Shown: piece after piece, positions 1 to 59,440 of the stretch
How positions within the stretch are numbered: position 1 is the first letter of the stretch
Layout of the letters: every line of letters begins with the position of its first letter
Assembly (NCBI GenBank): GCA_027331445.1
Contig: DAHWUD010000001.1
Span: forward strand, 109,157-168,596
Direction: 5' to 3'
Source: Candidatus Amesbacteria bacterium
GTDB taxonomy: Bacteria > Patescibacteriota > Microgenomatia > CAZETR01 > Amesbacteraceae
Length of the DNA stretch: 59,440 nt
The notes under the pieces: generated by a model
What the model was told of the DNA's origin: nothing
Seen by the model: the letters and a program-made list of their open reading frames with translations, nothing else
The model's database searches: none
Position numbers and translations under genes: made by a program

Positions 1-1029
1 GCTCCGCTTTACACCTCCGTTTACGATTCCGCCGGCGCTGCCTGGGCCTCGGTTTTTCCGCAGGTCATACCCTCGTTTTTACAGAAATTTCCGTTTGCCA
101 AAAGCAACCGTGAATTTTATCCCTGGCTGACCCCGCTAGCCTTTGAATCCTTTGATTTTCGCGGCTTTGACGTGGTCATTTCCGTTTCCAGCGCGGACGC
201 CAAAGGCGTGCTTACCCACCCCGCCACATTCCATTTAAATTACTGTCTTACCCCCACCCGCTATCTCTGGAGCCATCACGATCTGTATCGCCGGCAGCTG
301 GGACAGGCTCTGGGACTGCTTTCCCGCCCGGTATTCGGCTATCTCAAAAAATGGGACCTGGTCGCTTCCCACCGCCCCGATGCTATAGTCTCCATTTCCC
401 AAACCGTGAGCGACCGGGTCAAAACCTTCTACGGTCTCGATTCCCCGGTGGTTTACCCTCCGGTGAATATTTCCGATTTCTCCTCGCCGGTTCCGCCACC
501 CCCCGGTTTATCCGACTTTTTTCTTTACCTGGGTCGCCTGGTACTGTACAAACGCCCGGATCTCGTAATTCAGGTCTTTAATCAATTAAACTACCCGCTG
601 GTGGTGGCCGGTACTGGCCGGGCGGAGTCCAAACTAAGGCGCCTCGCCGCCCCGCACATTCATTTTACCGGCTTTGTGACTCCGGCCCAAAAACTTAGTT
701 TGCTGCAGCATTGCCGGGCTTTGATTTTCTTTCACGAAGAAGATTTTGGTCTCGTCTCCGTTGAAGCCCAGGCCGCCGGCCGGCCCGTAATTGCTTTAAA
801 TCGGGGCGGAGCCGCGGAAACCGTTGTCCCCGGTCAAACCGGTATTCTGATTGACGACTCTTCACCACAGGCCTTGGCCGCCGCGGTTGGCAGTTTCAAT
901 CCGGCTCAATTTTCCCCTGAACTTATCCGCTCGCATGCCCAAAAGTTCTCCCGGACGCGTTTTCAGGCAGAATTTGTTAAAATATTCACATCTCAATGGA
1001 AGAAATACAAAAACACCTCTTCGTTTTGA
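1..1029 (+). CDS. Glycosyltransferase family 4 (GT-B), 5'-partial; frame is open from position 1
   Basis: Frame 1 is open from base 1 (APLYTSVYD...FESFDFRGFDVVISVSS) into the ORF-track 172..1029 ORF. GT4 motifs YLGRLVLYKRPDL and EDFGLVSVEAQAAGRPVIA. Confidence 0.9.
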   Translation, partial: APLYTSVYDSAGAAWASVFPQVIPSFLQKFPFAKSNREFYPWLTPLAFESFDFRGFDVVISVSSADAKGVLTHPATFHLNYCLTPTRYLWSHHDLYRRQLGQALGLLSRPVFGYLKKWDLVASHRPDAIVSISQTVSDRVKTFYGLDSPVVYPPVNISDFSSPVPPPPGLSDFFLYLGRLVLYKRPDLVIQVFNQLNYPLVVAGTGRAESKLRRLAAPHIHFTGFVTPAQKLSLLQHCRALIFFHEEDFGLVSVEAQAAGRPVIALNRGGAAETVVPGQTGILIDDSSPQALAAAVGSFNPAQFSPELIRSHAQKFSRTRFQAEFVKIFTSQWKKYKNTSSF

Positions 1030-2099
1030 TCCCCGCGGGCGGCGGCGGCACCCGGCTCTGGCCGCTGTCACGGGAGGCTTCCCCCAAGCAGTTTATGGAT
1101 ATTTTTGGGGGGCAGACCTTGTTTCAGCACGCCCTGGAGCGGGCTTTACTGCTCACTTCTCCCGACCGGGTCTTTATTATCACCTCTCAGAAATACTTTA
1201 AGACCGTTCATGCCCAGGCCAAACGCGTGCCCGCCGAGAATATTATCTGTGAACCCATGCGCCGTGACACCGCCCTGGCCGAAGGCGTCGGCGCCGTTTA
1301 TATTCACAAGCGTGATCCCGAGGCCGTCATCTGCAATTTTGCCGCCGATCAGCTGATTACGCCTATTTCCAACTTTACCCGGCAAATGCTGTTTGCCGCC
1401 AAGGTCGCCAAGGCTACCGGGCTGGTGACCGCCATCGGCATTATTCCCGATCGTCCCCATACCGGCCTGGGGCATATGCGGGCCAGGAAACCGCTCAATG
1501 GTTATGACGACGAAGTCCTGGTTGGGGAGAAATTTGTGGAAAAACCCCCTTTGGAAGTGGCCGAAAAGTACACCGAAAGCGGCGAGTACTTCTGGAACGC
1601 CCATCTGTTGGTTTGGAAAGCTGACGTCTTTTTAAGCCTGTTAAAAAAACACGCGCCCAAAACTTATGCCTTGTTGCCCAAACTCGAAGACGCCCTGGAT
1701 ACGGATAAGGAAAAATCAGTTTTGCAGCTGGTCTACCAAATGGCTCCGACTCTGGCCACCGATTACGCCGTACTGGAAAAACTTACCAAATTTGCCTGTA
1801 TTTCAGCTAAATTTACCTGGTCAGACGTAGGGGACTGGGATGAGGCCGCCAAACACCTGCGGCGCGACTCCCAGGGTAATACCATCTTGGCCGCCAAAGG
1901 CCGGGGCCAATTGGTGGCCGTCAACTCCCAAAACAACTTATTCATTTTAGATAAACAGCTCATCGCCCTGGTCGATATTCGGGATCTGGTCATTGTCGAT
2001 ACTCCCGATGCCCTGCTCATCTGTCCCAAAAAGTCAGCCCAGTCCGTCAAAAAGATTGTCCAACTCCTGAAAGAGCAAGACTTGACTAAATATTTATAG
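996..2099 (+). CDS. manC: Mannose-1-phosphate guanylyltransferase (no cupin/PMI domain)
   Basis: IPAGGGGTRLWPLSREASPKQF, EPMRRDT, FVEKP, WSDVGDW and a C-terminal LVIVDTPDALLI beta-helix segment. Confidence 0.9.
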   Translation: MEEIQKHLFVLIPAGGGGTRLWPLSREASPKQFMDIFGGQTLFQHALERALLLTSPDRVFIITSQKYFKTVHAQAKRVPAENIICEPMRRDTALAEGVGAVYIHKRDPEAVICNFAADQLITPISNFTRQMLFAAKVAKATGLVTAIGIIPDRPHTGLGHMRARKPLNGYDDEVLVGEKFVEKPPLEVAEKYTESGEYFWNAHLLVWKADVFLSLLKKHAPKTYALLPKLEDALDTDKEKSVLQLVYQMAPTLATDYAVLEKLTKFACISAKFTWSDVGDWDEAAKHLRRDSQGNTILAAKGRGQLVAVNSQNNLFILDKQLIALVDIRDLVIVDTPDALLICPKKSAQSVKKIVQLLKEQDLTKYL

Positions 2100-2207
2100 C
2101 TGTCATACCCGATTAATAGTATTATGACAGATATATACACACCGAAATGCGTTTTACGCACATCGATTAACATTATGATGGGTATATAAACTTTTTAAAT
2201 ATAGGCT

Positions 2208-2855
2208 GTGTTTTACAATTACACCAAACGGGCTATCGACATTCTGGTCGCAGCCATCGGCACCGTTATTTTTTTTCCCATCGGAATTTTTGTTGCCCTG
2301 GCCATCAAAAGCGAATCTCCGGCCGGCCCGGTTTTTGTTGAGTCTTCAGACCGGGTTGGCCAAAACGGTCAGACTTTTCGCCTCCTGAAATTTCGTTCCA
2401 TGATTCCCAATGCCCGTTATCTGCAGTTTCATGACCCCAACTTAAAAAAATATCTGGCCGAGTTCAAAAAAAACAGTTACAAGCTGGAAAACGATCCCCT
2501 GCGCACTCATGTGGGCAAGTTTATCGTCAAGTATTCGCTAGATGAAACCCCGCAGTTTCTAAATGTATTAAAGGGAGAAATGAGCATCGTCGGCCCCCGG
2601 CCCTACTACCCCGATGAGTTGGAAGAACAGCGTCTTAAATATCCGCATGTGAAATCGCTCATCACCACGGCATTGTCCGTCAAGCCCGGTATCACCGGGG
2701 AATGGCAGGTCGGCGGGAGAAGCCAGATTAATTTTGATAAACGCATTGAAATGGACGCCCACTATGCCACCCGTAAATCCTTATGGTATGATTTAGAAAT
2801 ATTATTTAAAACCCCGTTTGTCATGCTTTCCGGCAAGGGCAGCGGGGTTAAATAA
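2208..2855 (+). CDS. Priming sugar transferase (Bac_transf domain, WcaJ/CpsE-like C-terminal domain)
   Basis: KRAIDI, RVGQNGQTFRLLKFRSM, SLDETPQFLNVLKGEMSIVGPRP, VKPGITG, D..Y motifs. GTG start. Confidence 0.92.
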   Translation: MFYNYTKRAIDILVAAIGTVIFFPIGIFVALAIKSESPAGPVFVESSDRVGQNGQTFRLLKFRSMIPNARYLQFHDPNLKKYLAEFKKNSYKLENDPLRTHVGKFIVKYSLDETPQFLNVLKGEMSIVGPRPYYPDELEEQRLKYPHVKSLITTALSVKPGITGEWQVGGRSQINFDKRIEMDAHYATRKSLWYDLEILFKTPFVMLSGKGSGVK

Positions 2856-2860
2856 CCGTC

Positions 2861-4834
2861 ATGCCGCCCGATCGTCAACAGCCCCTTGTCCGCACCTTTT
2901 CCCAGCCGCCTCTTGACCTGGGTAAACTGCCCCGGCATAATGTGGCGTCTCCGATCATGAAAATCCTCACCGGGATCCTTATTGCCATCGTTGCCCTGGG
3001 TCTTCTGGGCTATATTTTTATCTTCCTTCCGGCCAAAGGCGTGTACACCGCCGTCAAGCAATTACAGGCCTCGGCTACCCAGGTGACCGTCTATATCAAA
3101 AATCAGGATTTGGCCGGTACCCAAAAGCAGCTGGGACAGGTCAAATCCAATTTGGCCAACGTCAGCCAAAAGCTTAAGCCGCTGGCCTGGACCCAGATCT
3201 TGCCTTTTGTCGGCCATTATTACCGGGATGCCAACCATGCCGTAAATGCCGGTACCGAAGTGCTGGCCGCCGGCGACGTGACTATCAATGCCATTGCCCC
3301 CTACGCCGACATTATTGGTCTAAAGGGCTTAGCGACCACCGGCAATGGGGAAAAGACAGCCCAGGACCGGATTAATTTTATTATCAATACCCTGGACAAA
3401 ATTAAGCCCCAATTGACCGATATTGGCAACCACCTGGAAGCCGCTCGCAAGGAAATGGATCAGATCGACCCCGCTGGCTACCCCGAAACTTTCCGCGGCG
3501 TCAAAGTCCGCGAGAACCTCACGACCGCTATCTCCCTTCTGGATCAGGCCACTTCCCTGGTGACCGATGCCAAACCGCTTTTAGAGTCGGCTCCCTACAT
3601 GCTGGGCTTGGATTCGCCGCGGACCTACCTGGTAATTTTCCAAAACGACGCCGAGCTGCGCCCCACCGGCGGCTTCATGACCGCTTACGCCATTATTTCG
3701 GTTAATAAGGGCAAGATTTCTACTCTCGACTCCGGTGATATTTATTCATTGGATGCCAAATTCAATAGCCAGATTCCCGCTCCCGACCCGATTATCAAGT
3801 ATTTGCCCAAAGTCCCGTATTGGAATCTGCGTGACATGAATCTATCACCCGACTTCAAAGTTTCTATGGACCAGTTCTACCCCAATTATCTCAAGACTGG
3901 TTCCCAAAAAGTTGACGGCATTATCGCCATTGATACCCAGGTTCTGGTAGACCTTCTCAAAGTCACAGGCCCCATCGGCGTTTCCGGGATCGGCAATTTT
4001 TCCGCCGATATCTATCCCCCCTGCAATTGTCCCCAGGTCTTTTATGCCCTGGAAGCTTTTGCCGACATCGAGGGCCCCGTAGTCTGGGATTCCGTCACCG
4101 GCCAGGTCATTGTCAAACCCCAAAACTACGGCCAGCGAAAATCTTTCATCGGCCCCATGATGTATTCCGTTTTGAGTAACGTTATGGCCCAGCCCAAGTC
4201 CAAAATGGGCCTCCTGTTCCAGTCCGCCATGGAATTGATCCAGCAAAAACATGTGCAGTTCTACTTTTTAGACCCCAACGCCCAAGCCGCCGCCGAATCG
4301 TTTAACTTGGCCGGCCGGATTGTCCCGGCCCCCCAGGATTATTTGTTGGTCGTCGACACCAACTTTGCCGGAGCCAAAACCAACGCCTGGGTTACCTACA
4401 CCGCCGACCAGAAAATTGACGTGGCCGGAGACGGCACGGTGACCAAAACCTTGACCCTGACTTACAAAAACCCCCAGCAATACTTTACTAACGCCTCCAA
4501 TAGTCTCAAGTTAAATGGCATTTTCCGTGATTGGCTGCGGGTGTACGTCCCTCAGGGCAGCAAATTGGTCAGCGCCGCGGGTTTTGAAACCGGCCAGACT
4601 ACCGGCACTGACCTCGGCAAGACTGTTTTTGAGGGCTTCTTCACCCTGACCCCCCTTAACGTCAAGACCATCACTCTCAAATACACTCTGCCTTTCAAGG
4701 CCAAGTCTCCTTTGAATCTTCTTATTCAAAAGCAGGGAGGTGCCAAGGACTTCCCCTACGACATTACCATTAACGGCCGCAAACAGTCGGAATTAATCCT
4801 CAACTCCGACAAAACTCTCAATCTGGGCTTCTAG
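2861..4834 (+). CDS. DUF4012-like membrane-anchored extracellular protein
   Basis: Single N-terminal TM, helical stalk, YLVIFQNDAELRPTGGF, LRDMNLSPDF, VDGIIAID and DTNFAGAKTN, which I recognise as the DUF4012 pattern. Confidence 0.8.
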   Translation: MPPDRQQPLVRTFSQPPLDLGKLPRHNVASPIMKILTGILIAIVALGLLGYIFIFLPAKGVYTAVKQLQASATQVTVYIKNQDLAGTQKQLGQVKSNLANVSQKLKPLAWTQILPFVGHYYRDANHAVNAGTEVLAAGDVTINAIAPYADIIGLKGLATTGNGEKTAQDRINFIINTLDKIKPQLTDIGNHLEAARKEMDQIDPAGYPETFRGVKVRENLTTAISLLDQATSLVTDAKPLLESAPYMLGLDSPRTYLVIFQNDAELRPTGGFMTAYAIISVNKGKISTLDSGDIYSLDAKFNSQIPAPDPIIKYLPKVPYWNLRDMNLSPDFKVSMDQFYPNYLKTGSQKVDGIIAIDTQVLVDLLKVTGPIGVSGIGNFSADIYPPCNCPQVFYALEAFADIEGPVVWDSVTGQVIVKPQNYGQRKSFIGPMMYSVLSNVMAQPKSKMGLLFQSAMELIQQKHVQFYFLDPNAQAAAESFNLAGRIVPAPQDYLLVVDTNFAGAKTNAWVTYTADQKIDVAGDGTVTKTLTLTYKNPQQYFTNASNSLKLNGIFRDWLRVYVPQGSKLVSAAGFETGQTTGTDLGKTVFEGFFTLTPLNVKTITLKYTLPFKAKSPLNLLIQKQGGAKDFPYDITINGRKQSELILNSDKTLNLGF

Positions 4835-4836
4835 CC

Positions 4837-5385
4837 ATGACTGGTTATTCCTTCGTTGGCGTTGTGATCAAACGGCATAATTTGGGCGAAACTGACAAGC
4901 TGGTCACTTTTTTCACTTCCGAATTTGGCAAAATCACCCTGGTGGCCAAAGGCCTCCGCCGTCTGTCCTCCAAACGCGCCGCCAGTTTGGAATTGTTTAA
5001 CTTGGTCAAAGGTCACGCCGTGCAGGGCAGAGGATCATTGGATACTTTGACCGAAGTGGTTTTAATCAGATCCCCGCATGCCTGGCGCAAATATTTGGGC
5101 CGGATCGCCCTGGGTTATGAGCTCTGTGAGGTAGTCGATAAGCTCACCGCCGAGCACCAGCCTTTTCCCGCCACCTACCGCATCCTGGTTTCTAGCCTGA
5201 CCACCATCGGCTCGCTGGGTGACGATTGGCGTCGGGAATTTGACGCCTGGCTGGTGGACATTCTTAGAGATTTGGGTTATTGGCCCAAAGGCAGCGCTTT
5301 CACCGGCGATGTCATTACCTTTATTGAATCCATCTCCGAGCGCCGCCTCCACTCCCCCCGCCTACTAAAAAAGTTGGCCCAATGA
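4837..5385 (+). CDS. recO: DNA repair protein RecO
   Basis: GVVIKRHNLGETDKLVTFFTSEFGKITLVAKGLRR OB-fold start. recO-glyQS synteny. Confidence 0.9.
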   Translation: MTGYSFVGVVIKRHNLGETDKLVTFFTSEFGKITLVAKGLRRLSSKRAASLELFNLVKGHAVQGRGSLDTLTEVVLIRSPHAWRKYLGRIALGYELCEVVDKLTAEHQPFPATYRILVSSLTTIGSLGDDWRREFDAWLVDILRDLGYWPKGSAFTGDVITFIESISERRLHSPRLLKKLAQ

Positions 5386-5397
5386 TAGAATCAACGC

Positions 5398-6651
5398 ATG
5401 GACCCGACGGAAAAAATTGTCTCACTGACTAAGCGCAGGGGCTTTATCTATCCCGGTTCGGAGATCTATGGTGGTGTCGGCGGCATTTACGACTACGGCC
5501 CATTGGGTGTACTCATGAAAAATAACCTGAAGCAGCTTTGGTGGCAGTGGATGACTTTGGATCACGAAGATATCGTCGGCATCGACGGCGCCATTATTAC
5601 TCACCCTAAAGTCTGGGCAGCCAGCGGTCACGTTAAGGGATTTGTCGACCCTCTGACCGAATGCAAAAAATGCCACCACCGGTTTAAGGCTGATGATATC
5701 GACGGCCAAATCTGTCCCGACTGCGGCGGCGAACTGACCGCACCCAAAAATTTTAACACGCTCGTGCCTACGGAATTAGGAGTAATTGAGGAAGAAAAAG
5801 TCAAAACTTATCTGCGGGGCGAAGCCTGCCAGACCATTTACCTGAACTTCAAAAACGTGGTCGACTCTACTCGGGTCAAGCTCCCTTTCGGCATTGTTCA
5901 GATCGGTAAAGCTTTCCGAAATGAAGTCACTTTCGGAAATTTTATTTTCCGCCTGCGCGAGTTTGAGCAGTGGGACCTCCAGTGGTTTACTCGTCCGGAG
6001 GATATGGCTAAGTGGTATGACTACTGGAAGCAGGCCCGCATGGATTGGTATTCGTCGTTATTTAACCATCCCGAAAACTTAAGCTTCCACCAACACGAAA
6101 AATTAGCCTTTTATGCCCAAAAGGCCTTTGATATTCAATACCAGGGTCGGGAGATGGAAGGTATCCACTGGCGTTCGGATTGGGATTTGGGTCGGCATAG
6201 CCAGTTTAGTGGTCAGGACCTGACCTTTGAAGGCCTTATTCCCCACATCGTTGAGACCTCGGGCGGGGTTGACCGTTGCTTCCTGTTTCTGCTTTTGGAT
6301 GCCTATGCCGAAGAAGGGGAGCGGGTGATTCTCAAACTTCACCCCCGGATTGCTCCCGTCAAAGTTGCCGTCTTCCCGCTTCTGGCCAATAAGCCCGATT
6401 TGGTCGCAAAGGCTCGGGATATCTATAGACATCTTAAAACTCAGCTTCACCTCAGCACCATTTGGGATGATCGCGGCAATATCGGCAAGCGCTATTATGC
6501 CCAGGATGAAATCGGCACTCCCTGGTGCGTCACTGTGGATTTTCAGACCCTGGAAGATCACACGGTCACCATCCGTGATCGCGATTCCGCCTCCCAGATC
6601 CGTCTTCCCGCAGCCGAGCTTGACACTTATTTCACCAACCGTTTAAAGTAA
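5398..6651 (+). CDS. glyQS: Glycine--tRNA ligase, alpha2 (eukaryote/archaea-like) type
   Basis: KRRGFIYPGSEIYGG, YDYGPLG, LRGEACQ, QIGKAFRNE, FRLREFEQ, IGKRYYAQDEIGTPWCVTVD. Confidence 0.95.
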   Translation: MDPTEKIVSLTKRRGFIYPGSEIYGGVGGIYDYGPLGVLMKNNLKQLWWQWMTLDHEDIVGIDGAIITHPKVWAASGHVKGFVDPLTECKKCHHRFKADDIDGQICPDCGGELTAPKNFNTLVPTELGVIEEEKVKTYLRGEACQTIYLNFKNVVDSTRVKLPFGIVQIGKAFRNEVTFGNFIFRLREFEQWDLQWFTRPEDMAKWYDYWKQARMDWYSSLFNHPENLSFHQHEKLAFYAQKAFDIQYQGREMEGIHWRSDWDLGRHSQFSGQDLTFEGLIPHIVETSGGVDRCFLFLLLDAYAEEGERVILKLHPRIAPVKVAVFPLLANKPDLVAKARDIYRHLKTQLHLSTIWDDRGNIGKRYYAQDEIGTPWCVTVDFQTLEDHTVTIRDRDSASQIRLPAAELDTYFTNRLK

Positions 6652-6660
6652 CCTTAATCC

Positions 6661-7164
6661 ATGAAATCCAAGCTCACTATCGTGGTCATCATCCTGGTCG
6701 TGCTCATCGGTATCGGAATTGCCGCCGTAGTGAAGTTTGCCAAATCCTCTTTAAATACCCCGGTTCCCACCCCCACCCCGCTGCCAGAAGCCGTTCAATT
6801 GACTCCCGACCAGGCGCCCAAAGTCAGTCTTACCTTTACCGCCGACGCCCACTACGTCACCGTCAACATCACCAATCTGCACGCCGCCGCCCTGGAATAC
6901 GATTTGATCTATAACGCTGTCGTCAAGAATAACCAGATCAATACCGGCGTCAACGCCTCGGCCAAAATCGCCGGCCAATCCACTTATTCGCAGCAGCAGC
7001 TGTTAGGTAGTGAAAGCAGCGGCCACTTCACCTACCACACCAATATCACCGGCGCCACCATGGATCTGACTCTGCGAGATTCGGCCGGCCGCAGTATCTT
7101 TCAAGCCACTTACCCCTTCACCGTCACCGCCGGCGCCACCACCCCCCTCACAGCCTCCCAATAA
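6661..7164 (+). CDS. Hypothetical single-pass membrane protein with PTPTP linker and extracellular beta-rich domain
   Basis: 167-aa ORF filling the gap. Basic N-terminus, one TM, TPVPTPTP linker. Confidence 0.7.
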   Translation: MKSKLTIVVIILVVLIGIGIAAVVKFAKSSLNTPVPTPTPLPEAVQLTPDQAPKVSLTFTADAHYVTVNITNLHAAALEYDLIYNAVVKNNQINTGVNASAKIAGQSTYSQQQLLGSESSGHFTYHTNITGATMDLTLRDSAGRSIFQATYPFTVTAGATTPLTASQ

Positions 7165-7211
7165 ACTTTTGGTTCTACCCCCACCTCCAGCTTCTTCGCG
7201 TATTTTTTGTC

Positions 7212-7240
7212 TTGACACGCTCGTGAAAAGGGATCATAGT
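7212..7240 (+). promoter_or_regulatory. Sigma70-type promoter of the mraZ/dcw operon
   Basis: TTGACA (7212-7217), 17 nt spacer, CATAGT (7235-7240). Confidence 0.7.
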
Positions 7241-7264
7241 GGTACGTAGTGGTAAAAAGTGGTA
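7238..7264 (+). promoter_or_regulatory. MraZ operator: three AGTGGTA direct repeats with 10-bp period
   Basis: AGTGGTA at 7238, 7248 and 7258. GTGG cores 6 nt apart, as in known MraZ boxes, directly upstream of mraZ. Confidence 0.85.
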
Positions 7265-7271
7265 AATAAAT

Positions 7272-7703
7272 ATGTTTATAGGTCAGTTTGCTCATCACCT
7301 GGAAGAAAAAGGCCGCCTGTCCGTGCCCAAAAAATTCCGCTCCCAATTAACCGCCGGGGCCGTTCTTGCCCAGGGACTGGACGGTTGTCTGTTTCTTTAT
7401 CCGGCTGATGCCTGGTCGGAATTGGTGGCCAAACTTTCCTCCTTGCCCCTCACCCGGTCCGACGCCCGCAATTTCACCAGAAGTTTGAGTTTTGGTGCTA
7501 CCGAAGCCGAAATTGACCGTCTGGGCCGCATCCTGATTCCCGATTACCTGCGCCAATTTGCCGGTCTTAAAAGCGACTGTGTCGTTGCCGGGGCCGTGGA
7601 CCGCATCGAAATCTGGGACGCCAATAAATTTGCTGATTACACCGCCCAAATTAATTCCCGGGCCGAGGAGATTGCCGAAAAGCTGTCCTCGGAGGGGATT
7701 TAA
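7272..7703 (+). CDS. mraZ: Transcriptional regulator MraZ
   Basis: MFIGQFAHHLEEKGRLSVP, GLDGCLFLYP, IDRLGRILIP, GAVDRIEIW. Confidence 0.96.
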   Translation: MFIGQFAHHLEEKGRLSVPKKFRSQLTAGAVLAQGLDGCLFLYPADAWSELVAKLSSLPLTRSDARNFTRSLSFGATEAEIDRLGRILIPDYLRQFAGLKSDCVVAGAVDRIEIWDANKFADYTAQINSRAEEIAEKLSSEGI

Positions 7704-7704
7704 T

Positions 7705-8571
7705 ATGAGCGGGTTTCACACGCCAGTACTTTTACAATCAGTTTGCACTTTGCTAAACGTACAGCCGGGCCGCAAATATGTGGATGCGACTCTGGGCGGC
7801 GGCGGTCACACCGCTGCCATCGTTGAATTGGGCGGCCGCGTTTTGGGCCTGGATCAGGATCCCGACGCCATCGCCGCTTGCCGGTCCGCCGAAGCCTTTC
7901 AGCCTGCCCTGGCTTCGGCACAGGCGGACCCGCAGCTGGTTCTCGTCCGGGCCAATTTTATCCATTTATCAAAGGTCGTACAGCAGCACTCCTGGCAGCC
8001 GTTATGGGGGATTTTGCTGGATTTGGGGGTTTCCCTGCATCAGCTGGTTACTCCCCAGCGGGGCTTTTCCTTCCAGTCCGTAGGTCCCCTGGACATGCGC
8101 ATGGATCCGGATCTGCCCAACTCTGCCGCCACTCTGGTCAACGTCTTGACCGTGAAACAGTTAGAGCAGCTCTTCCGGGAGTACGGCGAAGAGCCGGCCG
8201 CAACGGCCGTTGCCCGCCGCATAGTTTCCGCCCGGCCGCTGGCCACTACCGATGAATTGGCCCGCATCTTGACCGATGCTCACCAGCGCCGCCGGGTTTT
8301 TCAAAGCCTGAGGATTGCCGTCAACGATGAACTGGCCGCTTTAAGCGCAGTTTTGCCCCAGGCTTTCGACCTGCTGCACCCCGGCGGCCGTTTAGTCATC
8401 ATTTCTTTTCATTCTCTGGAGGATCGGATTGTCAAAAATCAATTTTCTGCCTGGATCAGATCCGGCCGGGCCGTCTCTTTGACTGATCCGCCCGTCACTC
8501 CGGGTCCGGAAGAAATCTCTGCCAACCCGCATGCCCAAAGTGCCAAACTGCGCTCAATTGAAAAAATATGA
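7705..8571 (+). CDS. rsmH: 16S rRNA m4C1402 methyltransferase RsmH (start re-set to ATG 7705)
   Basis: HTPVLL, DATLGGGGH, DLGVS..QL, RGFSF, PLDMRM, ISFHSLEDRIVK, SAKLR. SD-like GGAGGGG upstream. Confidence 0.95.
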   Translation: MSGFHTPVLLQSVCTLLNVQPGRKYVDATLGGGGHTAAIVELGGRVLGLDQDPDAIAACRSAEAFQPALASAQADPQLVLVRANFIHLSKVVQQHSWQPLWGILLDLGVSLHQLVTPQRGFSFQSVGPLDMRMDPDLPNSAATLVNVLTVKQLEQLFREYGEEPAATAVARRIVSARPLATTDELARILTDAHQRRRVFQSLRIAVNDELAALSAVLPQAFDLLHPGGRLVIISFHSLEDRIVKNQFSAWIRSGRAVSLTDPPVTPGPEEISANPHAQSAKLRSIEKI

Positions 8572-8846
8572 ATACCCGGTTAGTCAAATTTATCATTTTT
8601 ATTAATCTCGTTTTGTTGGTCGGTCAATTTCTCATGACCAGCAGCCGGGCTACCGACGGTGCCCGTCTGGCCGACCTGACTTCACAGCTTTCCTCTCTCA
8701 ACCAGGCCAATCTGGATCTCAAAAACCAGATTTATCATTACAGCTCTATCCCATATATCTACTCGCAGGCCCAATCAGACCAGCTCGCACCCGCCCAGGT
8801 TTCTTATCTTACCCCCCTGCCTGTGGCTTCCGCGGCGCGGCCATGA
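8568..8846 (+). CDS. ftsL: FtsL-like cell division protein
   Basis: Position between rsmH and ftsI. One TM followed by a heptad coiled coil (LADLTSQLSSLNQANLDLKNQI). Confidence 0.55.
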   Translation: MNTRLVKFIIFINLVLLVGQFLMTSSRATDGARLADLTSQLSSLNQANLDLKNQIYHYSSIPYIYSQAQSDQLAPAQVSYLTPLPVASAARP

Positions 8847-10525
8847 CCACCCGGATCCGCCTTATCCACCTCTTTTTCTTCATCTGGCTCCTGCTCATCA
8901 TCGCCCGCCTGTCGTACTGGCAGATAGTCAAAGCCGCAGACCTGCGCGCCCAGGCGCAGCAGCAGTATTCTACTTCTCTCATCCTGCCCGCTTCCCGGGG
9001 TGAAATTCTTAGTTCGGACGGGTTCCCGCTGGTGACGAATACCGAAAATTATCTGCTCTATGCTCAGCCCCAGCTGATGCCCAAAGATTTTGCCACTCTC
9101 ACCAAACTCAGCTCGGCCTTGCCGGCCTCCGATAGTGCTGCCGTGGCCATGATTCCTACCAGTCATCTTTCCTGGCTGCCGCTGGCCCGCGATCTGGATG
9201 CACAGACCAAAGCCGCAGTTGCAGCTCTGCACATTCCCGGCCTGGGCTTTGAATCCCAACCTGTCCGCTACTATCCGGAAGGCAGCAGCAGCGCTTATAT
9301 TACCGGTTTTGTCGGCCAGGATGCCGCCGGCAACCCCGTCGGGTATTTTGGTCTTGAAGGCTACTACAACCGCCTGCTTTCCGGGAAACCCGGCCGCCTT
9401 CTAGAGCAACAGGATGCCTTCGCCCGTCCCATCCTTATCTCCGACCAGGATCGCATTCCTCCACAGGACGGCGGCACCATTACCACCTCCATCGACCGCA
9501 CCCTGCAGTATCTGGCCTGGCAGGAATTATCCGCCGGCATTCAGAAATACCAAACGGATAGCGGCACCATTTCTATTATGGACACGTCCACAGGCCGGAT
9601 TTTAGCAATGGTCGCCCTTCCCGGTTACGATCCCGCCCATTACGCTTCGTATGACACTTCGCTTTACAAAAACCCCGTCATTTCAGACTTTTATGAACCC
9701 GGGTCGACTTTCAAAACCGTCGTCATGTCCTCCGCCCTGGACTTAGGCGCGGTCACACCGGCCAGCCGCTGCACCATCTGCACCGGCCCGGTCACACTGT
9801 CCGGCCTGCTGGTTCACGACTACGACGACCAATATCACCCCAACAGCACTATGGCAGATATTATTCTGAATTCCGATAATGTCGGCATGGTCGGCGTGGC
9901 CCAAAAGATGGGTCGGGACGAGCTTCTCAGCTATATTCGCAAATTTGGTTTCGGCAAACTGACCGGCATTGACCTGCAGGAAGAAACTACTCCCGAACTG
10001 CGCCCCGACGCCGCCTGGGAAGACGTGGATTGGGGCACCGCCGCCTTTGGCCAGGGTATCGCCGTCACCCGCCTGCAATTACTCGCCGCCGTCAATGCCA
10101 TTGCCAATCACGGCTTATATATGCCCCCCCGGCTGGTTACCCGCATCACTTCCGGTGGTACCACCAAGGACCTGCCGCCCCCGCCGGGTATTCAGGTTAT
10201 TTCTGAAAAGGCCGCCTATGCCATGACCCAGATGATGGTAAACGGCGTCAACAACGGTGAAGTCCGTTACTACAAGCCCGCCGGCTTTGTCATCGCCGGA
10301 AAAACCGGGACCGCCCAGGTACCCATCGCCGGCCATTATGACCCCAACGCCGCGATCGCCTCCTTTGTCGGGTTTGCCCCGGCGGACAACCCGCGATTTA
10401 CCATGCTGGTTACGCTCAAAAACCCTAAAAACGGCCAGTGGGGGAGTACCACCGCCGCGCCTTTATGGTTCGATCTGGCCCAAAAAATCTTCCGTTATTA
10501 CAACATTTCCCCCCACCCCAATTAA
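8843..10525 (+). CDS. ftsI: Class B penicillin-binding protein (FtsI/PBP2-like transpeptidase)
   Basis: RGEILSSDG, SxxK (GSTFK), SxN (SDN) and KTG motifs all intact. dcw position. Confidence 0.9.
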   Translation: MTTRIRLIHLFFFIWLLLIIARLSYWQIVKAADLRAQAQQQYSTSLILPASRGEILSSDGFPLVTNTENYLLYAQPQLMPKDFATLTKLSSALPASDSAAVAMIPTSHLSWLPLARDLDAQTKAAVAALHIPGLGFESQPVRYYPEGSSSAYITGFVGQDAAGNPVGYFGLEGYYNRLLSGKPGRLLEQQDAFARPILISDQDRIPPQDGGTITTSIDRTLQYLAWQELSAGIQKYQTDSGTISIMDTSTGRILAMVALPGYDPAHYASYDTSLYKNPVISDFYEPGSTFKTVVMSSALDLGAVTPASRCTICTGPVTLSGLLVHDYDDQYHPNSTMADIILNSDNVGMVGVAQKMGRDELLSYIRKFGFGKLTGIDLQEETTPELRPDAAWEDVDWGTAAFGQGIAVTRLQLLAAVNAIANHGLYMPPRLVTRITSGGTTKDLPPPPGIQVISEKAAYAMTQMMVNGVNNGEVRYYKPAGFVIAGKTGTAQVPIAGHYDPNAAIASFVGFAPADNPRFTMLVTLKNPKNGQWGSTTAAPLWFDLAQKIFRYYNISPHPN

Positions 10526-10545
10526 GGCATATAATAAAGCCGTCT

Positions 10546-10902
10546 ATGCATGCCCACCACATTTCATTTAAACACGCATTTGAAGGCCTTATCACCGCAC
10601 TCAAAACCCAGCCCAACTTTCGTATCCATTTATTTTTTTCCCTGGGTGCCCTGGTTCTCGGGTTACTACTGCATATTTCCGGGATCCAATGGACCATTAT
10701 TGCCTTCACCATTGCCGGCGGCCTGGCCGTGGAACTGATCAATACTGCTATCGAGTTTACCGTCGATCTACTGACTGACCAGTATCACGTCCTGGCTAAA
10801 TACGCCAAGGACACAGCCGCTGCCGCCATGCTGGTCTACGCCGTGGGCAGCGTTGCCGTGGCCCTGCTTATTTTTCTGCCCAAACTATGGCCATATATTT
10901 AG
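10546..10902 (+). CDS. dgkA: Diacylglycerol/undecaprenol kinase family (DgkA/UdpK), start ATG 10546
   Basis: SFKHAFEGL..A...QPNFRIH, ELINTAIEFTVDL, AKYAKDTAAAAML. Confidence 0.9.
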   Translation: MHAHHISFKHAFEGLITALKTQPNFRIHLFFSLGALVLGLLLHISGIQWTIIAFTIAGGLAVELINTAIEFTVDLLTDQYHVLAKYAKDTAAAAMLVYAVGSVAVALLIFLPKLWPYI

Positions 10903-11912
10903 GCATTCTGCTCTTTGCCTTCATTACCGCCTCCATCGCCATCGTCCCTTACATTGACCTCCTTTATCGGCTCCGTTTCTTAAACCGCGCCCCTATCCAC
11001 CCGGCTACCCCGCTCGAAGATACCGAATTTTCCGCTTTGTCTCAAAAAGATCAGTGGAAAATCGGCACCCCTATCGGTGGGGGAGTCCTCATTATTGTCC
11101 TTGTCAGTCTGCTGTTTTATTTGCTGTTCCCCATGCTCATTAAATTTGGGGTTTATATCACCTCGGTTTTTCCGAGACGGCCCCAGCTTAATGTCATTTT
11201 CTTTACCTTTATCTCCTTCGGTCTGGTCGGTCTGTATGATGATTTAATTAAAGTCTTTCACCTGGCCCCGCGGTCAGACTGGAAAATAAAAACCGCTTTC
11301 GAGATTATTTTTTCCCTGCTTAGCGCCTATCTCATCCGTACCACCCTGCACGTCGGAATGGTTTATTTTCCCCTGCTGGGCATTCTGCATTTGGGCTGGC
11401 TTTATATTCCCGTCGCCGGCGCCATAATCTTCTTTTTTTGCCGCGCCATGGACATTACGGACGGCATGGACGGTTTATCCTCCGGCCTGCTCATCATCTG
11501 TCTCATGGCGTTCTGGGCCATTTCCGTTTCGATTTTAGATACGGTGCTGTCCACATTTATCGCGCTGTGGATCGGCTCCCTTCTGGCCTTTCTCTACTTC
11601 AATATCTACCCCGCCCGGATCTGGCTGGGAAATGCCGGCAGCCTGTCTTTTGGGGCTACTCTGGCCGTGACCGGGCTCCTGCTGGGTAAGATCTCGGTTT
11701 TATTTTTGATCGGCGGCATCTTTGCTCTCGAAGCTTTCATGCACTATTCCCAACGTTTGTCTTATCTCCTCTTTAAACGCCGGCTTTTTCCTGTTACACC
11801 TCTCCATTATTATTTGGAAAGTCAGGGCTGGTCGGAACCCAAAATTGTGCAGCGGCTGTGGTTGGTCGGTATCATCCTGGACTTCGTCGGCCTATGGCTC
11901 GCCACCGCCTGA
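10887..11912 (+). CDS. mraY: MraY (phospho-N-acetylmuramoyl-pentapeptide transferase) homolog with altered active-site residues
   Basis: GTPIGGG, GLYDDLIK, ITDGMDGL, FNIYPARI, PLH..E..GWSEPKIV..LW. About 10 hydrophobic segments. dcw position. Confidence 0.85.
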   Translation: MAIYLGILLFAFITASIAIVPYIDLLYRLRFLNRAPIHPATPLEDTEFSALSQKDQWKIGTPIGGGVLIIVLVSLLFYLLFPMLIKFGVYITSVFPRRPQLNVIFFTFISFGLVGLYDDLIKVFHLAPRSDWKIKTAFEIIFSLLSAYLIRTTLHVGMVYFPLLGILHLGWLYIPVAGAIIFFFCRAMDITDGMDGLSSGLLIICLMAFWAISVSILDTVLSTFIALWIGSLLAFLYFNIYPARIWLGNAGSLSFGATLAVTGLLLGKISVLFLIGGIFALEAFMHYSQRLSYLLFKRRLFPVTPLHYYLESQGWSEPKIVQRLWLVGIILDFVGLWLATA

Positions 11913-12955
11913 TCGCCCTTTTAGTAATTCTGCTTGTCTTCTTCGGCCTGATCATGGTCGCCAGCGCTTCCGTTGTCGACGCTGCCCGCGATTTTGGCGA
12001 TAAATGGTATTATCTCAAACTTCAAAGTGTCTGGGCCGCCCTCGGCTTGGTCGTTTTTTTTCTGGTTTCCCGCTGGCCGCATCAGCGCCTGGCCAAGTAC
12101 GCCCGGCCTTTGTTTTGGCTGACCACCGTTTTATTGTTGGCCGTGCTCATTCCCGGCATCGGTACCAAGCTTTTAGGCGCCCGCCGCTGGATTAACCTGG
12201 GTTTTTTCAACCTCCAGCCGGCCGAATTGGCCAAATTTTCCATCTGCGTCTATCTGGCTGCTCTGCTTAAAAAAACTTCGTCCTTTGCCGCTTTTCTTTT
12301 CCCGGTCGCGGTTTTTTCCGGCCTGGTATTTTTGGAGCCGGATCTGGGCACCGCCATGGTGGTTTCCATAGGCTCCCTCATCACTTATTTTGTTATTACC
12401 GGTAAAATCACCCAGATGGCCCTGGCCGCCCCCGTTGCCTTGTTGTTATTGTTGGCAGTGATTTTTTTATCTCCTTACCGGGCCTCCCGCTTTCAGGATT
12501 TTCTAAATTCTTCCCATGATACCCAGGGTTCTTCATATCAGATTCGCCAGGCCCTGTTGGCTCTGGGTTCCGGTGGCATTACCGGCGTCGGCCTCGGCCA
12601 ATCCCGAGAAAAATATGAATTTCTTCCCGAAGTGACCACCGATTCCATTTTTGCCGTCATCGGCGAGGAGTTGGGCCTCATCGGAGCCGTAGTTCTCCTG
12701 GTCGTCTTTTTTCTGCTTATTTCCACCGGTCTTCAGGTCGCCGCCCGGGCCCCGGCCCCTTTTTCCGCGAATTTAGCCCTGGCCGTCACCTCCCTCCTGG
12801 CAGTTCAGGCTTTTTTAAATATTTCCGCCATCATCGCCCTTTTACCATTGACCGGTATCCCCTTACCTTTTATTTCCTACGGCGGCTCTTCATTGGTCAT
12901 CGTTTTGCTCTCCATGGGTATCCTTGTTAATATTGCCAGAAGCGACCGCCTATGA
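11894..12955 (+). CDS. ftsW: SEDS peptidoglycan polymerase FtsW (start re-set to ATG 11894)
   Basis: GLIMVASAS, GARRWI, QPAELAK, EPDLGT, GLGQSREKYEFLPEVTTDSIFAVIGEELG, PFISYGGSS. Confidence 0.93.
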   Translation: MARHRLIALLVILLVFFGLIMVASASVVDAARDFGDKWYYLKLQSVWAALGLVVFFLVSRWPHQRLAKYARPLFWLTTVLLLAVLIPGIGTKLLGARRWINLGFFNLQPAELAKFSICVYLAALLKKTSSFAAFLFPVAVFSGLVFLEPDLGTAMVVSIGSLITYFVITGKITQMALAAPVALLLLLAVIFLSPYRASRFQDFLNSSHDTQGSSYQIRQALLALGSGGITGVGLGQSREKYEFLPEVTTDSIFAVIGEELGLIGAVVLLVVFFLLISTGLQVAARAPAPFSANLALAVTSLLAVQAFLNISAIIALLPLTGIPLPFISYGGSSLVIVLLSMGILVNIARSDRL

Positions 12956-14043
12956 CTTCCTCTCCAACTCTTATTTTTACCGGCGGGCATCACACCGGCG
13001 CTCTGGAAGTCGCCAAAAAGCTGCAGCAGTCCGGAGTCGCCGTTATCTGGCTGGGTCACCGCCATTCTCTCTGGGGTGATCGTCGTGATTCGGCCGAATA
13101 CCGGGAGGTTACTGCCTCCGGCTTTCCTTTCTATGACCTGCAGGCCGGCAAGTTGTACCGCACTTTTAACCCGCTCAAACTTTTTCGCCTCCCCTGGGGT
13201 TTTGTCCAGTCTTTTGCCCTGCTTCTCGCTTTGAAAATCCGGCTGGGATCAGATTTGAAAGGGATTGTCTCATTCGGCGGTTATTTAGCCGTGCCGGTCG
13301 TCTGCGCCGGTTGGCTTCTGGGCCTCCCTGCATTGACCCACGAACAGACCCTTACCCAGGGTTGGGCTAACCGGTTTATCTCCCGGTTTGTCAAAAAAAA
13401 TGCCCTTTCCTGGCCCGCCGGCGCTGCTCATTATCCGGCCGGCAAAACCGTAGTCACCGGTTTGCCCCTCCGTCCCTGGCTGCTGACGCTGCACCCCCGT
13501 CCCACCGTGCCCCCTACCATATATATCACCGGGGGCAAGCAGGGCAGTCACGTCATCAATCAGGCGGTTTTTGCCGCCCTGCCGGAATTATTGGCCGGCT
13601 TTCAGGTGGTTCATCAAACCGGCGACAACTCACTTTTCCCCGACCATGAGACGGCGCTCAAATTACGTTCCGAACTGCCGGCGTCCCGGCAATCCCGCTA
13701 CCGGGTCTTTTCCTATCTGACTTCTGCAGAACTAGCCGGGGTTTTTTCTTCCCGCCCCCTGGTCATCAGCCGGTCCGGCGCCCATATCATCTATGAACTG
13801 ATGCTGCTCAAATTGCCCTGTGTCCTGATTCCGCTTCCCCGGTCATCCCACGCCGAGCAGCTGCAAAACGCCGAATTGTTGGTTTCCTTTCACCAGGCCG
13901 TTCTCCTGCCTCAATCCGGACTGACCCCCCGCTCATTGCTCGCGGCCGTGACCGCGGCCGGCGGGCTGCAGCCTGATCCGCCGCCGGTTCTGCTGGATGG
14001 TCTGGACCATCTGATTCAATTAATTAAACAGGAGCTGTTATGA
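12952..14043 (+). CDS. murG: MurG undecaprenyl-PP-MurNAc-pentapeptide GlcNAc transferase (divergent N-terminal motif)
   Basis: FGGYLAVP, HEQT, VTGLPLR, ITGGKQGS..IN, SRSGA...E, EQ..NA. Follows ftsW. Confidence 0.88.
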   Translation: MTSSPTLIFTGGHHTGALEVAKKLQQSGVAVIWLGHRHSLWGDRRDSAEYREVTASGFPFYDLQAGKLYRTFNPLKLFRLPWGFVQSFALLLALKIRLGSDLKGIVSFGGYLAVPVVCAGWLLGLPALTHEQTLTQGWANRFISRFVKKNALSWPAGAAHYPAGKTVVTGLPLRPWLLTLHPRPTVPPTIYITGGKQGSHVINQAVFAALPELLAGFQVVHQTGDNSLFPDHETALKLRSELPASRQSRYRVFSYLTSAELAGVFSSRPLVISRSGAHIIYELMLLKLPCVLIPLPRSSHAEQLQNAELLVSFHQAVLLPQSGLTPRSLLAAVTAAGGLQPDPPPVLLDGLDHLIQLIKQELL

Positions 14044-14726
14044 CCCGCCGCCGTCGCCTTCATGCTTTACCCCTCGTCCTTATCTTTCTGGGGCTGTTGT
14101 TTGCCGGACTCTACCATTTTCTGCGCGTTCGGCAAATCGTCTGTTATGACCAGTTTGGTACCTGTGCGGCCGAAATTTCCCGCCCCCTCTCCCGTTACTT
14201 GGGTTGGCCTTTGTTAGCTGCACTGCCCACCGCCCGAGTTACCAAAGATTTAGCAGCCTTTCCGCAAATTAAATCAGTGTCTCTTTACCGCCGTTTGCCC
14301 TCGGTTATGGTCGTAGTCATTTCCCTAAGAAATCCCGTCGGGGCCATGGGGGTCCAGGTTCTGGGCGCCCACGTGGCCGTAGATCAGGATGGGGTGGTTT
14401 TTGCGCTCCCGTCCCAAAATACTTTGCCCCTGCTTATTTCTCCGGTAGTTCCCGGTTTGTCATCGCGGGTCTCGGCCGATCAGCTCCGGGCTCTCTCGGA
14501 TTTGAATTTAGTCAACACCCTTTTTGACACTCCCATTTCCGGATCTTTGTCCGGGTCGGATTTGACCGTGTACGCCCCCCAAGGCCTGCAGATTATTCTT
14601 AGTGTTGCTAACACCACATCAAACTGGTACACTCCTTTACAATTACTTCTGAAGAGAAGTAAAATAAACGCGAAAATGCCCCATAAAATCGATCTTAGAT
14701 TTAATGATGCCGTTCTCACTTATTAG
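14040..14726 (+). CDS. ftsQ: FtsQ/DivIB-like protein
   Basis: Basic N-terminus, one TM, POTRA-like segment (FPQIKSVSLYRRLPS) and C-terminal IDLRF. Located between murG and ftsA. Confidence 0.7.
   Translation: MTRRRRLHALPLVLIFLGLLFAGLYHFLRVRQIVCYDQFGTCAAEISRPLSRYLGWPLLAALPTARVTKDLAAFPQIKSVSLYRRLPSVMVVVISLRNPVGAMGVQVLGAHVAVDQDGVVFALPSQNTLPLLISPVVPGLSSRVSADQLRALSDLNLVNTLFDTPISGSLSGSDLTVYAPQGLQIILSVANTTSNWYTPLQLLLKRSKINAKMPHKIDLRFNDAVLTY
14605..14633 (+). promoter_or_regulatory. Candidate internal promoter for ftsA(Z) inside ftsQ
   Basis: TTGCTA (14605-14610), 17 nt, TACACT (14628-14633), with extended TG at 14625-14626, in a locally AT-rich patch. Confidence 0.55.
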
Positions 14727-14728
14727 TT

Positions 14729-15991
14729 ATGGCCAAGAGTAGATTAATTTCCGCGATCGATATTGGCAGTTCCAAAATCGCGGCTTTGATTGCCCAATTC
14801 CGGGAAGAGGAATCACAAAAATTGCATATTGTCGGAGCCGCTTCCGTGCCATCGCGGGGCGTCAGGAAGGGCCAAATCGTCAACATCGATGAGGCGGTGG
14901 GCGCTATCAGCGAAGCCGTCGAGGCCTCCGAACGCATGGCCGGGTACAATATTTCCACGGCCTGGGTCTCGGTCGGGGGATCGCATATCAATTCCCAAAA
15001 TAGCCATGGGGTAGTCGCCGTCGCGCAGCCCCAGAATGAAATCGTCGCCGAAGATGTCCGCCGGGTTCTGGAAGCCGCACGGGCCATTACTTTGCCGTCG
15101 TCTTCGGAAATTATCCACGTCATTCCCCGCCAATACACGGTCGACAGCCAGGAAGGTGTCAAAGACCCCGTCGGCATGACCGGCATCCGCCTGGAAGTCG
15201 ATACTCACATCATTACCGGCTCTTCGCCGGTCATCAGAAATCTTTCCAAATGCGTGACCGAAGTGGGCTGCGATATTGCCGGGCTGGCTTTTACCGGTCT
15301 AGCGAGCAGTGAAGCCGTGTTATCGGACACCGAAAAGGAGTTGGGTGTGGTCCTGGTAGATATCGGCGGCGGGACCATGAGTATGGCCATCTACGCCGAA
15401 GGGGCCTTGTCTTATTCCTCCGTGCTTCAGGTCGGAGCCATCAACGTCACCAAGGATTTGGCCGCCGGCCTGCGGGTATCTTTGGAGAGCGCCGAAAAAA
15501 TTAAGCTCTACCTGGGTTCTCTTAAGACCAAAGAAGACGATATCGACATCAGTTCCTTAAATCTTCCCGAAGAGATGAAAACGGTTTCCACCAAGACCCT
15601 GGTCGAAGGCATTATCCGCCCCCGGCTCAATGAGATGTTTCAGATCACCGCCGGAGAGATCAAAAAAAGCAATCTGGGCGGATTGACTCCCTCGGGTATC
15701 GTTTTAACCGGGGGCGGCGCCCTGACTGTGGGCATCGTTGATTCGGCCAAACGCATGCTGGGTATGCCGGTCCGCGTGGGCATTCCCACTCATATTTCCG
15801 GCCTGATTGACGATATCGAAAATCCCGCTTTTGCCTCTACCATCGGTCTGCTGCGTCTCGCCCAGTCAGATCTGGAAAGCGGCAATGTCGGCCGCGGTTT
15901 ATCTGTACCTTCATTCCCCTCCCTGAATAAAATACCGGTCAAAGGTCTTTTGGGCAAAGCTACCCAGTGGGCCAAGTCTTTACTGCCCTGA
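14729..15991 (+). CDS. ftsA: Cell division protein FtsA
   Basis: AIDIGSSKI, VDIGGGT, VLTGGGA and a C-terminal amphipathic helix (LLGKATQWAKSLLP). Confidence 0.97.
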   Translation: MAKSRLISAIDIGSSKIAALIAQFREEESQKLHIVGAASVPSRGVRKGQIVNIDEAVGAISEAVEASERMAGYNISTAWVSVGGSHINSQNSHGVVAVAQPQNEIVAEDVRRVLEAARAITLPSSSEIIHVIPRQYTVDSQEGVKDPVGMTGIRLEVDTHIITGSSPVIRNLSKCVTEVGCDIAGLAFTGLASSEAVLSDTEKELGVVLVDIGGGTMSMAIYAEGALSYSSVLQVGAINVTKDLAAGLRVSLESAEKIKLYLGSLKTKEDDIDISSLNLPEEMKTVSTKTLVEGIIRPRLNEMFQITAGEIKKSNLGGLTPSGIVLTGGGALTVGIVDSAKRMLGMPVRVGIPTHISGLIDDIENPAFASTIGLLRLAQSDLESGNVGRGLSVPSFPSLNKIPVKGLLGKATQWAKSLLP

Positions 15992-15998
15992 CTTCTAC

Positions 15999-16007
15999 TG
16001 CTACAAT
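15999..16007 (+). promoter_or_regulatory. Extended -10 promoter candidate for ftsZ
   Basis: TGcTACAAT in the ftsA-ftsZ gap. Confidence 0.5.
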
Positions 16008-16053
16008 CAACCCGCTCCTGCCCTATAGCGTAATCTGCTCATCTTAATTTAAT

Positions 16054-17262
16054 ATGGCGTTAGTAAAACCAGACGTCGGGAGACTAGCCAAGATTAAAGT
16101 GATTGGAGTTGGCGGCGGGGGTGGAAACGCTCTCAACTCCATGATCACCAGCAACACTATTAATGGTGTTGATTTCATTGCCGTGAATACCGATGCTCAG
16201 GTCCTGCTGACCAATCTGGCTCCCACCAAGATCCAAATCGGCGAAAATCTCACCCGGGGCTTGGGTTCGGGCGGCAATCCGGATATCGGCAGCCAGGCCG
16301 CGGAGGAGTCCCGCGAAAAAATCAAGGAATTATTGATCGATTCGGATATGGTTTTTATCACCGCGGGTATGGGCGGCGGTACCGGCACCGGGGCCGCTCC
16401 GGTCATCGCCGAAATCTCCAAGGAACAGGGAGCTCTCACCGTGGCCATCGTCACTAAGCCCTTCTCCTTTGAAGGCGCCCGCCGCATGGTTAACGCCGAA
16501 GACGGCATCGAAAAGCTGAAAAGCAAAGTCGATACCCTGATTGTGATTCCCAATCAGCGTCTTCTTGACGTCGTGGATCGGAAAATGACTCTTCTGGAAG
16601 CCTTCCGGGTCGCCGACTCCGTATTGACCCAGGGTGTCCAGGGTATTTCCGACATCATTACCGTTCCCGGTCTGATCAATGTGGATTTCGCCGACGTCAA
16701 ATCCGTTATGAAGGACGCCGGGTCCGCTCTCATGGGTATCGGCAGCGGGGTCGGGGAGAACCGGGCCCAAATGGCCGCCCGGGGCGCCGTGTCTTCACCG
16801 CTTCTGGATGTCGCCATAGACGGAGCCAAAGGGGTGCTTTTCAATATCACCGGCGGTCCGGATATGACCATGATCGAGGTGGACGAGGCCGCCCAGATTA
16901 TTTCTGAAGCCGCCGACGCCGACGCCAATATTATCTTCGGCGCCGCCATTGATGACAAGTTAGTCGACCAGATGCGCATTACGGTCATCGCCACCGGTTT
17001 TGACGAGACCCGCTCCCGCCTGGCCAGCATGATTACCAGAAATAAGCCGGTGCATAGGGGCAATCCGGTCGCTTCCGGCATAGTCAGCGAAAAACCCGTG
17101 CTTGAGCCTCAGCCGCAGTTTCGTCCGTCTTCCCCCCCGGCGTCGGCGTCGGCTCCCTCTTCATCGACCCCCGCTGCCGAACCTCCTGCCGCCGAACCCG
17201 CTTCTGAATCTGAAGGCGAATCCGACTGGGATATCCCCGCCTTTTTAAGGCAGGGAAGGTGA
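16054..17262 (+). CDS. ftsZ: Cell division protein FtsZ
   Basis: [26 protein letters not shown] and C-terminal DIPAFLR peptide after a Pro/Ala/Ser linker. Confidence 0.99.
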
Positions 17263-17268
17263 AGACAT

Positions 17269-17532
17269 ATGGAAAAACAAACAGACCCCCGGACTAGGAC
17301 AGAATTTGCCAGCCGATTGTTAGGAAGGCCGGTGATGAACACCGAAGGTCATTTTGAGAACCCCATGGATTTTTCCTTCCTCATTATCGATAAAATCCAG
17401 TATTGTTCAGCAGACCCAAATACTTGCCTCCGGTTTTTAGCTGGACTTTGCTATATCCAGCACTGCACTATCAACGGCGTCCGTTGTCCAAATGCCCAAG
17501 CCGTAACAAGTGATCAAACTGTTGTAAAATAG
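17269..17532 (+). CDS. Hypothetical 87-aa protein with five Cys in the C-terminal half
   Basis: Fills the ftsZ-ileS gap. SD-like GGAAGGTG 6 nt before the ATG. Confidence 0.6.
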   Translation: MEKQTDPRTRTEFASRLLGRPVMNTEGHFENPMDFSFLIIDKIQYCSADPNTCLRFLAGLCYIQHCTINGVRCPNAQAVTSDQTVVK

Positions 17533-17536
17533 CCTC

Positions 17537-20380
17537 ATGGCTTTTCAACCGGTGTCCCCCCAAGTTAATTTTCCCGAACTCGAAAAGCAGATTCTTGATT
17601 GGTGGTATTCGTCCGGACTCGTCGATAGGTATCTGCACAAAAACGACTCCTCGGCCAAAAAATTCTCTTTCCTGGACGGTCCCATCACGGCCAACAATCC
17701 CATGGGCGTCCATCACGCCTGGGGCCGCACCTACAAAGACCTGTGGCAGCGCTATTTCACTATGCGTGGCTACGCCGGCCGCTATCAAAACGGCTTTGAT
17801 TGTCAGGGCCTGTGGGTCGAGGTCGAAGTCGAAAAGGAACTGGGTTTTAAGACCAAAAAAGATATCGAAGTCTATGGTGTGGCTAAATTTGTGGAGAAAT
17901 GTAAAGAGCGGGTCCTCAAATATTCGGCCATCCAGACCGAGCAAAGTAAACGCCTGGGCTATTTTATGGATTGGGACCGTTCTTACTTCACCATGTCCGA
18001 CGCTAATAATTATGCCATCTGGAATTTTCTCCAAGTCGTCTGGAACCGGGGCTGGCTGTATAAAGGCCACGATTCCGTTCCCTGGTGTCCCCGTTGTGAG
18101 ACCGCCATTTCCCAGCACGAAATGCTCACCGAAGATTACAAAGAAATTACTCACGATTCGGTCTTTATCAAGTTTCCCCTGGTGGATTTTCCCGGGGAGT
18201 CGCTTCTGGTCTGGACAACTACTCCCTGGACTGTCCCGGCCAATATCGCCGTCGCAGTTGATCCCAAATTGGATTATGTTTTAGTGAGCGGCCTGTGGGT
18301 CGTCCGGGAAGCGGCACATCGTCTGTTCGGCGACTTTAACCAGCAAAACACCCTTCCTGGGAAAAAGCTGGTCGGCAGGCGCTATATAGGCCCGTTTGAT
18401 CACCTGCCGGCGGTTCAAAAAGTAGCAGAACATAAACTCTTTCATACCGTCATTCCCACCGACGCCCGCATTATGCCGATCAATACCGAAGAGGGGACGG
18501 GCCTGGTCCATACCGCCGTCTCTGCCGGAGAAGAGGACTTTAAGTTGGGCCAAAAATTGGGACTGCCCTTGATCCCCGTGATTGCCGACAATGCCGATTA
18601 CCTGCCCGGTCTGGGTGAATTTACGGGCCAAAATGCCAAGAAACATCCGGAAATTATTCTGGACTACCTCAAAAGTCATGATTTTGCATACAAAGTCGAA
18701 AAATATACCCACCGTTATCCTGCCTGCTGGCGTTGCAAGACCGAGCTGGTCTGGAAAATTGCCGATGAGTGGTACATTTCTATGGATACTCCCGACCCCA
18801 CCGATCCCGGCGGTTTGACGCTTAGAAAACAGCTCCTGGCTGTCGCCAAAAAGATTCACTGGCTTCCCGGTTTCGGCAAGGACCGGGAACTGGATTGGTT
18901 GAAAAATATGCACGACTGGCTCATTTCCAAAAAGAACCGCTATTGGGGCTTGGCTTTACCCATTTACGAGTGTCCCGCCTGTCATCATTTTGAAGTCATC
19001 GGTAGTAAGGAGGATCTGGAACACCGCGCCGTCAGTGGCTGGGAGGAGTTTGCCGGGAATACTCCCCATAAGCCCTGGATTGACGCCGTTAAAATCCGCT
19101 GTTCCCGCTGCTCCGCCGTTGTTTCCCGCATTCCCGACGTGGGCAATCCCTGGTTGGACGCCGGGATCGTCTCTGTCTCCACGCTTCCTGCTGCCTGGTT
19201 TCCGGCCGATTTTATCACCGAGTCCTTCCCTGGCCAGTTCAAAAATTGGTTTTATTCCCTCATCGTCATGAGCACTGTTTTAAAAAAGACCTTCCCCACT
19301 AAAACCATTTTGGGTTACGCTTCGGTAGTTGGCGAAGACGGCCGGCCCATGCACAAATCCTGGGGTAATGCCGTCGAATTCAATGAGGGAGCGGAACAAA
19401 TCGGCGCCGACGTCATGCGCTGGATGTTCGTCAGTCAATCACCGGAAGCCAACCTTCCGTTTGGCTTTAGGCTGGCCGATGACACCCGGCGTCATTTTCA
19501 TCTCATGCTCTGGAACGTCTACAACTTCTTTTTGACTTATGCCTCTCTGGATGGTTTTGATCCGGCCGCCACTCCGGATCCAGGCTCGCTGTCCGCGCTG
19601 GATCGGTGGCTAAATATCCGCCTGTCCCAGACGGTTAAGTCCGTCACCGCCGCTCTTGACCGCTACGACTCCCGCTCTGCCGCTCTTAGTCTGGAGCAGT
19701 ATGTGAACGACTTGTCTTTATGGTATGTCCGCCGCTCCCGCGACCGCGTCGGCCCTACCGCCGCCAACCCGGTCGACAAACTTGCCTGTCATACGACTTT
19801 GTTTACCAACTTGGTGACCTTAAGCCAACTGCTGGCTCCCTTCCAGCCCTTTATCTCGGAGTCCATCTACAAAAACCTCACCGGTCGCGAATCGGTTCAT
19901 CTATCAAACTGGCCCAAGCCGGCTCCAATGAGTACCAAAAATACTCAGCTGATCTCATCTATGGAATCTGTGCGCAGAATTGTAGAAATGGGCCTTTCCC
20001 AGCGAAAAAACCTGCAGATAAAGGTTCGCCAGCCTCTCTCCGGAGCTGTCATTTCTTCTCCGTCTCCGGCTCTGTCCCCACCCCTTTGCGACCTGATCCG
20101 GGATGAGCTGAACCTCAAACATCTGGCCTGGGAGAAGGGTCCCGATTTAGTGGTCACCCTGGATCCCCGCCTGGACGATCAGTTGCGGGCTGAGGGTCAG
20201 GCCCGGGATCTGATCCGCCAGATTCAGGAACAGCGCAAGATCAAGGGTGCCAGGTTGGACCAACCCATCCGCCTTATTGCCCCCTTGCCTCCCGACCCCG
20301 TTTTAGTCCGGGAAATCACCCGCCAGACTCTGGCCCGCGAGGTCTCGATAGGTAGCCCCGTCGAGGTAGAATTACTTTAA
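17537..20380 (+). CDS. ileS: Isoleucine--tRNA ligase, type 2 (IleRS2)
   Basis: FLDGPITAN..GVHH, GFDCQGL, WTTTPWT, GTGLVH, DWLISKKNRYWG, PMHKSWGN. C-terminus of IleRS2 type without the IleRS1 Zn finger. Confidence 0.95.
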   Translation: MAFQPVSPQVNFPELEKQILDWWYSSGLVDRYLHKNDSSAKKFSFLDGPITANNPMGVHHAWGRTYKDLWQRYFTMRGYAGRYQNGFDCQGLWVEVEVEKELGFKTKKDIEVYGVAKFVEKCKERVLKYSAIQTEQSKRLGYFMDWDRSYFTMSDANNYAIWNFLQVVWNRGWLYKGHDSVPWCPRCETAISQHEMLTEDYKEITHDSVFIKFPLVDFPGESLLVWTTTPWTVPANIAVAVDPKLDYVLVSGLWVVREAAHRLFGDFNQQNTLPGKKLVGRRYIGPFDHLPAVQKVAEHKLFHTVIPTDARIMPINTEEGTGLVHTAVSAGEEDFKLGQKLGLPLIPVIADNADYLPGLGEFTGQNAKKHPEIILDYLKSHDFAYKVEKYTHRYPACWRCKTELVWKIADEWYISMDTPDPTDPGGLTLRKQLLAVAKKIHWLPGFGKDRELDWLKNMHDWLISKKNRYWGLALPIYECPACHHFEVIGSKEDLEHRAVSGWEEFAGNTPHKPWIDAVKIRCSRCSAVVSRIPDVGNPWLDAGIVSVSTLPAAWFPADFITESFPGQFKNWFYSLIVMSTVLKKTFPTKTILGYASVVGEDGRPMHKSWGNAVEFNEGAEQIGADVMRWMFVSQSPEANLPFGFRLADDTRRHFHLMLWNVYNFFLTYASLDGFDPAATPDPGSLSALDRWLNIRLSQTVKSVTAALDRYDSRSAALSLEQYVNDLSLWYVRRSRDRVGPTAANPVDKLACHTTLFTNLVTLSQLLAPFQPFISESIYKNLTGRESVHLSNWPKPAPMSTKNTQLISSMESVRRIVEMGLSQRKNLQIKVRQPLSGAVISSPSPALSPPLCDLIRDELNLKHLAWEKGPDLVVTLDPRLDDQLRAEGQARDLIRQIQEQRKIKGARLDQPIRLIAPLPPDPVLVREITRQTLAREVSIGSPVEVELL

Positions 20381-21444
20381 TGCTGCGTACCCGCTTTGAT
20401 TGGCGTTTGATCGTCCCGGCCCTTCTCCTGTCGGCTCTGGGTCTACTGGTTATTCGCAGCGCCGCTCCCGCCTTGTTCCTCAACCAGTTTGTCTTTTGGC
20501 TGGCCGCCGTGGTGATCTTCCTCATCGTCTCCTTCGTCGATTTCCGGGTGTTTACTTCCCTTTATATTCCCATTTATGTTTTTTCCCTGGCCTTTTTGGT
20601 TACTCCTTTCCTCTTTGGCCTGCATTCCCGCGGCGCCCAAAGATGGCTGCAATTTGGCCAATCCACCCTCCAGCCCTCGGAAATCATCAAACCCTTACTC
20701 ATCATCGTTTTTGCCGTCATTGCCGGATCCGCTTATCGCCGCAAAACCCTCCTGTTGGCCGCCTCCGCCATTCTGCCCCTGGCTGTGATTTTTTTCCAAC
20801 CGGATTTGGGCACCATGCTGGTGCTTTTTATCGGTTGGCTGACTATCTTTCTTTCCCGGGTCCGCCTCCGGGTTTTTTTACCGGCCCTACTGGCCTTTAT
20901 TTTGCTCCTGCTACCCATTTATAAATTTGTCCTTCGCGACTATCAGCGTCAGCGACTGGAATCATTCCTTAATCCTTACTCCGACCCCCTGGGCCAGGGC
21001 TATCACGTCATTCAGTCCCTGATTGCCGTCGGCTCAGGCGAATTCTTCGGCCGGGGCTTGGGCCACGGTACCCAGTCACAGCTGCAGTTTCTCCCGGAAC
21101 ACCACACCGACTTCATTTTTGCCTCTTTAAGCGAGGAATTGGGCTTCGTCGGGGCCGGTTTGGTCCTAATTTTTTTCCTCGTCCTGCTCTATCGGATTTA
21201 TAGAATCTCCCAAACCACTTCTTCCCCCGTGGCCTCCGCCTTTTGCCTTTCTACTATGGCCCTGCTGGCTTTCCAGATCTTCGTTAATGTGGGTATGAAT
21301 ATGGGCCTCGCCCCCATTACCGGCATCACTTTGCCCTTCATCTCTTACGGCGGTTCTTCCCTGATTTCCATCGGCCTGACCCTGGGATTGGTTCATTCTA
21401 TCTCCCGCACCATCCATTCCGAGCAGTATCTCCAGATTAGTTGA
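20380..21444 (+). CDS. rodA: SEDS protein RodA
   Basis: GAQRWL, QPSEIIK, QPDLGT, GYHVIQSLIAVGSG, GTQSQLQFLPEHHTDFIFA, PFISYGGSS. Confidence 0.92.
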   Translation: MLRTRFDWRLIVPALLLSALGLLVIRSAAPALFLNQFVFWLAAVVIFLIVSFVDFRVFTSLYIPIYVFSLAFLVTPFLFGLHSRGAQRWLQFGQSTLQPSEIIKPLLIIVFAVIAGSAYRRKTLLLAASAILPLAVIFFQPDLGTMLVLFIGWLTIFLSRVRLRVFLPALLAFILLLLPIYKFVLRDYQRQRLESFLNPYSDPLGQGYHVIQSLIAVGSGEFFGRGLGHGTQSQLQFLPEHHTDFIFASLSEELGFVGAGLVLIFFLVLLYRIYRISQTTSSPVASAFCLSTMALLAFQIFVNVGMNMGLAPITGITLPFISYGGSSLISIGLTLGLVHSISRTIHSEQYLQIS

Positions 21445-21483
21445 TTGCCAAATAGCTCATCTTTCAGGTATAATCCAAAGGCT

Positions 21484-21852
21484 ATGCAGGCAGTAGTTAA
21501 AATCGGCGGTTCCCAATATTTGGTTTCTCCCGGGCAGGAAATTCTGGTGGACCATTTGACTTCGCCGGCCAAACAACTGACTTTTTTGGAAGTCCTGCTG
21601 ACCATCGATGGAAAAGACGTTCGTGTCGGCCAGCCGTTTCTTCCCGGTTTGGCGGTCACGGCGACGTTAATGGCCAATGTCAAAGGGGAAAAAATCCGTG
21701 TGGCCAAATTTAAGGCCAAAAGCCGCTACCGCAAAGCCGTGGGCTTCCGCCCTCTTTATTCCCGGATCAAAATTGAATCCGTCGGTTCCCCGTCTCCGGT
21801 CTCAGCCCCCACTGCTCCCGCCAAGGCATCCCGGCGCCGCAAAGCTGTGTAA
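21484..21852 (+). CDS. rplU: 50S ribosomal protein L21 (start ATG 21484)
   Basis: MQAVVKIGGSQY, KGEKIRVAKFKAKSRYRK..GFR. Low-complexity C-terminal tail. Confidence 0.95.
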   Translation: MQAVVKIGGSQYLVSPGQEILVDHLTSPAKQLTFLEVLLTIDGKDVRVGQPFLPGLAVTATLMANVKGEKIRVAKFKAKSRYRKAVGFRPLYSRIKIESVGSPSPVSAPTAPAKASRRRKAV

Positions 21853-21860
21853 ATTAATTC

Positions 21861-21889
21861 TTGACATTCGTGAAAACGACATGTAAATT
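21861..21889 (+). promoter_or_regulatory. Sigma70-type promoter for rpmA-parB
   Basis: TTGACA (21861-21866), 17 nt, TAAATT (21884-21889), 8 nt before the ATG. Confidence 0.7.
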
Positions 21890-21897
21890 TAGCCCAT

Positions 21898-22143
21898 ATG
21901 GCCCATACTAAAGCCGGAGGATCTACCAGACAAAAAGGCAATCGCCATGGCAAACGCCTGGGCGTAAAGATATTCGGCGGTCAAAAAGTCATTTCCGGCA
22001 ACATCATCATGCGCCAGAAGGGCACCAACGTTCATGCCGGAACCGGGGTCCGCGTCGGTCACGACTTTACTCTGTATGCGGTCAAGGCCGGTCTGGTTAA
22101 ATTTTTTGTCCGGCAGGGCCGCAGGTTTGTGAGCGTCGTTTAA
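21898..22143 (+). CDS. rpmA: 50S ribosomal protein L27
   Basis: MAHTKAGGST, KRLGVK, GNIIMRQKGT, GHDFTLYA. Confidence 0.98.
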   Translation: MAHTKAGGSTRQKGNRHGKRLGVKIFGGQKVISGNIIMRQKGTNVHAGTGVRVGHDFTLYAVKAGLVKFFVRQGRRFVSVV

Positions 22144-22146
22144 TTT

Positions 22147-22971
22147 ATGAACCAACAAGTTGTCGACCTGGAAGTAGATTCTCTGCAACCCAATCCCCTT
22201 CAGCCCCGCGGCATTATTACTCCTGAATCTTTGGTGGATTTGGTCGATTCCATCCGGGAGCACGGTGTACTGGAACCCCTGGTCGTCGCCAAAACCCCCG
22301 CCGGTTTTCAGATTATCGCCGGTGAGCGCCGCTGGCGCGCTGCAAAATTGGCCGGTTTAAAATTGGTCCCCGTCCTGATCAAAGAGACTACGCCGCAGGG
22401 CATGCTGGAAATGGCCATTGTGGAGAATGTCCAGCGTTCCGACCTCAACTCCGTCGACCGGGCCAAAGCTTTCGAGCGTCTGATCTCCGAGTTTGGCCTG
22501 AGTAACAGCGAAATCTCCCAGCGCATCGGCAAGAGCCCGGCCTATATCAGCAATTCTCTGAGGTTATTGTCTCTGCCGGATGCCCTCAAAGACGGTTTGT
22601 TAACCGGTCTGATTACCGAGGGTCACGCCCGGGCTTTGGCCGCCATCGAAGATCCCCGGGCTATCGTCGAAGCTTACAAAATTGTCCTCAAGGAATCTGC
22701 TTCCGTGCGCCGGGCCGAGGAATTGGCCAGAAAGATGCGCAACCAGATAGGCAATCAGCCCAAGACCACCGGTTTCCGCCCCGCCCACGTGGTCAGTGAG
22801 GCCATCGACCGCCAGCGCAAGGAAATGGAAGATGCCATGGGAGGCCCTCCGGCCAACATCATCCGTCTGTCCCGATCCCGCGCCGAAACCCGCATCACGA
22901 TCATCCTCAAAGGCACTCTGGAAGAAACCGAGGATCGTTTACAGAAGGTTTATAAAGCCCTAGTGGGCTAG
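22147..22971 (+). CDS. parB: ParB/Spo0J partition protein
   Basis: PNPLQPR, SIREHGVLEPLVV, IIAGERRWRAA, ENVQRSDL, HTH region (IGKSPAYISNSLRLL). Confidence 0.95.
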   Translation: MNQQVVDLEVDSLQPNPLQPRGIITPESLVDLVDSIREHGVLEPLVVAKTPAGFQIIAGERRWRAAKLAGLKLVPVLIKETTPQGMLEMAIVENVQRSDLNSVDRAKAFERLISEFGLSNSEISQRIGKSPAYISNSLRLLSLPDALKDGLLTGLITEGHARALAAIEDPRAIVEAYKIVLKESASVRRAEELARKMRNQIGNQPKTTGFRPAHVVSEAIDRQRKEMEDAMGGPPANIIRLSRSRAETRITIILKGTLEETEDRLQKVYKALVG

Positions 22972-23525
22972 TTTTGGTATCTCTCGTGCGGAATCAGGCC
23001 GATTTTGTTCGGCGGCCAATATCGAAACCAGGCCTTGCCCACAATTGCGCTTCTGTCAATTGGCCCCCACTCCCGTGAATCCGAACTGAAATCCCGGTTG
23101 TCTCCGAATACGATATAGTAGTTGGGGGGGATCGTATACGGCACGCCTTCCCTCAAAAAAGACTTTTCCGAGGTCGTTGTCCCCGGTGCCAGGTACGGTT
23201 CATTCAGCTTCTGCCCGTTAATGTATACGGCTCCTCCTTTGAGCATAATGGTTTCCCCCGGCAGGCCAATTACCCGTTTAATGAAATCCGAATCAAAAGG
23301 CGGAGGGGCATGGAAGATAATGACATCACCTCTTTGCGGGTTGCTGCTGCGGTAAGTAATTTTGTCCGTCAGGATTAGTTCCGCCGTATTAAAAGCCGGG
23401 TACATGGACATACCGTCCACTTTATGCGGCTGCACCAAAAACAGGTAAATGATCATGAAGATGGCAAATGCCAGCACCACCGGCTCCAGCGCGTCCAGTA
23501 GGGGAATCCTTTGCATCTTCAGCAT
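22968..23525 (-). CDS. lepB: Signal peptidase I
   Basis: VDGMSMYP (Ser), FIKRVIGLPGE (Lys), GDNRDFSSDSREWG. Confidence 0.95.
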   Translation of the reverse strand: MLKMQRIPLLDALEPVVLAFAIFMIIYLFLVQPHKVDGMSMYPAFNTAELILTDKITYRSSNPQRGDVIIFHAPPPFDSDFIKRVIGLPGETIMLKGGAVYINGQKLNEPYLAPGTTTSEKSFLREGVPYTIPPNYYIVFGDNRDFSSDSREWGPIDRSAIVGKAWFRYWPPNKIGLIPHERYQN

Positions 23526-23568
23526 GGGATCATTATGCCGCCTATGTTAAAATTTGTCGAGAAGTTCA

Positions 23569-23643
23569 GGGCACTTAGCTCAGCGGTAGAGCGCTGCATT
23601 CACATTGCAGATGTCGGGGGTTCAAATCCCTCAGTGCCCACCA
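23569..23643 (+). tRNA. tRNA-Val(CAC), CCA encoded
   Basis: Cloverleaf: GGGCACT/AGTGCCC acceptor, CTGCA-ttCACat-TGCAG anticodon arm, TTCAAAT T-loop, ACCA end. Confidence 0.95.
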
Positions 23644-23700
23644 ATTTCCGAAACCGGGTGTGATTAAATTTTTCCCGCCAGAAGAGTAGTATTAATGCGT

Positions 23701-24411
23701 ATGGCCGGGCCGGTAATTGTCATCGAGCATCTTTCCCGTAATTTCGGACCGCTCAAAGCCGTGTCCGACGTCAGTCTGAAAGTGGATGCCGGGGAAATTT
23801 ATGCCCTCATCGGTCCGAACGGAGCCGGAAAAACCACCCTGGTCAAAATGCTGGTCGGCCTTTTGGCTCCCGCGTCCGGACATGCCGCCATTGCCGGCCA
23901 CGATATCATGGCTGACCCTCTCGGGGCCAAAAAAGAATTTGGTTATCTTCCGGACAATCCCGCCGCTTACGATTTTCTTACCGGATCGGAGTTTTTACAC
24001 CTCACCGGCGCTTTAAACGGTCTGCCCGCTCCGGACATTACCCGCCGGGTACATCAACTTTCCGCCGTCTTCCCCATTTCTCAGATCCTGGCCCAAAGAA
24101 TGGGCAGCTACTCCCGGGGAAACCGTCAAAAAGTCGCTTTTCTGGCCAGTTTAATGGCTTCTCACCGCGCCCTGATTATTGATGAGCCGGTCGTGGGTCT
24201 GGATCCCTCCAGTATTACCATTTTTGGCGACAATTTAACTCAGTTTGCCCAAGGCGGCGGGGCCGTGCTCCTGGTAACTCATACCTTGTCCTTTGCCCAA
24301 AAATACGCTACCCACGTCGGGGTCATGCATCAGGGGCGGATCGTTACTGAGAAGGCCGTCGCCGGCGGGGATTTGGAGCAGTTATACCTCGACCAGACCT
24401 CTGAAAAATGA
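23701..24411 (+). CDS. ABC transporter ATP-binding protein (alternative start 23695)
   Basis: GPNGAGKTT, YSRGNRQK signature variant, IIDEP, VTH. Confidence 0.93.
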   Translation: MAGPVIVIEHLSRNFGPLKAVSDVSLKVDAGEIYALIGPNGAGKTTLVKMLVGLLAPASGHAAIAGHDIMADPLGAKKEFGYLPDNPAAYDFLTGSEFLHLTGALNGLPAPDITRRVHQLSAVFPISQILAQRMGSYSRGNRQKVAFLASLMASHRALIIDEPVVGLDPSSITIFGDNLTQFAQGGGAVLLVTHTLSFAQKYATHVGVMHQGRIVTEKAVAGGDLEQLYLDQTSEK

Positions 24412-26030
24412 AAACTGCAGCCATCCTCCGGGCAACCGATTTCCGGGAGATTAAATCCTGGTTTGCCGTCCAGACCGGCAGCAAGCTCGCAGTCCTAGCC
24501 GGTTTTATTCTGGTCATAGCCGGGCTGGAAGTCGGATTGTTTTCCGGCATGGGCTATTATTTTCGCACCCTGGCAGCCGCCCAGGATTTCGGCTATCACA
24601 CCGCCGACTATATTATCCGGGCCACTTTCCTGGTGGTCATGTGGCTGGGTATCGGCAGCAGTGCAGCGGCAACGGCAAATTTATTTTTTACCAAAAATAA
24701 AAATCTGGCCTACCTGCTGACTCTGCCGGTAGACATCTCCGACCTGGTCAGGTGGCAGACGCAAAAGACGATTACTTTCAATACTTTCCTGCTGGCTGTG
24801 CTTTTGGCTCCCTTATTGCTGGCTTTTAGGCTGACATTCGTGGGTTATTTCGACTTGGTTTTTATCCTGAGGGCAGTTCTCGGGCTATTTGGATTGGCCC
24901 TCGTCGCTACCGCATTGGGTGGCTCAATTGGCTTTCTTTTGGTCGCTGAAACCGGCCGGTCCACCCTCACCCGGTCGCTTCTGCATGTCGGTGTATTTTT
25001 GGGAATTATGGTCCTGATTTTTCGGCTCGTATTTCCCCCGGCTTTGGCCAGTCTGACTCGGGCTACCCCCTCTGCCTTTTACCCCCTTTATCAATCTCTG
25101 CCGTTGGCCCGGTCCTGGGTCCCCACCAACTGGTTGGCCGGATTAATTACCGTCGGAACCCCCGTCGACTGGCTGCTCTCCGCGGCATTGGTCATCTTTT
25201 TACTCAAATTCTATCTGTGGCTTGAGTGCCGTCTGTTTCTCACTACCTATTGGCAGGTCAATTCCCGGCCGCAGGAACAGCTCGGGTTCATCTTTGAGAC
25301 CTCGCGGCTGGATTTTGCCCGTCAAACTCCGCTCCGGGCTCTGATGACCAAAGATTTATCGGCCGTCATCCGATCGCCGGGGGAGATTGGCTATGGCGTA
25401 TTTCTGGCCTCGCTCGTAGTGTTCTTTTTTGGGCTTTTTTCCCGGGTCAGCCTCCCTGCGGGCACGCCCTTGTCCTGGATTATCCTGCTTCAGGTTTTTG
25501 CTTTTCTTGGACTAGTCTTTTTTACCAACACCTTTCTGCTGCGTCTGGCCTTTCCGGACATGGCCAAAGAAGGGGAAACTGCCTGGTATCTGTTTACCCA
25601 GCCCCTCGCCCCCGAAAAATTATGGCTCTCAAAAGTGCTGCTGGCCCAGCTTTTAATTTTGCCATTTCTGTTTGTCGCGGCTACGGTCTGGCTCTTTTTG
25701 AGTTTCACCGGCCGCTATTATCTGCTCCTGGCCGGCTGCTCACTGATCATGATTATTATTATCACCCTCCTGCAGGCCTTTCTGGGCCTGATCAATCCCA
25801 ATTTCTCCGAAAGTCACAGTGCCGAAAAAATCAGTACCAGTTACATGGGTCTGATTACCCTGGTCATCACCACCACCCTGGCGCTGGGCGTAGCCGCCGG
25901 TCTTGATCAATATCTGTCGGGAAATGCCTTCGGAATCCTAACCATTACCGGGAGTGTAATTATCGGCTTAGTGCTGGTCGGAATCTTGGGCGCCGTGTCC
26001 CGCTCCGGCCTCCGTCGCTACGAATTTTGA
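24408..26030 (+). CDS. Putative ABC exporter permease (multi-TM, fused ABC-2-like halves)
   Basis: Many hydrophobic segments, 4-nt overlap with the ATPase, EG.(T)AWYL...P...K-type motif. Confidence 0.75.
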   Translation: MKTAAILRATDFREIKSWFAVQTGSKLAVLAGFILVIAGLEVGLFSGMGYYFRTLAAAQDFGYHTADYIIRATFLVVMWLGIGSSAAATANLFFTKNKNLAYLLTLPVDISDLVRWQTQKTITFNTFLLAVLLAPLLLAFRLTFVGYFDLVFILRAVLGLFGLALVATALGGSIGFLLVAETGRSTLTRSLLHVGVFLGIMVLIFRLVFPPALASLTRATPSAFYPLYQSLPLARSWVPTNWLAGLITVGTPVDWLLSAALVIFLLKFYLWLECRLFLTTYWQVNSRPQEQLGFIFETSRLDFARQTPLRALMTKDLSAVIRSPGEIGYGVFLASLVVFFFGLFSRVSLPAGTPLSWIILLQVFAFLGLVFFTNTFLLRLAFPDMAKEGETAWYLFTQPLAPEKLWLSKVLLAQLLILPFLFVAATVWLFLSFTGRYYLLLAGCSLIMIIIITLLQAFLGLINPNFSESHSAEKISTSYMGLITLVITTTLALGVAAGLDQYLSGNAFGILTITGSVIIGLVLVGILGAVSRSGLRRYEF

Positions 26031-28678
26031 TCCACAAACTTGTCCTGATAATCTTGTATCATGTCGTACTTCAGCTTCTGCATTTGTCCTACCAGAATCT
26101 GTTCGGTTGTCTCTGGCAATTCCGCCCACAAATCTGATTTCCAGTCACTGGTTAGTCTGTCAGCCCTTTCCATCAGGACCCGCATCAGAGCTTCGTACCT
26201 GGATCTTTGGTCAGAACATGTTCCCATCAGGTTTTCCAAATCAATTTGATATGTTTTCAGCTGAGCTTCCAATAAAGACTCCCGTCCTTTGGCCAAACCG
26301 GAAGTCGTCGCCGCCTCCTTCATGTATCCAAGCCGGTTTGTAGCCTGTTCCAGGACATTTTCCCCCAAATTTCGTTCATCCATGTCTACGTTAAAAATAA
26401 AGCTGTTCTCACTTCCCTCCGTCGCCATTCCCCATTTTTCTTCCCACGCCTTATCCGCTCCTTTAATCCTGCCGAAATAAACTGTGTAATTACCGGTTTC
26501 CTGCCCCACCGTATTTACCCTCCATACCCCAGCCACCGGGTCAGTTAATAAAATGATGTTATCTTCCGGTACATACTTAACACCGCTCGGATCGACTAAT
26601 TCAAAATCTATCGGGGAAGCCACGGTTACCACCAGGACTTTATCACTTTCCGTTACTGGCTCGACCACCGGTTCACCCTGAACCCCCAACACCGTCAGAA
26701 GTTTGTCCTGTACATCGGCGTTATTTAGCAAGCCAATGTGCCTCACGTTATTGATATTGTAGTTTTCCACACTTCCGTTGACTTGACTGCTGGTCACTAG
26801 CACAGTCTCGTCCCCGTCAGCCGTCTCCGTGGAAACGGAGATTCCGTCCGCCCACCAGCCGAGATTTCGTTCCAGCCATGTCGTTGGTTTCACCGTCAGG
26901 AATCTGGCCGTACCCCACCCGCTCCCGCTTATAGTCCAAAGTCGATTAGAAATACCCGGCAGCCCATCCGCCATTGCCGGCAGATAACTATTTTTAAACT
27001 TCATTTGCGTTAAGGGCACCGCTTCTCCGCTCGCGTTTTTTATAAAGTCAAATGTCGGCCACAGGTTAAGTAGCGAAGGGACAGTTTTCTGTACCGTATT
27101 TACGTCGGTTGTGTAATGGCTCATGTTAGCAACTACCACCGCTTGCATCACTGCTCCCACCGGTCCGGGAAAATCGGCAAAATTTGCCGCCTCCCAAACT
27201 CGATAAGCTTTAACACTGCCGCTATGCGGTGAGCCGACGGTGATTAATTTATCAATCTTTTCCCCGTGCGTATCCTGAACATAATCCCTTGCAATCAACC
27301 CCCCCATGCTGTGTCCCACCAGCGAAATCTTCTGTGCCTCCGGGTTTTCTTTTAATACCTTGTCCACAAATTTTGCCAGGTCGTCAGCGTTGCTGGCGAT
27401 TTCCTTTCGCCAGTCATAGAAGTAAACAAATAAATCCTTTCCCAGTTTATAGCCGGAGTTTTCTAAAGCTGAAATAAACCCGTTATATAATGGTTTGCAA
27501 TAAACGGGGCACCATCCCCAGCCTGAATTGGGCACCGGAACTCCGTGCATCAAGCTCAAATAATTAAAACTTGCCAGCATCCCAGGTACCAAGATAACCG
27601 GCTCATGTGAAAGATGGGGACTGGGAGTAGGTGTTACCTCCTCCGGCAATGAAACTTTGGTCACGTAAACCTTATCTGTATAGTTTGAGTCAGAAGCATC
27701 ATAACCGCCGACTAAGTACAGATAATTCCCCATTGCCGTCAACGATCCGCAACAAGTTGGATGTGGAAGCATAATATCACTAATATTCCATTTTGTAATT
27801 CGGCCATCGCTCTCAACTTTTGCGTAGTAAGTATCTCTTCCAGAGACAATAAAAACATACCTTCCGATTGTCACACCTTGAAATGCTAGGGCTGGACTAG
27901 GAAGTGGAGCTTGCACCTCCCAGGAAGAAAGATTACCTGAATCATCAACTCTCGCTCGGTAAACCGAATCAAGCAAACTAAAACTATTATCCCGACCACC
28001 AACTATATACAAATAATTTCCCATTGCAAACATATAATGGCTGAGAAGCGGAGTGGGTAAGGATGCGACTTGAACCCAAGGGCCTACGGCTGACCCAATG
28101 ATGTCAGAACGGTAAACTATATTGGAAAAGATGTAGTTCGAGTAATTTCCGTTAAACCCACCGGAAATATAAATTTTATTATTTAAAATTGCAGCTGATG
28201 CTTGAGATACAGGGCTTGTAAATGCGGTTCTCTCATTCCAATGGCTAATTCCGTTTTGACTATCAAGATACGCAGCATAAACATTATTAAAGCTCGCGAC
28301 TGGTCCATTTTCATACTCCTCAAACCCTCCAATAGAGTACACATAATTACTGTCAATTGCATACGTGGACCAAAGCGTCGGCTTTGGGAATTTTATATTT
28401 GACAGCGACCACTCATTGATTTGACCTTCCGCACTAGGTGTAGCAACTAGAATATCCGAACGCATACCATACAGATATCCTGACCCTCCCACAACATAAA
28501 CATTATTTTGAAAGGGAAAAGAAAACTGGCCGTTTAGAATAAATGGAAGATTCTTAGTCGGAGTCCAGCTACTAATTATTTCAGCTTTAGCTGGGTCTAA
28601 ATATCCAGCAAACCAAAATACAAACGCAAATAAAACAAACCAAACAACACCCTTAATTCGTATATCCCAGTTCACCAA
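26018..28678 (-). CDS. Secreted Kelch-repeat beta-propeller / alpha-beta hydrolase (LCAT/PGAP1-like lipase) fusion
   Basis: Signal peptide ending AKA. Six blades (VYVVGG, VYSIGG, IYISGG, LYIVGG, VFIVSG, LYLVGG), TPTPSP linker, PVILVPG, YDWR, GHSMGG, DGDETV, HIGLL. Confidence 0.8.
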   Translation of the reverse strand: MVNWDIRIKGVVWFVLFAFVFWFAGYLDPAKAEIISSWTPTKNLPFILNGQFSFPFQNNVYVVGGSGYLYGMRSDILVATPSAEGQINEWSLSNIKFPKPTLWSTYAIDSNYVYSIGGFEEYENGPVASFNNVYAAYLDSQNGISHWNERTAFTSPVSQASAAILNNKIYISGGFNGNYSNYIFSNIVYRSDIIGSAVGPWVQVASLPTPLLSHYMFAMGNYLYIVGGRDNSFSLLDSVYRARVDDSGNLSSWEVQAPLPSPALAFQGVTIGRYVFIVSGRDTYYAKVESDGRITKWNISDIMLPHPTCCGSLTAMGNYLYLVGGYDASDSNYTDKVYVTKVSLPEEVTPTPSPHLSHEPVILVPGMLASFNYLSLMHGVPVPNSGWGWCPVYCKPLYNGFISALENSGYKLGKDLFVYFYDWRKEIASNADDLAKFVDKVLKENPEAQKISLVGHSMGGLIARDYVQDTHGEKIDKLITVGSPHSGSVKAYRVWEAANFADFPGPVGAVMQAVVVANMSHYTTDVNTVQKTVPSLLNLWPTFDFIKNASGEAVPLTQMKFKNSYLPAMADGLPGISNRLWTISGSGWGTARFLTVKPTTWLERNLGWWADGISVSTETADGDETVLVTSSQVNGSVENYNINNVRHIGLLNNADVQDKLLTVLGVQGEPVVEPVTESDKVLVVTVASPIDFELVDPSGVKYVPEDNIILLTDPVAGVWRVNTVGQETGNYTVYFGRIKGADKAWEEKWGMATEGSENSFIFNVDMDERNLGENVLEQATNRLGYMKEAATTSGLAKGRESLLEAQLKTYQIDLENLMGTCSDQRSRYEALMRVLMERADRLTSDWKSDLWAELPETTEQILVGQMQKLKYDMIQDYQDKFVDQNS

Positions 28679-28734
28679 TATTAATTGTTACCTGATAAAA
28701 ACGAATATGTCAAGAAGATGATAAGATATAAGAC

Positions 28735-29472
28735 ATGGAAAATCTTGAAAACCTATACAATAAATTTCATCTCAGTTCAAACATTCAGAAAAAGACGATA
28801 AGTGATAATAATTTTACTTATTACACTATTTTGAAAAGAATTAGAAATATTCTCGAAACCACTCATGTTTCAAAAATACTCGACTATGGATGTGGGGCAG
28901 GAACTCTAGCGTTTTACCTAGCATCAAAAGGGTATCAAGTCAATGGTGTAGATATTTCAAGTAGAGCAATCAATCTTGCAAAAGAAAGCGCAAATAGAAT
29001 GAGGCTGAAAAACATAAAGTTTACAGTCGTTAAATCAATCGACAAAGAAAAAGCCTCATATGATCTGGTTATTTGCACAGAAGTGATCGAACATGTTAAA
29101 AATGACTCAATTCTCTTAAGGAAACTCTTTGAAGTACTAAAAAAAGGTGGATATTTATACCTGTCGACCCCCAGTTATACAGCTCCACTTTATAAGTTGG
29201 GTCTACTATCGAAATTTGATGCATCAGTAGGACATTTAAGAAGATACAATGTTGATAAACTCGCAACCAAGTTAAGGAATTTAGGCTTCGAAATAGAAAA
29301 TGTTTCAATTGAAGAGGGAATTATTAGAAACTCATTGTTTACACTAAATCCCTTAAAGAAAATTACAAGATTTATAAAAGGACCCATGGTCAATATAGTT
29401 ATGTTCATCGATGAAGTATTAATCAAGCTTTTTGGAGGTTCAAATATTCATATTATTGCCAAGAAACCATGA
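28735..29472 (+). CDS. Class I SAM-dependent methyltransferase (very AT-rich)
   Basis: ILDYGCGAG, GVDIS, YDLVICTEVIEHV, LKKGGYLYLSTP, HLRRY. Confidence 0.9.
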   Translation: MENLENLYNKFHLSSNIQKKTISDNNFTYYTILKRIRNILETTHVSKILDYGCGAGTLAFYLASKGYQVNGVDISSRAINLAKESANRMRLKNIKFTVVKSIDKEKASYDLVICTEVIEHVKNDSILLRKLFEVLKKGGYLYLSTPSYTAPLYKLGLLSKFDASVGHLRRYNVDKLATKLRNLGFEIENVSIEEGIIRNSLFTLNPLKKITRFIKGPMVNIVMFIDEVLIKLFGGSNIHIIAKKP

Positions 29473-30491
29473 AAATCATTTTTCTAACTCGACTCTATCT
29501 TCCTCATATTGGAGGTGTGGAGAAACATATTTTTGAGATCTCAAAAATTCTTGCCAAAAACAACCAACTCACCATTATTGCCGAACAGGATAACCCTTCT
29601 GAACCGGAATACGAAAAAGCCCCATTCGCTGAAATTTACCGGATTCCTCTGGGCGGGGTAGGGGAGAGCGCCAAAAAATTTACCATCTGGAGCTGGCTTT
29701 TTAAACATCTTGATCTCATTAAATCTGCAGAAATTGTCCATATTCACGACGTTTTCTTTTGGTACCTGCCGTTTAGATTTTTATTCCCCAATAAGAAAGT
29801 ATTTATTACTTTCCATGGTTATGAAGGCAGCCAACCGCCAACTCTCATTCAAAAGTTCTGGCACCAACTAGCCGCCAAACTTACCTCCGGCAATATTTGT
29901 ATCGGCGATTTTCATCAAAGATGGTACGGGATTAAACCCACACTGGTCAGCTATGGCGCCGTTTATCCTGTCAGTCAAACCAAACATCGGATTCGGAAAG
30001 AAGCTGCCATTTTTATCGGTCGGCTCGACCGGGATACCGGGATTGTGGATTACCTGGAAGCCTCCCGGCAGCTGCGGCTCCCCTTGGACGTATACGGCGA
30101 CGGCCCGCTTTTGTCCGCATGTCAGCTCTTTGTCCAATCAAACCGGGTACCAGCCCGGTTTTACGGCTTTGTCCCCGACTCTGCTAATTTCATACCTGGT
30201 TATAAATATGCCTTCATATCGCGTTATTTAGGCATACTTGAGGCCTTAGCCGCTCATACTTCCATTATTGCCCACTTTGACAGCCCAATTAAAAAAGACT
30301 ATTTGGCTTTGGCGCCGTTTGCCCAATTTATTCACCTAGTTAACTCTTCCCCGGCCATAGTAGCAACTGTCGCCAAAATCAGGGATAATTACCCTACCGC
30401 CCTTATCCGGGCCGGGTATATCTGGTCCCAGGGTCAAACTTGGGCCAAACTTGCTGACCAATATCAATCTTTATGGACTCTACCAAAGTAG
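29469..30491 (+). CDS. Glycosyltransferase family 4
   Basis: YLPHIGGVEKH, HIHD, TFHG, FIGRLDRDTG, VYGDGPL. Confidence 0.85.
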   Translation: MKIIFLTRLYLPHIGGVEKHIFEISKILAKNNQLTIIAEQDNPSEPEYEKAPFAEIYRIPLGGVGESAKKFTIWSWLFKHLDLIKSAEIVHIHDVFFWYLPFRFLFPNKKVFITFHGYEGSQPPTLIQKFWHQLAAKLTSGNICIGDFHQRWYGIKPTLVSYGAVYPVSQTKHRIRKEAAIFIGRLDRDTGIVDYLEASRQLRLPLDVYGDGPLLSACQLFVQSNRVPARFYGFVPDSANFIPGYKYAFISRYLGILEALAAHTSIIAHFDSPIKKDYLALAPFAQFIHLVNSSPAIVATVAKIRDNYPTALIRAGYIWSQGQTWAKLADQYQSLWTLPK

Positions 30492-31402
30492 CTGTTATCG
30501 CCACAGTATATAACGAATCTTCGGATATCACGGCTTTCCTGGACGCCCTGAAAAACCAGACTTTCACTCCCAAGGAAGTCATCATTGTTGACGGCGGATC
30601 TACAGACGGCACTTTCGATCTGCTTAAGAATTATGCCGCCGGCTGGAAGCTACTCAGGATATTCCAGCTGCCCGGTAACCGTTCCATGGGTCGCAATTTT
30701 GCTATGGCTCACACTGCCTGTCCCCTGATCGCCGTCACCGACGCCGGCTGTTTGCCCCACCCGGACTGGTTGTTCCGGATAATCAAGCCCTTTGCCGATA
30801 AAAACGTCCAGATAGTCAGCGGCTATTATGAAGGCCTGGCCAAAAATATTTTTCAATCCTGTCTCATTCCCTACGTCTTTGTTATGCCGGACCAAGCCGG
30901 TAAAACGGAGTTTTTTCCCTCCACCCGTTCCATGGCCCTGCGCCGGAGTGTCTTCTTGGCCTCGGGTGGTTTTGACCCCCGCCTTTTTCATAATGAGGAT
31001 TATGCCTACGCGGTAAAGCTCAAATGGCTGGGTTATAAGTTTACTTTTGCCAAAGACGCCGTGGTTTCCTGGCTGCCCCGGAAAAATCTTAAGTCAGCTG
31101 CCTGGATGTTTATGCGCTTTGCCATTGGTGATGTTCAGGCCCGCATCTTTCGTCCCCGGGTCAAAAAACTGGCCCTGCGCACCCTGGCTTTTATCTTCCT
31201 GATCTTTTTAGCGTTGCAGATGCCCGCCCTGCTGCCGCTTGTGTATCTGCTGCTTCTCCTTTATTTTATTCTGGCCATAGTCAAAAACTATCGCTATGTC
31301 CATGATCTCCGGGCCGTTTTTTGGCTTCCCGTCCTGCAGGTTACCGCCGACGCCAGCGTGTTGTTTGGGAGTCTGGTGGGCTTATTTTCCATCGTCGTAT
31401 GA
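30473..31402 (+). CDS. Glycosyltransferase family 2
   Basis: VIATVYNES, IVDGGSTDGT, GRN, TDAGC, GGFD, EDY. C-terminal TMs. Confidence 0.9.
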   Translation: MDSTKVAVIATVYNESSDITAFLDALKNQTFTPKEVIIVDGGSTDGTFDLLKNYAAGWKLLRIFQLPGNRSMGRNFAMAHTACPLIAVTDAGCLPHPDWLFRIIKPFADKNVQIVSGYYEGLAKNIFQSCLIPYVFVMPDQAGKTEFFPSTRSMALRRSVFLASGGFDPRLFHNEDYAYAVKLKWLGYKFTFAKDAVVSWLPRKNLKSAAWMFMRFAIGDVQARIFRPRVKKLALRTLAFIFLIFLALQMPALLPLVYLLLLLYFILAIVKNYRYVHDLRAVFWLPVLQVTADASVLFGSLVGLFSIVV

Positions 31403-32631
31403 ATTTTTTTCGCACCACATTTAAAAATCTCGGTTGGGCTTACGCCCTCCGCATCGGATTCCGTCTCATCGGCTTCGTCCGCATCGCCATTCTGGCCCGC
31501 TTGCTTTTTCCGGCCCAGTTCGGGGACTTTGGCATCGTCGCCATCACGCTGTCACTTCTGGAAATTCTTACCGAAACGGGCATTAATTCAATTTTGATCC
31601 AGCAAAAGGACCATTTTGAATCTTATATCGACACCGCCTGGCTCATTTCCATTCTGCGCGGCTTGGTGATCTCCGTCCTCATGGCCACAGCCGCACCTTT
31701 AATTTCCGGCTTCTTTCGCGCCCCGGCCGCCCTGCCCCTTTTGTATCTGTCCTCCCTTATTCCCTTTGTCCGGGGTTTTATCAACCCCGCTTCCATCAGG
31801 TTCCAAAAGGATCTCCGCTTTCACATCGAGTTTTTCTACCGCCAGGCTATTAACCTTTCCGAAGCCGTCGCGGTGGTCATCCTGGCGTTGGCTTTTCACT
31901 CCGCTTCCAGCCTGGTTCTTAGCCTGATCATCTCCGCTGCGGTTGAAGTCCTGCTTTCCCATCTGTTTATCCGCCCCCGTCCGGCCGTCAAATGGCAAGT
32001 CCCCATTGCTTGGGACATTTTTCACCGCGGCAAATGGATTACCGGCTTTGGCATCCTGGATTATATCTACACCACGGGGGACAATATCACCGTCGGCCGG
32101 GTTTTGGGCCAGGCCCCCTTGGGAATTTATCAAAATGCCTATTCTCTTTCCACCTTGCCGATATCAGAAATCTCCGACGTCTTCTACACGGTCACCTTTC
32201 CCGTCTACGTCCAGATGCGTGATTATCCCAAAAGGCTATGCCGGGCGGTTATCAAAGGCGCCGTTCTGCTCTCCGCCATTTTACTGGTGGCTAGCCTCGG
32301 CTTATATTTCTTAGCCGACCCGCTCATCCGTCTTCTCCTCGGCCCCCGCTGGCTGGCTGCCATCCCCGTCGTCAAAACCCTGGCCTTTTTGGGTTTTTTC
32401 CGGGGCACTGCCAATATTTTTAACTCCTTTTTCATGGCCGTGCAAAAGACCAAATACGTCACCTATATTACCCTGGCCAGTACTCTCGGCCTGTTGGCTA
32501 CTATTTATCCTTTTACCCTGCATTATGGTATAGTCGGCGCAGCCACATCAGCCATGTTTGGAGCCATAATCGCCTTACCGTTCACCTTATATCTCGCATT
32601 CCGCACCTTGCAGCCCCTGTCTCATGACTAA
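31399..32631 (+). CDS. Wzx/PST-family oligosaccharide flippase (start ATG 31399)
   Basis: LARLLFPAQFGDFG, RFQKDLRF, DNITVGRVLG...LGIYQNAY. Multi-TM. Confidence 0.85.
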   Translation: MNFFRTTFKNLGWAYALRIGFRLIGFVRIAILARLLFPAQFGDFGIVAITLSLLEILTETGINSILIQQKDHFESYIDTAWLISILRGLVISVLMATAAPLISGFFRAPAALPLLYLSSLIPFVRGFINPASIRFQKDLRFHIEFFYRQAINLSEAVAVVILALAFHSASSLVLSLIISAAVEVLLSHLFIRPRPAVKWQVPIAWDIFHRGKWITGFGILDYIYTTGDNITVGRVLGQAPLGIYQNAYSLSTLPISEISDVFYTVTFPVYVQMRDYPKRLCRAVIKGAVLLSAILLVASLGLYFLADPLIRLLLGPRWLAAIPVVKTLAFLGFFRGTANIFNSFFMAVQKTKYVTYITLASTLGLLATIYPFTLHYGIVGAATSAMFGAIIALPFTLYLAFRTLQPLSHD

Positions 32632-33592
32632 ACCCGGATCGGAATCTCCCGTCTGCCCGATTTGTCAAACACGCAAATTTCTCACCCCCTTTTACTCCGG
32701 AATAACCACTTGGGAGTACCCCGGTCAGTTTTCATACCTGCGCTGTTCCCGTTGCGGTTTGATCCTTCAGTCTCCCCGGGTGCCGTTGTCTCAAATCGGC
32801 AAATTTTATAAACCCTCCGCTTATTGGGGCCGGGATATCACCCGAAATTTCCGTTATCCCCATTATCTTTCCGAACGTCAAAAGCATTACGGTCCCGTCT
32901 ACGAAGGCATCACACTTAGAAAATCTCCGGGTCGGATTTTGGATGTGGGTTCAGGCCTTGGTTTGTTTCTGTCCCTGTTTAAAGAAAAAGGCTGGGAAGT
33001 TCTGGGCACAGAAACCAATAAGGAGGTGGCCGTTTTTTCTCAAAAAACCTTCTCCGTCCCGGTTCGCCTTGGAGATTTGACCCGGATGGATTTACCAAAA
33101 AATTATTATGATGTTATAACATTTATAGGTGTTTTTGAACACATATACAATCCGGATGAAACTTTGGATAAAGTTCGTACTCTTTTACGACAGGACGGCC
33201 TTCTGATCATAGTTCCGCCCAACATTGAGAGCTTAGGCCACTTCATTTTCAAGAGCCGTTGGTATTCCCTGGAACCCGGTCGTCACCTGTATTTATATTC
33301 CCCCAAAACTCTCACCCGTCTGCTTCATGATCACGGATTTAAAGTCGAAACCATCAGTCATGCCCACTGGGTTTACAACACTTATAGCTTGTTTCTCAAT
33401 CTCCGGTATTATTTTTCCCCCCGCCCTGCGGCTTCCTCAGTCCCGGCTTCCGCGGCCTCGGCCTCACCCAAATTTTCCCTCGTCAGGGAATTCGGCAAAC
33501 CCCTGGCCCATTTATTGTCGTACCTGGGTGCCTTCATTGAGCCGCTCATTGGTCGGGGGGAATCGATGATTGTATATGCCCGCAAAACCTAG
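32624..33592 (+). CDS. Class I SAM-dependent methyltransferase with N-terminal CxxC...CxxC
   Basis: CPIC, CSRC, ILDVGSGLG, GVFEHI, P.HLYLYSPKTL. Confidence 0.88.
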   Translation: MTKPGSESPVCPICQTRKFLTPFYSGITTWEYPGQFSYLRCSRCGLILQSPRVPLSQIGKFYKPSAYWGRDITRNFRYPHYLSERQKHYGPVYEGITLRKSPGRILDVGSGLGLFLSLFKEKGWEVLGTETNKEVAVFSQKTFSVPVRLGDLTRMDLPKNYYDVITFIGVFEHIYNPDETLDKVRTLLRQDGLLIIVPPNIESLGHFIFKSRWYSLEPGRHLYLYSPKTLTRLLHDHGFKVETISHAHWVYNTYSLFLNLRYYFSPRPAASSVPASAASASPKFSLVREFGKPLAHLLSYLGAFIEPLIGRGESMIVYARKT

Positions 33593-34691
33593 CCGCATCA
33601 CCTTTTTTAATCAGACTTTTGCTTTAGGCGGGGCAGAAACTCTTTATCACGATCTCTTTTTTTGGCTCAAACAGCATGGGGTAGAAGTGGAAGTCTATAC
33701 CACCTTTCCGCCTTTGGCTCAAAAGTTGAATTTTTTGGCCCGGGTTCACCATTTCCCTTTTGCCATCGACCTGATCGGGGATTGGAAAGGCTTTCTCAAG
33801 GGCTTGTTTTTTCTGCCTCTGGGGTTTTTCTACTACGGGATTTTAGTTGCCGCACATCGGCAGACCGACTTGATATTCGTCTCGGGTGTCACCGAAAAGA
33901 TCCTGGTTACCTTTTGGGCCCGCATTTTCGGGCTGCCCGTCGTCTGGCTGGAACACGGGCCCCTTTCCCGGCTCCTGCAGAAATTCGGCGGTTTTTCCCG
34001 CCGGCTGTATCTGTCCGTTTCTTCCTATCCGTATAAAATCATTACCCCCAGCCGCTTTACCGCTGCTGATCTGGTCAAAAACCTGGGGATTTCTCCTACC
34101 CGGATTGAAATTATTCCCAATGGAGTTAATATCGCCACTTCCCCGTCCGCGCCGGTTCCTTACCGGGTTTGTTGTGTTTCCCGTCTCGAACCTGGGAAAG
34201 GTCAGGACTTGCTGATTCAGGCCTGGCCCGGGGTAATCTCACATGTTCCGCAGGCCAGGCTTTGCCTCGTCGGGGCAGGGGATTTCCGCCCCCGTCTTGA
34301 GTCGCTCGCCTCGTCATTGAATTTAAGCGCAGTTGAATTCACCGGTTGGGTTCCCGATGCCGGGGCCTATCAGGCTGCTTCTCAGATTTGTGTCTTTCCC
34401 ACGCTTTGGCCGCTCGAAGGCTTCGGAATGGCAGGCGTTGAAGCCATGGCTCATTCTAAGCCCGTCATTGGCTTTAATTTTGGTCCTTTGCCGGAAATTA
34501 TTACCCCGGCCACCGGCATTTTAGTTCCCCCCGGTGATGTTGCCGCTCTGGCCAGGGCCATTGTTAGTTTACTTAAAAATCCGTTCCTTTCCCGCCGTCT
34601 GGGTAACGCGGGTCGGCAGCGTTACCTAGCCAAATACACCATTTCCGTGATGGGTCCACGTTATCTGAAAGTTTTTTCCCGTGTCTGCTAA
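33576..34691 (+). CDS. Glycosyltransferase family 4
   Basis: LGGAET, IPNGV, VSRLEPGKG, EGFGMAGVEAMAHSKPVI. Confidence 0.9.
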   Translation: MPAKPSRITFFNQTFALGGAETLYHDLFFWLKQHGVEVEVYTTFPPLAQKLNFLARVHHFPFAIDLIGDWKGFLKGLFFLPLGFFYYGILVAAHRQTDLIFVSGVTEKILVTFWARIFGLPVVWLEHGPLSRLLQKFGGFSRRLYLSVSSYPYKIITPSRFTAADLVKNLGISPTRIEIIPNGVNIATSPSAPVPYRVCCVSRLEPGKGQDLLIQAWPGVISHVPQARLCLVGAGDFRPRLESLASSLNLSAVEFTGWVPDAGAYQAASQICVFPTLWPLEGFGMAGVEAMAHSKPVIGFNFGPLPEIITPATGILVPPGDVAALARAIVSLLKNPFLSRRLGNAGRQRYLAKYTISVMGPRYLKVFSRVC

Positions 34692-35946
34692 GCGCTCCTT
34701 AGTCTTTTTAAGTCTGATTTTTATCTTGGGCTTGTTTCTGCGCCTCTATCTGCTTTCCTCTACCATGCCGTTTATCGGTGACCAGGCCTGGTTTTTTCTG
34801 TCTGCTCGCGACGCTTTGTTGACCGGCCGTTTTCCCCTGCTGGGAATTACCAGCAGTGTGACCTGGCTGCATCAGGGTTCACTTTATACTTACCTGCTCA
34901 TCCCCGAACTGGCCCTGTCTCATTTTCACCCGGTATCCGGGGCAATTTTCACGGCCTTCCTCAGTGCAGTCACAATTATTCTCTGCTATTTTTTGGGCCG
35001 GATTTGGTTTGACTCCCGCGGCGGCTTGACCGCAGCTTTCATTTTTGCCACCAGCCCTTTGGCTATCATCCATGCCCGGATGCCTTATCACACCTCGCCC
35101 ATTCCATTCTTTATGGCTCTGCTGCTGCTTTTCCTCTCCCGCCGCAAATATTTCATTTCTTTCCTGGTGCTGGGCCTGCTGTATCAACTGGAGCTCGTGA
35201 CTGTGGTCCTGTGGCCGGTTTTTATTTTCTTTTTGGTTAAAAATCGTTACTCTCCCCGCTTCCGGGATTTCATGGCTTTTGCTGTGGGCATCCTGCCCTT
35301 CCTGCTTTCCGGGCCGGTTTCCACAGTCGGCGTTTTTGTCTGGACCGCCTACCATTGGCTAACCGCCGCCTCGACTGGCCCGGCCACTGTCCCCTTTTAT
35401 CTGGTTTTGTTGCAGCATTTTTTCCTCCCCGGCCTGCCCGCGCTGGCAGCGGTTATCTTGCTTGTCTCCGTGCTTTTTGCCCTTTGGCGTAAAAAATCTG
35501 AGCTTCTTTGGCTGCTGCTGCCCCTGGTCGTTATCTTTTTCAATAAAACCACCTCCGAAGCGTATTTTTCGCTCCTGCTTCTTCCCCTGGCTTTATTTTC
35601 CGGGTACTTCCTTTCCCGGTTGTTTGTAAAAAACACCTTGTTTATCCTTTTTTTAGGCTGGTGGCTGGTCAACATCCACTATCTGCTCATCCGTGATTAT
35701 GCCCTGGACCCCGGCTCTTACGGAGCCGGCCTTTCCTCCCGCCTGGCCGTTTCCGATGCCATTCTGGCCGCCAGCGCCACCTCTGTTCCTCGTCTTACAG
35801 CTGTCGGCCCCGGCAGCCAGTTTGCCACCACCGTCGACCCCTACCGCTATTTAATTTGGTGGCGGGGCCTCACCCGGCCGCCGGGCGGGAAATATCTCAA
35901 CTTTGTCATCGATGATGCTGCCCAAACCTGGCGGGTGCTACAATAA
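34681..35946 (+). CDS. GT-C fold (ArnT/PMT_2-like) membrane glycosyltransferase
   Basis: FLRLY....PFIGDQA, HQG.LY.YLL, A.IFATSP..I..AR pattern. Multi-TM. Confidence 0.75.
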   Translation: MSAKRSLVFLSLIFILGLFLRLYLLSSTMPFIGDQAWFFLSARDALLTGRFPLLGITSSVTWLHQGSLYTYLLIPELALSHFHPVSGAIFTAFLSAVTIILCYFLGRIWFDSRGGLTAAFIFATSPLAIIHARMPYHTSPIPFFMALLLLFLSRRKYFISFLVLGLLYQLELVTVVLWPVFIFFLVKNRYSPRFRDFMAFAVGILPFLLSGPVSTVGVFVWTAYHWLTAASTGPATVPFYLVLLQHFFLPGLPALAAVILLVSVLFALWRKKSELLWLLLPLVVIFFNKTTSEAYFSLLLLPLALFSGYFLSRLFVKNTLFILFLGWWLVNIHYLLIRDYALDPGSYGAGLSSRLAVSDAILAASATSVPRLTAVGPGSQFATTVDPYRYLIWWRGLTRPPGGKYLNFVIDDAAQTWRVLQ

Positions 35947-35951
35947 ATTCG

Positions 35952-36689
35952 ATGCTCACCGCCGTCGTTTTGAGCCATAACGAAGATGCCCATCTTTCCC
36001 GTTGTCTGTCCTCGCTCAAGTTTGCCGACCAGCTGTTGGTGATCGACGACAGTTCTACCGACGACACCCGAGCGGTTGCCGCCTCCTTTTCAGCCCGGGT
36101 CGTCTCCCATCCTCTCAATTCAAATTTTTCCGCCCAGCGCAATTTTGCCCTCAGTCAGATTCGCTCCGGCTGGGTGCTGTTTGTGGACGCCGATGAAGTC
36201 GTTTCCTCCCCCCTCCGTTTTGCGATCACTTCTGCCGTCGGGAAGCTGGGTATTAACGGCTACTTTATTCCCCGGGAAGACTTTCTCTGGGGCCGGGCCC
36301 TGACTCACGGAGACAATCGCGTTGAACTGCTGCGCTTGGCCAGAAAAGGCAGCGGCCACTGGTTTGGTAAGGTCCATGAATCCTGGCTGATCCGGGGTCC
36401 GGTTGGCCGCCTGTCTTTTCCGCTGCTGCACTACCCTCACCCCACCGTTGCCGAATTTGTCTCTCATATCGACCGTTACTCCACCATCCGGGCCGGTGAA
36501 TTGCATCATGAAAGTGTTCGGGTAAATATTTTTTCGGTTATTCTTTTTCCGTTGGGGAAATTCCTTCACCTTTATTTAATTAAACTGGGGTTTTTAGACG
36601 GCATGCCCGGTCTTATCTCCGCCCTCATGATGTCTTTTTACTCATTTTTGGTCCGGGCCAAACTCTACCTGCTCTATCGCCATGTTTAA
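35952..36689 (+). CDS. Glycosyltransferase family 2 (KdtX-like)
   Basis: VIDDSSTDDT, FSAQRNFAL, WVLFVDADE, KVHE, LLHY, GFLDG..G. Confidence 0.9.
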   Translation: MLTAVVLSHNEDAHLSRCLSSLKFADQLLVIDDSSTDDTRAVAASFSARVVSHPLNSNFSAQRNFALSQIRSGWVLFVDADEVVSSPLRFAITSAVGKLGINGYFIPREDFLWGRALTHGDNRVELLRLARKGSGHWFGKVHESWLIRGPVGRLSFPLLHYPHPTVAEFVSHIDRYSTIRAGELHHESVRVNIFSVILFPLGKFLHLYLIKLGFLDGMPGLISALMMSFYSFLVRAKLYLLYRHV

Positions 36690-37839
36690 CCTCGTTGCTG
36701 GCCTTTTTGCCGTGGCCCTGATTATTGGCAACACCCTAAGGCCCTCATTCATCAGCCCCGATGTTCACGTTTCCGTCCTGGATTTCACCGTCGTCATGGT
36801 CTGGCTGCTGGCCTTTATTCCCCTGGTTAAGTCCGGCTTTAAATCTATCTCTTCTCCGCTGGTCAAACCTATCCTGGCTTTTTTGGCGGTGGGTTTTATT
36901 TCGCTTTTAGTTTCCGGATCCCATTACGGCCACACTGCCATGTTGGTCGGGTTTCTTTATTTAGTTCGCTGGGGGGTTTACGCCCTGCTGTTTGTCCCGG
37001 TAGCCACGCTTCTGTCTTCATCTCAATCGGGCCGGCTCCAGAGATTCCTGGGCTTCGCCTTGGTCGCCGTCTGCCTGGCCCAATATCTGCTTGTGCCGGA
37101 TATCCGGCCCTTGGCGGCCAATAATTGGGACCCGCATTATTTTCGGGTCGTGGGCTCGTTGTTAGACCCGGGATTTACCGGTATTTTACTAGTGTTTGTC
37201 CTTCTTGGACAAACCGGCGACCTCAGCCCTTTCCCCCTGTTTTACTCCCTTTCCTGGGCCGTCGCCTATTTCACCCTCGCTTTTACTTATTCCCGAAGCT
37301 CTTTTTTGGCCTTTTTGGCTGGATTCACTACCCATGCCGTCCGCAGGAAATCCCGGCGCTATTTTCTCTCGGCCCTGATTTTGGTCAGTCTGACTTTAAT
37401 TCTCCTGCCCCGCACCTCCGACGGCGAAGGCGTCAAATTGGAGCGCACCAGTACTATTGAAGCCCGGCTCATCGGCTGGGGTCATACCCTGACTATTTTC
37501 AAGGACCATCCGCTAATCGGTGTCGGCTTTGATACTTATCGCTACGCTCAGGCGGCCTACGGGTACCTGGGAGTAAGAGATTGGCAGACCTCGCACGCCG
37601 GAGCCGGCGCCGACTCCTCGCTGCTCTTTGTCGCCGCTACTACCGGGGTTATCGGTCTGGCCGCTTATCTCTGGTATCTGCTCCGCTTGTGGACGGCTTC
37701 CCGGTCTCATTTTGCCTTTCGGGCCGGCCTGGTCGCCCTCTTTTTCCATAGCTGGTTTCTCAATTCCCAGTTTTATCCTTTTGTAATGGTCTGGATTAGT
37801 CTCTGGTTGGTATCCTCAGGGGTTAAAAGTCGCCACTAA
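36682..37839 (+). CDS. O-antigen ligase / Wzy_C-family membrane protein
   Basis: R..GSLLDPGF.G, FTYSRSS, R...W, PLIGVGF..Y, A...DSSLL...ATTG..G. Confidence 0.8.
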   Translation: MFNLVAGLFAVALIIGNTLRPSFISPDVHVSVLDFTVVMVWLLAFIPLVKSGFKSISSPLVKPILAFLAVGFISLLVSGSHYGHTAMLVGFLYLVRWGVYALLFVPVATLLSSSQSGRLQRFLGFALVAVCLAQYLLVPDIRPLAANNWDPHYFRVVGSLLDPGFTGILLVFVLLGQTGDLSPFPLFYSLSWAVAYFTLAFTYSRSSFLAFLAGFTTHAVRRKSRRYFLSALILVSLTLILLPRTSDGEGVKLERTSTIEARLIGWGHTLTIFKDHPLIGVGFDTYRYAQAAYGYLGVRDWQTSHAGAGADSSLLFVAATTGVIGLAAYLWYLLRLWTASRSHFAFRAGLVALFFHSWFLNSQFYPFVMVWISLWLVSSGVKSRH

Positions 37840-38526
37840 TTCTTTGCGTGTCTGGTTACCCGCGTCGTCCGTGGCCACGAATACCAGCGTATTATCTCCT
37901 GCGGACAGGTTCCATTTCAGGTCAAAACTGCCGTCGTCTCCCACGATTACCACCCGGTCATTGATCGTCAGACTATCGCCGGGGTCTACCGAACCGTTGA
38001 TATCAATGCCGGAGTCGCCGCTGAAGGTCTGTCTGTCGGTTGGCGAGTTCACGTTCAGTTTGGGTTGCTGGTTTGAATAAGTCATATCCGCCTCTGCCGA
38101 AGGTTGGCTTTTATTACCGGCCTGGTCCACGGCAATTGCCAGAAGTGAATTCTTTCCCGAAGTCAGGGCGACATTATCGAAACTAAACCCGCCGTCCGTC
38201 CCCACCTTGATGCTTCCTACGGTTTTGCCGTTCAGCGTCAATATCACCTGGGACTGCGGTTCAGCAAACCCCGAAATTTTCTGGACGGCGCTATTTGTAG
38301 CGCTCCATTGCAGGTTAATGGTGGGCGGAGCCGGGGGAATCAAATCGTTTCCCGACCCGGATCCGGCCTTGCGTTCACCGATCACATACACCATTTTTAC
38401 GATGGCCGGGATTCCCAGTGTTACCATACCTATTATCACTAAAATTATCCCGATGGAAAACATAATCACCTTGCGGATGTTCCGTTTTTCCTCCATTCGC
38501 ACCAGCCGGCTGTTTATCATAGCCAT
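37816..38526 (-). CDS. Membrane-anchored protein with two Ig-like beta-sandwich domains
   Basis: One TM, PPAPP linker, LTSGKN.L.A.AVDQAGN and LSAGDN.L.F.ATDDAGN repeats. Confidence 0.7.
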   Translation of the reverse strand: MAMINSRLVRMEEKRNIRKVIMFSIGIILVIIGMVTLGIPAIVKMVYVIGERKAGSGSGNDLIPPAPPTINLQWSATNSAVQKISGFAEPQSQVILTLNGKTVGSIKVGTDGGFSFDNVALTSGKNSLLAIAVDQAGNKSQPSAEADMTYSNQQPKLNVNSPTDRQTFSGDSGIDINGSVDPGDSLTINDRVVIVGDDGSFDLKWNLSAGDNTLVFVATDDAGNQTRKELVATFNP

Positions 38527-38562
38527 AGCTTCATTTTACCCCCGCTGTTAAAATAATGCTGT

Positions 38563-38634
38563 GCCGGGGTAGCTCAGTGGTAGAGCGGCGGTATCGTAAA
38601 CCGCGGGTCGGGAGTTCAAATCTCCCCCCCGGCT
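38563..38634 (+). tRNA. tRNA-Thr(CGT), no encoded CCA
   Basis: GCCGGGG/CCCCGGC acceptor, GCGGT-atCGTaa-ACCGC, GGGAG-TTCAAAT-CTCCC. Confidence 0.92.
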
Positions 38635-38930
38635 CAGGAACTTATTGTCACCCCCACCAGATCTATGAGGGGAAAGATTTTTCTCACTTCCTGTCTGAAT
38701 TTCTCCGCCAGATTGGTAGAATAGTTTCCTCTTCCGCTGCCCTCCATCCGCGCGCACAACCTGTTTTCCGTCTCCTCAATCACCCGAACTATCTTTCTTC
38801 CCACTTCATCAAATTCCGCCTTCCCTGATTTTTGATCAGCGGCAAAGCATTTGTAAATAGGGTCAAACTCAGAAAACAATTCTTTATTTCTGTTTATCAT
38901 TTCCGCTACCGCTTCTCTATACTTCACCAT
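38634..38930 (-). CDS. Small helical hypothetical protein (start re-set to ATG 38930)
   Basis: Intact ORF (MVKYREAVAEMINRNKELF...FRQEVRKIFPLIDLVGV) with TATAAT 6 nt upstream. Confidence 0.7.
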   Translation of the reverse strand: MVKYREAVAEMINRNKELFSEFDPIYKCFAADQKSGKAEFDEVGRKIVRVIEETENRLCARMEGSGRGNYSTNLAEKFRQEVRKIFPLIDLVGVTISS

Positions 38931-38956
38931 TGCCAAATTATATCCTATGATGACTT

Positions 38957-40327
38957 ATGCCCGCTTCTTCAGAAAAAATTCTGGAGCAGATGGCCGGATC
39001 GCCGGCCGTAGCGCTGAACCGGACGGTAAAAATCGCCCGCGAATTTTCAGCCCAGGCCCCGGTGCGGAAGGCCAGACGATTTTGGCATGTTCTTGGTCCG
39101 GGATTAACCACCGGTGCCGCCGACGACGATCCATCGGGCATTGCCACCTATTCCCAACAGGGCGCGACCTACGGACTCCAGCTACTCTGGTTGGCCCCTT
39201 TTACCTTCCCGCTCATGGCCATCGTTCAGGAGATGTGCGCCCGCATCGGTCTGGTTACCGGTCGGGGATTGGCCGCCAATATTCGGCTGCATTTTCCCAA
39301 AACCCTGCTCTATCTGTGTACTCTCTTGCTCCTCTTCACCAACGTCCTGAATTTGGGCGCCGATCTGGGAGCCATGGCCAAGGCCACCCAGTTGGTCTTT
39401 CCGCAGTCCAGCTTTTTCCTTCTCGTCTTTGGCTTTACCATCGTCACCCTGCTTCTGCAGATTTTTACCAGTTACAAGGTTTACTCCCGATATCTCAAAT
39501 ATCTGGCCCTGACCCTGGTCGCCTATATTTTTTCCGCCCTGAACATCCCGCACCTCAATTGGGGTCACATCATGACCTCGGCTCTCATCCCGTCGCTCTC
39601 TTTTTCCAAAAACCAGTTAATCCTGATTACCGGCATTCTGGGGACTACCATTTCCCCCTACCTGTTTTTCTGGCAGCCGGCTCAGGAAGTAGAGGAGGAG
39701 ATCCTTAAAGGTAAATCCACTCTTAAACTGCGCCAGGAAGAGTCCACTCCCCACGAGATCAGGAATATGCGCCTGGACGTGTGGAGCGGCATGTTTGTCT
39801 CCAATCTGGTGATGTTTTTTATCATCGTGGCTTGTGCCGCTACTCTCTACTCCGCGGGTATTACCAACATCAACACCGCGGCCGACGCCGCAGCTGCCCT
39901 GCGTCCCCTGGCCGGTGAAAACGCCTATTTGCTCTTTGCCTTGGGAGTCATCGGGGCGGGGCTGCTCGCCATCCCGGTTTTGGCCGGCTCTGCTTCCTAC
40001 GCTATTTCCGAAGCTCTGGGCTGGAAATTTGGCCTGAACCGCAAACTGGGCGAAGCCTCCGCTTTTTACGGTATCATTATTATTGCCATGATTGTGGGTT
40101 TTGCCATCAACTTTATCGGCCTGGATCCCATTAAAGCCCTGATTTACTCAGCCATCGTCAACGGTTTGATCGCTCCGGTGATTTTGTTCTTCATCGTCTC
40201 CATCAGTAGTTCTGCCAAAATCATGGGCAAGTGGGCCAACCATCCCCTCGTTTCCGCTTTAGGTTGGTTTATCACAGCTATTATGTCCCTCTCAGCTGTC
40301 GCCACCCTTTACAGTTTCCTTCCCTGA
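38957..40327 (+). CDS. Nramp/SLC11-family divalent metal transporter (non-canonical motifs)
   Basis: GPGLTTGAADDDPSGI, QEMCARIGLVTGRG, GTTISPYLF. About 11 TMs. Confidence 0.9.
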   Translation: MPASSEKILEQMAGSPAVALNRTVKIAREFSAQAPVRKARRFWHVLGPGLTTGAADDDPSGIATYSQQGATYGLQLLWLAPFTFPLMAIVQEMCARIGLVTGRGLAANIRLHFPKTLLYLCTLLLLFTNVLNLGADLGAMAKATQLVFPQSSFFLLVFGFTIVTLLLQIFTSYKVYSRYLKYLALTLVAYIFSALNIPHLNWGHIMTSALIPSLSFSKNQLILITGILGTTISPYLFFWQPAQEVEEEILKGKSTLKLRQEESTPHEIRNMRLDVWSGMFVSNLVMFFIIVACAATLYSAGITNINTAADAAAALRPLAGENAYLLFALGVIGAGLLAIPVLAGSASYAISEALGWKFGLNRKLGEASAFYGIIIIAMIVGFAINFIGLDPIKALIYSAIVNGLIAPVILFFIVSISSSAKIMGKWANHPLVSALGWFITAIMSLSAVATLYSFLP

Positions 40328-40351
40328 CGGGATTGTTATATCATTAAACTC

Positions 40352-41311
40352 ATGGTGACCCCGGAACTTTCTAAATATGTGGCTGACCAGTTACGGGCCG
40401 GCTATTCTCCGGATGCCATTCGCTCCGCCTTAGTCAGCGGTGGCTGGAGTCCGGCCGATGCCGCTCAGGCCGTGGCTCCGGCTCCTCCGCCTCCCGCAGC
40501 TACAAATTCCCCGCCGCCCTCCAAAAAACAGCCTCTGCTGATGTTTTTGATTACGATTTTCATCGGCTTGGGCATCATCGCCGCCGTCTACGTTTTAAGA
40601 AAACCTGCTCCGGCCAGATTTTTGCCCCCTTCGGCTTATACCTCATCTTCTCCCGCCCCGTCCTCTCCTCCTTCTCCGACCAGTTTGTTCAAGGATCTGG
40701 GCCTCAGTTTTTCCTATGATTCTTCCTGGAAAAAAGTGGGTATGAATGGTCTTCTCACCGGCCAACCGGCAGCTTCCCCTTCCGCCGGATCGCTTCCTGA
40801 ATCTCAATACCTGTTTTTTGCTCCGGATCATTACCGGCAGGTGGTAGCAGAGCTGCAAACCCTTAATTCCTCCGCTTCCGCGACTCCCGGTTTCGACTCT
40901 GCCTCTTCCCTCCTCGGCCAAATTAGTGCTCAAACAGATTTGAGTCTGACTCTCGTCAGCCGGCAAACCGCTCTGTCCTCTGCCCAGCAAGCCACCAAGT
41001 CCCGCTGCCAGGGGGCAAACCTTAGTTTTTCCACTTCAAATCCTGTAGACAATTCGCGCATCCGGACGGCTACCGTTGCAGGTGAAGCCGCCTACTATCT
41101 GCTTCCCGAGCCCGGCTGCAGTTCTCAGACCCTGACTCTGTTTTTTGACAATCCGCTCACTTCTTCCACACCCACTTCGCTCCCCGGTATAACTATCATC
41201 GGCGGACCTCCCTCTCAAAATAATAGTTACATTATTGCTTTTCCGGCCTCGGATTTAGCGCATCTCACCTCGGATCAGCAGCTCATCCTCCAAAGCCTTG
41301 AATTTCAATAA
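40352..41311 (+). CDS. Hypothetical single-pass membrane protein (small N-terminal helical domain, Pro/Ser linkers, extracellular domain)
   Basis: QLRAGYSPDAIRSALVSGGW N-terminus, Pro-rich linker, TM, then LGLSFSYDSSW. Confidence 0.7.
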   Translation: MVTPELSKYVADQLRAGYSPDAIRSALVSGGWSPADAAQAVAPAPPPPAATNSPPPSKKQPLLMFLITIFIGLGIIAAVYVLRKPAPARFLPPSAYTSSSPAPSSPPSPTSLFKDLGLSFSYDSSWKKVGMNGLLTGQPAASPSAGSLPESQYLFFAPDHYRQVVAELQTLNSSASATPGFDSASSLLGQISAQTDLSLTLVSRQTALSSAQQATKSRCQGANLSFSTSNPVDNSRIRTATVAGEAAYYLLPEPGCSSQTLTLFFDNPLTSSTPTSLPGITIIGGPPSQNNSYIIAFPASDLAHLTSDQQLILQSLEFQ

Positions 41312-41333
41312 CCTCGTCTGATATATTTGAGTC

Positions 41334-41864
41334 GTGCTCAAACCAAATCAGGAAAAATATCTATCCACCCTTCCCACCAATATCCCTGTGGTCATAAAGC
41401 CGTACGAGCCCAAATTAAAAGCAGTTGCGGAAGAGATCATCGGACTGGTTCATAAAATCGATCCTCATCTGGAAGTACTATTTATGGGTGCTGCCGGCCT
41501 GGGAATCTCCGGCCAGGGGGACTTGGACTTGTATATTTTATGTCTCCCCGGCAAATTCGCCGGCTATCTACCGGATTTAAAGGCATTATTTGGTGAACCA
41601 ATAAAAGTAAAAGAGACTTTCATTGCCTGGGAATTTACCAGGAACGAAATTCCCGTGCAGCTGTACTTGACCGACCCCGGTGATGAAATTTATAACACCG
41701 GTATGAAAGAGCAGATTGATATATTTAACATATTAAAGAATAACCCGAGTTTACTAAGAGAGTACGCAGATCTGAAAGTTAGCCTTAATGGCCAGTCTTT
41801 AAGGGAATACCAAAGGCAAAAATATGAGTTTTATAATCGAGTGTTAAACGGAAAGCGAAGTTAA
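41334..41864 (+). CDS. GrpB/UPF0157-like nucleotidyltransferase-fold protein
   Basis: V.IKPYEP, GAAGLGISGQGDLDL (G..DxD), Y..LK......Y...K.EF C-terminus. Confidence 0.7.
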   Translation: MLKPNQEKYLSTLPTNIPVVIKPYEPKLKAVAEEIIGLVHKIDPHLEVLFMGAAGLGISGQGDLDLYILCLPGKFAGYLPDLKALFGEPIKVKETFIAWEFTRNEIPVQLYLTDPGDEIYNTGMKEQIDIFNILKNNPSLLREYADLKVSLNGQSLREYQRQKYEFYNRVLNGKRS

Positions 41865-41934
41865 GATAACAAGTCTGCAGCAATCCTCTTTTCCCCCAAG
41901 AAGAAACTATAGGTCTGTTATAATAGCGTCTATC

Positions 41935-43044
41935 ATGTCTAAAGAAATAGCCTGGGCGGAATGGAACCCTACCATGGTCTGCCCGGCCGCCTTTGCCGCC
42001 AAACAGCCTGAAATTATGGGTAAGTTTTCCGGCTGTACCTACTGTTACGCCGCTCCCGGTATGCCTCATACCCCCGAAGAAAGGCTCAGGTTCTCCCAGC
42101 AGGAGCTGTCTACCGCACAAGCGCTGAATCTATTAGACCGGTTAGCCGATAGGCACATCCCGAGGCTTTCATTTTTAGGCGGCGAACCCCAGTCCAGAAA
42201 AGATTTTGCCGCCTTAGTGGCTCATGCGGTGGAAAAATTTGAACTGGTTTCAGTCACCACCAATGGTATGGGTACTAAAAAGAACCAGGAAGCCCTAATG
42301 ACAGCCTCTGTCGTTGAAGTCAGCTTAGACTCACATGACTTTGCCATCGCCTCCCAAACTCGCCCCCCGGCAGTAGTTAAATCGGCCTTAGACACAATCG
42401 ATACCTTAAAAGACCACCCCTTTCTTTGTTTATCCTCAGTCGTCACCCCGGAATCGCTGGCCCAGCTACCGGAATTTATCAACTGGGCTTTTAAAAACAA
42501 GGGGATTAAGAGAATCAATCTCTACCCCCTCTTAGGCAGCTCAGAGGTCCCTGATCGGCTGGTGTTGTCTCCAAACCAAGCCCAAAACCTGCTTACCGAC
42601 TTAGAATCTCAATATCCTACATATGGTGAAAGAGTCTGTAAAGCCGGTCAGCATGTCGTAGTCAATCACGATGGCTCAGTCTTACCCTGTGCCGCCTTTT
42701 TGGGTGGAACAATGGATAGCGAAACCACCTGGAAAACTATCGGGCAGTTCGCAGGACATGATTTCTCGCCCCTCGCTCCGGTCGACAAGCTGGAGCCGCC
42801 GGGATGTCCGGGAAAAAAACTTTATGACTCCGGCTGGTCACGGGAAGTGATTAAGACCGGTGAAGTAAAACCGGCAGTTCAGAACGGCAACTATTGCATG
42901 CGCTGTAATTTTCCCCACCATGCTGAAAACGGCAACTGCCGGCATTGCGGTTTTGACCATTTTGACCGGACAAACATCCTGATGATGTGTTCCGCCTTTA
43001 CCGTCTACAACCCCGAATTTTTTCCCCAGGCCGGAATTATTTAA
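41935..43044 (+). CDS. Radical SAM protein with non-canonical CX17CX2C motif, SPASM/twitch-like segment and C-terminal CxxC-x10-CxxC
   Basis: C..(17)..CTYC, LSFLGGEP, VTTNG, VSLD, CKAGQHVVVNHDGSVLPC, CMRC...CRHC. Confidence 0.8.
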   Translation: MSKEIAWAEWNPTMVCPAAFAAKQPEIMGKFSGCTYCYAAPGMPHTPEERLRFSQQELSTAQALNLLDRLADRHIPRLSFLGGEPQSRKDFAALVAHAVEKFELVSVTTNGMGTKKNQEALMTASVVEVSLDSHDFAIASQTRPPAVVKSALDTIDTLKDHPFLCLSSVVTPESLAQLPEFINWAFKNKGIKRINLYPLLGSSEVPDRLVLSPNQAQNLLTDLESQYPTYGERVCKAGQHVVVNHDGSVLPCAAFLGGTMDSETTWKTIGQFAGHDFSPLAPVDKLEPPGCPGKKLYDSGWSREVIKTGEVKPAVQNGNYCMRCNFPHHAENGNCRHCGFDHFDRTNILMMCSAFTVYNPEFFPQAGII

Positions 43045-43209
43045 ATCTCCCCAGTTCGCTGGTCTTATTGCATATTTCCGGTATCGTCATCTCTGTGGTA
43101 GCTATTTAGTACTCAGTACACAAAATTAATAGCACAACGTGTGCTCTCTGAGCGGGACAGCAGATGGTGGGACAACTATTACAGCTTTTAAAAGATGGTA
43201 TGACTGAAA

Positions 43210-43536
43210 CTAGATTTCTTTTTCAGCAATTATCTTCTTTTCCAACTCGTCCATGGATTCCATAAAGGTCTTTTCTAAATTTACTCCATACTTCTCTGCC
43301 AATACCATTACACACCACAAACAATCTGATAATTCATGGGCTAACTTTTTATCGACATCTTCAATTTTCCTAATACCAGATTTCCCCATTACAAGCTTCA
43401 TCAGGTCACCCACATCTCCTACAAACCCTTCCATAATTTGTTCTCTATTCCATTCCTTTCCATACTTTTTTAATTCCATTTCAGAATACTTGCCTCGTAT
43501 CTCAACTGCCCTATGTATAACCTTTTGGAAATCCAT
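43210..43536 (-). CDS. MazG-like nucleotide pyrophosphohydrolase
   Basis: GDVGDLMK, HELSDCLW....LA..YGVNLE all-alpha NTP-PPase pattern. AT-rich. Confidence 0.8.
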   Translation of the reverse strand: MDFQKVIHRAVEIRGKYSEMELKKYGKEWNREQIMEGFVGDVGDLMKLVMGKSGIRKIEDVDKKLAHELSDCLWCVMVLAEKYGVNLEKTFMESMDELEKKIIAEKEI

Positions 43537-43575
43537 ATCCGAAGTATATCAGCTTATACCAACTATAACACTCAG

Positions 43576-43646
43576 AGCGGGATAAGGGAATCGAACCCTC
43601 TTCTCATCCTTGGGAAGGATGCATTCTACCGGTGAACTAATCCCGC
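43576..43646 (-). tRNA. tRNA-Gly(CCC)
   Basis: Reverse complement GCGGGAT/ATCCCGC acceptor, CATCC-ttCCCaa-GGATG, TTCGATT T-loop, 71 nt. Confidence 0.95.
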
Positions 43647-43662
43647 AGCACGAAGTGCAAGG

Positions 43663-43712
43663 GATATGGAAGAATCCTCGAGCGTCAGCGGGAGGTAAGT
43701 GTCTTCCATATC
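43663..43712. other. Long hairpin: perfect 11-bp inverted repeat with a nested inner stem
   Basis: GATATGGAAGA (43663-43673) / TCTTCCATATC (43702-43712). Inner CCTC/GAGG. Confidence 0.7.
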
Positions 43713-43732
43713 ACGCAAACACCACAGATCTA

Positions 43733-44287
43733 TTATATCTTACCGCACCGGACCTTAAGTACATTCCCGGGGTGGATGAGCCTGGGATTAGCCAGGCTAT
43801 TGTCCGCAGCAATCTGCGTCCACACAAAACCACTGCCGCACAGCTTCACTCCGATGTTCCATAAATTATCTCCGGCCACGACCGTATAAGTCTGCGGTGT
43901 CGCAGCTGCCGCCGCCTCAATCTTGGGTAGGGTAATCTGCACTCCTGCATATACCAGGTTAGGATTGGAGATTTTATCCTTATTTTCGGTATAAACCTTT
44001 GACCACTCGTACCCGGACCCGTACACGGTTTGGGCAATCTTCCACAGAGAATCTCCCGGTTTTAGGATGTAATTCGTCGGCAAATCCGTGGTTTTGATCT
44101 CTCCCAGCGGTTTCGGCTGGGTCGACTGGGTGGCTTCCGTATTGGCCGATGAGTTAGAAATCTGCCCCTGGTTGACAGATTTAAAGTAACCCCACAACAG
44201 ATAAACTACCAGCAAAACCGCCAAAACTCCCAAAACGCCGCTGATTGTGTCCTCGTTTAATTTAAATTTCTTGAGAAGGTCCTTCAC
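43733..44287 (-). CDS. Membrane-anchored protein with two LysM peptidoglycan-binding domains (likely GTG start 44287; ORF track extends to 44359)
   Basis: TM, then YILKPGDSLWKIA...NPNL and YTVVAGDNLWNI...NPRLIHPG. Confidence 0.88.
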   Translation of the reverse strand: MKDLLKKFKLNEDTISGVLGVLAVLLVVYLLWGYFKSVNQGQISNSSANTEATQSTQPKPLGEIKTTDLPTNYILKPGDSLWKIAQTVYGSGYEWSKVYTENKDKISNPNLVYAGVQITLPKIEAAAAATPQTYTVVAGDNLWNIGVKLCGSGFVWTQIAADNSLANPRLIHPGNVLKVRCGKI

Positions 44288-44376
44288 GTCAGTCTTTCCG
44301 GGCAGAAAGAGCAATTTGTCCACAATATATACCCGGTATTTTCGATTTTCAACCCCCAAGTGTTATATTTATCACT

Positions 44377-44883
44377 GTGTCCAAAACTAAATCTTTGTCG
44401 CAAATCTCCTCTTTGTTAGCCAAACACCGGCGGCAAGCTCAAAGCATCGGCCTGATCACCGGTTGTTTTGACCTGCTTCATGCCGGCCATATCGGTTTGT
44501 TTCATTACGCCAAAAAACACGTGGATATTTTAGTCGTTGGCCTGGAAAACGACTCTACCATCGCCTTATCCAAAGGTCAGGGTCGGCCGGTTCACAACCT
44601 GAGGCAAAGAAGCGAGATATTGTCCGAGCTGACCAGTGTGGACTATATTTTTACCATTCCCATCGTCGTCAAATTCGGATCGGGCGCTGATATCCAAAAA
44701 CAATATGTCGACCTGGTCGCCTCAATTCAGCCCGATTACCTCATCACTTCCCCCGCGGCCGACCGCTACTGGCAGCACAAAGAAGCCGGTCTCAGGCCTT
44801 TGGGCATCAGACTCCTAAAGTTTAACGCCCGCCTTCCCGTTTCCACCACCTCGCTTATCGGCCAGCTCCGGAAAGAAATCTAA
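44377..44883 (+). CDS. Cytidylyltransferase/adenylyltransferase family (RfaE domain II/TagD-like)
   Basis: TGCFDLLHAGHI, LVVGLE.D, KG.GRP, R.E.L..L..VDYI, STT.LI. Confidence 0.88.
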   Translation: MSKTKSLSQISSLLAKHRRQAQSIGLITGCFDLLHAGHIGLFHYAKKHVDILVVGLENDSTIALSKGQGRPVHNLRQRSEILSELTSVDYIFTIPIVVKFGSGADIQKQYVDLVASIQPDYLITSPAADRYWQHKEAGLRPLGIRLLKFNARLPVSTTSLIGQLRKEI

Positions 44884-44897
44884 CCGCAATCCGCTTG

Positions 44898-44971
44898 CGG
44901 AGCCGACGGGGTTCGGACCCGCGACCTCTGCCTTGACAGGGCAGCGCTCTAACCAGCTGAGCTACGACTCC
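44898..44971 (-). tRNA. tRNA-Asp(GTC) with T-loop variant TCCGAAC
   Basis: Reverse complement GGAGTCG/CGGCTCC acceptor, CTGCC-ctGTCaa-GGCAG, G discriminator. Confidence 0.92.
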
Positions 44972-45037
44972 ATGTTACGACTCTACTTCCCCAATTTTAC
45001 TATATTTAGGCCAGATTTTATCTGCTACAATGATTTT

Positions 45038-45442
45038 GTGACCAAGCACCGGATCAGAGCCTCCGCCATTATCATAAAAGACGGTAATATAGCCCTTATT
45101 CATCGGCTTAATCACCACCAGGAATATTGGGTATTGCCCGGTGGCGGCATCGAACGGGGAGAAACTCCCCAACAAGCCGTCACCCGCGAAGTCAAAGAAG
45201 AAACCGGGCTGGACGTCATCAGTTGTACTCTGGCCTTTTATGTTAACCGCTTCTCGGAACCGGAAGTTGATCAGCCTTGCTTTTTCTGCGCCGCTTCAGG
45301 CGGAGAGCTAACTTTTACAGGCCCCGAAAACCAGCGTGACCCGCAAAATCTTTACTTTCCCGAGTGGGTCGATGTAAAAACCCTTCCGGGTATGGTAATT
45401 TATCCCGAGATGGCCAAAACACAGCTGCTTGAAATATTATGA
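45038..45442 (+). CDS. NUDIX hydrolase (start re-set to GTG 45038)
   Basis: Nudix box PGGGIERGETPQQAVTREVKEETGL. Confidence 0.92.
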   Translation: MTKHRIRASAIIIKDGNIALIHRLNHHQEYWVLPGGGIERGETPQQAVTREVKEETGLDVISCTLAFYVNRFSEPEVDQPCFFCAASGGELTFTGPENQRDPQNLYFPEWVDVKTLPGMVIYPEMAKTQLLEIL

Positions 45443-47226
45443 AAACATCTAGGACCATGACTAATCAGCAGATTGCAGAGCTGCTGCGGTCCGTTGCCGC
45501 CGCCCTGGAACTGTCTTCCGGGGAGGACAATCGCTTCCGCATCATTGCCTACGAGCGGGCCGCCGACGCCGTCGAACATGCCACTTCCGAGATCAAGGAC
45601 TTGTGGGACGACGGCAAGCTTCAGGATTTACCCGGAATCGGGGAGGGGATTGCCTCTTCCTTGGATGAATTATTCACGACCGGCCGGGTCCGCCATTTCA
45701 ATGCCATACTCCAGCCCTTTTCTCCGGCCTTATTCACCTTGTTATCCGTCCCCGGCATCGGTCCCAAAACCGCCTACAAGCTCACCAAAGCCCTGGGTAT
45801 CTCCCAGCCTCATTCAGCCATAGCCAGGCTGGAAAAAGCCGCTAAGGCCGGCCAGATCCGCCTTATTGAGGGGTTTGGCGCGGATTCCGAAGCCGATATT
45901 CTCAAAAGCATCGCCGAATTAAAAGGCCGTTCCACCCGCCTGCTGCTCCCGCTGGCCCAGGGCCTCGCCCAGTCTGTTCTGGACTGGCTGACCAAAATTC
46001 CCCAGGTCAAACGGGTCGATTTTCTGGGCAGCCTGCGCCGTCAGGCCTCCACGGTAGGGGATATTGACCTGGCTGTAGCCAGCGATGATGCCGCGGCGGT
46101 CATCCGGCACTTCACCGCCTATCCCAAAAAAATCCGCGTCCTGGAAGCCGGGGAACATACGGCATCTCTCATCCTTCCCAACGACATCCAGGTTGATCTG
46201 ATGGTCCAGCCTCCGGCTTCCTACGGTTCACTCCTGCAGCATTTCACCGGATCCAAGCATCACAATATCGCCCTGCGTGAGTTGGCCCTTAAGCGCGGCT
46301 TGTCGCTCTCCGAATACGGCATCAAAGACAAAAATCGCCTGCGCCGATTTTCGTCCGAAGAAGATTTTTATAAGTTTTTAGGTTTTGACTGGATTCCGCC
46401 CGAACTTCGGGAAGACACCGGAGAGTTGGCTGCCGCCAAAATTCACCGCCTCCCTCGCCTGGTCGAACTGGCAGACATCAAAGGCGACCTCCAAATTCAT
46501 AGTGACATTGATGTCGAACCCAGTCACGACTTAGGCGAAAGTTCCCTCACACAACTCGCCGCTGTCGCCCGTGATTTAGGCTATCAGTACATTGGACTGA
46601 CCGAGCACAACCCCAGTATTTCCGGTCACACTTCTAACAAGATAATAGACCTGATAAAGCGAAAAACAAATATTATTGAACAATTTAAAACTAATATGAA
46701 AAATAATCATGAAAATAAACTTGAGATTTTCAACGGTTTGGAGATCGATATTCAGCCTGACGGCACCAGGGCCCTGCCGGATGCCGCACTGGACCTATTG
46801 GACTATGCCTGTGTTTCCCTGCACAGCAGTTTTCGTCTCTCCCGCGCCGATATGACCAAAAGAGTGTTAGCTGCTCTCGACCATCCCCGGGTCCTTTTCC
46901 TGGCCCACCCCACGGCGCGCCTGCTTAACGAACGGGAGGGAGTGGAATTGGACTGGGAAACAATTTTCGACTATTGTCTTAAAAACCATAAGTGGTTGGA
47001 AATTGACGCCTGGCCGAACCGCCTTGATCTGCCCGACTCCCTTGTCAGAACGGCCGTGAAACAAGGCGTGAAACTTATTATTGATACCGACAGCCATTCC
47101 GCTGACCATCTGTCCTTCATGCGCTTTGGCATCTCCGTAGCGCGTCGCGGCTGGGCGACCGCTGCTGATATAATAAACACATTGCCATTAACCCAATTTT
47201 CAAAACTCATTAAAGGAGGTGAATAA
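45439..47226 (+). CDS. polX: DNA polymerase X / PHP fusion
   Basis: FRIIAYERAA, LPGIGEGIA, VPGIGPKTA HhH motifs, GSLRR..TVGDIDL, QVDL, FTGSKHHN. PHP motifs TEH, GLEIDI, AHPT, IDTDSH. Confidence 0.93.
   Translation: MKTSRTMTNQQIAELLRSVAAALELSSGEDNRFRIIAYERAADAVEHATSEIKDLWDDGKLQDLPGIGEGIASSLDELFTTGRVRHFNAILQPFSPALFTLLSVPGIGPKTAYKLTKALGISQPHSAIARLEKAAKAGQIRLIEGFGADSEADILKSIAELKGRSTRLLLPLAQGLAQSVLDWLTKIPQVKRVDFLGSLRRQASTVGDIDLAVASDDAAAVIRHFTAYPKKIRVLEAGEHTASLILPNDIQVDLMVQPPASYGSLLQHFTGSKHHNIALRELALKRGLSLSEYGIKDKNRLRRFSSEEDFYKFLGFDWIPPELREDTGELAAAKIHRLPRLVELADIKGDLQIHSDIDVEPSHDLGESSLTQLAAVARDLGYQYIGLTEHNPSISGHTSNKIIDLIKRKTNIIEQFKTNMKNNHENKLEIFNGLEIDIQPDGTRALPDAALDLLDYACVSLHSSFRLSRADMTKRVLAALDHPRVLFLAHPTARLLNEREGVELDWETIFDYCLKNHKWLEIDAWPNRLDLPDSLVRTAVKQGVKLIIDTDSHSADHLSFMRFGISVARRGWATAADIINTLPLTQFSKLIKGGE
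47166..47174 (+). promoter_or_regulatory. Extended -10 promoter inside the polX 3' end, candidate for lemA-htpX-clpB
   Basis: TGaTATAAT, formed by ATA Ile codons that look uncommon in this window. AAAGGAGGTG SD before lemA. Confidence 0.6.
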
Positions 47227-47229
47227 TCA

Positions 47230-47814
47230 ATGTTGTGGATTTTAATCATTTTAGCCATAGTTCTTCTCTACTTAGCCACGGTTTACAATAGCCTGGTCTC
47301 GCAAAAAACCCATATCAAAGCCTCGATCCAGGAAATTGGTAATCAGCTCAAACGCCAGGCTGACCTGATTCCCAATCTGGAATCGTCCGCCCAGGGCTAT
47401 CTCAAGCACGAGAAGGATATCCTCCGGCTGCTGGCTGAAGCCAGAAAATCCGTCCAATCCGCTGTCAATTCAGGTAATCTCAAATCCCTCTCGGACGCGG
47501 GAGACAAAGTGGCCCAGCTGCTGCCCAAAATTCAGGTGGTCATGGAAAGCAACCCCCAGTTAAAAGGGGCTGATGTCATCACCAACCTCATGGATGAGTT
47601 GCGGGACACTTCAGATAAGGTCATGTACGCCAGGAGGACCCTGATCGATCTCACGGCCGATTACAATATCAAAATCTCCGTCTTCCCTTCCAACCTGGTA
47701 GCAAATTTGTTTCACTTTGGCCCGGAAGCCGGACTCCAGACCCCCACCGATGGCAATTTCCTGCAGGTATCAGACTCTGATACCCAAACCCCTAAGGTGG
47801 CGTTCAAAAGCTGA
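47230..47814 (+). CDS. lemA: LemA family protein
   Basis: N-terminal TM, YNSLV, QLKRQADLIPNL, ESNPQLK, YN..I..FPSNLVA. Adjacent to htpX. Confidence 0.9.
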   Translation: MLWILIILAIVLLYLATVYNSLVSQKTHIKASIQEIGNQLKRQADLIPNLESSAQGYLKHEKDILRLLAEARKSVQSAVNSGNLKSLSDAGDKVAQLLPKIQVVMESNPQLKGADVITNLMDELRDTSDKVMYARRTLIDLTADYNIKISVFPSNLVANLFHFGPEAGLQTPTDGNFLQVSDSDTQTPKVAFKS

Positions 47815-47821
47815 ACTTCTT

Positions 47822-47846
47822 TCCCCTCTCCTACAAAGAGAGGGGA
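47822..47846. other. 9-bp GC-rich hairpin between lemA and htpX (no U-tract)
   Basis: TCCCCTCTC-ctacaaa-GAGAGGGGA. Confidence 0.6.
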
Positions 47847-47872
47847 TGGATGTCAGGTAGTAAAATATCACT

Positions 47873-48799
47873 ATGGTCAATGTTTATGAGGCCGTATCTG
47901 CCAACAAACGCCGAAGCTGGGTGGTGATTGTTTGTTTTGTGGCCTTTATTCTGGGGGCTACCTATCTCATTACCAAAGGCTTTGCCGCTTATTACGGCTA
48001 TCCTTCCTCCGGATTGGAATTCGCCGGTCTGGCCCTGATTATCTCCGGGATCAGCAGCTTCGTTTCCTACTACTACAGCGACAAAATCATCCTCTCCATG
48101 TCCCACGCCCGTCCGGCAGACAGACGCCGGGATTTTGATTTCTACACCGTCACGGAAAATTTGTCTCTGGCCGCCGGCATTCCTATGCCCAAGCTCTACG
48201 TCATCGACGATCCGGCCATGAATGCTTTTTCTACCGGTCGGGATCCGGCCCATGCAGCCGTTTGTGCCACCTCTGGCCTCCTCGCCCGCCTCAACCGCAC
48301 CGAGCTGGAAGGCGTCATTGGCCACGAATTGACTCATATCACCGACTATGACACCCGCCTCATGTCCATTGTCGTCGTTCTCGTGGGTTTGATTACCCTT
48401 CTGGGCGATTGGCTCATTCGCTCTGCCTGGTGGGGTGGCGGCCGCCGCAGCCGGGATTCCGAGGGCGAGAGCGGCTTGTTTATCATCATTGGCTTCGTCC
48501 TGGCCATCCTTTCACCGATTATTGCGCAGCTTATCCAGCTAGCCATCTCCCGCCGCCGCGAATACCTGGCCGACGCCGGCAGCGTTAACCTCACCCGTCA
48601 GCCCAGCGGCCTAATCAGTGCCCTCAAAAAACTGTCCGCTGATAACGAGCCGTTGGATGTGGCCAACAAAGCGACGGCTCATCTGTACATCGTCAACCCC
48701 CTGAAAGGCCACACGGGAGCCGTCTCCTGGTTCGCCAACCTCTTTAATACCCACCCGCCCATTGCCGACCGCATCGCCGCACTACAGGCTATGTCTTAG
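47873..48799 (+). CDS. htpX: Zinc metalloprotease HtpX (M48)
   Basis: NAFSTGRDP, ELEGVIGHELTHI (HExxH), SRRREYLAD, THPP..DRI. Confidence 0.93.
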   Translation: MVNVYEAVSANKRRSWVVIVCFVAFILGATYLITKGFAAYYGYPSSGLEFAGLALIISGISSFVSYYYSDKIILSMSHARPADRRRDFDFYTVTENLSLAAGIPMPKLYVIDDPAMNAFSTGRDPAHAAVCATSGLLARLNRTELEGVIGHELTHITDYDTRLMSIVVVLVGLITLLGDWLIRSAWWGGGRRSRDSEGESGLFIIIGFVLAILSPIIAQLIQLAISRRREYLADAGSVNLTRQPSGLISALKKLSADNEPLDVANKATAHLYIVNPLKGHTGAVSWFANLFNTHPPIADRIAALQAMS

Positions 48800-48804
48800 C
48801 GCCC

Positions 48805-51366
48805 ATGGAACCCCAGAACTTCACCACCGCTGCCCAGTCCGCCCTCGAATTTGCCCTTCAAAGTGCTTCCCAAAACCACCACCCGAAAGTAACTTCCCTC
48901 CACCTGGGTCTGGCCCTGTTATCTGATCCGGATTCGCTGATCGCCACCGCCCTTTCCCGTTTTAATCTCCGGGTTTCGGACATTACCGGCCGGATAAATG
49001 ACCAAATATCCCGACTTCCCCGGGTTTCAACCGATCAAATGCCGAAAATTAGTCCTGAACTTACCTCTGTCCTGCACCAAGCCGCCCGGGAAGCAAAAAA
49101 TCTCAATGATACCTACATAAGCAGGGAACACCTATTCCTAGCACTTCTCTTGACAGAGTGCCAAATATCCTCTATTCTAAAAAACAGCAGTTTAAATTAT
49201 GCTTCTGCTAAACAAATTATCATGAGTGAACGCGGAGCGCAAGCAGCAACTGACCCCGAAGCCGAAAGTCGTTATCAGGCCTTGGCCAAATACACCCTTA
49301 ATCTTACAAATCAGGCCAAAGACGGTCGGCTTGACCCGGTTATCGGCCGGGATGATGAGGTTCGCCGGGTGATGCAGATCCTCTCCCGCCGGACCAAGAA
49401 CAACCCTGTACTTATAGGTGATCCGGGCGTCGGTAAAACCGCCATTGTTGAGGGTTTGGCCCAGCGTATTGTCGCCGGTGATGTCCCGGAGACCCTCAAG
49501 GGTAAAGAGCTTCTGTCTCTGGACCTGGCGGCTCTTCTGGCCGGGGCCAAATTCCGGGGGGAGTTTGAAGACCGCCTCAAAGCCGTGCTTAAGGAAATCG
49601 AAGCCGGCAGCGGTCGGTATCTGCTGTTCATGGATGAATTGCATACTTTGGTAGGTGCGGGAGCTGCCGAAGGCGCCGTCGACGCGGCCAATATCCTCAA
49701 GCCCGCCCTGGCCAGGGGGCTACTCCACGCTATCGGGGCCACCACTATCCGGGAATATCGCCAATACATAGAAAAAGACGCCGCCCTGGAACGGCGTTTT
49801 CAGCCCGTTTTGGTCGGGGAGCCGTCTATCGAGGATAGCATTGCCATACTGCGTGGTCTCAAGGAAAAATATGAACTCCACCACGGAGTCCGCATTACCG
49901 ACGATGCCATTATCGCTGCCGTCACCCTTTCCACCCGCTACATTCCCGATCGTTTTCTGCCCGACAAAGCCATAGATCTAATCGACGAGGCCACCAGCAG
50001 CCTCAGAATGGATATTGACTCTCAGCCCTCCGAGCTGGACGCTCTTAAACGGCGGGCCACTCAGATCGAAATCGAGTTAGCGGCTCTCAAACGCGAGCGT
50101 GAAGAGACCGTGAAAACTCGCCGGGCCGATTTGCAGCGCCAGCTGGCCGATCTAAAAGAATCCATTTCTTCCTGGACTTCCCGCTGGCAGCGGGAAAAGG
50201 ACCTCATCCAAAAGATTCGGGAACTGAGCCGGACCCAGGATCGCCTCCGTCAGGAGTTGGAAACTGCCGAACGCCAGATTCAGCTTGAAAAAGCCGCCGA
50301 AATCAAATACGGTCAGCTGCCGGCCCTGCAAAAACAACAGCAGGATCTGCAAAACCGATTAGCCGCCATTCCCCAGGAAGACCGCGTCCTGCGGGAAGAA
50401 GTCACCGAAGACGACATCGCCAAAGTCGTCGCCCGCTGGACCGGCATCCCGGTTTCCCGCCTCGTATCTTCCGAAAAAAACCGTCTCACCGACCTGGAAA
50501 AAGAACTCTCAAAACTCATCGTCGGTCAGGAAGAGGCGGTTACCCAGGTAGCCAAAGCCATTCGGCGTTCCCGCGCCGGCATTGCCGATGTTAACCGCCC
50601 CATTGCCTCCTTTATCTTTTTAGGTCCTACCGGCGTAGGTAAAACCGAACTCGCCAAAGCTTTGGCCCAAACCCTTTTTTCCGACGAAAACGCCTTGATC
50701 AGGATTGATCTCTCCGAATATCAGGAGCCGCATTCTGTTGCCCGGTTGATCGGGGCTCCTCCCGGTTATGTGGGATTTGAAGAAGGGGGTCAGCTCACCG
50801 AATCCGTGCGCCGCCGGCCTTATTCGGTTATTCTTTTCGATGAAATTGAAAAAGCCCATCGGGATATCTTCAATGTCTTTCTTCAGATTTTGGACGACGG
50901 CCGGCTCACCGACGGTAAGGGCCGGGTCATCAATTTCAAAAACACCATCATTATCATGACCAGCAATTTGGGTTCCGATCTGGTCCGGGAAAATCCTCCG
51001 GACCTTCCTCAAAAACTCAACGCCCTGTTGCATCAGACCTTCCGTCCGGAGTTTCTCAATCGTGTAGATCAAATCATTGTCTTCGACGCTCTGACTCCGG
51101 CTCAGTTGGAAAAAATTGTCGATTTACAGATTCAATTGGTCTCGCAAAGATTGTCAGGCCAGAATATTTCCTTGTCCGTTACTTCGGCCGCTAAAAAATT
51201 GCTATCCCGCATCGGCTATGACCCAGATTATGGAGCCCGGCCGCTCAAACGGGCTATCCAGGACACTATTTTGGACGAGCTGGCCCTGCGGATTATCGAG
51301 AACCAAATAAAACCGGGTGACACCGTCAAAGTTGATGCCAAAGGCGAGAAAATTATGCTAAACTGA
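48805..51366 (+). CDS. clpB: Chaperone ClpB
   Basis: Two Clp_N repeats, GDPGVGKT and GPTGVGKT Walker A motifs, long middle-domain coiled coil, GARPLKR. Confidence 0.97.
49138..49164. promoter_or_regulatory. CIRCE (HrcA operator) inside clpB
   Basis: CTAGCACTT-N9-GAGTGCCAA versus consensus TTAGCACTC-N9-GAGTGCTAA (15/18, exact 9-nt spacer). Confidence 0.8.
49150..49178 (+). promoter_or_regulatory. Sigma70 promoter inside clpB, overlapping the CIRCE
   Basis: TTGACA (49150-49155), 17 nt, TATTCT (49173-49178), in an AT-rich patch. In-frame ATG at 49222. Confidence 0.75.
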
Positions 51367-51371
51367 GCCAT

Positions 51372-51653
51372 ATGGATGTCGCGCATATTGCCCTCTTGGC
51401 CAATCTGTCCGTCACTCCCGAAGAAGCCAAAAGATTTGCCGGCCAGTTTGCCGACACCCTAAAAACCGTCGATTTGATTAATGAACTTGACACCTCCCGG
51501 GCTTCTGCCACCCCCCAGGTGATTGGCCTGGAAAATGTCTCCCGTCCGGATAAAGTTACCCCTCAAACGGTTTTAACCGTGAAGGCCGCCCTCTCCAACG
51601 CTCCCCATACGGATCGCAATTATTTTGTAGTACCGGCCATTTTCGATGACTAA
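51372..51653 (+). CDS. gatC: Glu/Asp-tRNA amidotransferase subunit C
   Basis: VAHIALLANL, LENVSRPD, LSNAP..D..YFVVPAI. Confidence 0.93.
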   Translation: MDVAHIALLANLSVTPEEAKRFAGQFADTLKTVDLINELDTSRASATPQVIGLENVSRPDKVTPQTVLTVKAALSNAPHTDRNYFVVPAIFDD

Positions 51654-53055
51654 ATCCCTTTCCGACCTGACTATCTTTGCGGCCAGGACCGGTCTGACTT
51701 CCCGGGCCTTCAGCAGTTTTGACTTAGTAACGGCCTGTCTCGACCGCATTAAACAGCTCAACCCTGAATTCCATGCCTTTTTAGCCCTTAACGACTCGGC
51801 CTTGACCGAAGCCAAGGCTGCCGACCTAAAAATCTCTGCCGGAGAAGACTTGCCCCTGCTGGGCGTCCCCATAGCCGTTAAGGATAATTTTCTTACTCAG
51901 GGAATTGTAACCACTGCCGCATCAAAGGTATTGGATAATTATTTACCTCAGTATGACGCCACGGTTGTGAAAAAGATGAAAAATGCCGGAGCCATTGTTC
52001 TTGGTAAAACCAATATGGACGCCTGGGCTCACGGATCTTCCACCGAAACCTCCGACTTTGGCCCCACCCTGAATCCCTGGAACTCCAATTATCTCCCGGG
52101 GGGCTCTTCTGGTGGATCCGCCTCCGCGGTTGCAGCGGGCATGTGTCCGGCCGCCATCGGCAGTGAAACCGCCGGATCAATCCGCCAGCCGGCCGCCTGG
52201 TGCGGGGTCACCGGTTTTAAACCCACATATGGCCGCGCCAGTCGTTATGGAGTAATTGCCATGGCCTCATCCACCGACTCCCCCGGTCCGATTACTAAAA
52301 CCGTAGCCGACGCCCGGCTTCTGGCCGGTGTGCTGGCCGGCCCCGATCCTCTGGATGCTACTTCCTCTCCCCGGCCCGCCGAGGAAATTCTGGCCCCCGG
52401 CCCGGACCTGAAACACCTAAAAATCGGCCTGCCCGCATCCTATCTCCTGCCTCAAATGCGGTCGGATGTCAAACAACTTATCCTCGATGCCGCCCTCCAG
52501 TTTGAGAAATTAGGGGCCACCGTTACCGAGATTTCCCTTCTTGACCCCAAATATTCTATCGGCGTTTATACAATTATCCAGAGAAGCGAGGTCTCCTCGA
52601 ACCTGGCCCGTTTTGACGGCATTCGCTATGGCCACGATCGGTCAGCCTTTGGGCCGGAGGCCAAACGCCGGATTATGCTAGGAACTTTTGCTCTTTCCTC
52701 CGGCTATTATGACCGATACTACCACAAAGCCGAACAGGTACGCACCCTGGTCATTCGGGATTTTGCCCGCGCCTTCACCGATGTGGATTTGATTATCGGC
52801 CCCACCTCCCCCGGACCCGCCCTGCCGGTGGGAGCTAGTTTAAATCAGCCCATGTTCGGAGAAATGGAAGATATCCTGGTCGAGCCCAGCAGTATTGCCG
52901 GTCTGACCGGGATCAATGTTCCCTGCGGATTCGTCGATTCCCTGCCCATCGGTTTGCAAATTATTGGCCCGCAATTTGGGGAAGCGGTTGTCCTGTCCGC
53001 CGCCGCCGCTTACCAAAATTCCACTCCCTGGCATGAACACGTCCCCGTCCTTTAA
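51646..53055 (+). CDS. gatA: Glu/Asp-tRNA amidotransferase subunit A
   Basis: IAVKDN, GKTNMD, PGGSSGGSA, GSETAGSIRQPAA.CG, KRRIMLG. Confidence 0.97.
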   Translation: MTKSLSDLTIFAARTGLTSRAFSSFDLVTACLDRIKQLNPEFHAFLALNDSALTEAKAADLKISAGEDLPLLGVPIAVKDNFLTQGIVTTAASKVLDNYLPQYDATVVKKMKNAGAIVLGKTNMDAWAHGSSTETSDFGPTLNPWNSNYLPGGSSGGSASAVAAGMCPAAIGSETAGSIRQPAAWCGVTGFKPTYGRASRYGVIAMASSTDSPGPITKTVADARLLAGVLAGPDPLDATSSPRPAEEILAPGPDLKHLKIGLPASYLLPQMRSDVKQLILDAALQFEKLGATVTEISLLDPKYSIGVYTIIQRSEVSSNLARFDGIRYGHDRSAFGPEAKRRIMLGTFALSSGYYDRYYHKAEQVRTLVIRDFARAFTDVDLIIGPTSPGPALPVGASLNQPMFGEMEDILVEPSSIAGLTGINVPCGFVDSLPIGLQIIGPQFGEAVVLSAAAAYQNSTPWHEHVPVL

Positions 53056-54274
53056 AGAGCTTTTGGCTCTTCCCAACTTCAGAAAGCTCTGGACTTCCCA
53101 GCTGCTCTCCCAACTCACCATCAATTTGGTTAATTTTTCCATTCTTATCCATATTTATGCTTATACCCGTTCTTCCATCGCCGTTTCTCTCCTTTGGGTA
53201 GCCTACTCCCTGCCATCGCTGTTCTTAGCGCCTTTTTCCGGAGTGATCGTTGACCGCTTCAGCCTGAAGCGTATGATGCTCGTCACCAATATTCTGCAGG
53301 GGTTGACCGTCCTCACTTTTTTGGCCTTCACCCGCCATATCTTCCTTCTCTATTCCCTGGTTTTTATCTATTCTTTTCTGGATCAATTTTATGTCCCGGC
53401 TCAACAGTCCAGTGTCCCCTGGCTGGTTCCTCCTCAGCTGCTGACCGCAGCTAACGGGATTTTCTTTCTTACCCAGCAGGCCTCATTTCTCCTGGGGTTT
53501 GGTTTGGCCGGATTACTTATCCAATTTATCGGCCAGACGCCCACCATTATCCTGGCCGCCTCGTTTTTGTTTATCGCCGCCGCCGCCGTATTTCTGTTGC
53601 CCGCGGACACAGAAAGAATTCGTGTAGAAAAATATGCCCTGACCCGGTTTTTGGAGGACTTTAAGTCGGGCTATGAGTTTGTTAAAAACCACCATCAAAT
53701 CCGCTTCCCGGTTTATCTGTCCGTTGCCGCTCAGATTATGCTGACGGTGATCACCATTACCATGCCGTCATATACGCGGGAAGTTCTGGGGGTAAATTTA
53801 AGCCGGGCCAGTTTGCTTTTGATTATTCCCGCCGGCCTGGCAGCCGTTATTTTTACCTACCTGTTGCCCCGCCTCCTGAAAAATCGCCGTAAAATTCACA
53901 TCGTCAAATTCGGGACTCTCTCCGCAGCGATTTCCCTCATGCTCCTGGCCTGGCTCGGGTTTACCGGTGGCTACCGTTTTGTCCTGTCTATCCTCACCGC
54001 CATTGGTTTGGGTATCTCTTTTGCCGCCGTGATTACCCCGGCTCAGACTGCCATTCAGGAACACACCCCGCCCGAATACCGCGGCCGGATTTATAGCTTT
54101 CTCGGTTTGCTTATGACTATCTTTACCCTGATCCCGCTTCTGGCCGCTGCGACTCTGGCCGATCTGATCGGAATTGCACCTATTATGGGCGCCTTTTCTT
54201 TGCTAATATTTATCGGTTATCTGATGATTCACTACAAAGGAGACTATGTCCTGGCAAATGGTTTTGGGTTTTGA
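53033..54274 (+). CDS. MFS transporter, 12-TM, exporter-like (start re-set to ATG 53033)
   Basis: NFRKLWTSQLLSQL, G.IVDRFSLKRMM motif A, Q.HTP.EYRGRI. Confidence 0.88.
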   Translation: MNTSPSFKELLALPNFRKLWTSQLLSQLTINLVNFSILIHIYAYTRSSIAVSLLWVAYSLPSLFLAPFSGVIVDRFSLKRMMLVTNILQGLTVLTFLAFTRHIFLLYSLVFIYSFLDQFYVPAQQSSVPWLVPPQLLTAANGIFFLTQQASFLLGFGLAGLLIQFIGQTPTIILAASFLFIAAAAVFLLPADTERIRVEKYALTRFLEDFKSGYEFVKNHHQIRFPVYLSVAAQIMLTVITITMPSYTREVLGVNLSRASLLLIIPAGLAAVIFTYLLPRLLKNRRKIHIVKFGTLSAAISLMLLAWLGFTGGYRFVLSILTAIGLGISFAAVITPAQTAIQEHTPPEYRGRIYSFLGLLMTIFTLIPLLAAATLADLIGIAPIMGAFSLLIFIGYLMIHYKGDYVLANGFGF

Positions 54275-55544
54275 AGTTCACGTTGAACTCGCCACCGCCT
54301 CCAAAATGTTCTGCGGCTGCCCGGCCGACCACTTCGGTAAACCTCCCAATTCTCAAACCTGTCCGGTCTGCCTGGGCCTTCCCGGAGCTCTTCCGGTTCC
54401 CAACGCCAAGGCGATCGAATGGTGTATTAAACTGGGTCTGGCTTTGGATTGCCGGGTCAACCTCTTCTCCAAATTTGACCGCAAGAATTATTTTTACCCG
54501 GATTTGCCGAAAGGTTATCAAATCAGCCAATACGACCTGCCGTTTTGCCATCACGGGCAGGTAGTTTTGAGTAACGGCAAAACTATTCGCATCACCCGGG
54601 TGCACATGGAAGAAGACACCGGCAAGCTGCAGCATGCCACCGTGGACGGCAAAAAGGTTTCCCTCATTGATTTCAACAGAAGCGGCGTGCCTTTGGTGGA
54701 AATTGTCACCGAACCGGACTTTGACAATACCGCCGATGCCATAGAATATTTAAAAGAAATCCACTCCCTGGTGCGTTTTCTCGGTATTTCTTCAGCCGAT
54801 ATGGAAAAGGGGACTATGCGCTTGGAAGCCAATATTTCCGTGCGCCCATCCGGCCAAACCGCTTTGCCCGACTACAAAGTTGAAGTCAAAAATGTCAATT
54901 CTTTCAGGTTTATCAAAAAAGCCATCGAATTTGAAGTTGCCCGCCAAATTAAATTACTTGAATCCGGGACCCGGCCCCTTCAGGAAACCCGGGGTTTTTC
55001 CGAGAGTCGGGGAGAGACCGTTTCCCAGCGCACTAAAGAAGAAGCCAAAGATTACCGTTATTTCCCCGAACCGGATATTCCTCCGTTTCGGTTTACCCAA
55101 ACTCAGGTTGGCGATTGGCAAAAACAGCTTCCGCTCCTGCCGGCCGGCATCCGCGCGGAACTGATTTCCCGTGGCATATTACCAGCCAAAGCTGCCCAGG
55201 TAGCTTCCGATCCTGGCCGCTATCACATGTTCACAAAACTTACTCAATCTGGCTTCGATACCGTCAAGGCCGTAGATATAATTAACAACATACCGCCGGA
55301 TATTTCTAATGATTTGGATAAAATCATTATCTGGGCAAAATCCAAGTCCGCAACCGGAACTACCAATCCCGCTCAACTGCGCGTGCTGGCTCAGAAAGTT
55401 ATCGCCGCAAATCCCAAAGTCATCACCGATATTAAGTCCGGTAAAACCCAGGCCCTCTTCTTTCTGATCGGCCAAATGCGCCGGGAATTTCCCGACCTCG
55501 ACGTCCCCTCAGCCCAATCCCTTCTCAAGGACCTTGTCGGGTAG
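54246..55544 (+). CDS. gatB: Glu/Asp-tRNA amidotransferase subunit B
   Basis: GFEVHVEL, CPVCLGLPGALP, RKNYFYPDLPKGYQISQ, HMEEDTGK, DFNRSGVPLVEIVTEPD, YRYFPEPD. Confidence 0.97.
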   Translation: MSWQMVLGFEVHVELATASKMFCGCPADHFGKPPNSQTCPVCLGLPGALPVPNAKAIEWCIKLGLALDCRVNLFSKFDRKNYFYPDLPKGYQISQYDLPFCHHGQVVLSNGKTIRITRVHMEEDTGKLQHATVDGKKVSLIDFNRSGVPLVEIVTEPDFDNTADAIEYLKEIHSLVRFLGISSADMEKGTMRLEANISVRPSGQTALPDYKVEVKNVNSFRFIKKAIEFEVARQIKLLESGTRPLQETRGFSESRGETVSQRTKEEAKDYRYFPEPDIPPFRFTQTQVGDWQKQLPLLPAGIRAELISRGILPAKAAQVASDPGRYHMFTKLTQSGFDTVKAVDIINNIPPDISNDLDKIIIWAKSKSATGTTNPAQLRVLAQKVIAANPKVITDIKSGKTQALFFLIGQMRREFPDLDVPSAQSLLKDLVG

Positions 55545-55573
55545 TTGCATTCTCATCTCCAAACCTTTAAAGT
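55545..55573 (+). promoter_or_regulatory. Sigma70-type promoter candidate for dnaE
   Basis: TTGCAT (55545-55550), 17 nt, TAAAGT (55568-55573). Confidence 0.55.
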
Positions 55574-55620
55574 AACTTCACCTGGAAACTGCGGTTAACC
55601 CGCTGCCAACGACGGCGCAT

Positions 55621-58600
55621 ATGACCGACTTCGTTCACCTTCACGCTCACACCGAATATTCGCTTCTGGACGGGCTCCCGAAGATCAAAAAAGCTATCAC
55701 CCAGGTGAGAGAACTTGGCATGACTTCTTTGGCCATCACCGATCATGGGGTCATGTACGGCGTCATTGAGTTTTACAAAACCTGTTTGGCCGAAGGGATC
55801 AAACCTATTCTGGGTATGGAAGGTTATGTCGTCAACGGTGATCACCGTCATAAAGCCGGCCGCCAGGACAAGGAAAACAACCATTTAGTCCTGCTGGCTA
55901 AAAACTATCAGGGCTACAAAAACCTGATGCAGATCAGTACTATCGCCCACACCGAAGGCTTTTATTACCGCCCCCGCATCAGTAAGTCAGAATTGGCCAA
56001 ATACTCGAAGGGTCTGATCTGTCTGTCCGCCTGCCCCAAAGGCGAAATCGCCGAGTTGCTCATCGACGGCCATTACGATCAGGCCAAAAATGCCCTCGCC
56101 TGGTACCAGTCTACTTTCGGCGCCGGGAATTATTATCTGGAAGTCCAGCGCCATTTTTACAAAGATTATTATGATACGGCCAGGGACAACCCCAAACTCT
56201 CCGACAGCCTGCATAAAATGCAGCAGAATGAAGATATTTGGGTCAAAGAAATCACTAAACTAAGCCGGGAAACCGGAGTCCCGTTGGTCGCTACCAACGA
56301 TGTTCATTATATCAACCAGACCGATGCCCAGGCCCAGGACGCCCTGGTGTGTATCGCCACGGGCAAAAATGTCTCCGAAACCGACAGGCTGCGCTATGTG
56401 GATACGCCAACCTTTTTTCTGCGTTCAGGCGACGATATGGCCCGCATTTTTGCCGACCTTCCCGATGCCGTCGCCAATACCGCCAGCATCGCCGCCGCCT
56501 GCGACATCAAAATAGAATTGGGTAAATGGCATTTTCCCCAAATCGAGATCCCTTCCGCTAAAACCGCTCCCGACTACCTGCAAGAACTGGCCCATGCCCG
56601 ATTGTCCGATCACTATTCTCATCCTGACGCCGCTCTCATCGGCCGCCTGGAGTTTGAACTTAAAGTGATTATTACCAAGGGTTACGCGCCGTACTTTCTC
56701 ATGATGCAGGATATGGTCAACTGGTGCACCCAAAGCGGAATTATTACCAACACCCGGGGATCGGCCGCCGGCTCCATCGTCTCCTTTGTCCTGGGTATCA
56801 CCACCGTCGACCCCATCCGCTATCAGCTGCCATTTGAACGGTTTTTGAACCCCATGCGCCCCAAACCTCCGGATATCGATTTGGATATTGCCGACGACCG
56901 CCGGGAAGAGCTCATTGCCCATATCACTTCCCAATACGGGGCCGACAAAGTCGCCCAGATCTGCACTTTCGGCCGTATGCTGGCCCGGGCGGCCATCCGC
57001 GACGTCGGCCGGGTATTGGGTTTTCCCTATGCCTTTCCCGACAAAATTGCCAAACTTGTTCCCCTGGGTTCCCAGGGCTTTCCCATGACTTTGGAACACG
57101 CCCTGGCCGTCTCCCCCGAACTCAAAGTTTTATACGATTCCGACCCCAATGCTAAACGGGTGATTGATTTGGCCCGGGAGATTGAAGGCAATGCCCGCCA
57201 TGCCTCGGTCCACGCCGCGGGCACCGTGGTTTCCCCGACCGCCATGACCGACTTTACCCCTCTGCAGCTGGAACCCAACGGTACCAAAATTATCACCCAA
57301 TATGAAATGCACGCCTGCGAAGACGTAGGCTTGGTTAAATTCGATATTCTGGGCATCCGCAACCTCTCTATCTTAGGGGCCGCCCGCGACATCATCGAAG
57401 CCACCCGCCGGATCAAGCTCGATCTCAATCATTTACCACTGGATGATAAAAAAACCTACACCATGCTCTCCAAGGGCGAAACCATGGGCGTGTTTCAGCT
57501 GGGCGGTTCCGGCATGACCAAATGGCTTAGAGAACTCAAGCCCAACCGTATAGAAGATATCATGGTCATGATTGCCCTGTTCCGCCCCGGGCCCATGGCC
57601 AATATTCCTGAATATATTGCCCGCAAAAACGGCCGCAGCCCGGTGACCTACCTGCACCCCAAAATGGCCAATTTCCTGGACAAGTCCTACGGCATTCTGG
57701 TTTATCAGGAAGACATTCTCTTCACCGCTTTGGAGCTAGCCGGCTACGACTGGGGCAGTGTTGACGCCCTCCGTCAGGCCATCGGCAAGAAAAAACCCAA
57801 GGAAATGGCCCAGCAGCACGACATCTTTGTCGTCGGCTGCCGGACCCATTCCCGCATGAGCGAGGCCGACGCGGAAAAGATCTGGGAATTGTTCGTTCCT
57901 TTTCAGGGTTACGGCTTTAACAAGGCCCACGCCGCCAGCTACGGCATCGTGTCCTACCAGACCGCCTACCTCAAAGCTCATTATCCGGTGGAATATATGA
58001 CCGCCCTCCTGACGGCCGAATCCGGTAATACGGAAAAAGTCGTGGAGGCCGTCGATGAATGCCGGCGCATGAAAATCCGGGTCCTGTCTCCGCACATCAA
58101 CGCCTCTCAAACCCGCTTTACCATCGAGACCGATACCGCCTCGCTGGACAACCGGGCTATCCGTTTCGGTTTTTCCGCCATCAAAAATGTGGGTGAAGCC
58201 GCCACTACTTCCATCCTGGCCGCGCGGGCTGATAAACCCTTTGTGTCTCTGACCGATTTTATCCTGCGGGTCGATAACCAGAAAGTCAACCGCAAGGTCC
58301 TGGAAAGCCTGATTAAAGCCGGGGCCATGGATACCTTCGGCACCCGCGCCGCCATGTTGGCCGCTTTGGATAAAATCCGGGAAATGGGTACCAGCCTGAG
58401 CAAGCTCAAAAGCCTGGGCCAGGTCAGCCTGTTTGTGGGCGAAGAACCGACCGACCCCACTGACGATTTTCCCGACCTTCCGGAATTTGCCAAGCCCGAA
58501 AAGCTAACTATGGAAAAAGGATTACTGGGCTTTTATCTTACCGAGCATCCCCACCAGGAACAATTAGAACAGCTCCGTCAAAAAACCGATCACACCTTGT

Positions 58601-59220
58601 CCCAATTGTGGGAAGAGGACCTGCACGGCCGGCAGGTGACGATCGGCGGGATTATTGAAACCTGCCGCAATGTCGTCACCAAGACCAACAATCAGCCCAT
58701 GTGTTTTGCCAAGCTTACCGACACAGTCAAAAACGTGGAAGTCGTAGTCTTCCCGCGGGTCTATGCCGCCACCCAGGCTCTTTGGCAGCCAGACAACCTG
58801 GTGCTTTTGTCCGGCAAAGTAGAGTCCAAAACCAGCGGCGACTTTAATGAAGACACCGGCGAAGTCGCCCGTGAAGTCACCGTCATCGTCGATTCCGCCA
58901 CCGCCTTCACCGGACCGGACACCGTTTTACCTTCACCAGTTAGGGGAAATACCGGTGGAAATGGTAATGGCAGCGGAAACGATCATTATTCCTCTCCGCC
59001 GGCACCGGCTGTCTCCGTCCCCGTCTCCCTGTATATCCCCAAAAGTTTGCCCCAGGCCAAATTGGTGACCCTCAACAACTTCCTTCAGGCCCACAAGGGT
59101 CCTACCCCCATCGAACTGGTCTTTACCAATGGCACCGGCAGCAAAGTCATCCCTCTGCCCTACGGCTTGGCTTGGTCCGCCTCCCTCAAATCCGAAATCG
59201 ACAATCTCCTGAACGCTTAA
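55621..59220 (+). CDS. dnaE: DNA polymerase III subunit alpha
   Basis: HLHAHTEYSLLDG PHP domain, RGSAAGS, PDIDLD, KFDILG, GYGFNKAHA, OB fold, C-terminal domain. Confidence 0.98.
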   Translation: MTDFVHLHAHTEYSLLDGLPKIKKAITQVRELGMTSLAITDHGVMYGVIEFYKTCLAEGIKPILGMEGYVVNGDHRHKAGRQDKENNHLVLLAKNYQGYKNLMQISTIAHTEGFYYRPRISKSELAKYSKGLICLSACPKGEIAELLIDGHYDQAKNALAWYQSTFGAGNYYLEVQRHFYKDYYDTARDNPKLSDSLHKMQQNEDIWVKEITKLSRETGVPLVATNDVHYINQTDAQAQDALVCIATGKNVSETDRLRYVDTPTFFLRSGDDMARIFADLPDAVANTASIAAACDIKIELGKWHFPQIEIPSAKTAPDYLQELAHARLSDHYSHPDAALIGRLEFELKVIITKGYAPYFLMMQDMVNWCTQSGIITNTRGSAAGSIVSFVLGITTVDPIRYQLPFERFLNPMRPKPPDIDLDIADDRREELIAHITSQYGADKVAQICTFGRMLARAAIRDVGRVLGFPYAFPDKIAKLVPLGSQGFPMTLEHALAVSPELKVLYDSDPNAKRVIDLAREIEGNARHASVHAAGTVVSPTAMTDFTPLQLEPNGTKIITQYEMHACEDVGLVKFDILGIRNLSILGAARDIIEATRRIKLDLNHLPLDDKKTYTMLSKGETMGVFQLGGSGMTKWLRELKPNRIEDIMVMIALFRPGPMANIPEYIARKNGRSPVTYLHPKMANFLDKSYGILVYQEDILFTALELAGYDWGSVDALRQAIGKKKPKEMAQQHDIFVVGCRTHSRMSEADAEKIWELFVPFQGYGFNKAHAASYGIVSYQTAYLKAHYPVEYMTALLTAESGNTEKVVEAVDECRRMKIRVLSPHINASQTRFTIETDTASLDNRAIRFGFSAIKNVGEAATTSILAARADKPFVSLTDFILRVDNQKVNRKVLESLIKAGAMDTFGTRAAMLAALDKIREMGTSLSKLKSLGQVSLFVGEEPTDPTDDFPDLPEFAKPEKLTMEKGLLGFYLTEHPHQEQLEQLRQKTDHTLSQLWEEDLHGRQVTIGGIIETCRNVVTKTNNQPMCFAKLTDTVKNVEVVVFPRVYAATQALWQPDNLVLLSGKVESKTSGDFNEDTGEVAREVTVIVDSATAFTGPDTVLPSPVRGNTGGNGNGSGNDHYSSPPAPAVSVPVSLYIPKSLPQAKLVTLNNFLQAHKGPTPIELVFTNGTGSKVIPLPYGLAWSASLKSEIDNLLNA

Positions 59221-59235
59221 TAAAATTTAAAGCCG

Positions 59236-59440
59236 TGTCTAGGACGCTATACATTTCGGAATGAGTAATCATTTCGATGCCATCAGATTTCCACAAAATC
59301 AGGTATATTCTTCCGAAGTATAACTGGGAGCAGTATCATGCCCTGATGCGGTCATGGGCTAACTTAAATGGGTTTGAAAACAATGATATTGCCCAATTCA
59401 GGTTTACTGTTTTGAAACACTGTTATGAGTTTGGTTGGCA
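59236..59440 (+). mobile_element. Probable left end of an IS481-like/integrase-core element; transposase N-terminus from ATG 59277 runs off the window
   Basis: Composition turns AT-rich right after the dnaE stop. A TGT-initiated segment is followed by an open 54-codon frame (..DIAQFRFTVLKHCYEFGW) resembling the HTH start of such transposases. No catalytic domain is visible. Confidence 0.4.

Follow-up and report, generated by a model that had tools for sequence, protein, structure and literature searches.

The window, a 59,440-nt stretch of contig DAHWUD010000001.1 from an ultra-small Candidatus Amesbacteria bacterium (CPR/Microgenomates), carries among other genes glyQS, ileS, rodA, lepB, htpX and gatC, the ribosomal protein genes rpmA (L27) and rplU (L21), and genes for a radical SAM protein, a methyltransferase and a nudix protein. 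Ahead of these start codons stands a -10-like hexamer at a short and narrowly set distance, which we call the spacer (the nucleotides between hexamer and start codon). A preliminary description of the DNA had listed 13 such sites at spacers of 6 or 7 nt and four at spacers of 8 to 10 nt, and all 17 are in the sequence with the hexamers and spacers that it gave. They are set out below together with four further sites that it did not list; coordinates are those of the window, and a<->b means that protein residue a aligns to position b of the family model.

5386..5391, plus strand: -10 box TAGAAT of glyQS, 6 nt to ATG 5398; the TGa ahead of it is the upstream ORF's stop codon; NF003211 5<->2
17525..17530, plus strand: -10 box TAAAAT of ileS, 6 nt to ATG 17537; overlaps the end of ORF 17269..17532; TIGR00392 8<->4
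20367..20372, plus strand: -10 box TAGAAT of rodA, 7 nt to ATG 20380; within the ileS 3' end; TIGR02210 7<->1; not listed before
23532..23537, minus strand: weak -10 box CATAAT of lepB, with TCGACA at 17 nt, 6 nt to ATG 23525; TIGR02227 16<->5
28722..28727, plus strand: extended -10 box TGaTAAGAT of a methyltransferase gene, 7 nt to ATG 28735
35939..35944, plus strand: extended -10 box TGcTACAAT of a glycosyltransferase gene, 7 nt to ATG 35952; not listed before
38533..38538, minus strand: -10 box TAAAAT of an Ig-like repeat protein gene, 6 nt to ATG 38526
38937..38942, minus strand: -10 box TATAAT of ORF 38930, 6 nt to ATG 38930
40339..40344, plus strand: -10 box TATCAT of ORF 40352, 7 nt to ATG 40352
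41322..41327, plus strand: extended -10 box TGaTATATT of ORF 41334, with TTGAAT at 18 nt, 6 nt to GTG 41334
43543..43548, minus strand: extended -10 box TGaTATACT of the ORF previously called mazG, 6 nt to ATG 43536
44364..44369, plus strand: extended -10 box TGtTATATT of a cytidylyltransferase-like gene, 7 nt to GTG 44377
45026..45031, plus strand: extended -10 box TGcTACAAT of the nudix gene, 6 nt to GTG 45038; TIGR00586 4<->4
47861..47866, plus strand: -10 box TAAAAT of htpX, 6 nt to ATG 47873; NF003425 4<->2
51359..51364, plus strand: extended -10 box TGcTAAACT of gatC, overlapping the clpB TGA stop, 7 nt to ATG 51372; TIGR00135 2<->5
21884..21889, plus strand: -10 box TAAATT of rpmA, with a perfect TTGACA at 17 nt, 8 nt to ATG 21898; predicted leader about 2 nt; TIGR00062 1<->1
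21469..21474, plus strand: -10 box TATAAT of rplU, with TTGCCA at 18 nt, 9 nt to ATG 21484; predicted leader about 3 nt; L21 models 1<->1
10530..10535, plus strand: -10 box TATAAT of dgkA, 10 nt to ATG 10546; PF01219 9<->1
41919..41924, plus strand: extended -10 box TGtTATAAT of the radical SAM gene, 10 nt to ATG 41935
978..983, plus strand: extended -10 box TGtTAAAAT of a mannose-1-phosphate guanylyltransferase gene, 12 nt to ATG 996; NF012004 5<->3; not listed before and outside the range then described
Gene start 23701: -10 box TAGTAT of an ABC ATPase gene, spacer 8; not listed before

The box of ORF 38930 and that of its divergent neighbour, gene 38957 (TATGAT), stand back to back in a 26-nt gap. 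The minus-strand ORF 43536..43210, previously called mazG, gave no match to any family model in the model search. With a -10 weight matrix at a cut-off of at least 6 bits, about 15 of the 57 genes in the window have a box at spacer 6 or 7, where one or two are expected (p = 2e-10).

The genome-wide motif search that had been proposed was run on 925 kb of this genome with 835-837 long ORFs, scanning for TANNNT upstream of their starts; these are crude longest-ORF calls from which genes shorter than 100 amino acids were left out, and all percentages are blurred by this. TANNNT stands at spacer 6 before 136 of 835 starts (16.3%), against 0.6% at internal in-frame start codons; the expected positional peak is present and lies far above chance. 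Matrix matches of at least 7 bits, scored genome-wide without any choice of start, number 95 at spacer 6, 25 at spacer 7 and 74 across spacers 8-12, with only one to six at each of spacers 1-5 and about two per position beyond 13. Since transcription cannot start inside the gene, nearly empty spacers 1-5 and a tail reaching to 12 are what promoters should produce. The identical pipeline gave 1.4% and no spacer peak in E. coli K-12, a negative control of equal GC content, and a peak of 5.2% against about 0.2% in Thermus pTT27, the positive control. By the matrix threshold 207 of 837 ORFs are boxed, and the lower bound is 20-25% of genes; roughly 10-17% of the boxed calls are probably false. A two-hexamer promoter scan returned 24 sites against 14.2 +/- 3.8 in shuffles, and because it demands a good -35 it overlooks most of these promoters and was left out as evidence.

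The composition of the boxes is that of a bacterial promoter. The hexamer positions left free by the search read TA[t/a]AAT (TAtAAT), the information peak lies at -12..-7, and a TG is found at -15/-14. As the preliminary description had remarked, many boxes carry the extended TGn: 10 of 23 sites in the window and 30% of boxes genome-wide, against 6% expected. TTGACA-like hexamers peak exactly 17 nt from the box (13% against about 4%, p = 8e-8), consistent with a weak -35, and the genome-wide upstream profile holds no signal near -26, where the box lies in archaeal-type leaderless organisation (group D). A pyrimidine at -1 precedes 75% of spacer-6 boxed starts, which fits the Y-1/R+1 preference of transcription starts; it was dropped as evidence of such starts, because 70% of starts without a box show it too.

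Several observations indicate that the start codons behind the boxes are the right ones. ATG or GTG makes up 96% of starts, and for 11 genes of the window full-length family models align protein residues 1-16 to model positions 1-5. For 64% of boxed genes and 44% of the others genome-wide, homology to CPR relatives sets in no more than five residues from the proposed start; in only 7 of 41 informative cases does it reach more than three amino acids upstream of that start. The idea that the spacing rule corrects ORF starts also held: rplU starts at 21484, where the L21 model aligns from residue 1, dgkA starts at 10546 on the PF01219 alignment, and for nudix the start is 45038, the longer ORF from 44933 running over tRNA-Asp (44897-44971). 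The signal is conserved as well. Of 79 Microgenomates genomes, 64 have TANNNT at spacers 6-9 before the homologous ileS start, where control windows give 11-17, and a genome of the same class sampled over 400 kb has the spacer-6 peak too.

The signal is limited to genes that head a transcription unit. A box stands before 6% of the genes that overlap the one upstream, which is background, and before 44% of those behind a gap of 16-40 nt, or 60% when spacers 8-12 are counted. For divergent genes the share is 32% with strict spacers of 6-7 and 45% with spacers 8-12 included; it reaches 51% when overlapping divergent ORFs are removed and 73% for gaps of 0-50 nt. A lower bound that uses no threshold puts 27-35% of divergent heads in this class. 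In 40 of 127 same-strand boxed cases the -10 reaches into the upstream ORF, and in a further 37 the -35 region does, bearing out the earlier remark that the boxes often lie inside the upstream gene; in ten boxed genes the upstream stop codon falls within the hexamer. With so many boxes inside or just behind the upstream gene, leaderless transcripts may be accompanied by read-through ones that have a long 5' part.

Shine-Dalgarno (SD) pairing has no detectable part in this genome. SD 4-mers occur at -16..-5 before 9.8% of starts and 9.5% of decoys genome-wide, against 37% of starts and 6% of decoys in E. coli under the same pipeline, and GGAG, GAGG, AGGA and GGAGG show no positional peak upstream of starts anywhere in the genome. 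The preliminary description had found SD motifs rare; such sites as it saw at rsmH, the 17269 ORF and lemA do not exceed chance numbers genome-wide. Admitting every candidate start within 120 nt did not rescue the motif (26.9% against 28.8% in decoys, no excess). The 16S anti-SD is nonetheless intact (...GGATCACCTCCTTTCT), and the genome keeps bS1 in a short form, bS21 and IF3; bS21 is absent in the Thermus, Deinococcus and Corynebacterium controls. A diffuse A-rich, G-poor upstream context with U(-1) is common to all starts.

Box position, composition, dependence on genomic context, conservation, correctness of the start codons and the lack of SD enrichment are thus established for this genome. 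Where transcription starts, and how ribosomes are loaded, we infer from them. We consider it likely, with a probability of about 0.85, that the boxes are sigma-70-type promoters that set transcription start on the start codon or no more than a few bases from it, so that the mRNAs would be leaderless or nearly so. A -10 box 6-7 bases before the start, together with SD motifs at chance level, means that for many mRNAs the 5' end is probably the AUG itself. The hexamers would be -10 elements of housekeeping sigma-70-type promoters, mostly extended -10 with a weak -35. With the usual discriminator of 6-7 nt, the first transcribed base would fall on the start codon's A or G at spacers 6-7, and would lie 2-6 nt ahead of it at spacers 8-12. 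Such mRNAs would leave no room for a ribosome-binding site, and the ribosome with initiator tRNA would presumably bind directly to the 5'-terminal AUG or GUG, while downstream cistrons are probably translated by stop-start coupling at ATGA overlaps and gaps of 1-4 nt. The preliminary description had gone further and held that most transcription units start leaderless. Every sequence test that we ran backs the placement of promoters at start codons, but "most" overstates the case; on the divergent genes (32%, 45% or 51%, with the lower bound given above), a third to half of unit heads is the defensible figure. In the three metatranscriptomes of the source mine-drainage study, compared with window positions 5001-25000, the only match was a 32-nt ftsZ-like piece belonging to another organism, and a search for RNA runs matching the loci of two relatives found none.

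Other readings of the pattern have to be weighed against this one. In-frame TAA and TAG stops and AT-rich intergenic DNA could mimic TANNNT, making the signal an artefact of composition or gene calling. In-frame spacers 0, 3, 9 and 12 do show somewhat elevated values (2.5-5.9%), an effect of upstream stop codons, and the ten hexamers that contain an upstream stop point the same way; yet spacer 6 exceeds the other in-frame spacers three- to sixfold (p = 2e-26 for the comparison with the highest one), the hexamer positions left unconstrained spell the TATAAT consensus, E. coli at equal GC has no peak, and decoy windows give 0.5%. The frame-matched spacers and the E. coli control refute the stop-codon version, and we find an artefact of this kind scarcely credible. 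It is also very unlikely that the A/T-rich hexamer is read in RNA, as a non-SD ribosome- or S1-binding element at a fixed distance on leadered mRNAs. Such an element would suit a genome that lacks SD enrichment yet keeps bS1, bS21 and IF3, and that has an A-rich, G-poor context at all its starts. However, an RNA signal should also precede operon-internal genes, where the hexamer is at background before overlapping genes; the TG found two bases upstream and the TTGACA 17 nt away belong to DNA recognition by sigma-70 and play no role in translation; and divergent pairs with gaps of 0-50 nt have no room for leaders. This RNA-element proposal resembles one made for the A-rich upstream motifs of Bacteroidetes.

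The promoters might instead be real and the ATG or GTG behind the box often not the translation start, with a downstream start on leadered mRNAs and a pattern that stems in part from ORF extension. In 13 of the 41 informative genes the homology to relatives sets in more than five residues behind the proposed start, and in eight of these more than 20, although such boundaries lend this reading little weight because N-termini are variable. Against it, L27 and L21 align 1<->1, and the alignments of glyQS, htpX, gatC, rodA, ileS, nudix and dgkA begin at model positions 1-5; in dozens of genomes the N-terminus encoded by ileS, MFKPV..., stays conserved as far as the boxed ATG; the homology boundary is at most five residues away for the 64% of boxed starts already mentioned; and selection would not favour a start codon at exactly 6 nt if it went unused. 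We regard this reading as improbable.

The mechanism is already known, and we found no earlier report of it for this lineage. A spacing of 6-7 nt from -10 to start is the published rule for leaderless bacterial genes (PMC6028130, PMC3160421), called 'TA-led' by Zheng et al. 2011 (PMC3160421), and GeneMarkS-2 places leaderless-rich bacterial genomes in its 'group C' (PMC6028130). In Actinobacteria (Mycobacterium, Corynebacterium, Streptomyces) and Deinococcus-Thermus, as here, a Pribnow box lies 6-8 nt before the starts of first genes, the starts are ATG or GTG, and our Thermus control shows the same spacing peak. Genomes count as group C when upwards of about 20% of their genes, or 25-50% of their operons, are affected, and the corresponding figures here are at least 20-25% of genes and, as a lower bound, 27-35% of divergent heads. 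Group C genomes differ in that their internal and leadered genes rely on SD sites, of which this genome shows no enrichment at all, and in that their transcription starts were mapped experimentally, whereas ours are predicted from sequence. CPR/Microgenomates do not figure among the leaderless-rich lineages described in the literature searched.

Haloarchaea such as Haloferax volcanii have mostly leaderless transcripts, and their leadered ones need no SD pairing. They share with this genome pervasive leaderless first cistrons, predicted in our case, and a retained anti-SD without functional reliance on SD, but their promoters have a TATA box near -26 and their initiation factors are archaeal, in contrast to the bacterial -10 at -12..-7, TGn and 17-nt -35 spacing found here. 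SD-less initiation is also described for the Bacteroidetes/FCB 'group B' (PMC6028130), where the anti-SD is likewise intact but unused and the context before starts A-rich and G-poor. Group B genomes place one RNA motif before every gene and have few leaderless transcripts, whereas we see a DNA-level promoter signal only at the heads of transcription units. Within the CPR, Tsurumaki et al. 2022 reported loss of the 16S anti-SD motif in a Parcubacteria subgroup, with no mention of leaderless mRNAs (PMC9297842); this is independent evidence from the same phylum that parts of the CPR can do without SD pairing, while the Microgenomates genome studied here keeps the motif. Our literature search found no paper linking leaderless mRNAs with CPR: a TM7x transcriptome preprint mentions neither promoters, UTRs nor leaderless mRNAs, and MBE 2025 and NAR 2025 papers use the word 'leaderless' only in passing.

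CPR/Patescibacteria account for a large part of bacterial diversity; almost all that is known of them comes from metagenome bins, and the programs that call their genes rely on SD motifs and on the longest ORF. Provided that unit heads are leaderless and that SD goes unused, a -10 box at 6-7 nt would be the best available marker of start codons, as with the corrected rplU, nudix and dgkA, and promoters could be read directly from sequence. This would account for the way promoters are accommodated in a genome whose gaps measure 0-40 nt, either within the gene ahead of them or back to back with each other. Leaderless unit heads would also set expectations for the expression of CPR genes in other hosts, and would add a deep-branching, ribosome-reduced lineage to the debate over whether leaderless initiation is ancestral.

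Across 60 genomes of Patescibacteria, SD use is anticorrelated with the leaderless signature (rho = -0.44). We tentatively suggest, at somewhat less than even odds, that Microgenomates-type CPR may initiate translation without any SD pairing despite an intact anti-SD tail. Its place would be taken by three routes: at unit heads a 5'-terminal AUG that an extended -10 promoter directly adjoining the gene creates, at downstream cistrons termination-reinitiation through ATGA or gaps of 1-4 nt, and for the rest the A-rich, G-poor context with U(-1). If this is true, the phylum would hold repeated switches between two start-codon grammars and would be a natural system in which to study the loss and gain of SD dependence.

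A sigma-70-type -10 hexamer placed close to the start codon (a -10 box) is a real and statistically overwhelming feature of this genome, and it is conserved across the lineage. The search covered the 925-kb assembly (59 contigs, ~94% complete, ~52% GC, from a mine-drainage metagenome), in which 847 non-overlapping ORFs of 100 aa or more were called; taking the start of the longest ORF kept the motif from biasing start choice. Of the 835 usable starts, 16.3% had TANNNT at a spacer, the distance between hexamer and start codon, of exactly 6 nt. The corresponding share was 0.6% among 11,608 in-frame start codons inside ORFs, and other in-frame spacers gave 2.5-5.9% (p = 2e-26), values slightly raised because of upstream TAA and TAG stops. 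The genome-wide peak anticipated in the preliminary description is thus present. With a weight matrix derived from the spacer-6 sites and a cut-off of at least 7 bits, matches numbered 95 for spacer 6, 25 for spacer 7 and 74 for spacers 8-12, as against 1-6 for each of spacers 1-5, ~2 per position at spacers 13-60 and ~1 per position within genes; once background is subtracted, ~60% of the strong boxes in the 150 nt preceding genes fall at spacers 6-12. In 150 kb of E. coli K-12, which has the same GC, the identical script found no peak and a spacer-6 share of 1.4%; in 150 kb of Thermus thermophilus pTT27, from a lineage known for leaderless genes, whose mRNA begins at the start codon, it found 5.2% versus ~0.2%.

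The hexamer positions left free by the search are A/T, A and A, giving the consensus TAtAAT. The impression that many sites carry an extended TGn holds genome-wide, 30% of sites having TG one base before the hexamer versus 6% expected (p = 1e-25). TTGACA-like hexamers (at least four of six matches) are most frequent when the spacing to the -10 is exactly 17 nt, at 13% versus ~4% for other spacings (p = 8e-8). A pyrimidine at -1, seen at 75% of boxed starts, was discarded as start-site evidence, being equally frequent without a box. Box occurrence varies with genomic context as expected of promoters:

Share of genes with a box, by genomic context
Gene overlapping its upstream neighbour: 6%
Gap of 0-15 nt: 27%
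Gap of 16-40 nt: 44%, plus 16% with spacers of 8-12
Divergent genes, all: 32%, plus 13% with spacers of 8-12
Divergent genes, gap of 0-50 nt: 51/70 (73%)

Genome-wide, the gap within boxed divergent pairs has a median of 36 nt. Boxes had been described as often lying inside the upstream gene, and among 127 same-strand boxed cases the upstream ORF indeed extends into the -10 in 40 and into the -35 region in 37 others.

Within the window, which spans C11:109157-168596, the 45 nt preceding every start codon named in the preliminary description were printed and inspected, and all of its hexamers and spacers are present as given. The minus-strand ones among them, together with four boxes that it did not list, are:

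lepB, minus strand
38526, minus strand
38930, minus strand
43536..43210, minus strand, 108-aa ORF
996, guanylyltransferase
20380, rodA
23701, ABC ATPase
35952, glycosyltransferase

The ORF at 43536..43210 had been called mazG; its box is there, and the name lacks support, a family-model search of this ORF having returned no match. At 43210-43585 the greedy longest-ORF call had chosen the plus-strand 43253..43585, whose translation is of low complexity, over this boxed ORF, a case in which the box serves as an aid in choosing the coding strand. The divergent genes at 38930 (minus) and 38957 (plus) are separated by a 26-nt gap (38931-38956) that contains both boxes back to back. Perfect TTGACA -35 elements stand 17 nt from the -10 at the rpmA promoter (21855-21889) and at 18 nt in the promoter at 28684-28713 (minus strand) of an 886-aa gene starting at 28675; most other promoters have no recognisable -35.

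Full-length NCBIfam and Pfam models match the proposed proteins from the N-terminus (protein and model residues paired as L27 and L21 1<->1, glyQS 5<->2, htpX 4<->2, gatC 2<->5, rodA 7<->1, ileS 8<->4, nudix 4<->4 and dgkA 9<->1), and the longer nudix ORF would cross a tRNA-Asp. Genome-wide tblastn against ~2 Mb of CPR DNA placed the beginning of homology no more than 5 residues from the proposed start in 64% of boxed versus 44% of other genes. Homology reaches more than 3 aa upstream in 7 of the 41 boxed genes having at least 8 open upstream codons, in agreement with a false-call rate of 10-17%. Boxed genes start with ATG (80%), GTG (16%) or TTG (4%).

When a score threshold is applied, boxes at spacer 6-7 precede 207 of 837 ORFs, and those at spacers 8-12 add 81 ORFs. 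A lower bound that needs no threshold comes from the widest separation between the score distributions for spacers 6-7 and for control spacers; it amounts to 20-25% of all genes and 27-35% of divergent heads of transcription units. About 51% of divergent heads are boxed after removal of overlapping divergent ORF pairs, which are likely calling errors. The data therefore support a third to a half of transcription units rather than most, as had been claimed, although most is possible.

The anti-SD is intact, as seen from the 16S rRNA 3' end, ...GGATCACCTCCTTTCT. Nevertheless, GGAG, GAGG or AGGA at -16..-5 precedes 9.8% of starts versus 9.5% of decoys genome-wide, with no positional peak; the comparison in E. 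coli is 37% versus 6%. SD motifs had been considered obvious before only a few genes, and they are indeed rare, but the lemA, rsmH and 17269 sites are what chance would provide. U stands at -1 in 38-48% of starts, boxed or not, versus 19% of internal in-frame ATGs, and G in 11-12% versus 32%; an A-rich -8..-3 is common to both kinds of start (e.g., 47229, 21483 and 21897 in the window). We read these surroundings as a general SD-free start context. Four-nt ATGA overlaps join 72 same-strand neighbour pairs genome-wide (in the window, e.g., 8843, 12952, 14040, 24408 and 29469) and neighbours +1 to +4 nt apart are also common, which suggests stop-start coupling of operon-internal genes. Ribosomal proteins bS1, in a short form (369-aa frame), and bS21 (G000:C55:29777-29914) are both encoded, as is IF3. 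In Bacteroidetes, bS21 has been linked by proposal to an unused anti-SD; in contrast to this genome, the leaderless-rich Thermus, Deinococcus and Corynebacterium controls gave no match to the bS21 model.

The nearest relatives of the window ileS are from Candidatus Amesbacteria and other Microgenomates (CPR/Patescibacteria), at 55-67% amino-acid identity. A second fragment, 79% identical, on a 583-bp contig (G000:C43:3-581) comes either from a variant strain or from contamination in binning. Among 80 Microgenomates ileS loci, 79 of them scored, TANNNT lies at spacer 6-9 before the homologous start in 64, versus 11-17 in control spacer windows (p = 2e-14), with the protein, MFKPV..., directly behind it. 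The remaining 417 ORFs of these loci likewise peak at spacers 6-9, with SD at background (6.4% versus 5.8%). A 400-kb sample of a same-class genome has a spacer-6 peak of 12.6% and weak SD (10.4% versus 5.6%), and a genome of another class a peak of 10.7% and moderate SD (16.4% versus 4.9%). In 60 Patescibacteria genomes drawn from across the phylum (loci L082-L141), SD and box frequencies are anticorrelated (Spearman -0.44, p = 5e-4), some lineages being SD-rich without a box peak and others the reverse.

We suggest that the sigma-70 holoenzyme would recognise the extended -10, depending little on a -35, and that the first transcribed base, 6-7 nt past the hexamer, would be the start-codon purine. 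Transcripts would thus carry AUG or GUG at their 5' end or 2-6 nt behind it, ribosome and initiator tRNA would bind this 5' end directly, and downstream cistrons would be translated through reinitiation. The promoter step draws on sequence statistics and the published -10-to-start spacing rule for leaderless genes (PMC6028130, PMC3160421); we infer the later steps. The mechanism is known, and leaderless genomes are mainly Actinobacteria and Deinococcus-Thermus according to GeneMarkS-2 (PMC6028130). Tsurumaki et al. 2022 (PMC9297842), who report that half of Parcubacteria have lost the anti-SD motif, do not mention leaderless mRNAs, and in the literature searched no paper ties these to CPR, Patescibacteria, Saccharibacteria or Microgenomates; the lineage described here, with its predicted transcript starts, would be such a case. 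The phylum is heterogeneous and the source genome stands at its SD-free end; what sets this genome apart is that SD enrichment is completely lacking despite an intact anti-SD.

Follow-up and report, generated by a model that had tools for sequence, protein, structure and literature searches.

The window, a stretch of 59,440 nucleotides from the genome of a Candidatus Amesbacteria bacterium, carries a gene for a radical SAM protein that, judged from its sequence, appears to be an accessory twitch-type enzyme with an undescribed expansion of its cluster-binding loop. The reading that we favour, at little better than an even chance, is that the radical SAM enzyme is functional, that its gene moves horizontally and on its own, and that it belongs to the SPASM/twitch (MoaA-BtrN-SkfB-like) branch. 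The gene and the features of its N-terminal and core parts are as follows:

41935–43044, forward strand: radical SAM gene, an intact ORF of 369 aa
41980–42045, forward strand: cluster motif C16-X17-C34-X2-C37 (alignments A1 and A2)
41980–41982, 42034–42036 and 42043–42045, forward strand: codons of C16 (TGC), C34 and C37, read from the sequence
41983–42033, forward strand: 17-residue loop with the invariant residues Q24, P25, G29 and G33
42178–42189, forward strand: GGEP (residues 82–85), the 'GGE' SAM-binding motif, nearly invariant in alignment A1
Residues 108–111: TTNG, read from the translation
Residues 129–132: VSLD, read from the translation

The gene encodes a protein of the radical SAM superfamily. 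The 369-aa protein scored 49.7 bits with the Pfam model PF04055 (cut-off 29.5, E 6e-13), and its homologues, which share 25–74% identity with it, scored 46–71 bits. Besides the Pfam score, the GGE motif and the partial (beta/alpha)6 barrel of the superfamily are present, the exception being the CX3CX2C spacing. The Pfam alignment covers residues 33–184, so that the first Cys (C16) is left outside. GGEP is replaced by GGGP in a single homologue (P0009 in alignment A1). The ORF and the motifs that had been quoted in the initial annotation were all found in place when they were checked against the translation. An AF2 model that was built from 12 sequences is confident in the core (pLDDT 80–95 across residues 50–190) and in the loop region (pLDDT 83–86 for residues 11–30) and poor beyond residue 230, the C-terminal 140 residues having pLDDT values of 35–60. 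A Foldseek search with the core of this model retrieved MoaA, BlsE, SkfB, PqqE and viperin with probability 1.0, as well as SuiB (E values from 1e-10 to 1e-8), and the top PDB sequence matches of the protein were SkfB, MoaA and BlsE.

The cluster motif of the protein is stretched. C16, C34 and C37 are the sole Cys residues within the first 75 residues, and they stand in the context W10-NPTMV-C16, later followed by C34-TY-C37. The CX17CX2C spacing is found in each of the ten close homologues whose sequence includes the N-terminus and in the distant member P0013, and two further distant members (P0015 and P0160) have CX20CX2C. As the triad is kept in each of the 13 full-length loop-bearing homologues, down to 25% and up to 74% identity, the motif that the initial annotation had pointed out is not a product of chance. 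Outside the family, 137 of 149 matches have the canonical CX3CX2C spacing. The sequence around the first Cys allows the two types of motif to be compared: among 133 canonical relatives, a T stands at position -3 of Cys1 in 115 and a W at -6, and T13 and W10 of the query fall at the same offsets from C16. Because of this shared T-3/W-6 context, C16 is taken, from the alignments, to be the positional homologue of the canonical Cys1. The arrangement C34-x-Y-C37-Y likewise agrees with the canonical C-x-(H/Y)-C-Y. An insertion of 14 to 17 residues into the CX3C spacer would follow from this assignment.

The initial annotation had made its reading dependent on a conserved first Cys, and C16 is kept in its canonical context; decay of a canonical gene, which had been named as the alternative, is contradicted by the conservation of the Cys triad and of loop residues across homologues. 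The loop equals the core in conservation (mean majority fraction of 0.61 versus 0.64 in the column statistics) and contains the invariant Q24, P25, G29 and G33, which argues for a constrained element and against one that is decaying. The only member without the insertion is P0016, which has CX3CX3C. The P0016 gene is frameshifted, and the other frame restores the CxxCGF...MACH tail. P0016 was considered as an ancestral 'missing link' and rejected, as the tree nests it inside the family and the gene is frameshifted. For the same reasons, the loop was probably already expanded in the ancestor of the family, and P0016, a copy that may be decaying, has more likely lost it secondarily.

Only few exceptions to CX3CX2C have been solved or described, namely QueE (CX14CX2C), HmdB (CX5CX2C), ThiC and PhnJ (PMC4389238). 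QueE is the only solved precedent for the loop; in its structure, the cluster is bound in the canonical manner and one extended loop lies next to it at the surface (PMC4389238). The present protein resembles the QueE of Burkholderia multivorans, a 7-carboxy-7-deazaguanine synthase, in that residues are inserted into the Cys1-Cys2 spacer of an N-terminal cluster loop that is otherwise canonical. However, the two enzymes represent different superfamily branches, and the NCBIfam matches include no QueE model. Moreover, QueE is a minimal core that has neither an auxiliary cluster nor a ribbon, whereas the present protein possesses a Cys-rich C-terminal part, and the loop described here has 17–20 residues with a conserved Q-P...G...G pattern of its own. 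Modifications near the cluster of QueE reportedly engender flavodoxin specificity. Since changes of the QueE motif are tied to the reductant in this way, the loop may, on that analogy, be at least as likely to shape a reductant-facing surface as the substrate site, which the initial annotation had proposed.

The second half of the protein holds three further features:

42613–42834, forward strand: SPASM/twitch-type first half, consisting of the hairpin C235-X11-G247-X4-C252, a helix and the invariant C291 (alignment A3, PF13186)
42889–42963, forward strand: zinc-ribbon-like C321-X2-C324-X10-C335-X2-C338 (A3 profile against the PDB)
42988–42990, forward strand: C352, invariant in A3, within the tail M-x-C-x-x-F...NP-x-F, a candidate ligand

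Alignment A3 comprises the last ~145 residues of 15 sequences with 22–72% identity. C235, K236, G238, H240, G247, C252, C291, R323, C324, C335, C338 and C352 are invariant in this alignment, and C321 is kept in 14 of the 15 sequences. The query reads C235-KAG...DGSVLP-C252 and later G-C291-P, and the CX9-15GX4C hairpin of SPASM domains is found, without exception in A3, as C235-X11-G247-X4-C252. The SPASM model PF13186 scored 13.6 bits on the query, compared with a cut-off of 21.5, and it reached 36.2 bits in P0013, 33.7 in P0015, 31.9 in P0160, 22.3 in P0009 and 17.8 in P0006; the matches in the homologues span only profile positions 1–53 of 67. Further downstream, C321-MR-C324 is separated by 10 residues from C335-RH-C338. 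When the A3 profile was compared with PDB sequences, the top ranks were taken by seven distinct sequences of eL40 (L40e), through a short match (best E 1e-5) with the identical Cys spacing C-[ML]-R-C-N, 10 residues, C-x-x-C-G-[FY], followed by the hairpins of BtrN and SuiB at E ~0.3 (BtrN 0.25). Single-sequence Pfam scans gave zinc-ribbon matches only below the threshold. For the C-terminal part, a model of low confidence (pLDDT 56) shows ribbon-like hairpins, and eL40 chains also rank first in its Foldseek search, at a non-significant E above 0.6.

We read the C-terminal part as the first half of a SPASM domain that would hold a twitch-type auxiliary cluster, followed by a Cys4 ribbon. C352 is a candidate for the fourth ligand of the auxiliary cluster, and the zinc-ribbon-like module would fit a docking or nucleic-acid-binding role. 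The likeness of this module to the eL40 zinc ribbon, which extends to the identical knuckle spacing, may be convergent; unlike eL40, the module comprises 35 residues and is fused to an enzyme. To our knowledge, bacteria have no eL40. The 'Cys-rich tail' of the initial annotation can thereby be refined to the first half of a SPASM/twitch domain and an eL40-like ribbon, and nothing was found in favour of the fused substrate that had also been suggested.

Alternatively, the C-terminal part may represent a SPASM domain that is complete, though rearranged, and that carries two auxiliary [4Fe-4S] clusters and lacks a zinc ribbon. AuxI would then be held by C235, C252 and C291 or C338, and AuxII by C321, C324, C335 and C352, with CX2C-X10-CX2C replacing CX2CX5CX3C. 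We regard this arrangement as unlikely, even if it fares best among the alternatives. The conserved Cys residues, eight in number, are as many as a fully ligated SPASM domain uses and also follow its order of hairpin, four-Cys block and distal Cys, PF13186 is detected in homologues, and the closest relatives outside the family are SPASM proteins. However, the Pfam match does not extend past position 53 of 67 and so ends before the CX2CX5CX3C block, which is absent, and the CX2C-X10-CX2C block in its place matches eL40 ribbons with the same spacing; the ribbon-like hairpins of the C-terminal model, with eL40 as the first if non-significant match, speak for the ribbon as well. The SPASM maturases (anSME, PqqE, MftC, StsB and the NirJ/AhbD group) are the nearest relatives outside the family and have a comparable number of conserved C-terminal Cys residues, but the protein differs from them by the missing CX2CX5CX3C block and the lack of an adjacent substrate gene. 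Under the twitch reading, which we prefer, the protein resembles BtrN, MoaA and SkfB, its best sequence and structure matches, in that a partial TIM-barrel core is followed by the abbreviated-SPASM hairpin CX9-15GX4C. Yet the family models of these enzymes remain far below their cut-offs, and the protein is set apart from them by the non-canonical cluster motif and by the additional Cys4 ribbon and tail and, from SkfB, by the lack of an RRE domain. The architecture fits that of twitch-domain enzymes, although their model NF033640 (N_Twi_rSAM) scored 22–45 bits against a cut-off of 170.

The comparison with known families supports the view that the gene encodes a stand-alone radical SAM enzyme of an undescribed and very small subfamily. 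Only weak core matches of at most 46 bits were obtained with NCBIfam models (MftC, MoaA, AhbC, NirJ, StsB and viperin), far below the respective cut-offs, and the distant homologues, too, scored far below them. For instance, the MoaA equivalogs TIGR02666 and TIGR02668 gave 45.5 bits (cut-off 284) and 41 bits (cut-off 325), and the viperin model NF038283 gave 35.1 bits (cut-off 180). Beyond the superfamily level of PF04055, the protein does not fall into any curated NCBIfam, Pfam or PADLOC family. A full-text literature search for CX17CX2C returned only GATA fingers and ferredoxins. The suspicion of the initial annotation that the subfamily is undescribed is thus borne out, both by the distance of every NCBIfam model from its cut-off and by the literature search, which gave no radical SAM match.

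The gene is conserved but very rare, and it belongs to ultra-small (CPR) bacteria. The family comprises ~14 clusters among 5.8 billion non-redundant proteins, and among 1.84 billion representatives there are eight family members, after which a gap separates them from generic proteins of the SPASM group. Searches of 26 genomes from the same GTDB family and of 400 from the class gave no orthologue, and a pattern scan of all GTDB species genomes as well as searches of viral contigs and phage records yielded no relatives. A metagenome scan gave no loci beyond those already known. A maximum-likelihood tree shows the family as a monophyletic group with a long stem (100/99) that splits into two subclades, both of which contain CX17 members. 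With the exception of P0016, all family members have intact ORFs.

The gene lies in a segment that is enclosed by two convergent tRNA genes:

38563–38635, forward strand: tRNA-Thr(cgt), the left border of the cargo
38636–43574, no strand: variable cargo of 4.9 kb between the tRNA genes (Pfam and comparison with relatives)
38957–40327: Nramp (Pfam), in the cargo
Within 38636–43574: 319-aa Pro-rich membrane protein
41334–41864: GrpB-like 176-aa protein (Pfam), in the cargo
43210–43536, reverse strand: MazG-like gene (Pfam), in the cargo
43575–43646, reverse strand: tRNA-Gly(ccc), the right border of the cargo

In 12 relatives, this site holds none of the cargo genes. In four relatives (G024, G021, G009 and G011), tRNA-Thr adjoins tRNA-Gly at a distance of only 2–60 bp and the site is empty, and in four others (G002, G004, G006 and G007) the same two tRNA genes enclose 2.2–5.5 kb of unrelated cargo. 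Furthermore, the GC content falls to 0.39–0.50 over positions 41200–43600, compared with ~0.53 in the flanks. From the empty or differently filled sites and the drop in GC it follows that the radical SAM gene belongs to the accessory cargo of a hotspot flanked by tRNA genes. In L035, a distant homologue likewise adjoins a tRNA gene.

The neighbourhood of the gene was compared with those of homologues by all-against-all BLAST of eight contexts (the window, L001, L005, L007, L035, L036, L068 and L069). There is no neighbour that all eight contexts share, and no ORF of at least 30 aa is conserved beside the gene in them. The absence of a partner gene or precursor, which had been noticed in the window, therefore holds in eight independent contexts. 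A class II RNR and a PduO adenosyltransferase are located near the gene in L001 and L005. A functional link to these genes was considered and rejected, because they belong to a conserved backbone that sits on another contig (C22) of the present genome, where it does not contain the radical SAM gene; the position of the gene is not syntenic with the L001 backbone.

As regards the cellular background, the gene is the sole PF04055 match in a 925-kb genome that is 94% complete. Radical SAM genes are generally scarce in this lineage, as no such gene is present in 15 of the 27 genomes of this family, and the others have one to four. The lineage had been described beforehand as one with few Fe-S enzymes, which agrees with these counts; the Fe-S assembly genes of the SUF system (SufB, SufD and SufS) are nevertheless present in the genome. 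Neither a bacterial nor an archaeal SAM synthetase was found in the 94%-complete genome, and SAM would therefore have to be imported. In addition, searches for the flavodoxin family Flavodoxin_1 and for ferredoxins of the clostridial CxxCxxCxxxCP type gave no match. The lack of these components weighs against the favoured reading, as do the low pLDDT of the C-terminal part and the GGG of one homologue. Candidates for a second radical SAM protein or a ferredoxin that came from regular-expression searches turned out to be spurious ORFs, an ABC ATPase and a T2SS ATPase.

The following mechanism can be proposed for the single-gene twitch-type enzyme. C16, C34 and C37 would hold the [4Fe-4S] cluster that cleaves SAM, with C16 acting as the canonical first Cys. 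When the family arose, the CX3C spacer would have gained fourteen extra residues, and these may run as a constrained loop next to the cluster, in the way known from the QueE with CX14CX2C. SAM would be bound through GGEP and the other core motifs and be reductively cleaved to the 5'-deoxyadenosyl radical, which would then abstract a hydrogen from the substrate. One auxiliary cluster of the twitch type would be held by C235, C252, C291 and probably C352, and it might serve either in electron transfer or in anchoring the substrate. C321, C324, C335 and C338 would form the eL40-like Cys4 ribbon, which may contain Zn or possibly Fe and may dock a partner.

The substrate is the weakest step of this proposal. 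Since the gene moves alone, its product has no RRE domain and no neighbour is conserved, the substrate is probably a molecule that is present in every cell. We lean weakly, and somewhat short of an even chance, towards a nucleotide or a target associated with RNA or the ribosome, because of the ribbon and the MoaA/viperin-like core; another small molecule seems less likely, and a protein or peptide slightly less likely again.

SPASM/twitch enzymes are mostly maturases of peptides or proteins, which counts in favour of a further alternative, namely that the enzyme is a RiPP or protein maturase with a precursor or target that is encoded elsewhere or is too small or divergent to be noticed. Indeed, the sequence and structure matches include SkfB, PqqE, SuiB, MftC and StsB. 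Every maturase model, however, is far below its cut-off, and the protein starts directly with its fold, strand beta-1 beginning at residue 7, so that there is no N-terminal RRE/PqqD-like domain; the eight contexts offer no conserved ORF of at least 30 aa as a precursor either. We consider a maturase rather improbable.

An enzyme that modifies NTPs in the manner of viperin or MoaA, acting in defence or salvage as a one-gene cassette in a variable region, is doubtful to the same degree. The best structural matches include MoaA and viperin, the pVip models of PADLOC match the core, and only the core, with 35–63 bits, and the gene is single-gene cargo between tRNA genes. Moreover, genes for nucleotide-handling proteins lie nearby, both in the window (MazG-like, NUDIX and GrpB-like) and elsewhere (CYTH, MBL and HD in L069, PNP in L068 and L007), but these neighbours are not homologous between contexts. 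The low scores of the viperin and MoaA models given above, the presence of a Cys-rich C-terminal domain, where viperins have no auxiliary cluster domain, and the failure to find a phage or defence-island signature also speak against this alternative.

A bolder variant of the favoured reading, to which we assign a low probability, is that of a self-contained cassette, adapted to cells free of flavodoxin and ferredoxin, in which the conserved loop of 17–20 residues, and possibly the C-terminal Cys4 module as a rubredoxin-like Fe site, would provide a new route of electron entry and the eL40-like ribbon would dock the enzyme on RNA or the ribosome; the protein would then modify the translation apparatus by radical chemistry, as a so far unknown kind of enzyme that passes between CPR bacteria as a single gene. 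Least probable of all, and hardly to be expected, is a pseudo-radical-SAM protein, a relic that is decaying or has no catalytic activity, with a stretched motif that no longer binds the cluster or cleaves SAM: the genome without recognisable SAM synthetase, flavodoxin and ferredoxin, the frameshifted and loop-less P0016 and the GGG in place of GGE in one relative would suit it, but down to 25% identity there is no variation in the three cluster Cys and in four residues of the loop, and none or nearly none in the eight Cys of the C-terminal part, the ORFs of the other members are intact, and SUF genes are present.

A conserved family with CX17-20CX2C would widen the range of changes that the cluster loop is known to tolerate. 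It also provides a natural test of the role of the insertion, that is, of substrate shaping versus reductant docking, and a host without recognisable flavodoxin, ferredoxin and SAM synthetase sharpens this question. As the sole radical SAM gene of a ~0.93-Mb CPR genome, located in a tRNA-flanked hotspot, the gene is a tractable target for single-gene expression, although the practical impact will be modest until the substrate is found.

Finally, the gene appears to have its own promoter, as the initial annotation had noticed:

41916–41924, forward strand: extended -10 promoter-like element TGtTATAAT, read from the sequence, ending 10 nt before the ATG

The element was not listed by a two-hexamer promoter scan, because it has no -35 element. 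Sequence matches in public runs came only from DNA runs, all of them of mine-drainage metagenomes. There is no Shine-Dalgarno sequence ahead of the ATG, and the same element, within ctataggtYtgKtataat, recurs in another context (L007), where it lies 8 nt before the ATG of a 62%-identical homologue. The short distance of the element from the start codon, the lack of a Shine-Dalgarno sequence and the recurrence in L007 together point to a leaderless or near-leaderless mRNA for the radical SAM gene.

In this CPR family, a cargo hotspot is located in the gap that separates two convergent tRNA genes, tRNA-Thr(cgt) and tRNA-Gly(ccc).

38563-43646, convergent tRNAs: tRNA-Thr(cgt)/tRNA-Gly(ccc) hotspot, also listed for the loci L058-L060 and L062-L066

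In four relatives, the gap is only 2-60 bp long and carries no cargo. In four further relatives, it is filled with 2.2-5.5 kb of unrelated genes, whose products are PD-(D/E)XK-like, G6PD/6PGD-like, HIT, HD and MazG-like proteins. The cargo of the genome under study comprises 4.9 kb. Neither an integrase nor direct repeats at the flanks were seen at the hotspot.

The radical SAM gene is part of this cargo, together with the following genes:

38957-40327: Nramp-type divalent-metal (Mn/Fe) transporter, which shares the tRNA-flanked cargo with the Fe-S enzyme
41334-41864: 176-aa ORF directly upstream of the radical SAM gene

The radical SAM gene lies in the low-GC portion of the cargo, where it is bracketed by the 176-aa ORF upstream and a MazG-like gene downstream; this trio is not conserved elsewhere. 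The 176-aa ORF contains a nucleotidyltransferase-like GxxGxGxSGxGDLDL motif and gives a weak match to GrpB (E 0.0014). The GC content of the transporter gene is normal and no riboswitch was detected upstream of it.

A second instance of a radical SAM gene adjoining a tRNA was found in contig L035 (3086-3163), in which a tRNA-Glu(ctc) ends 4 nt ahead of the called ATG of the distant homologue P0160. P0160 probably owes its 27-residue N-terminal extension to a mis-called start. The only family member lacking the loop insertion is P0016 (CX3CX3C; contig L068, 1837-2900). Its gene carries a frameshift close to the 3' end, and the missing CPQCGF...MACH tail is encoded in the adjacent frame. The P0016 gene is followed by a PNP_UDP_1 nucleosidase-like gene.

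The genome under study (94% complete) has SufB, SufD and SufS, yet searches of it for both types of SAM synthetase (PF02773, PF01941), for Flavodoxin_1 and for a clostridial-type ferredoxin motif found nothing. This implies that SAM is imported and that another low-potential electron donor is used.

Finally, the annotation of a nearby gene may be revised:

44897-44971, strand opposite to the NUDIX ORF: tRNA-Asp(gtc)
44933-45442: NUDIX ORF, listed with a TTG start

Since the listed TTG start makes the ORF overlap the tRNA, the in-frame ATG at 44972, directly past the tRNA, is the more plausible start codon.

Follow-up and report, generated by a model that had tools for sequence, protein, structure and literature searches.

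Genes and features of the clpB locus

The stretch of DNA analysed in this study (the window) is 59,440 nt long and corresponds to positions 109,157-168,596 of contig DAHWUD010000001.1 (assembly GCA_027331445.1) of a Candidatus Amesbacteria bacterium, an ultra-small member of the CPR. It contains the genes lemA, htpX and clpB, and within the codons of clpB an inverted repeat resembling CIRCE, which is the operator of the heat-shock repressor HrcA. The features of this locus are as follows, with the coordinates of the window.

47199..47227, + strand: promoter-like site TTCAAA-17-AATAAT in the AT-rich gap 5' of lemA (promoter scan)
47230..47814, + strand: lemA (Pfam LemA, 2.3e-33; syntenic in relatives)
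47873..48799, + strand: gene for an htpX-like M48 protease (Pfam Peptidase_M48, 6.4e-30; synteny)
48805..51366, + strand: full-length clpB, 853 aa, with an intact N-domain (Pfam domains)
49138..49146, + strand: CIRCE left arm CTAGCACTT (7/9), codons L112-A113-L114 (sequence read)
49147..49155, + strand: CIRCE spacer CTCTTGACA, exactly 9 nt (sequence read)
49150..49155, + strand: -35 hexamer TTGACA, at CIRCE spacer positions 4-9, codons L116-T117 (promoter scan)
49156..49164, + strand: CIRCE right arm GAGTGCCAA (8/9), codons E118-C119-Q120 (sequence read)
49173..49178, + strand: -10 hexamer TATTCT, 17 nt past the -35 hexamer, third base of codon 123, I124 and L125
49185..49221, + strand: predicted AT-rich leader of ~37 nt without a Shine-Dalgarno sequence, from a putative transcription start site near 49185
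49222..51366, + strand: nested open reading frame for an N-domain-less ClpB, Met140 to stop, 714 aa (sequence read)

The product of clpB contains the Pfam domains Clp_N (two repeats), AAA, AAA_lid_9, AAA_2 and ClpB_D2-small, and its orthologues are 47-81% identical. Apart from clpB and htpX, Pfam annotation of the window reveals no chaperone or heat-shock regulator. The lemA gene is preceded by a Shine-Dalgarno sequence, AAGGAGGTG, at 47213-47221. The clpB gene starts 5 nt past the htpX stop codon without a promoter gap of its own, and therefore read-through from the upstream genes exists. The site at 47199..47227 is presumably the promoter of this lemA-htpX-clpB transcript, which encodes full-length ClpB; its function we infer.

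A CIRCE-like element and a predicted promoter within clpB

The initial annotation had proposed that a CIRCE-type operator and a promoter within clpB drive the production of an N-domain-less ClpB. The sequence agrees with its description: the repeat, which begins at codon 112, matches the CIRCE consensus TTAGCACTC-N9-GAGTGCTAA at 15 of 18 positions, its spacer carries a perfect TTGACA followed after 17 nt by TATTCT, and the in-frame ATG at 49222 is codon 140 and opens a 714-aa frame. The AT-rich stretch that it had noted is also present, with a local GC content of 0.36-0.38 at 49100-49249 as compared with ~0.55 elsewhere in clpB, and in this respect resembles the intergenic region upstream of lemA. 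The 59.4-kb window has only this one CIRCE match with at most three mismatches (0.02 expected; two of 100 shuffles had one), and at this threshold, as claimed, lemA, htpX and clpB have no CIRCE upstream of their starts. CIRCEs characteristically lie at or beside promoters of genes for chaperones or proteases, and the repeat conforms to this; its location within a coding sequence is unusual. In the promoter scan of 44-56 kb, TTGACA-17-TATTCT scores 10/12, the top score, tied among five sites.

Both parts of the element are imperfect in the window. The -10 hexamer matches at only 4/6 positions, and the CIRCE (15/18) is the weakest site of the clade described below. The right arm has C at position 7 (TGCCAA, not TGCTAA), because TGC TAA would create a stop codon. 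The predicted leader contains an out-of-frame AUG at 49199 and folds no more strongly than shuffled sequences (z=0.40). No Shine-Dalgarno sequence precedes Met140 in the window, yet the genome uses one at lemA. Met140 as an internal start led by a Shine-Dalgarno sequence is therefore rejected for the window.

Selection on codons 112-125

To count mismatches to CIRCE, 91 related clpB loci were compared at codons 112-120. The distribution is bimodal: 20 rows (the window and 19 loci; 17 distinct sequences) have three or fewer mismatches, one locus has four, and the others have 6-14. The rows with three or fewer mismatches always have the form [TCA]TAGC[AG][CA]T[CT]-NNN-T[TC]GAC[ATC]-GA[GC]TGCCAA. 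In the 19 diverged relatives, the sites at the same codons match CIRCE at 15-17 of 18 positions (17/18 in L087 and L108), and the left arm is TTAGCACTC in most of them. The element-bearing loci form a single ClpB clade with 100% support and share the gene order PolX-lemA-htpX-clpB-gatCA, with no promoter gap before clpB. One locus, L137, is left out of the evidence: it has an upstream CIRCE in addition to an internal one, a branch of 0.94 and an N-terminus like that of the upstream-CIRCE type, and its 3.8-kb contig may be chimeric.

The initial annotation had called for a comparison of synonymous sites in relatives, and the 17 distinct, diverged sequences bear out the conservation that it expected. 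The identity of synonymous codons is 0.738 at residues 111-124, whereas its mean over the gene is 0.397 (sd 0.065). Of the 827 codon windows of the 853-codon gene, this segment ranks first, and the top 15 windows all overlap the region. Codon 116 is TTG in every sequence with Leu116 (16/17; L092 has TCG for Ser), and ACA, the latter half of the -35 hexamer, is present in 11/17 sequences. TGC and CAA of the right arm are invariant (17/17). Codon 123 ends in T, the first base of the -10 hexamer, in 16/17 sequences, even though it encodes eight different amino acids among them.

In codon resampling, the arms of the window alone beat 97.6% of the synonymous recodings of LALLLTECQ made with the codon usage of the gene itself (P=0.024), and for the composite CIRCE/-35/-10 target of the window P=0.0001. 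For the composite target, P is ≤0.0068 in 17/17 sequences and ≤1e-4 in 10 of them, and for the a-priori CIRCE arms alone it ranges from 0.0001 to 0.024; the sequences share ancestry, and the P-values of neither series are independent. At the level of sequence comparison, these results show that the intragenic element is not due to chance and is under selection beyond the protein code.

Relatives that have lost the N-domain

The N-domain is absent in 34 of the 119 closest ClpBs, and ClpBs of ~700-737 aa exist as stand-alone genes in relatives. The DNA of seven N-domain-less relatives (L167-L173) was examined. In these loci, the N-domain is deleted or full of stop codons, and the element is kept as non-coding DNA directly upstream of the gene for a ClpB of ~710 aa. 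All seven have a CIRCE-like site (1-4 mismatches), TTGACA and, after the 17-nt spacing, a -10 hexamer. Examination of this DNA shows that lineages without the N-domain retain the element as the sole sequence upstream of clpB. In L171, for example, the gap between htpX and clpB is 49 nt in total and is essentially just the element.

In five of the seven relatives, an ATG is located 6-8 nt past the -10 hexamer. This leaderless layout is sensible only if the element is a promoter, and therefore supports the reading of the element as a promoter. In L168 and L169, the leader length is unchanged despite dead N-domains. In L172 and L173, where the element is non-coding, the right arm is back to the consensus TGCTAA, and the site of L173 has one mismatch. 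Parsimony puts the independent losses of the N-domain at 18 changes, at least 13 of which are forced by well-supported branches; genes interrupted by the end of a contig may have raised this count, and only seven cases are verified.

Upstream CIRCE-clpB and hrcA in other Patescibacteria

A ClpB scan of genome contigs detects no close relative (identity ≤57%), but reveals canonical CIRCEs upstream of clpB in several phyla. In 30 loci of other Patescibacteria, a CIRCE with 0-1 mismatch is located upstream of clpB, and TTGAC is present in the spacer of 13 of them. The upstream clpB promoters (L105, L124, L139, L141 and others) resemble the element of the window in their half-sites, their 9-nt spacer and the TTGACA within it, and have a -10 hexamer ~17 nt downstream and short or absent leaders. 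They differ from it in that they are intergenic and have the -35 hexamer at spacer positions 1-6, whereas the intragenic site has it at positions 4-9. Moreover, the intragenic site alone carries a fixed T-to-C change that avoids the stop codon.

Two loci, L134 and L161, have the gene order CIRCE-clpB-hrcA (245 aa)-grpE-CIRCE-dnaK. When an HMM built from 120 HrcAs was run on all open reading frames of the window and 173 loci, matches were obtained only in L134 and L161, and hrcA is found neither in the window nor in the fetched loci of the clade. The HrcA homologues of L134 are mostly Gracilibacteria-like, and none matches a contig of the clade in length. In three metatranscriptomes of the same mine-drainage study, the organism is absent, and only conserved pieces of 31-46 nt from other organisms mapped.

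Proposed mechanism

Three lines of comparative evidence (the synonymous conservation, the architecture of the upstream clpB promoters and the seven N-domain-less relatives) strongly support the central proposal of the initial annotation. We consider it likely, with a probability of about 0.72, that an N-domain-less ClpB is made from a separate mRNA, which starts at an internal promoter under the control of HrcA. Codons 112-125 would double as a sigma-70-type promoter, with its -35 box within the CIRCE-type inverted repeat. In unstressed cells, repressor bound at the operator would make the -35 box inaccessible, and read-through from the lemA-htpX promoter would be the only source of clpB transcripts, giving full-length ClpB. 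Upon heat or other proteotoxic stress, HrcA would be inactivated and RNA polymerase would start near 49185. The first in-frame AUG of the resultant short mRNA would be that of Met140 (49222), and its translation would give the 714-aa ClpB without the N-domain. We infer HrcA binding, heat induction, the transcription start site and the use of Met140. The suggestion of the initial annotation that bound HrcA might also act as a roadblock on the full-length transcript is speculative.

Alternative explanations

In genomes with a full-length clpB, the element could instead be an operator only, at which HrcA acts as an intragenic roadblock or an attenuator of lemA-htpX-clpB read-through; it would then have no promoter activity, and any short isoform would be produced by internal translation of the long mRNA. 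The read-through implied by the close spacing of htpX and clpB is consistent with this explanation, as is the E. coli-like AGGAGG-N7-GTG148 of several clade members. However, an operator alone does not need a -35 hexamer or the T at position 1 of the -10 hexamer, both of which are synonymously conserved, the N-domain-less relatives put the ATG 6-8 nt past the -10 hexamer, and the window itself has neither a Shine-Dalgarno sequence nor GTG148. We regard this explanation as unlikely. It is somewhat less probable still that a genuine promoter is controlled through the repeat by a regulator other than canonical HrcA, or that the lineage has no HrcA, such that the switch answers a cue other than the HrcA/GroEL circuit. 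This possibility is suggested by the failure to find hrcA in the window and the fetched clade loci and by the three mismatches of the site in the window. In contrast, the half-sites are those of CIRCE, the match rises to 17/18 in L087 and L108 and to one mismatch in L173, and the variants GACTGC and TTAGCAATC recur in bona fide upstream CIRCEs adjoining hrcA-containing operons.

Alternatively, the element might act at the RNA level, as a hairpin that modulates how stable the full-length message is or how well it is translated, or that makes ribosomes pause at the boundary between domains. Folding of the repeat is possible (-6.2 kcal/mol, z=-1.8), and in Bacillus subtilis CIRCE in the mRNA affects transcript stability. 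However, the fold is weak, its loop holds TTGACA, the conserved T of the -10 hexamer is not part of the hairpin, and leaderless genes, too, have the element upstream, outside the region that would be transcribed. In addition, no compensatory changes that preserve the pairing of the repeat but not its sequence are seen. An RNA-level action is thus very improbable, and is rejected on account of the weak fold, the conserved bases outside the stem and the leaderless genes. The least probable explanation is that the match to CIRCE arose by chance from a conserved protein motif in Clp_N repeat 2. The amino acids alone yield ~12 of the 18 CIRCE positions, and LAL and IL occur commonly in the N-domains of ClpBs, but for this protein sequence the codons used are far from a random choice, ClpBs outside the clade differ freely at residues 117-120, and the element outlives the protein motif in the N-domain-less loci. 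The last result effectively refutes this explanation.

Comparison with known ClpB isoform systems

Many bacteria make ClpB in a long and a short isoform, which are produced from one mRNA in E. coli (ClpB95 and ClpB80, the latter from Val149) and Mycobacterium tuberculosis (ClpB and ClpB-deltaN); N-truncated isoforms are known and functional, but the reason for keeping both forms is unclear (PMC6168691). The window resembles these systems in that one gene would give two ClpBs, the shorter of which begins in the linker joining the N-domain to NBD1. All clade members (17/17) have an in-frame ATG or GTG at residues 138-149. In E. coli and M. tuberculosis, however, the choice is translational and made on a single transcript, whereas in the window a promoter and repressor site is located 43 nt upstream of Met140 and would make short ClpB its own regulated transcription unit. 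The contrast with the translational route, drawn in the initial annotation, holds for the window but not for the entire clade. The linker of the window, ...aaacaaattatcATG, has no Shine-Dalgarno sequence and no GTG148 and thus lacks the R-G-G-encoded Shine-Dalgarno sequence of the E. coli type; judged by these features, the window clpB is not classed as an E. coli-type two-isoform system. In contrast, L111, L108 and L119 have an R-G-G-encoded AGGAGG-N7-GTG148, an E. coli-like internal start, and L089 has an ATG149 start 11 nt past a Shine-Dalgarno sequence. The presence of AGGAGG-N7-GTG148 in some members indicates that, in the clade as a whole, the transcriptional route does not exclude the translational one.

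Mollicute ClpB has no N-domain. In Mycoplasma gallisepticum, clpB is under CIRCE, as are dnaK, lon and dnaJ_2 (PMC4245973). The window resembles this system in that CIRCE would control clpB in a genome-reduced bacterium and the predicted 714-aa product has the same make-up, so that the nested unit would be the counterpart of the CIRCE-controlled, N-domain-less clpB of Mollicutes, embedded in a full-length gene. However, the operator of Mollicutes is intergenic and the gene is simply without an N-domain, whereas that of the window is located, with the promoter, in codons 112-125 of an intact clpB, which retains both Clp_N repeats in an 853-codon open frame. Unlike in Mollicutes, the locus could yield two products, and the protein sequence is constrained by the DNA element (T-E/D-C-Q). 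The genes of L167-L173 lack Clp_N, as in the Mollicutes type. A nested in-frame open reading frame that gives a second, functional isoform from one locus is also known for the long and short forms of Vibrio cholerae Fha, a gene-in-gene case (PMC13389060). The short Fha is produced by internal translation, whereas an internal, repressor-controlled promoter is proposed for the window.

Implications

The combination described here is a variation on known parts that is new in arrangement. In the literature searched, neither a promoter-bearing intragenic CIRCE nor HrcA in the CPR is described. The CPR clade appears to reach long and short ClpB by a transcriptional route with its own stress-sensing operator, and such a different route to the same two products argues that the isoform pair is adaptive. 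The short ClpB is predicted to be the stress-induced form. We lean slightly toward the broader view that this is a heat-shock-regulated gene within a gene, in which the operator shaped the protein (the clade-specific T-E/D-C-Q motif would be the translated right arm), and that the dual-coding state was a stepping stone to repeated, independent losses of the N-domain in the CPR, each of which left a compact, often leaderless CIRCE-clpB as in Mollicutes. The locus is a clear natural case in which regulatory and protein-coding information occupy the same nucleotides under dual selection. The relatives that have lost the N-domain but kept the promoter are natural knock-outs, and illustrate how clpB genes without an N-domain can come about. 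For genome annotation, operators and promoters of compact genomes can sit inside coding sequences, and calls of ~710-aa ClpBs adjoining htpX represent real genes, not truncations.

Probable operator and promoter within clpB

A CIRCE-type site, CTAGCACTT-N9-GAGTGCCAA, is located within the clpB gene of the window and matches the consensus of this HrcA operator at 15 of 18 positions, with a spacer of exactly 9 nt. It is formed by codons 112–120 (CTA GCA CTT CTC TTG ACA GAG TGC CAA). The features are as follows.

48805–51366: clpB, full-length, 853 aa (Clp_N x2, two AAA modules, ClpB_D2-small)
49150–49155: −35 TTGACA, positions 4–9 of the CIRCE spacer
49173–49178: −10 TATTCT, 17 nt past TTGACA
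49222: in-frame ATG, clpB codon 140 (Met140)

The initial annotation had described this repeat, promoter and ATG correctly, as judged by direct reading. Its statement that no CIRCE precedes lemA, htpX or the clpB start also holds at ≤3 mismatches, because a scan of the 59.4-kb window at this threshold detects the internal site only (0.02 expected). The TTGACA-17-TATTCT pair scores 10/12 in a promoter scan and is one of five joint-top sites in 44–56 kb. The GC content is 0.36–0.38 at 49100–49249 versus ~0.55 over the remaining clpB.

HrcA and CIRCE, as well as clpB genes controlled by CIRCE, are already known. Among the clpB loci fetched from related bacteria, 30 contain a CIRCE with 0–1 mismatch ≤290 nt 5' of clpB. 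TTGAC is present within the spacer and is followed by a −10 at 13 of these 30 loci, and at some others the −10 is located inside the spacer or just 5' of the operator. Two loci, L134 (3960–8516) and L161, have the order CIRCE-clpB-hrcA-grpE-CIRCE-dnaK, in which hrcA encodes a short form of 245 aa. clpB therefore regularly belongs to the HrcA regulon in this phylum, where an operator wrapped around the −35 is a standard layout. In L134 and L161, both CIRCEs are perfect, the first contains TATAAT in its spacer, and the hrcA operon begins with clpB; the contigs are Gracilibacteria/Abawacabacteria-like and the regulon is complete and compact. An HrcA HMM matches only L134 and L161 among the window and the fetched loci, and has no match in the clade that carries the internal element.

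Conservation of the element

A scan of a genome collection with ClpB detects no close relative, the best identity being ≤57%. Syntenic orthologous loci (L081–L085) were obtained by protein search and exact look-up, and 80 further Patescibacteria clpB loci by a metagenome scan with N-domain alignment. The number of CIRCE mismatches at codons 112–120 is bimodal, with 1–3 in 20 rows, 4 in one row and 6–14 in the others. The 20 rows are the window and 19 loci, comprise 17 distinct sequences, and encode ClpBs that are 47–81% identical to that of the window. Their consensus is [TCA]TAGC[AG][CA]T[CT]-NNN-T[TC]GAC[ATC]-GA[GC]TGCCAA. The sole fixed departure from CIRCE is C for T in TGC-CAA, which is unavoidable because TGC-TAA would give an in-frame stop. 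The remaining variants (GACTGC and TTAGCAATC) are also found at bona fide CIRCE sites upstream of clpB in related bacteria. In a ClpB tree, internal-element loci fall in one clade with 100% support, to which the synteny PolX-lemA-htpX-clpB-gatCA is common, and the upstream-CIRCE loci fall in other clades.

In L137, a 3.8-kb contig, the internal element is accompanied by a second CIRCE upstream of clpB (1 mismatch, −72). The ClpB of this contig forms a very long branch (0.94); its N-terminus resembles that of the upstream-CIRCE clade and its middle that of the internal-CIRCE clade. L137 may be an assembly chimera or a recombinant. Two clade members without the internal element, L104 (3947–3973) and L158 (−51 from clpB), have weak CIRCE-like sites with 3 mismatches just 5' of clpB; the L104 site holds TTGACA, and this locus lacks htpX. 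The operator may have changed position repeatedly.

In a codon alignment of the 17 distinct sequences, the fraction of identical codons among pairs with the same amino acid is 0.738 at residues 111–124 versus 0.398 for the whole clpB. Over 827 sliding windows the mean is 0.397 (sd 0.065), and the top 15 windows all overlap the region of residues 111–124. Conservation at synonymous sites in related clpB genes, which the initial annotation had proposed as a check, is thus observed. Codons TGC119 and CAA120 never vary, nor does TTG116 where residue 116 is Leu (16/17; the exception, L092, has TCG for Ser). GCA113 is present in 16 of the 17 sequences, and 14 of the 15 sequences with Leu at residue 114 use CTC for it. 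The third base of codon 123, the would-be first position of the −10, is T in 16/17 across eight amino acids. When each protein is recoded with the codon usage of its own gene, the composite target gives P ≤0.0068 in all 17 sequences (≤1e-4 in 10) and the a-priori CIRCE arms alone give P of 0.0001–0.024; these values are not independent because of shared ancestry, yet the divergence is deep (pS 0.59–0.86). Residues 117–120, T-E/D-C-Q in the internal-element group, vary freely in ClpBs outside it; the DNA element therefore seems to dictate this protein motif rather than vice versa. A function of the inverted repeat as an RNA hairpin, which folds at −6.2 kcal/mol, accounts only weakly for this pattern, because conserved bases are located in the hairpin loop and outside the hairpin.

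Relatives without the N-domain

When residues 140–853 are used as a query, 34 of the 119 closest ClpBs are ~680–737 aa long, lack Clp_N and are interspersed among full-length forms. Presence of the N-domain requires 18 changes on the tree by parsimony, at least 13 of which are forced by well-supported branches; some of the short forms behind these counts may be contig-end artefacts, and all seven that were fetched (L167–L173) are genuine. L167–L172 have the order lemA-htpX-gap-short clpB-gatC, with gaps of 206, 614, 375, 585, 49 and 87 nt, respectively. The N-domain is deleted, replaced (L170) or reduced to stop-ridden remnants (L168, L169). In L170, a 175-aa ORF with no Pfam match (2155–2682, minus strand) occupies its place, and the CIRCE-promoter sits between this opposite-strand ORF and the short clpB.

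Directly 5' of the short ORF, all seven loci contain a CIRCE-like repeat (1–4 mismatches), TTGACA in the spacer and, after exactly 17 nt, a −10 (TATTCT, TATGCT, TATCTT, TAATTT, TTAGAT or TATCAT). The 49-nt gap of L171 is essentially only this element. The right arm has reverted to TGCTAA in L172 and L173, where it is non-coding, and the CIRCE of L173 has 1 mismatch. In L167, L170, L171, L172 and L173, the ATG is located 6–8 nt past the −10, a leaderless layout that makes sense only if transcription starts at the promoter of the element. L168 and L169 retain a leader of 42–48 nt without a Shine-Dalgarno (SD) sequence although their N-domain is dead (43 nt in the window), so SD-less initiation at the Met140 equivalent is evidently sufficient in this lineage. 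In full-length members, pN/pS is 0.39–0.55 for the N-domain versus 0.13–0.22 for the rest, a 2–3 times faster evolution, which fits weaker constraint and recurrent loss.

Proposed expression of the short form

The initial annotation read the element as an internal operator-promoter that yields a separate mRNA for short ClpB. Clade conservation and the N-domain-less relatives make this the best-supported reading: a promoter nested in clpB, its −35 occluded by an HrcA-type repressor, would yield mRNA for ClpB without its N-domain. The bound repressor might also stop read-through transcription from lemA-htpX. Transcription is predicted to start at ~49185, and Met140 would be the first in-frame AUG past this start. 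The predicted leader has a high AT content and does not fold more strongly than shuffled sequences. An in-frame ATG or GTG is present at residues 138–149 in 17/17 clade members. Within the predicted leader, an out-of-frame AUG opens an 8-codon uORF, MLLLNKLS (49199–49225), whose TGA stop overlaps the Met140 ATG (ATGA). L168 has a comparable out-of-frame ATG from N-Y-D codons. The uORF is probably incidental, because L081 has none. The window DNA derives from a mine-drainage metagenome, and three metatranscriptomes of that study do not contain the organism.

Long and short ClpB isoforms produced by internal translation are known (PMC6168691). In L111, L108 and L119, AGGAGG derived from R-G-G codons (AGA GGA GG) is located 7–8 nt 5' of an in-frame GTG148; in L089, a similar SD precedes ATG149 by 11 nt. 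The internal start of E. coli ClpB (Val149) has the same position and design as these signals (codons 143–149), which suggests that this translational device is ancient. With SD and start kept in these four loci, the clade may combine internal translation with internal transcription. Of these two, only internal transcription has signals in the window. The searched literature contains no description of an operator-promoter within ClpB N-domain codons, of its conservation in a CPR clade, or of its retention as sole promoter following repeated loss of the N-domain.

Gene neighbourhood

The genes NUDIX-PolX-lemA-htpX-clpB-gatC-gatA-MFS-gatB-dnaE lie in this order on one strand. The clpB start is only 5 nt past the htpX stop, leaving clpB without a promoter gap of its own. 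An AT-rich region with a promoter-like site and the Shine-Dalgarno sequence AAGGAGGTG is located 5' of lemA. The MFS transporter gene between gatA and gatB is present in the window (52916–54274), L081, L084, L168, L170 and L172, and missing in L082, L167, L169 and L171. As listed, the window ORF overlaps gatA by 140 nt; gene calls of relatives suggest a later start and a protein of 413 aa. The remaining window genes include the dcw cluster and those for glycosyltransferases, IleRS, ParB and similar proteins, and neither hrcA nor another chaperone gene is among those annotated. One of the window genes (26018–28678, minus strand) encodes an 886-aa protein with Kelch repeats and an LCAT/alpha-beta-hydrolase (lipase-like) domain, an architecture that is unusual for a CPR genome.
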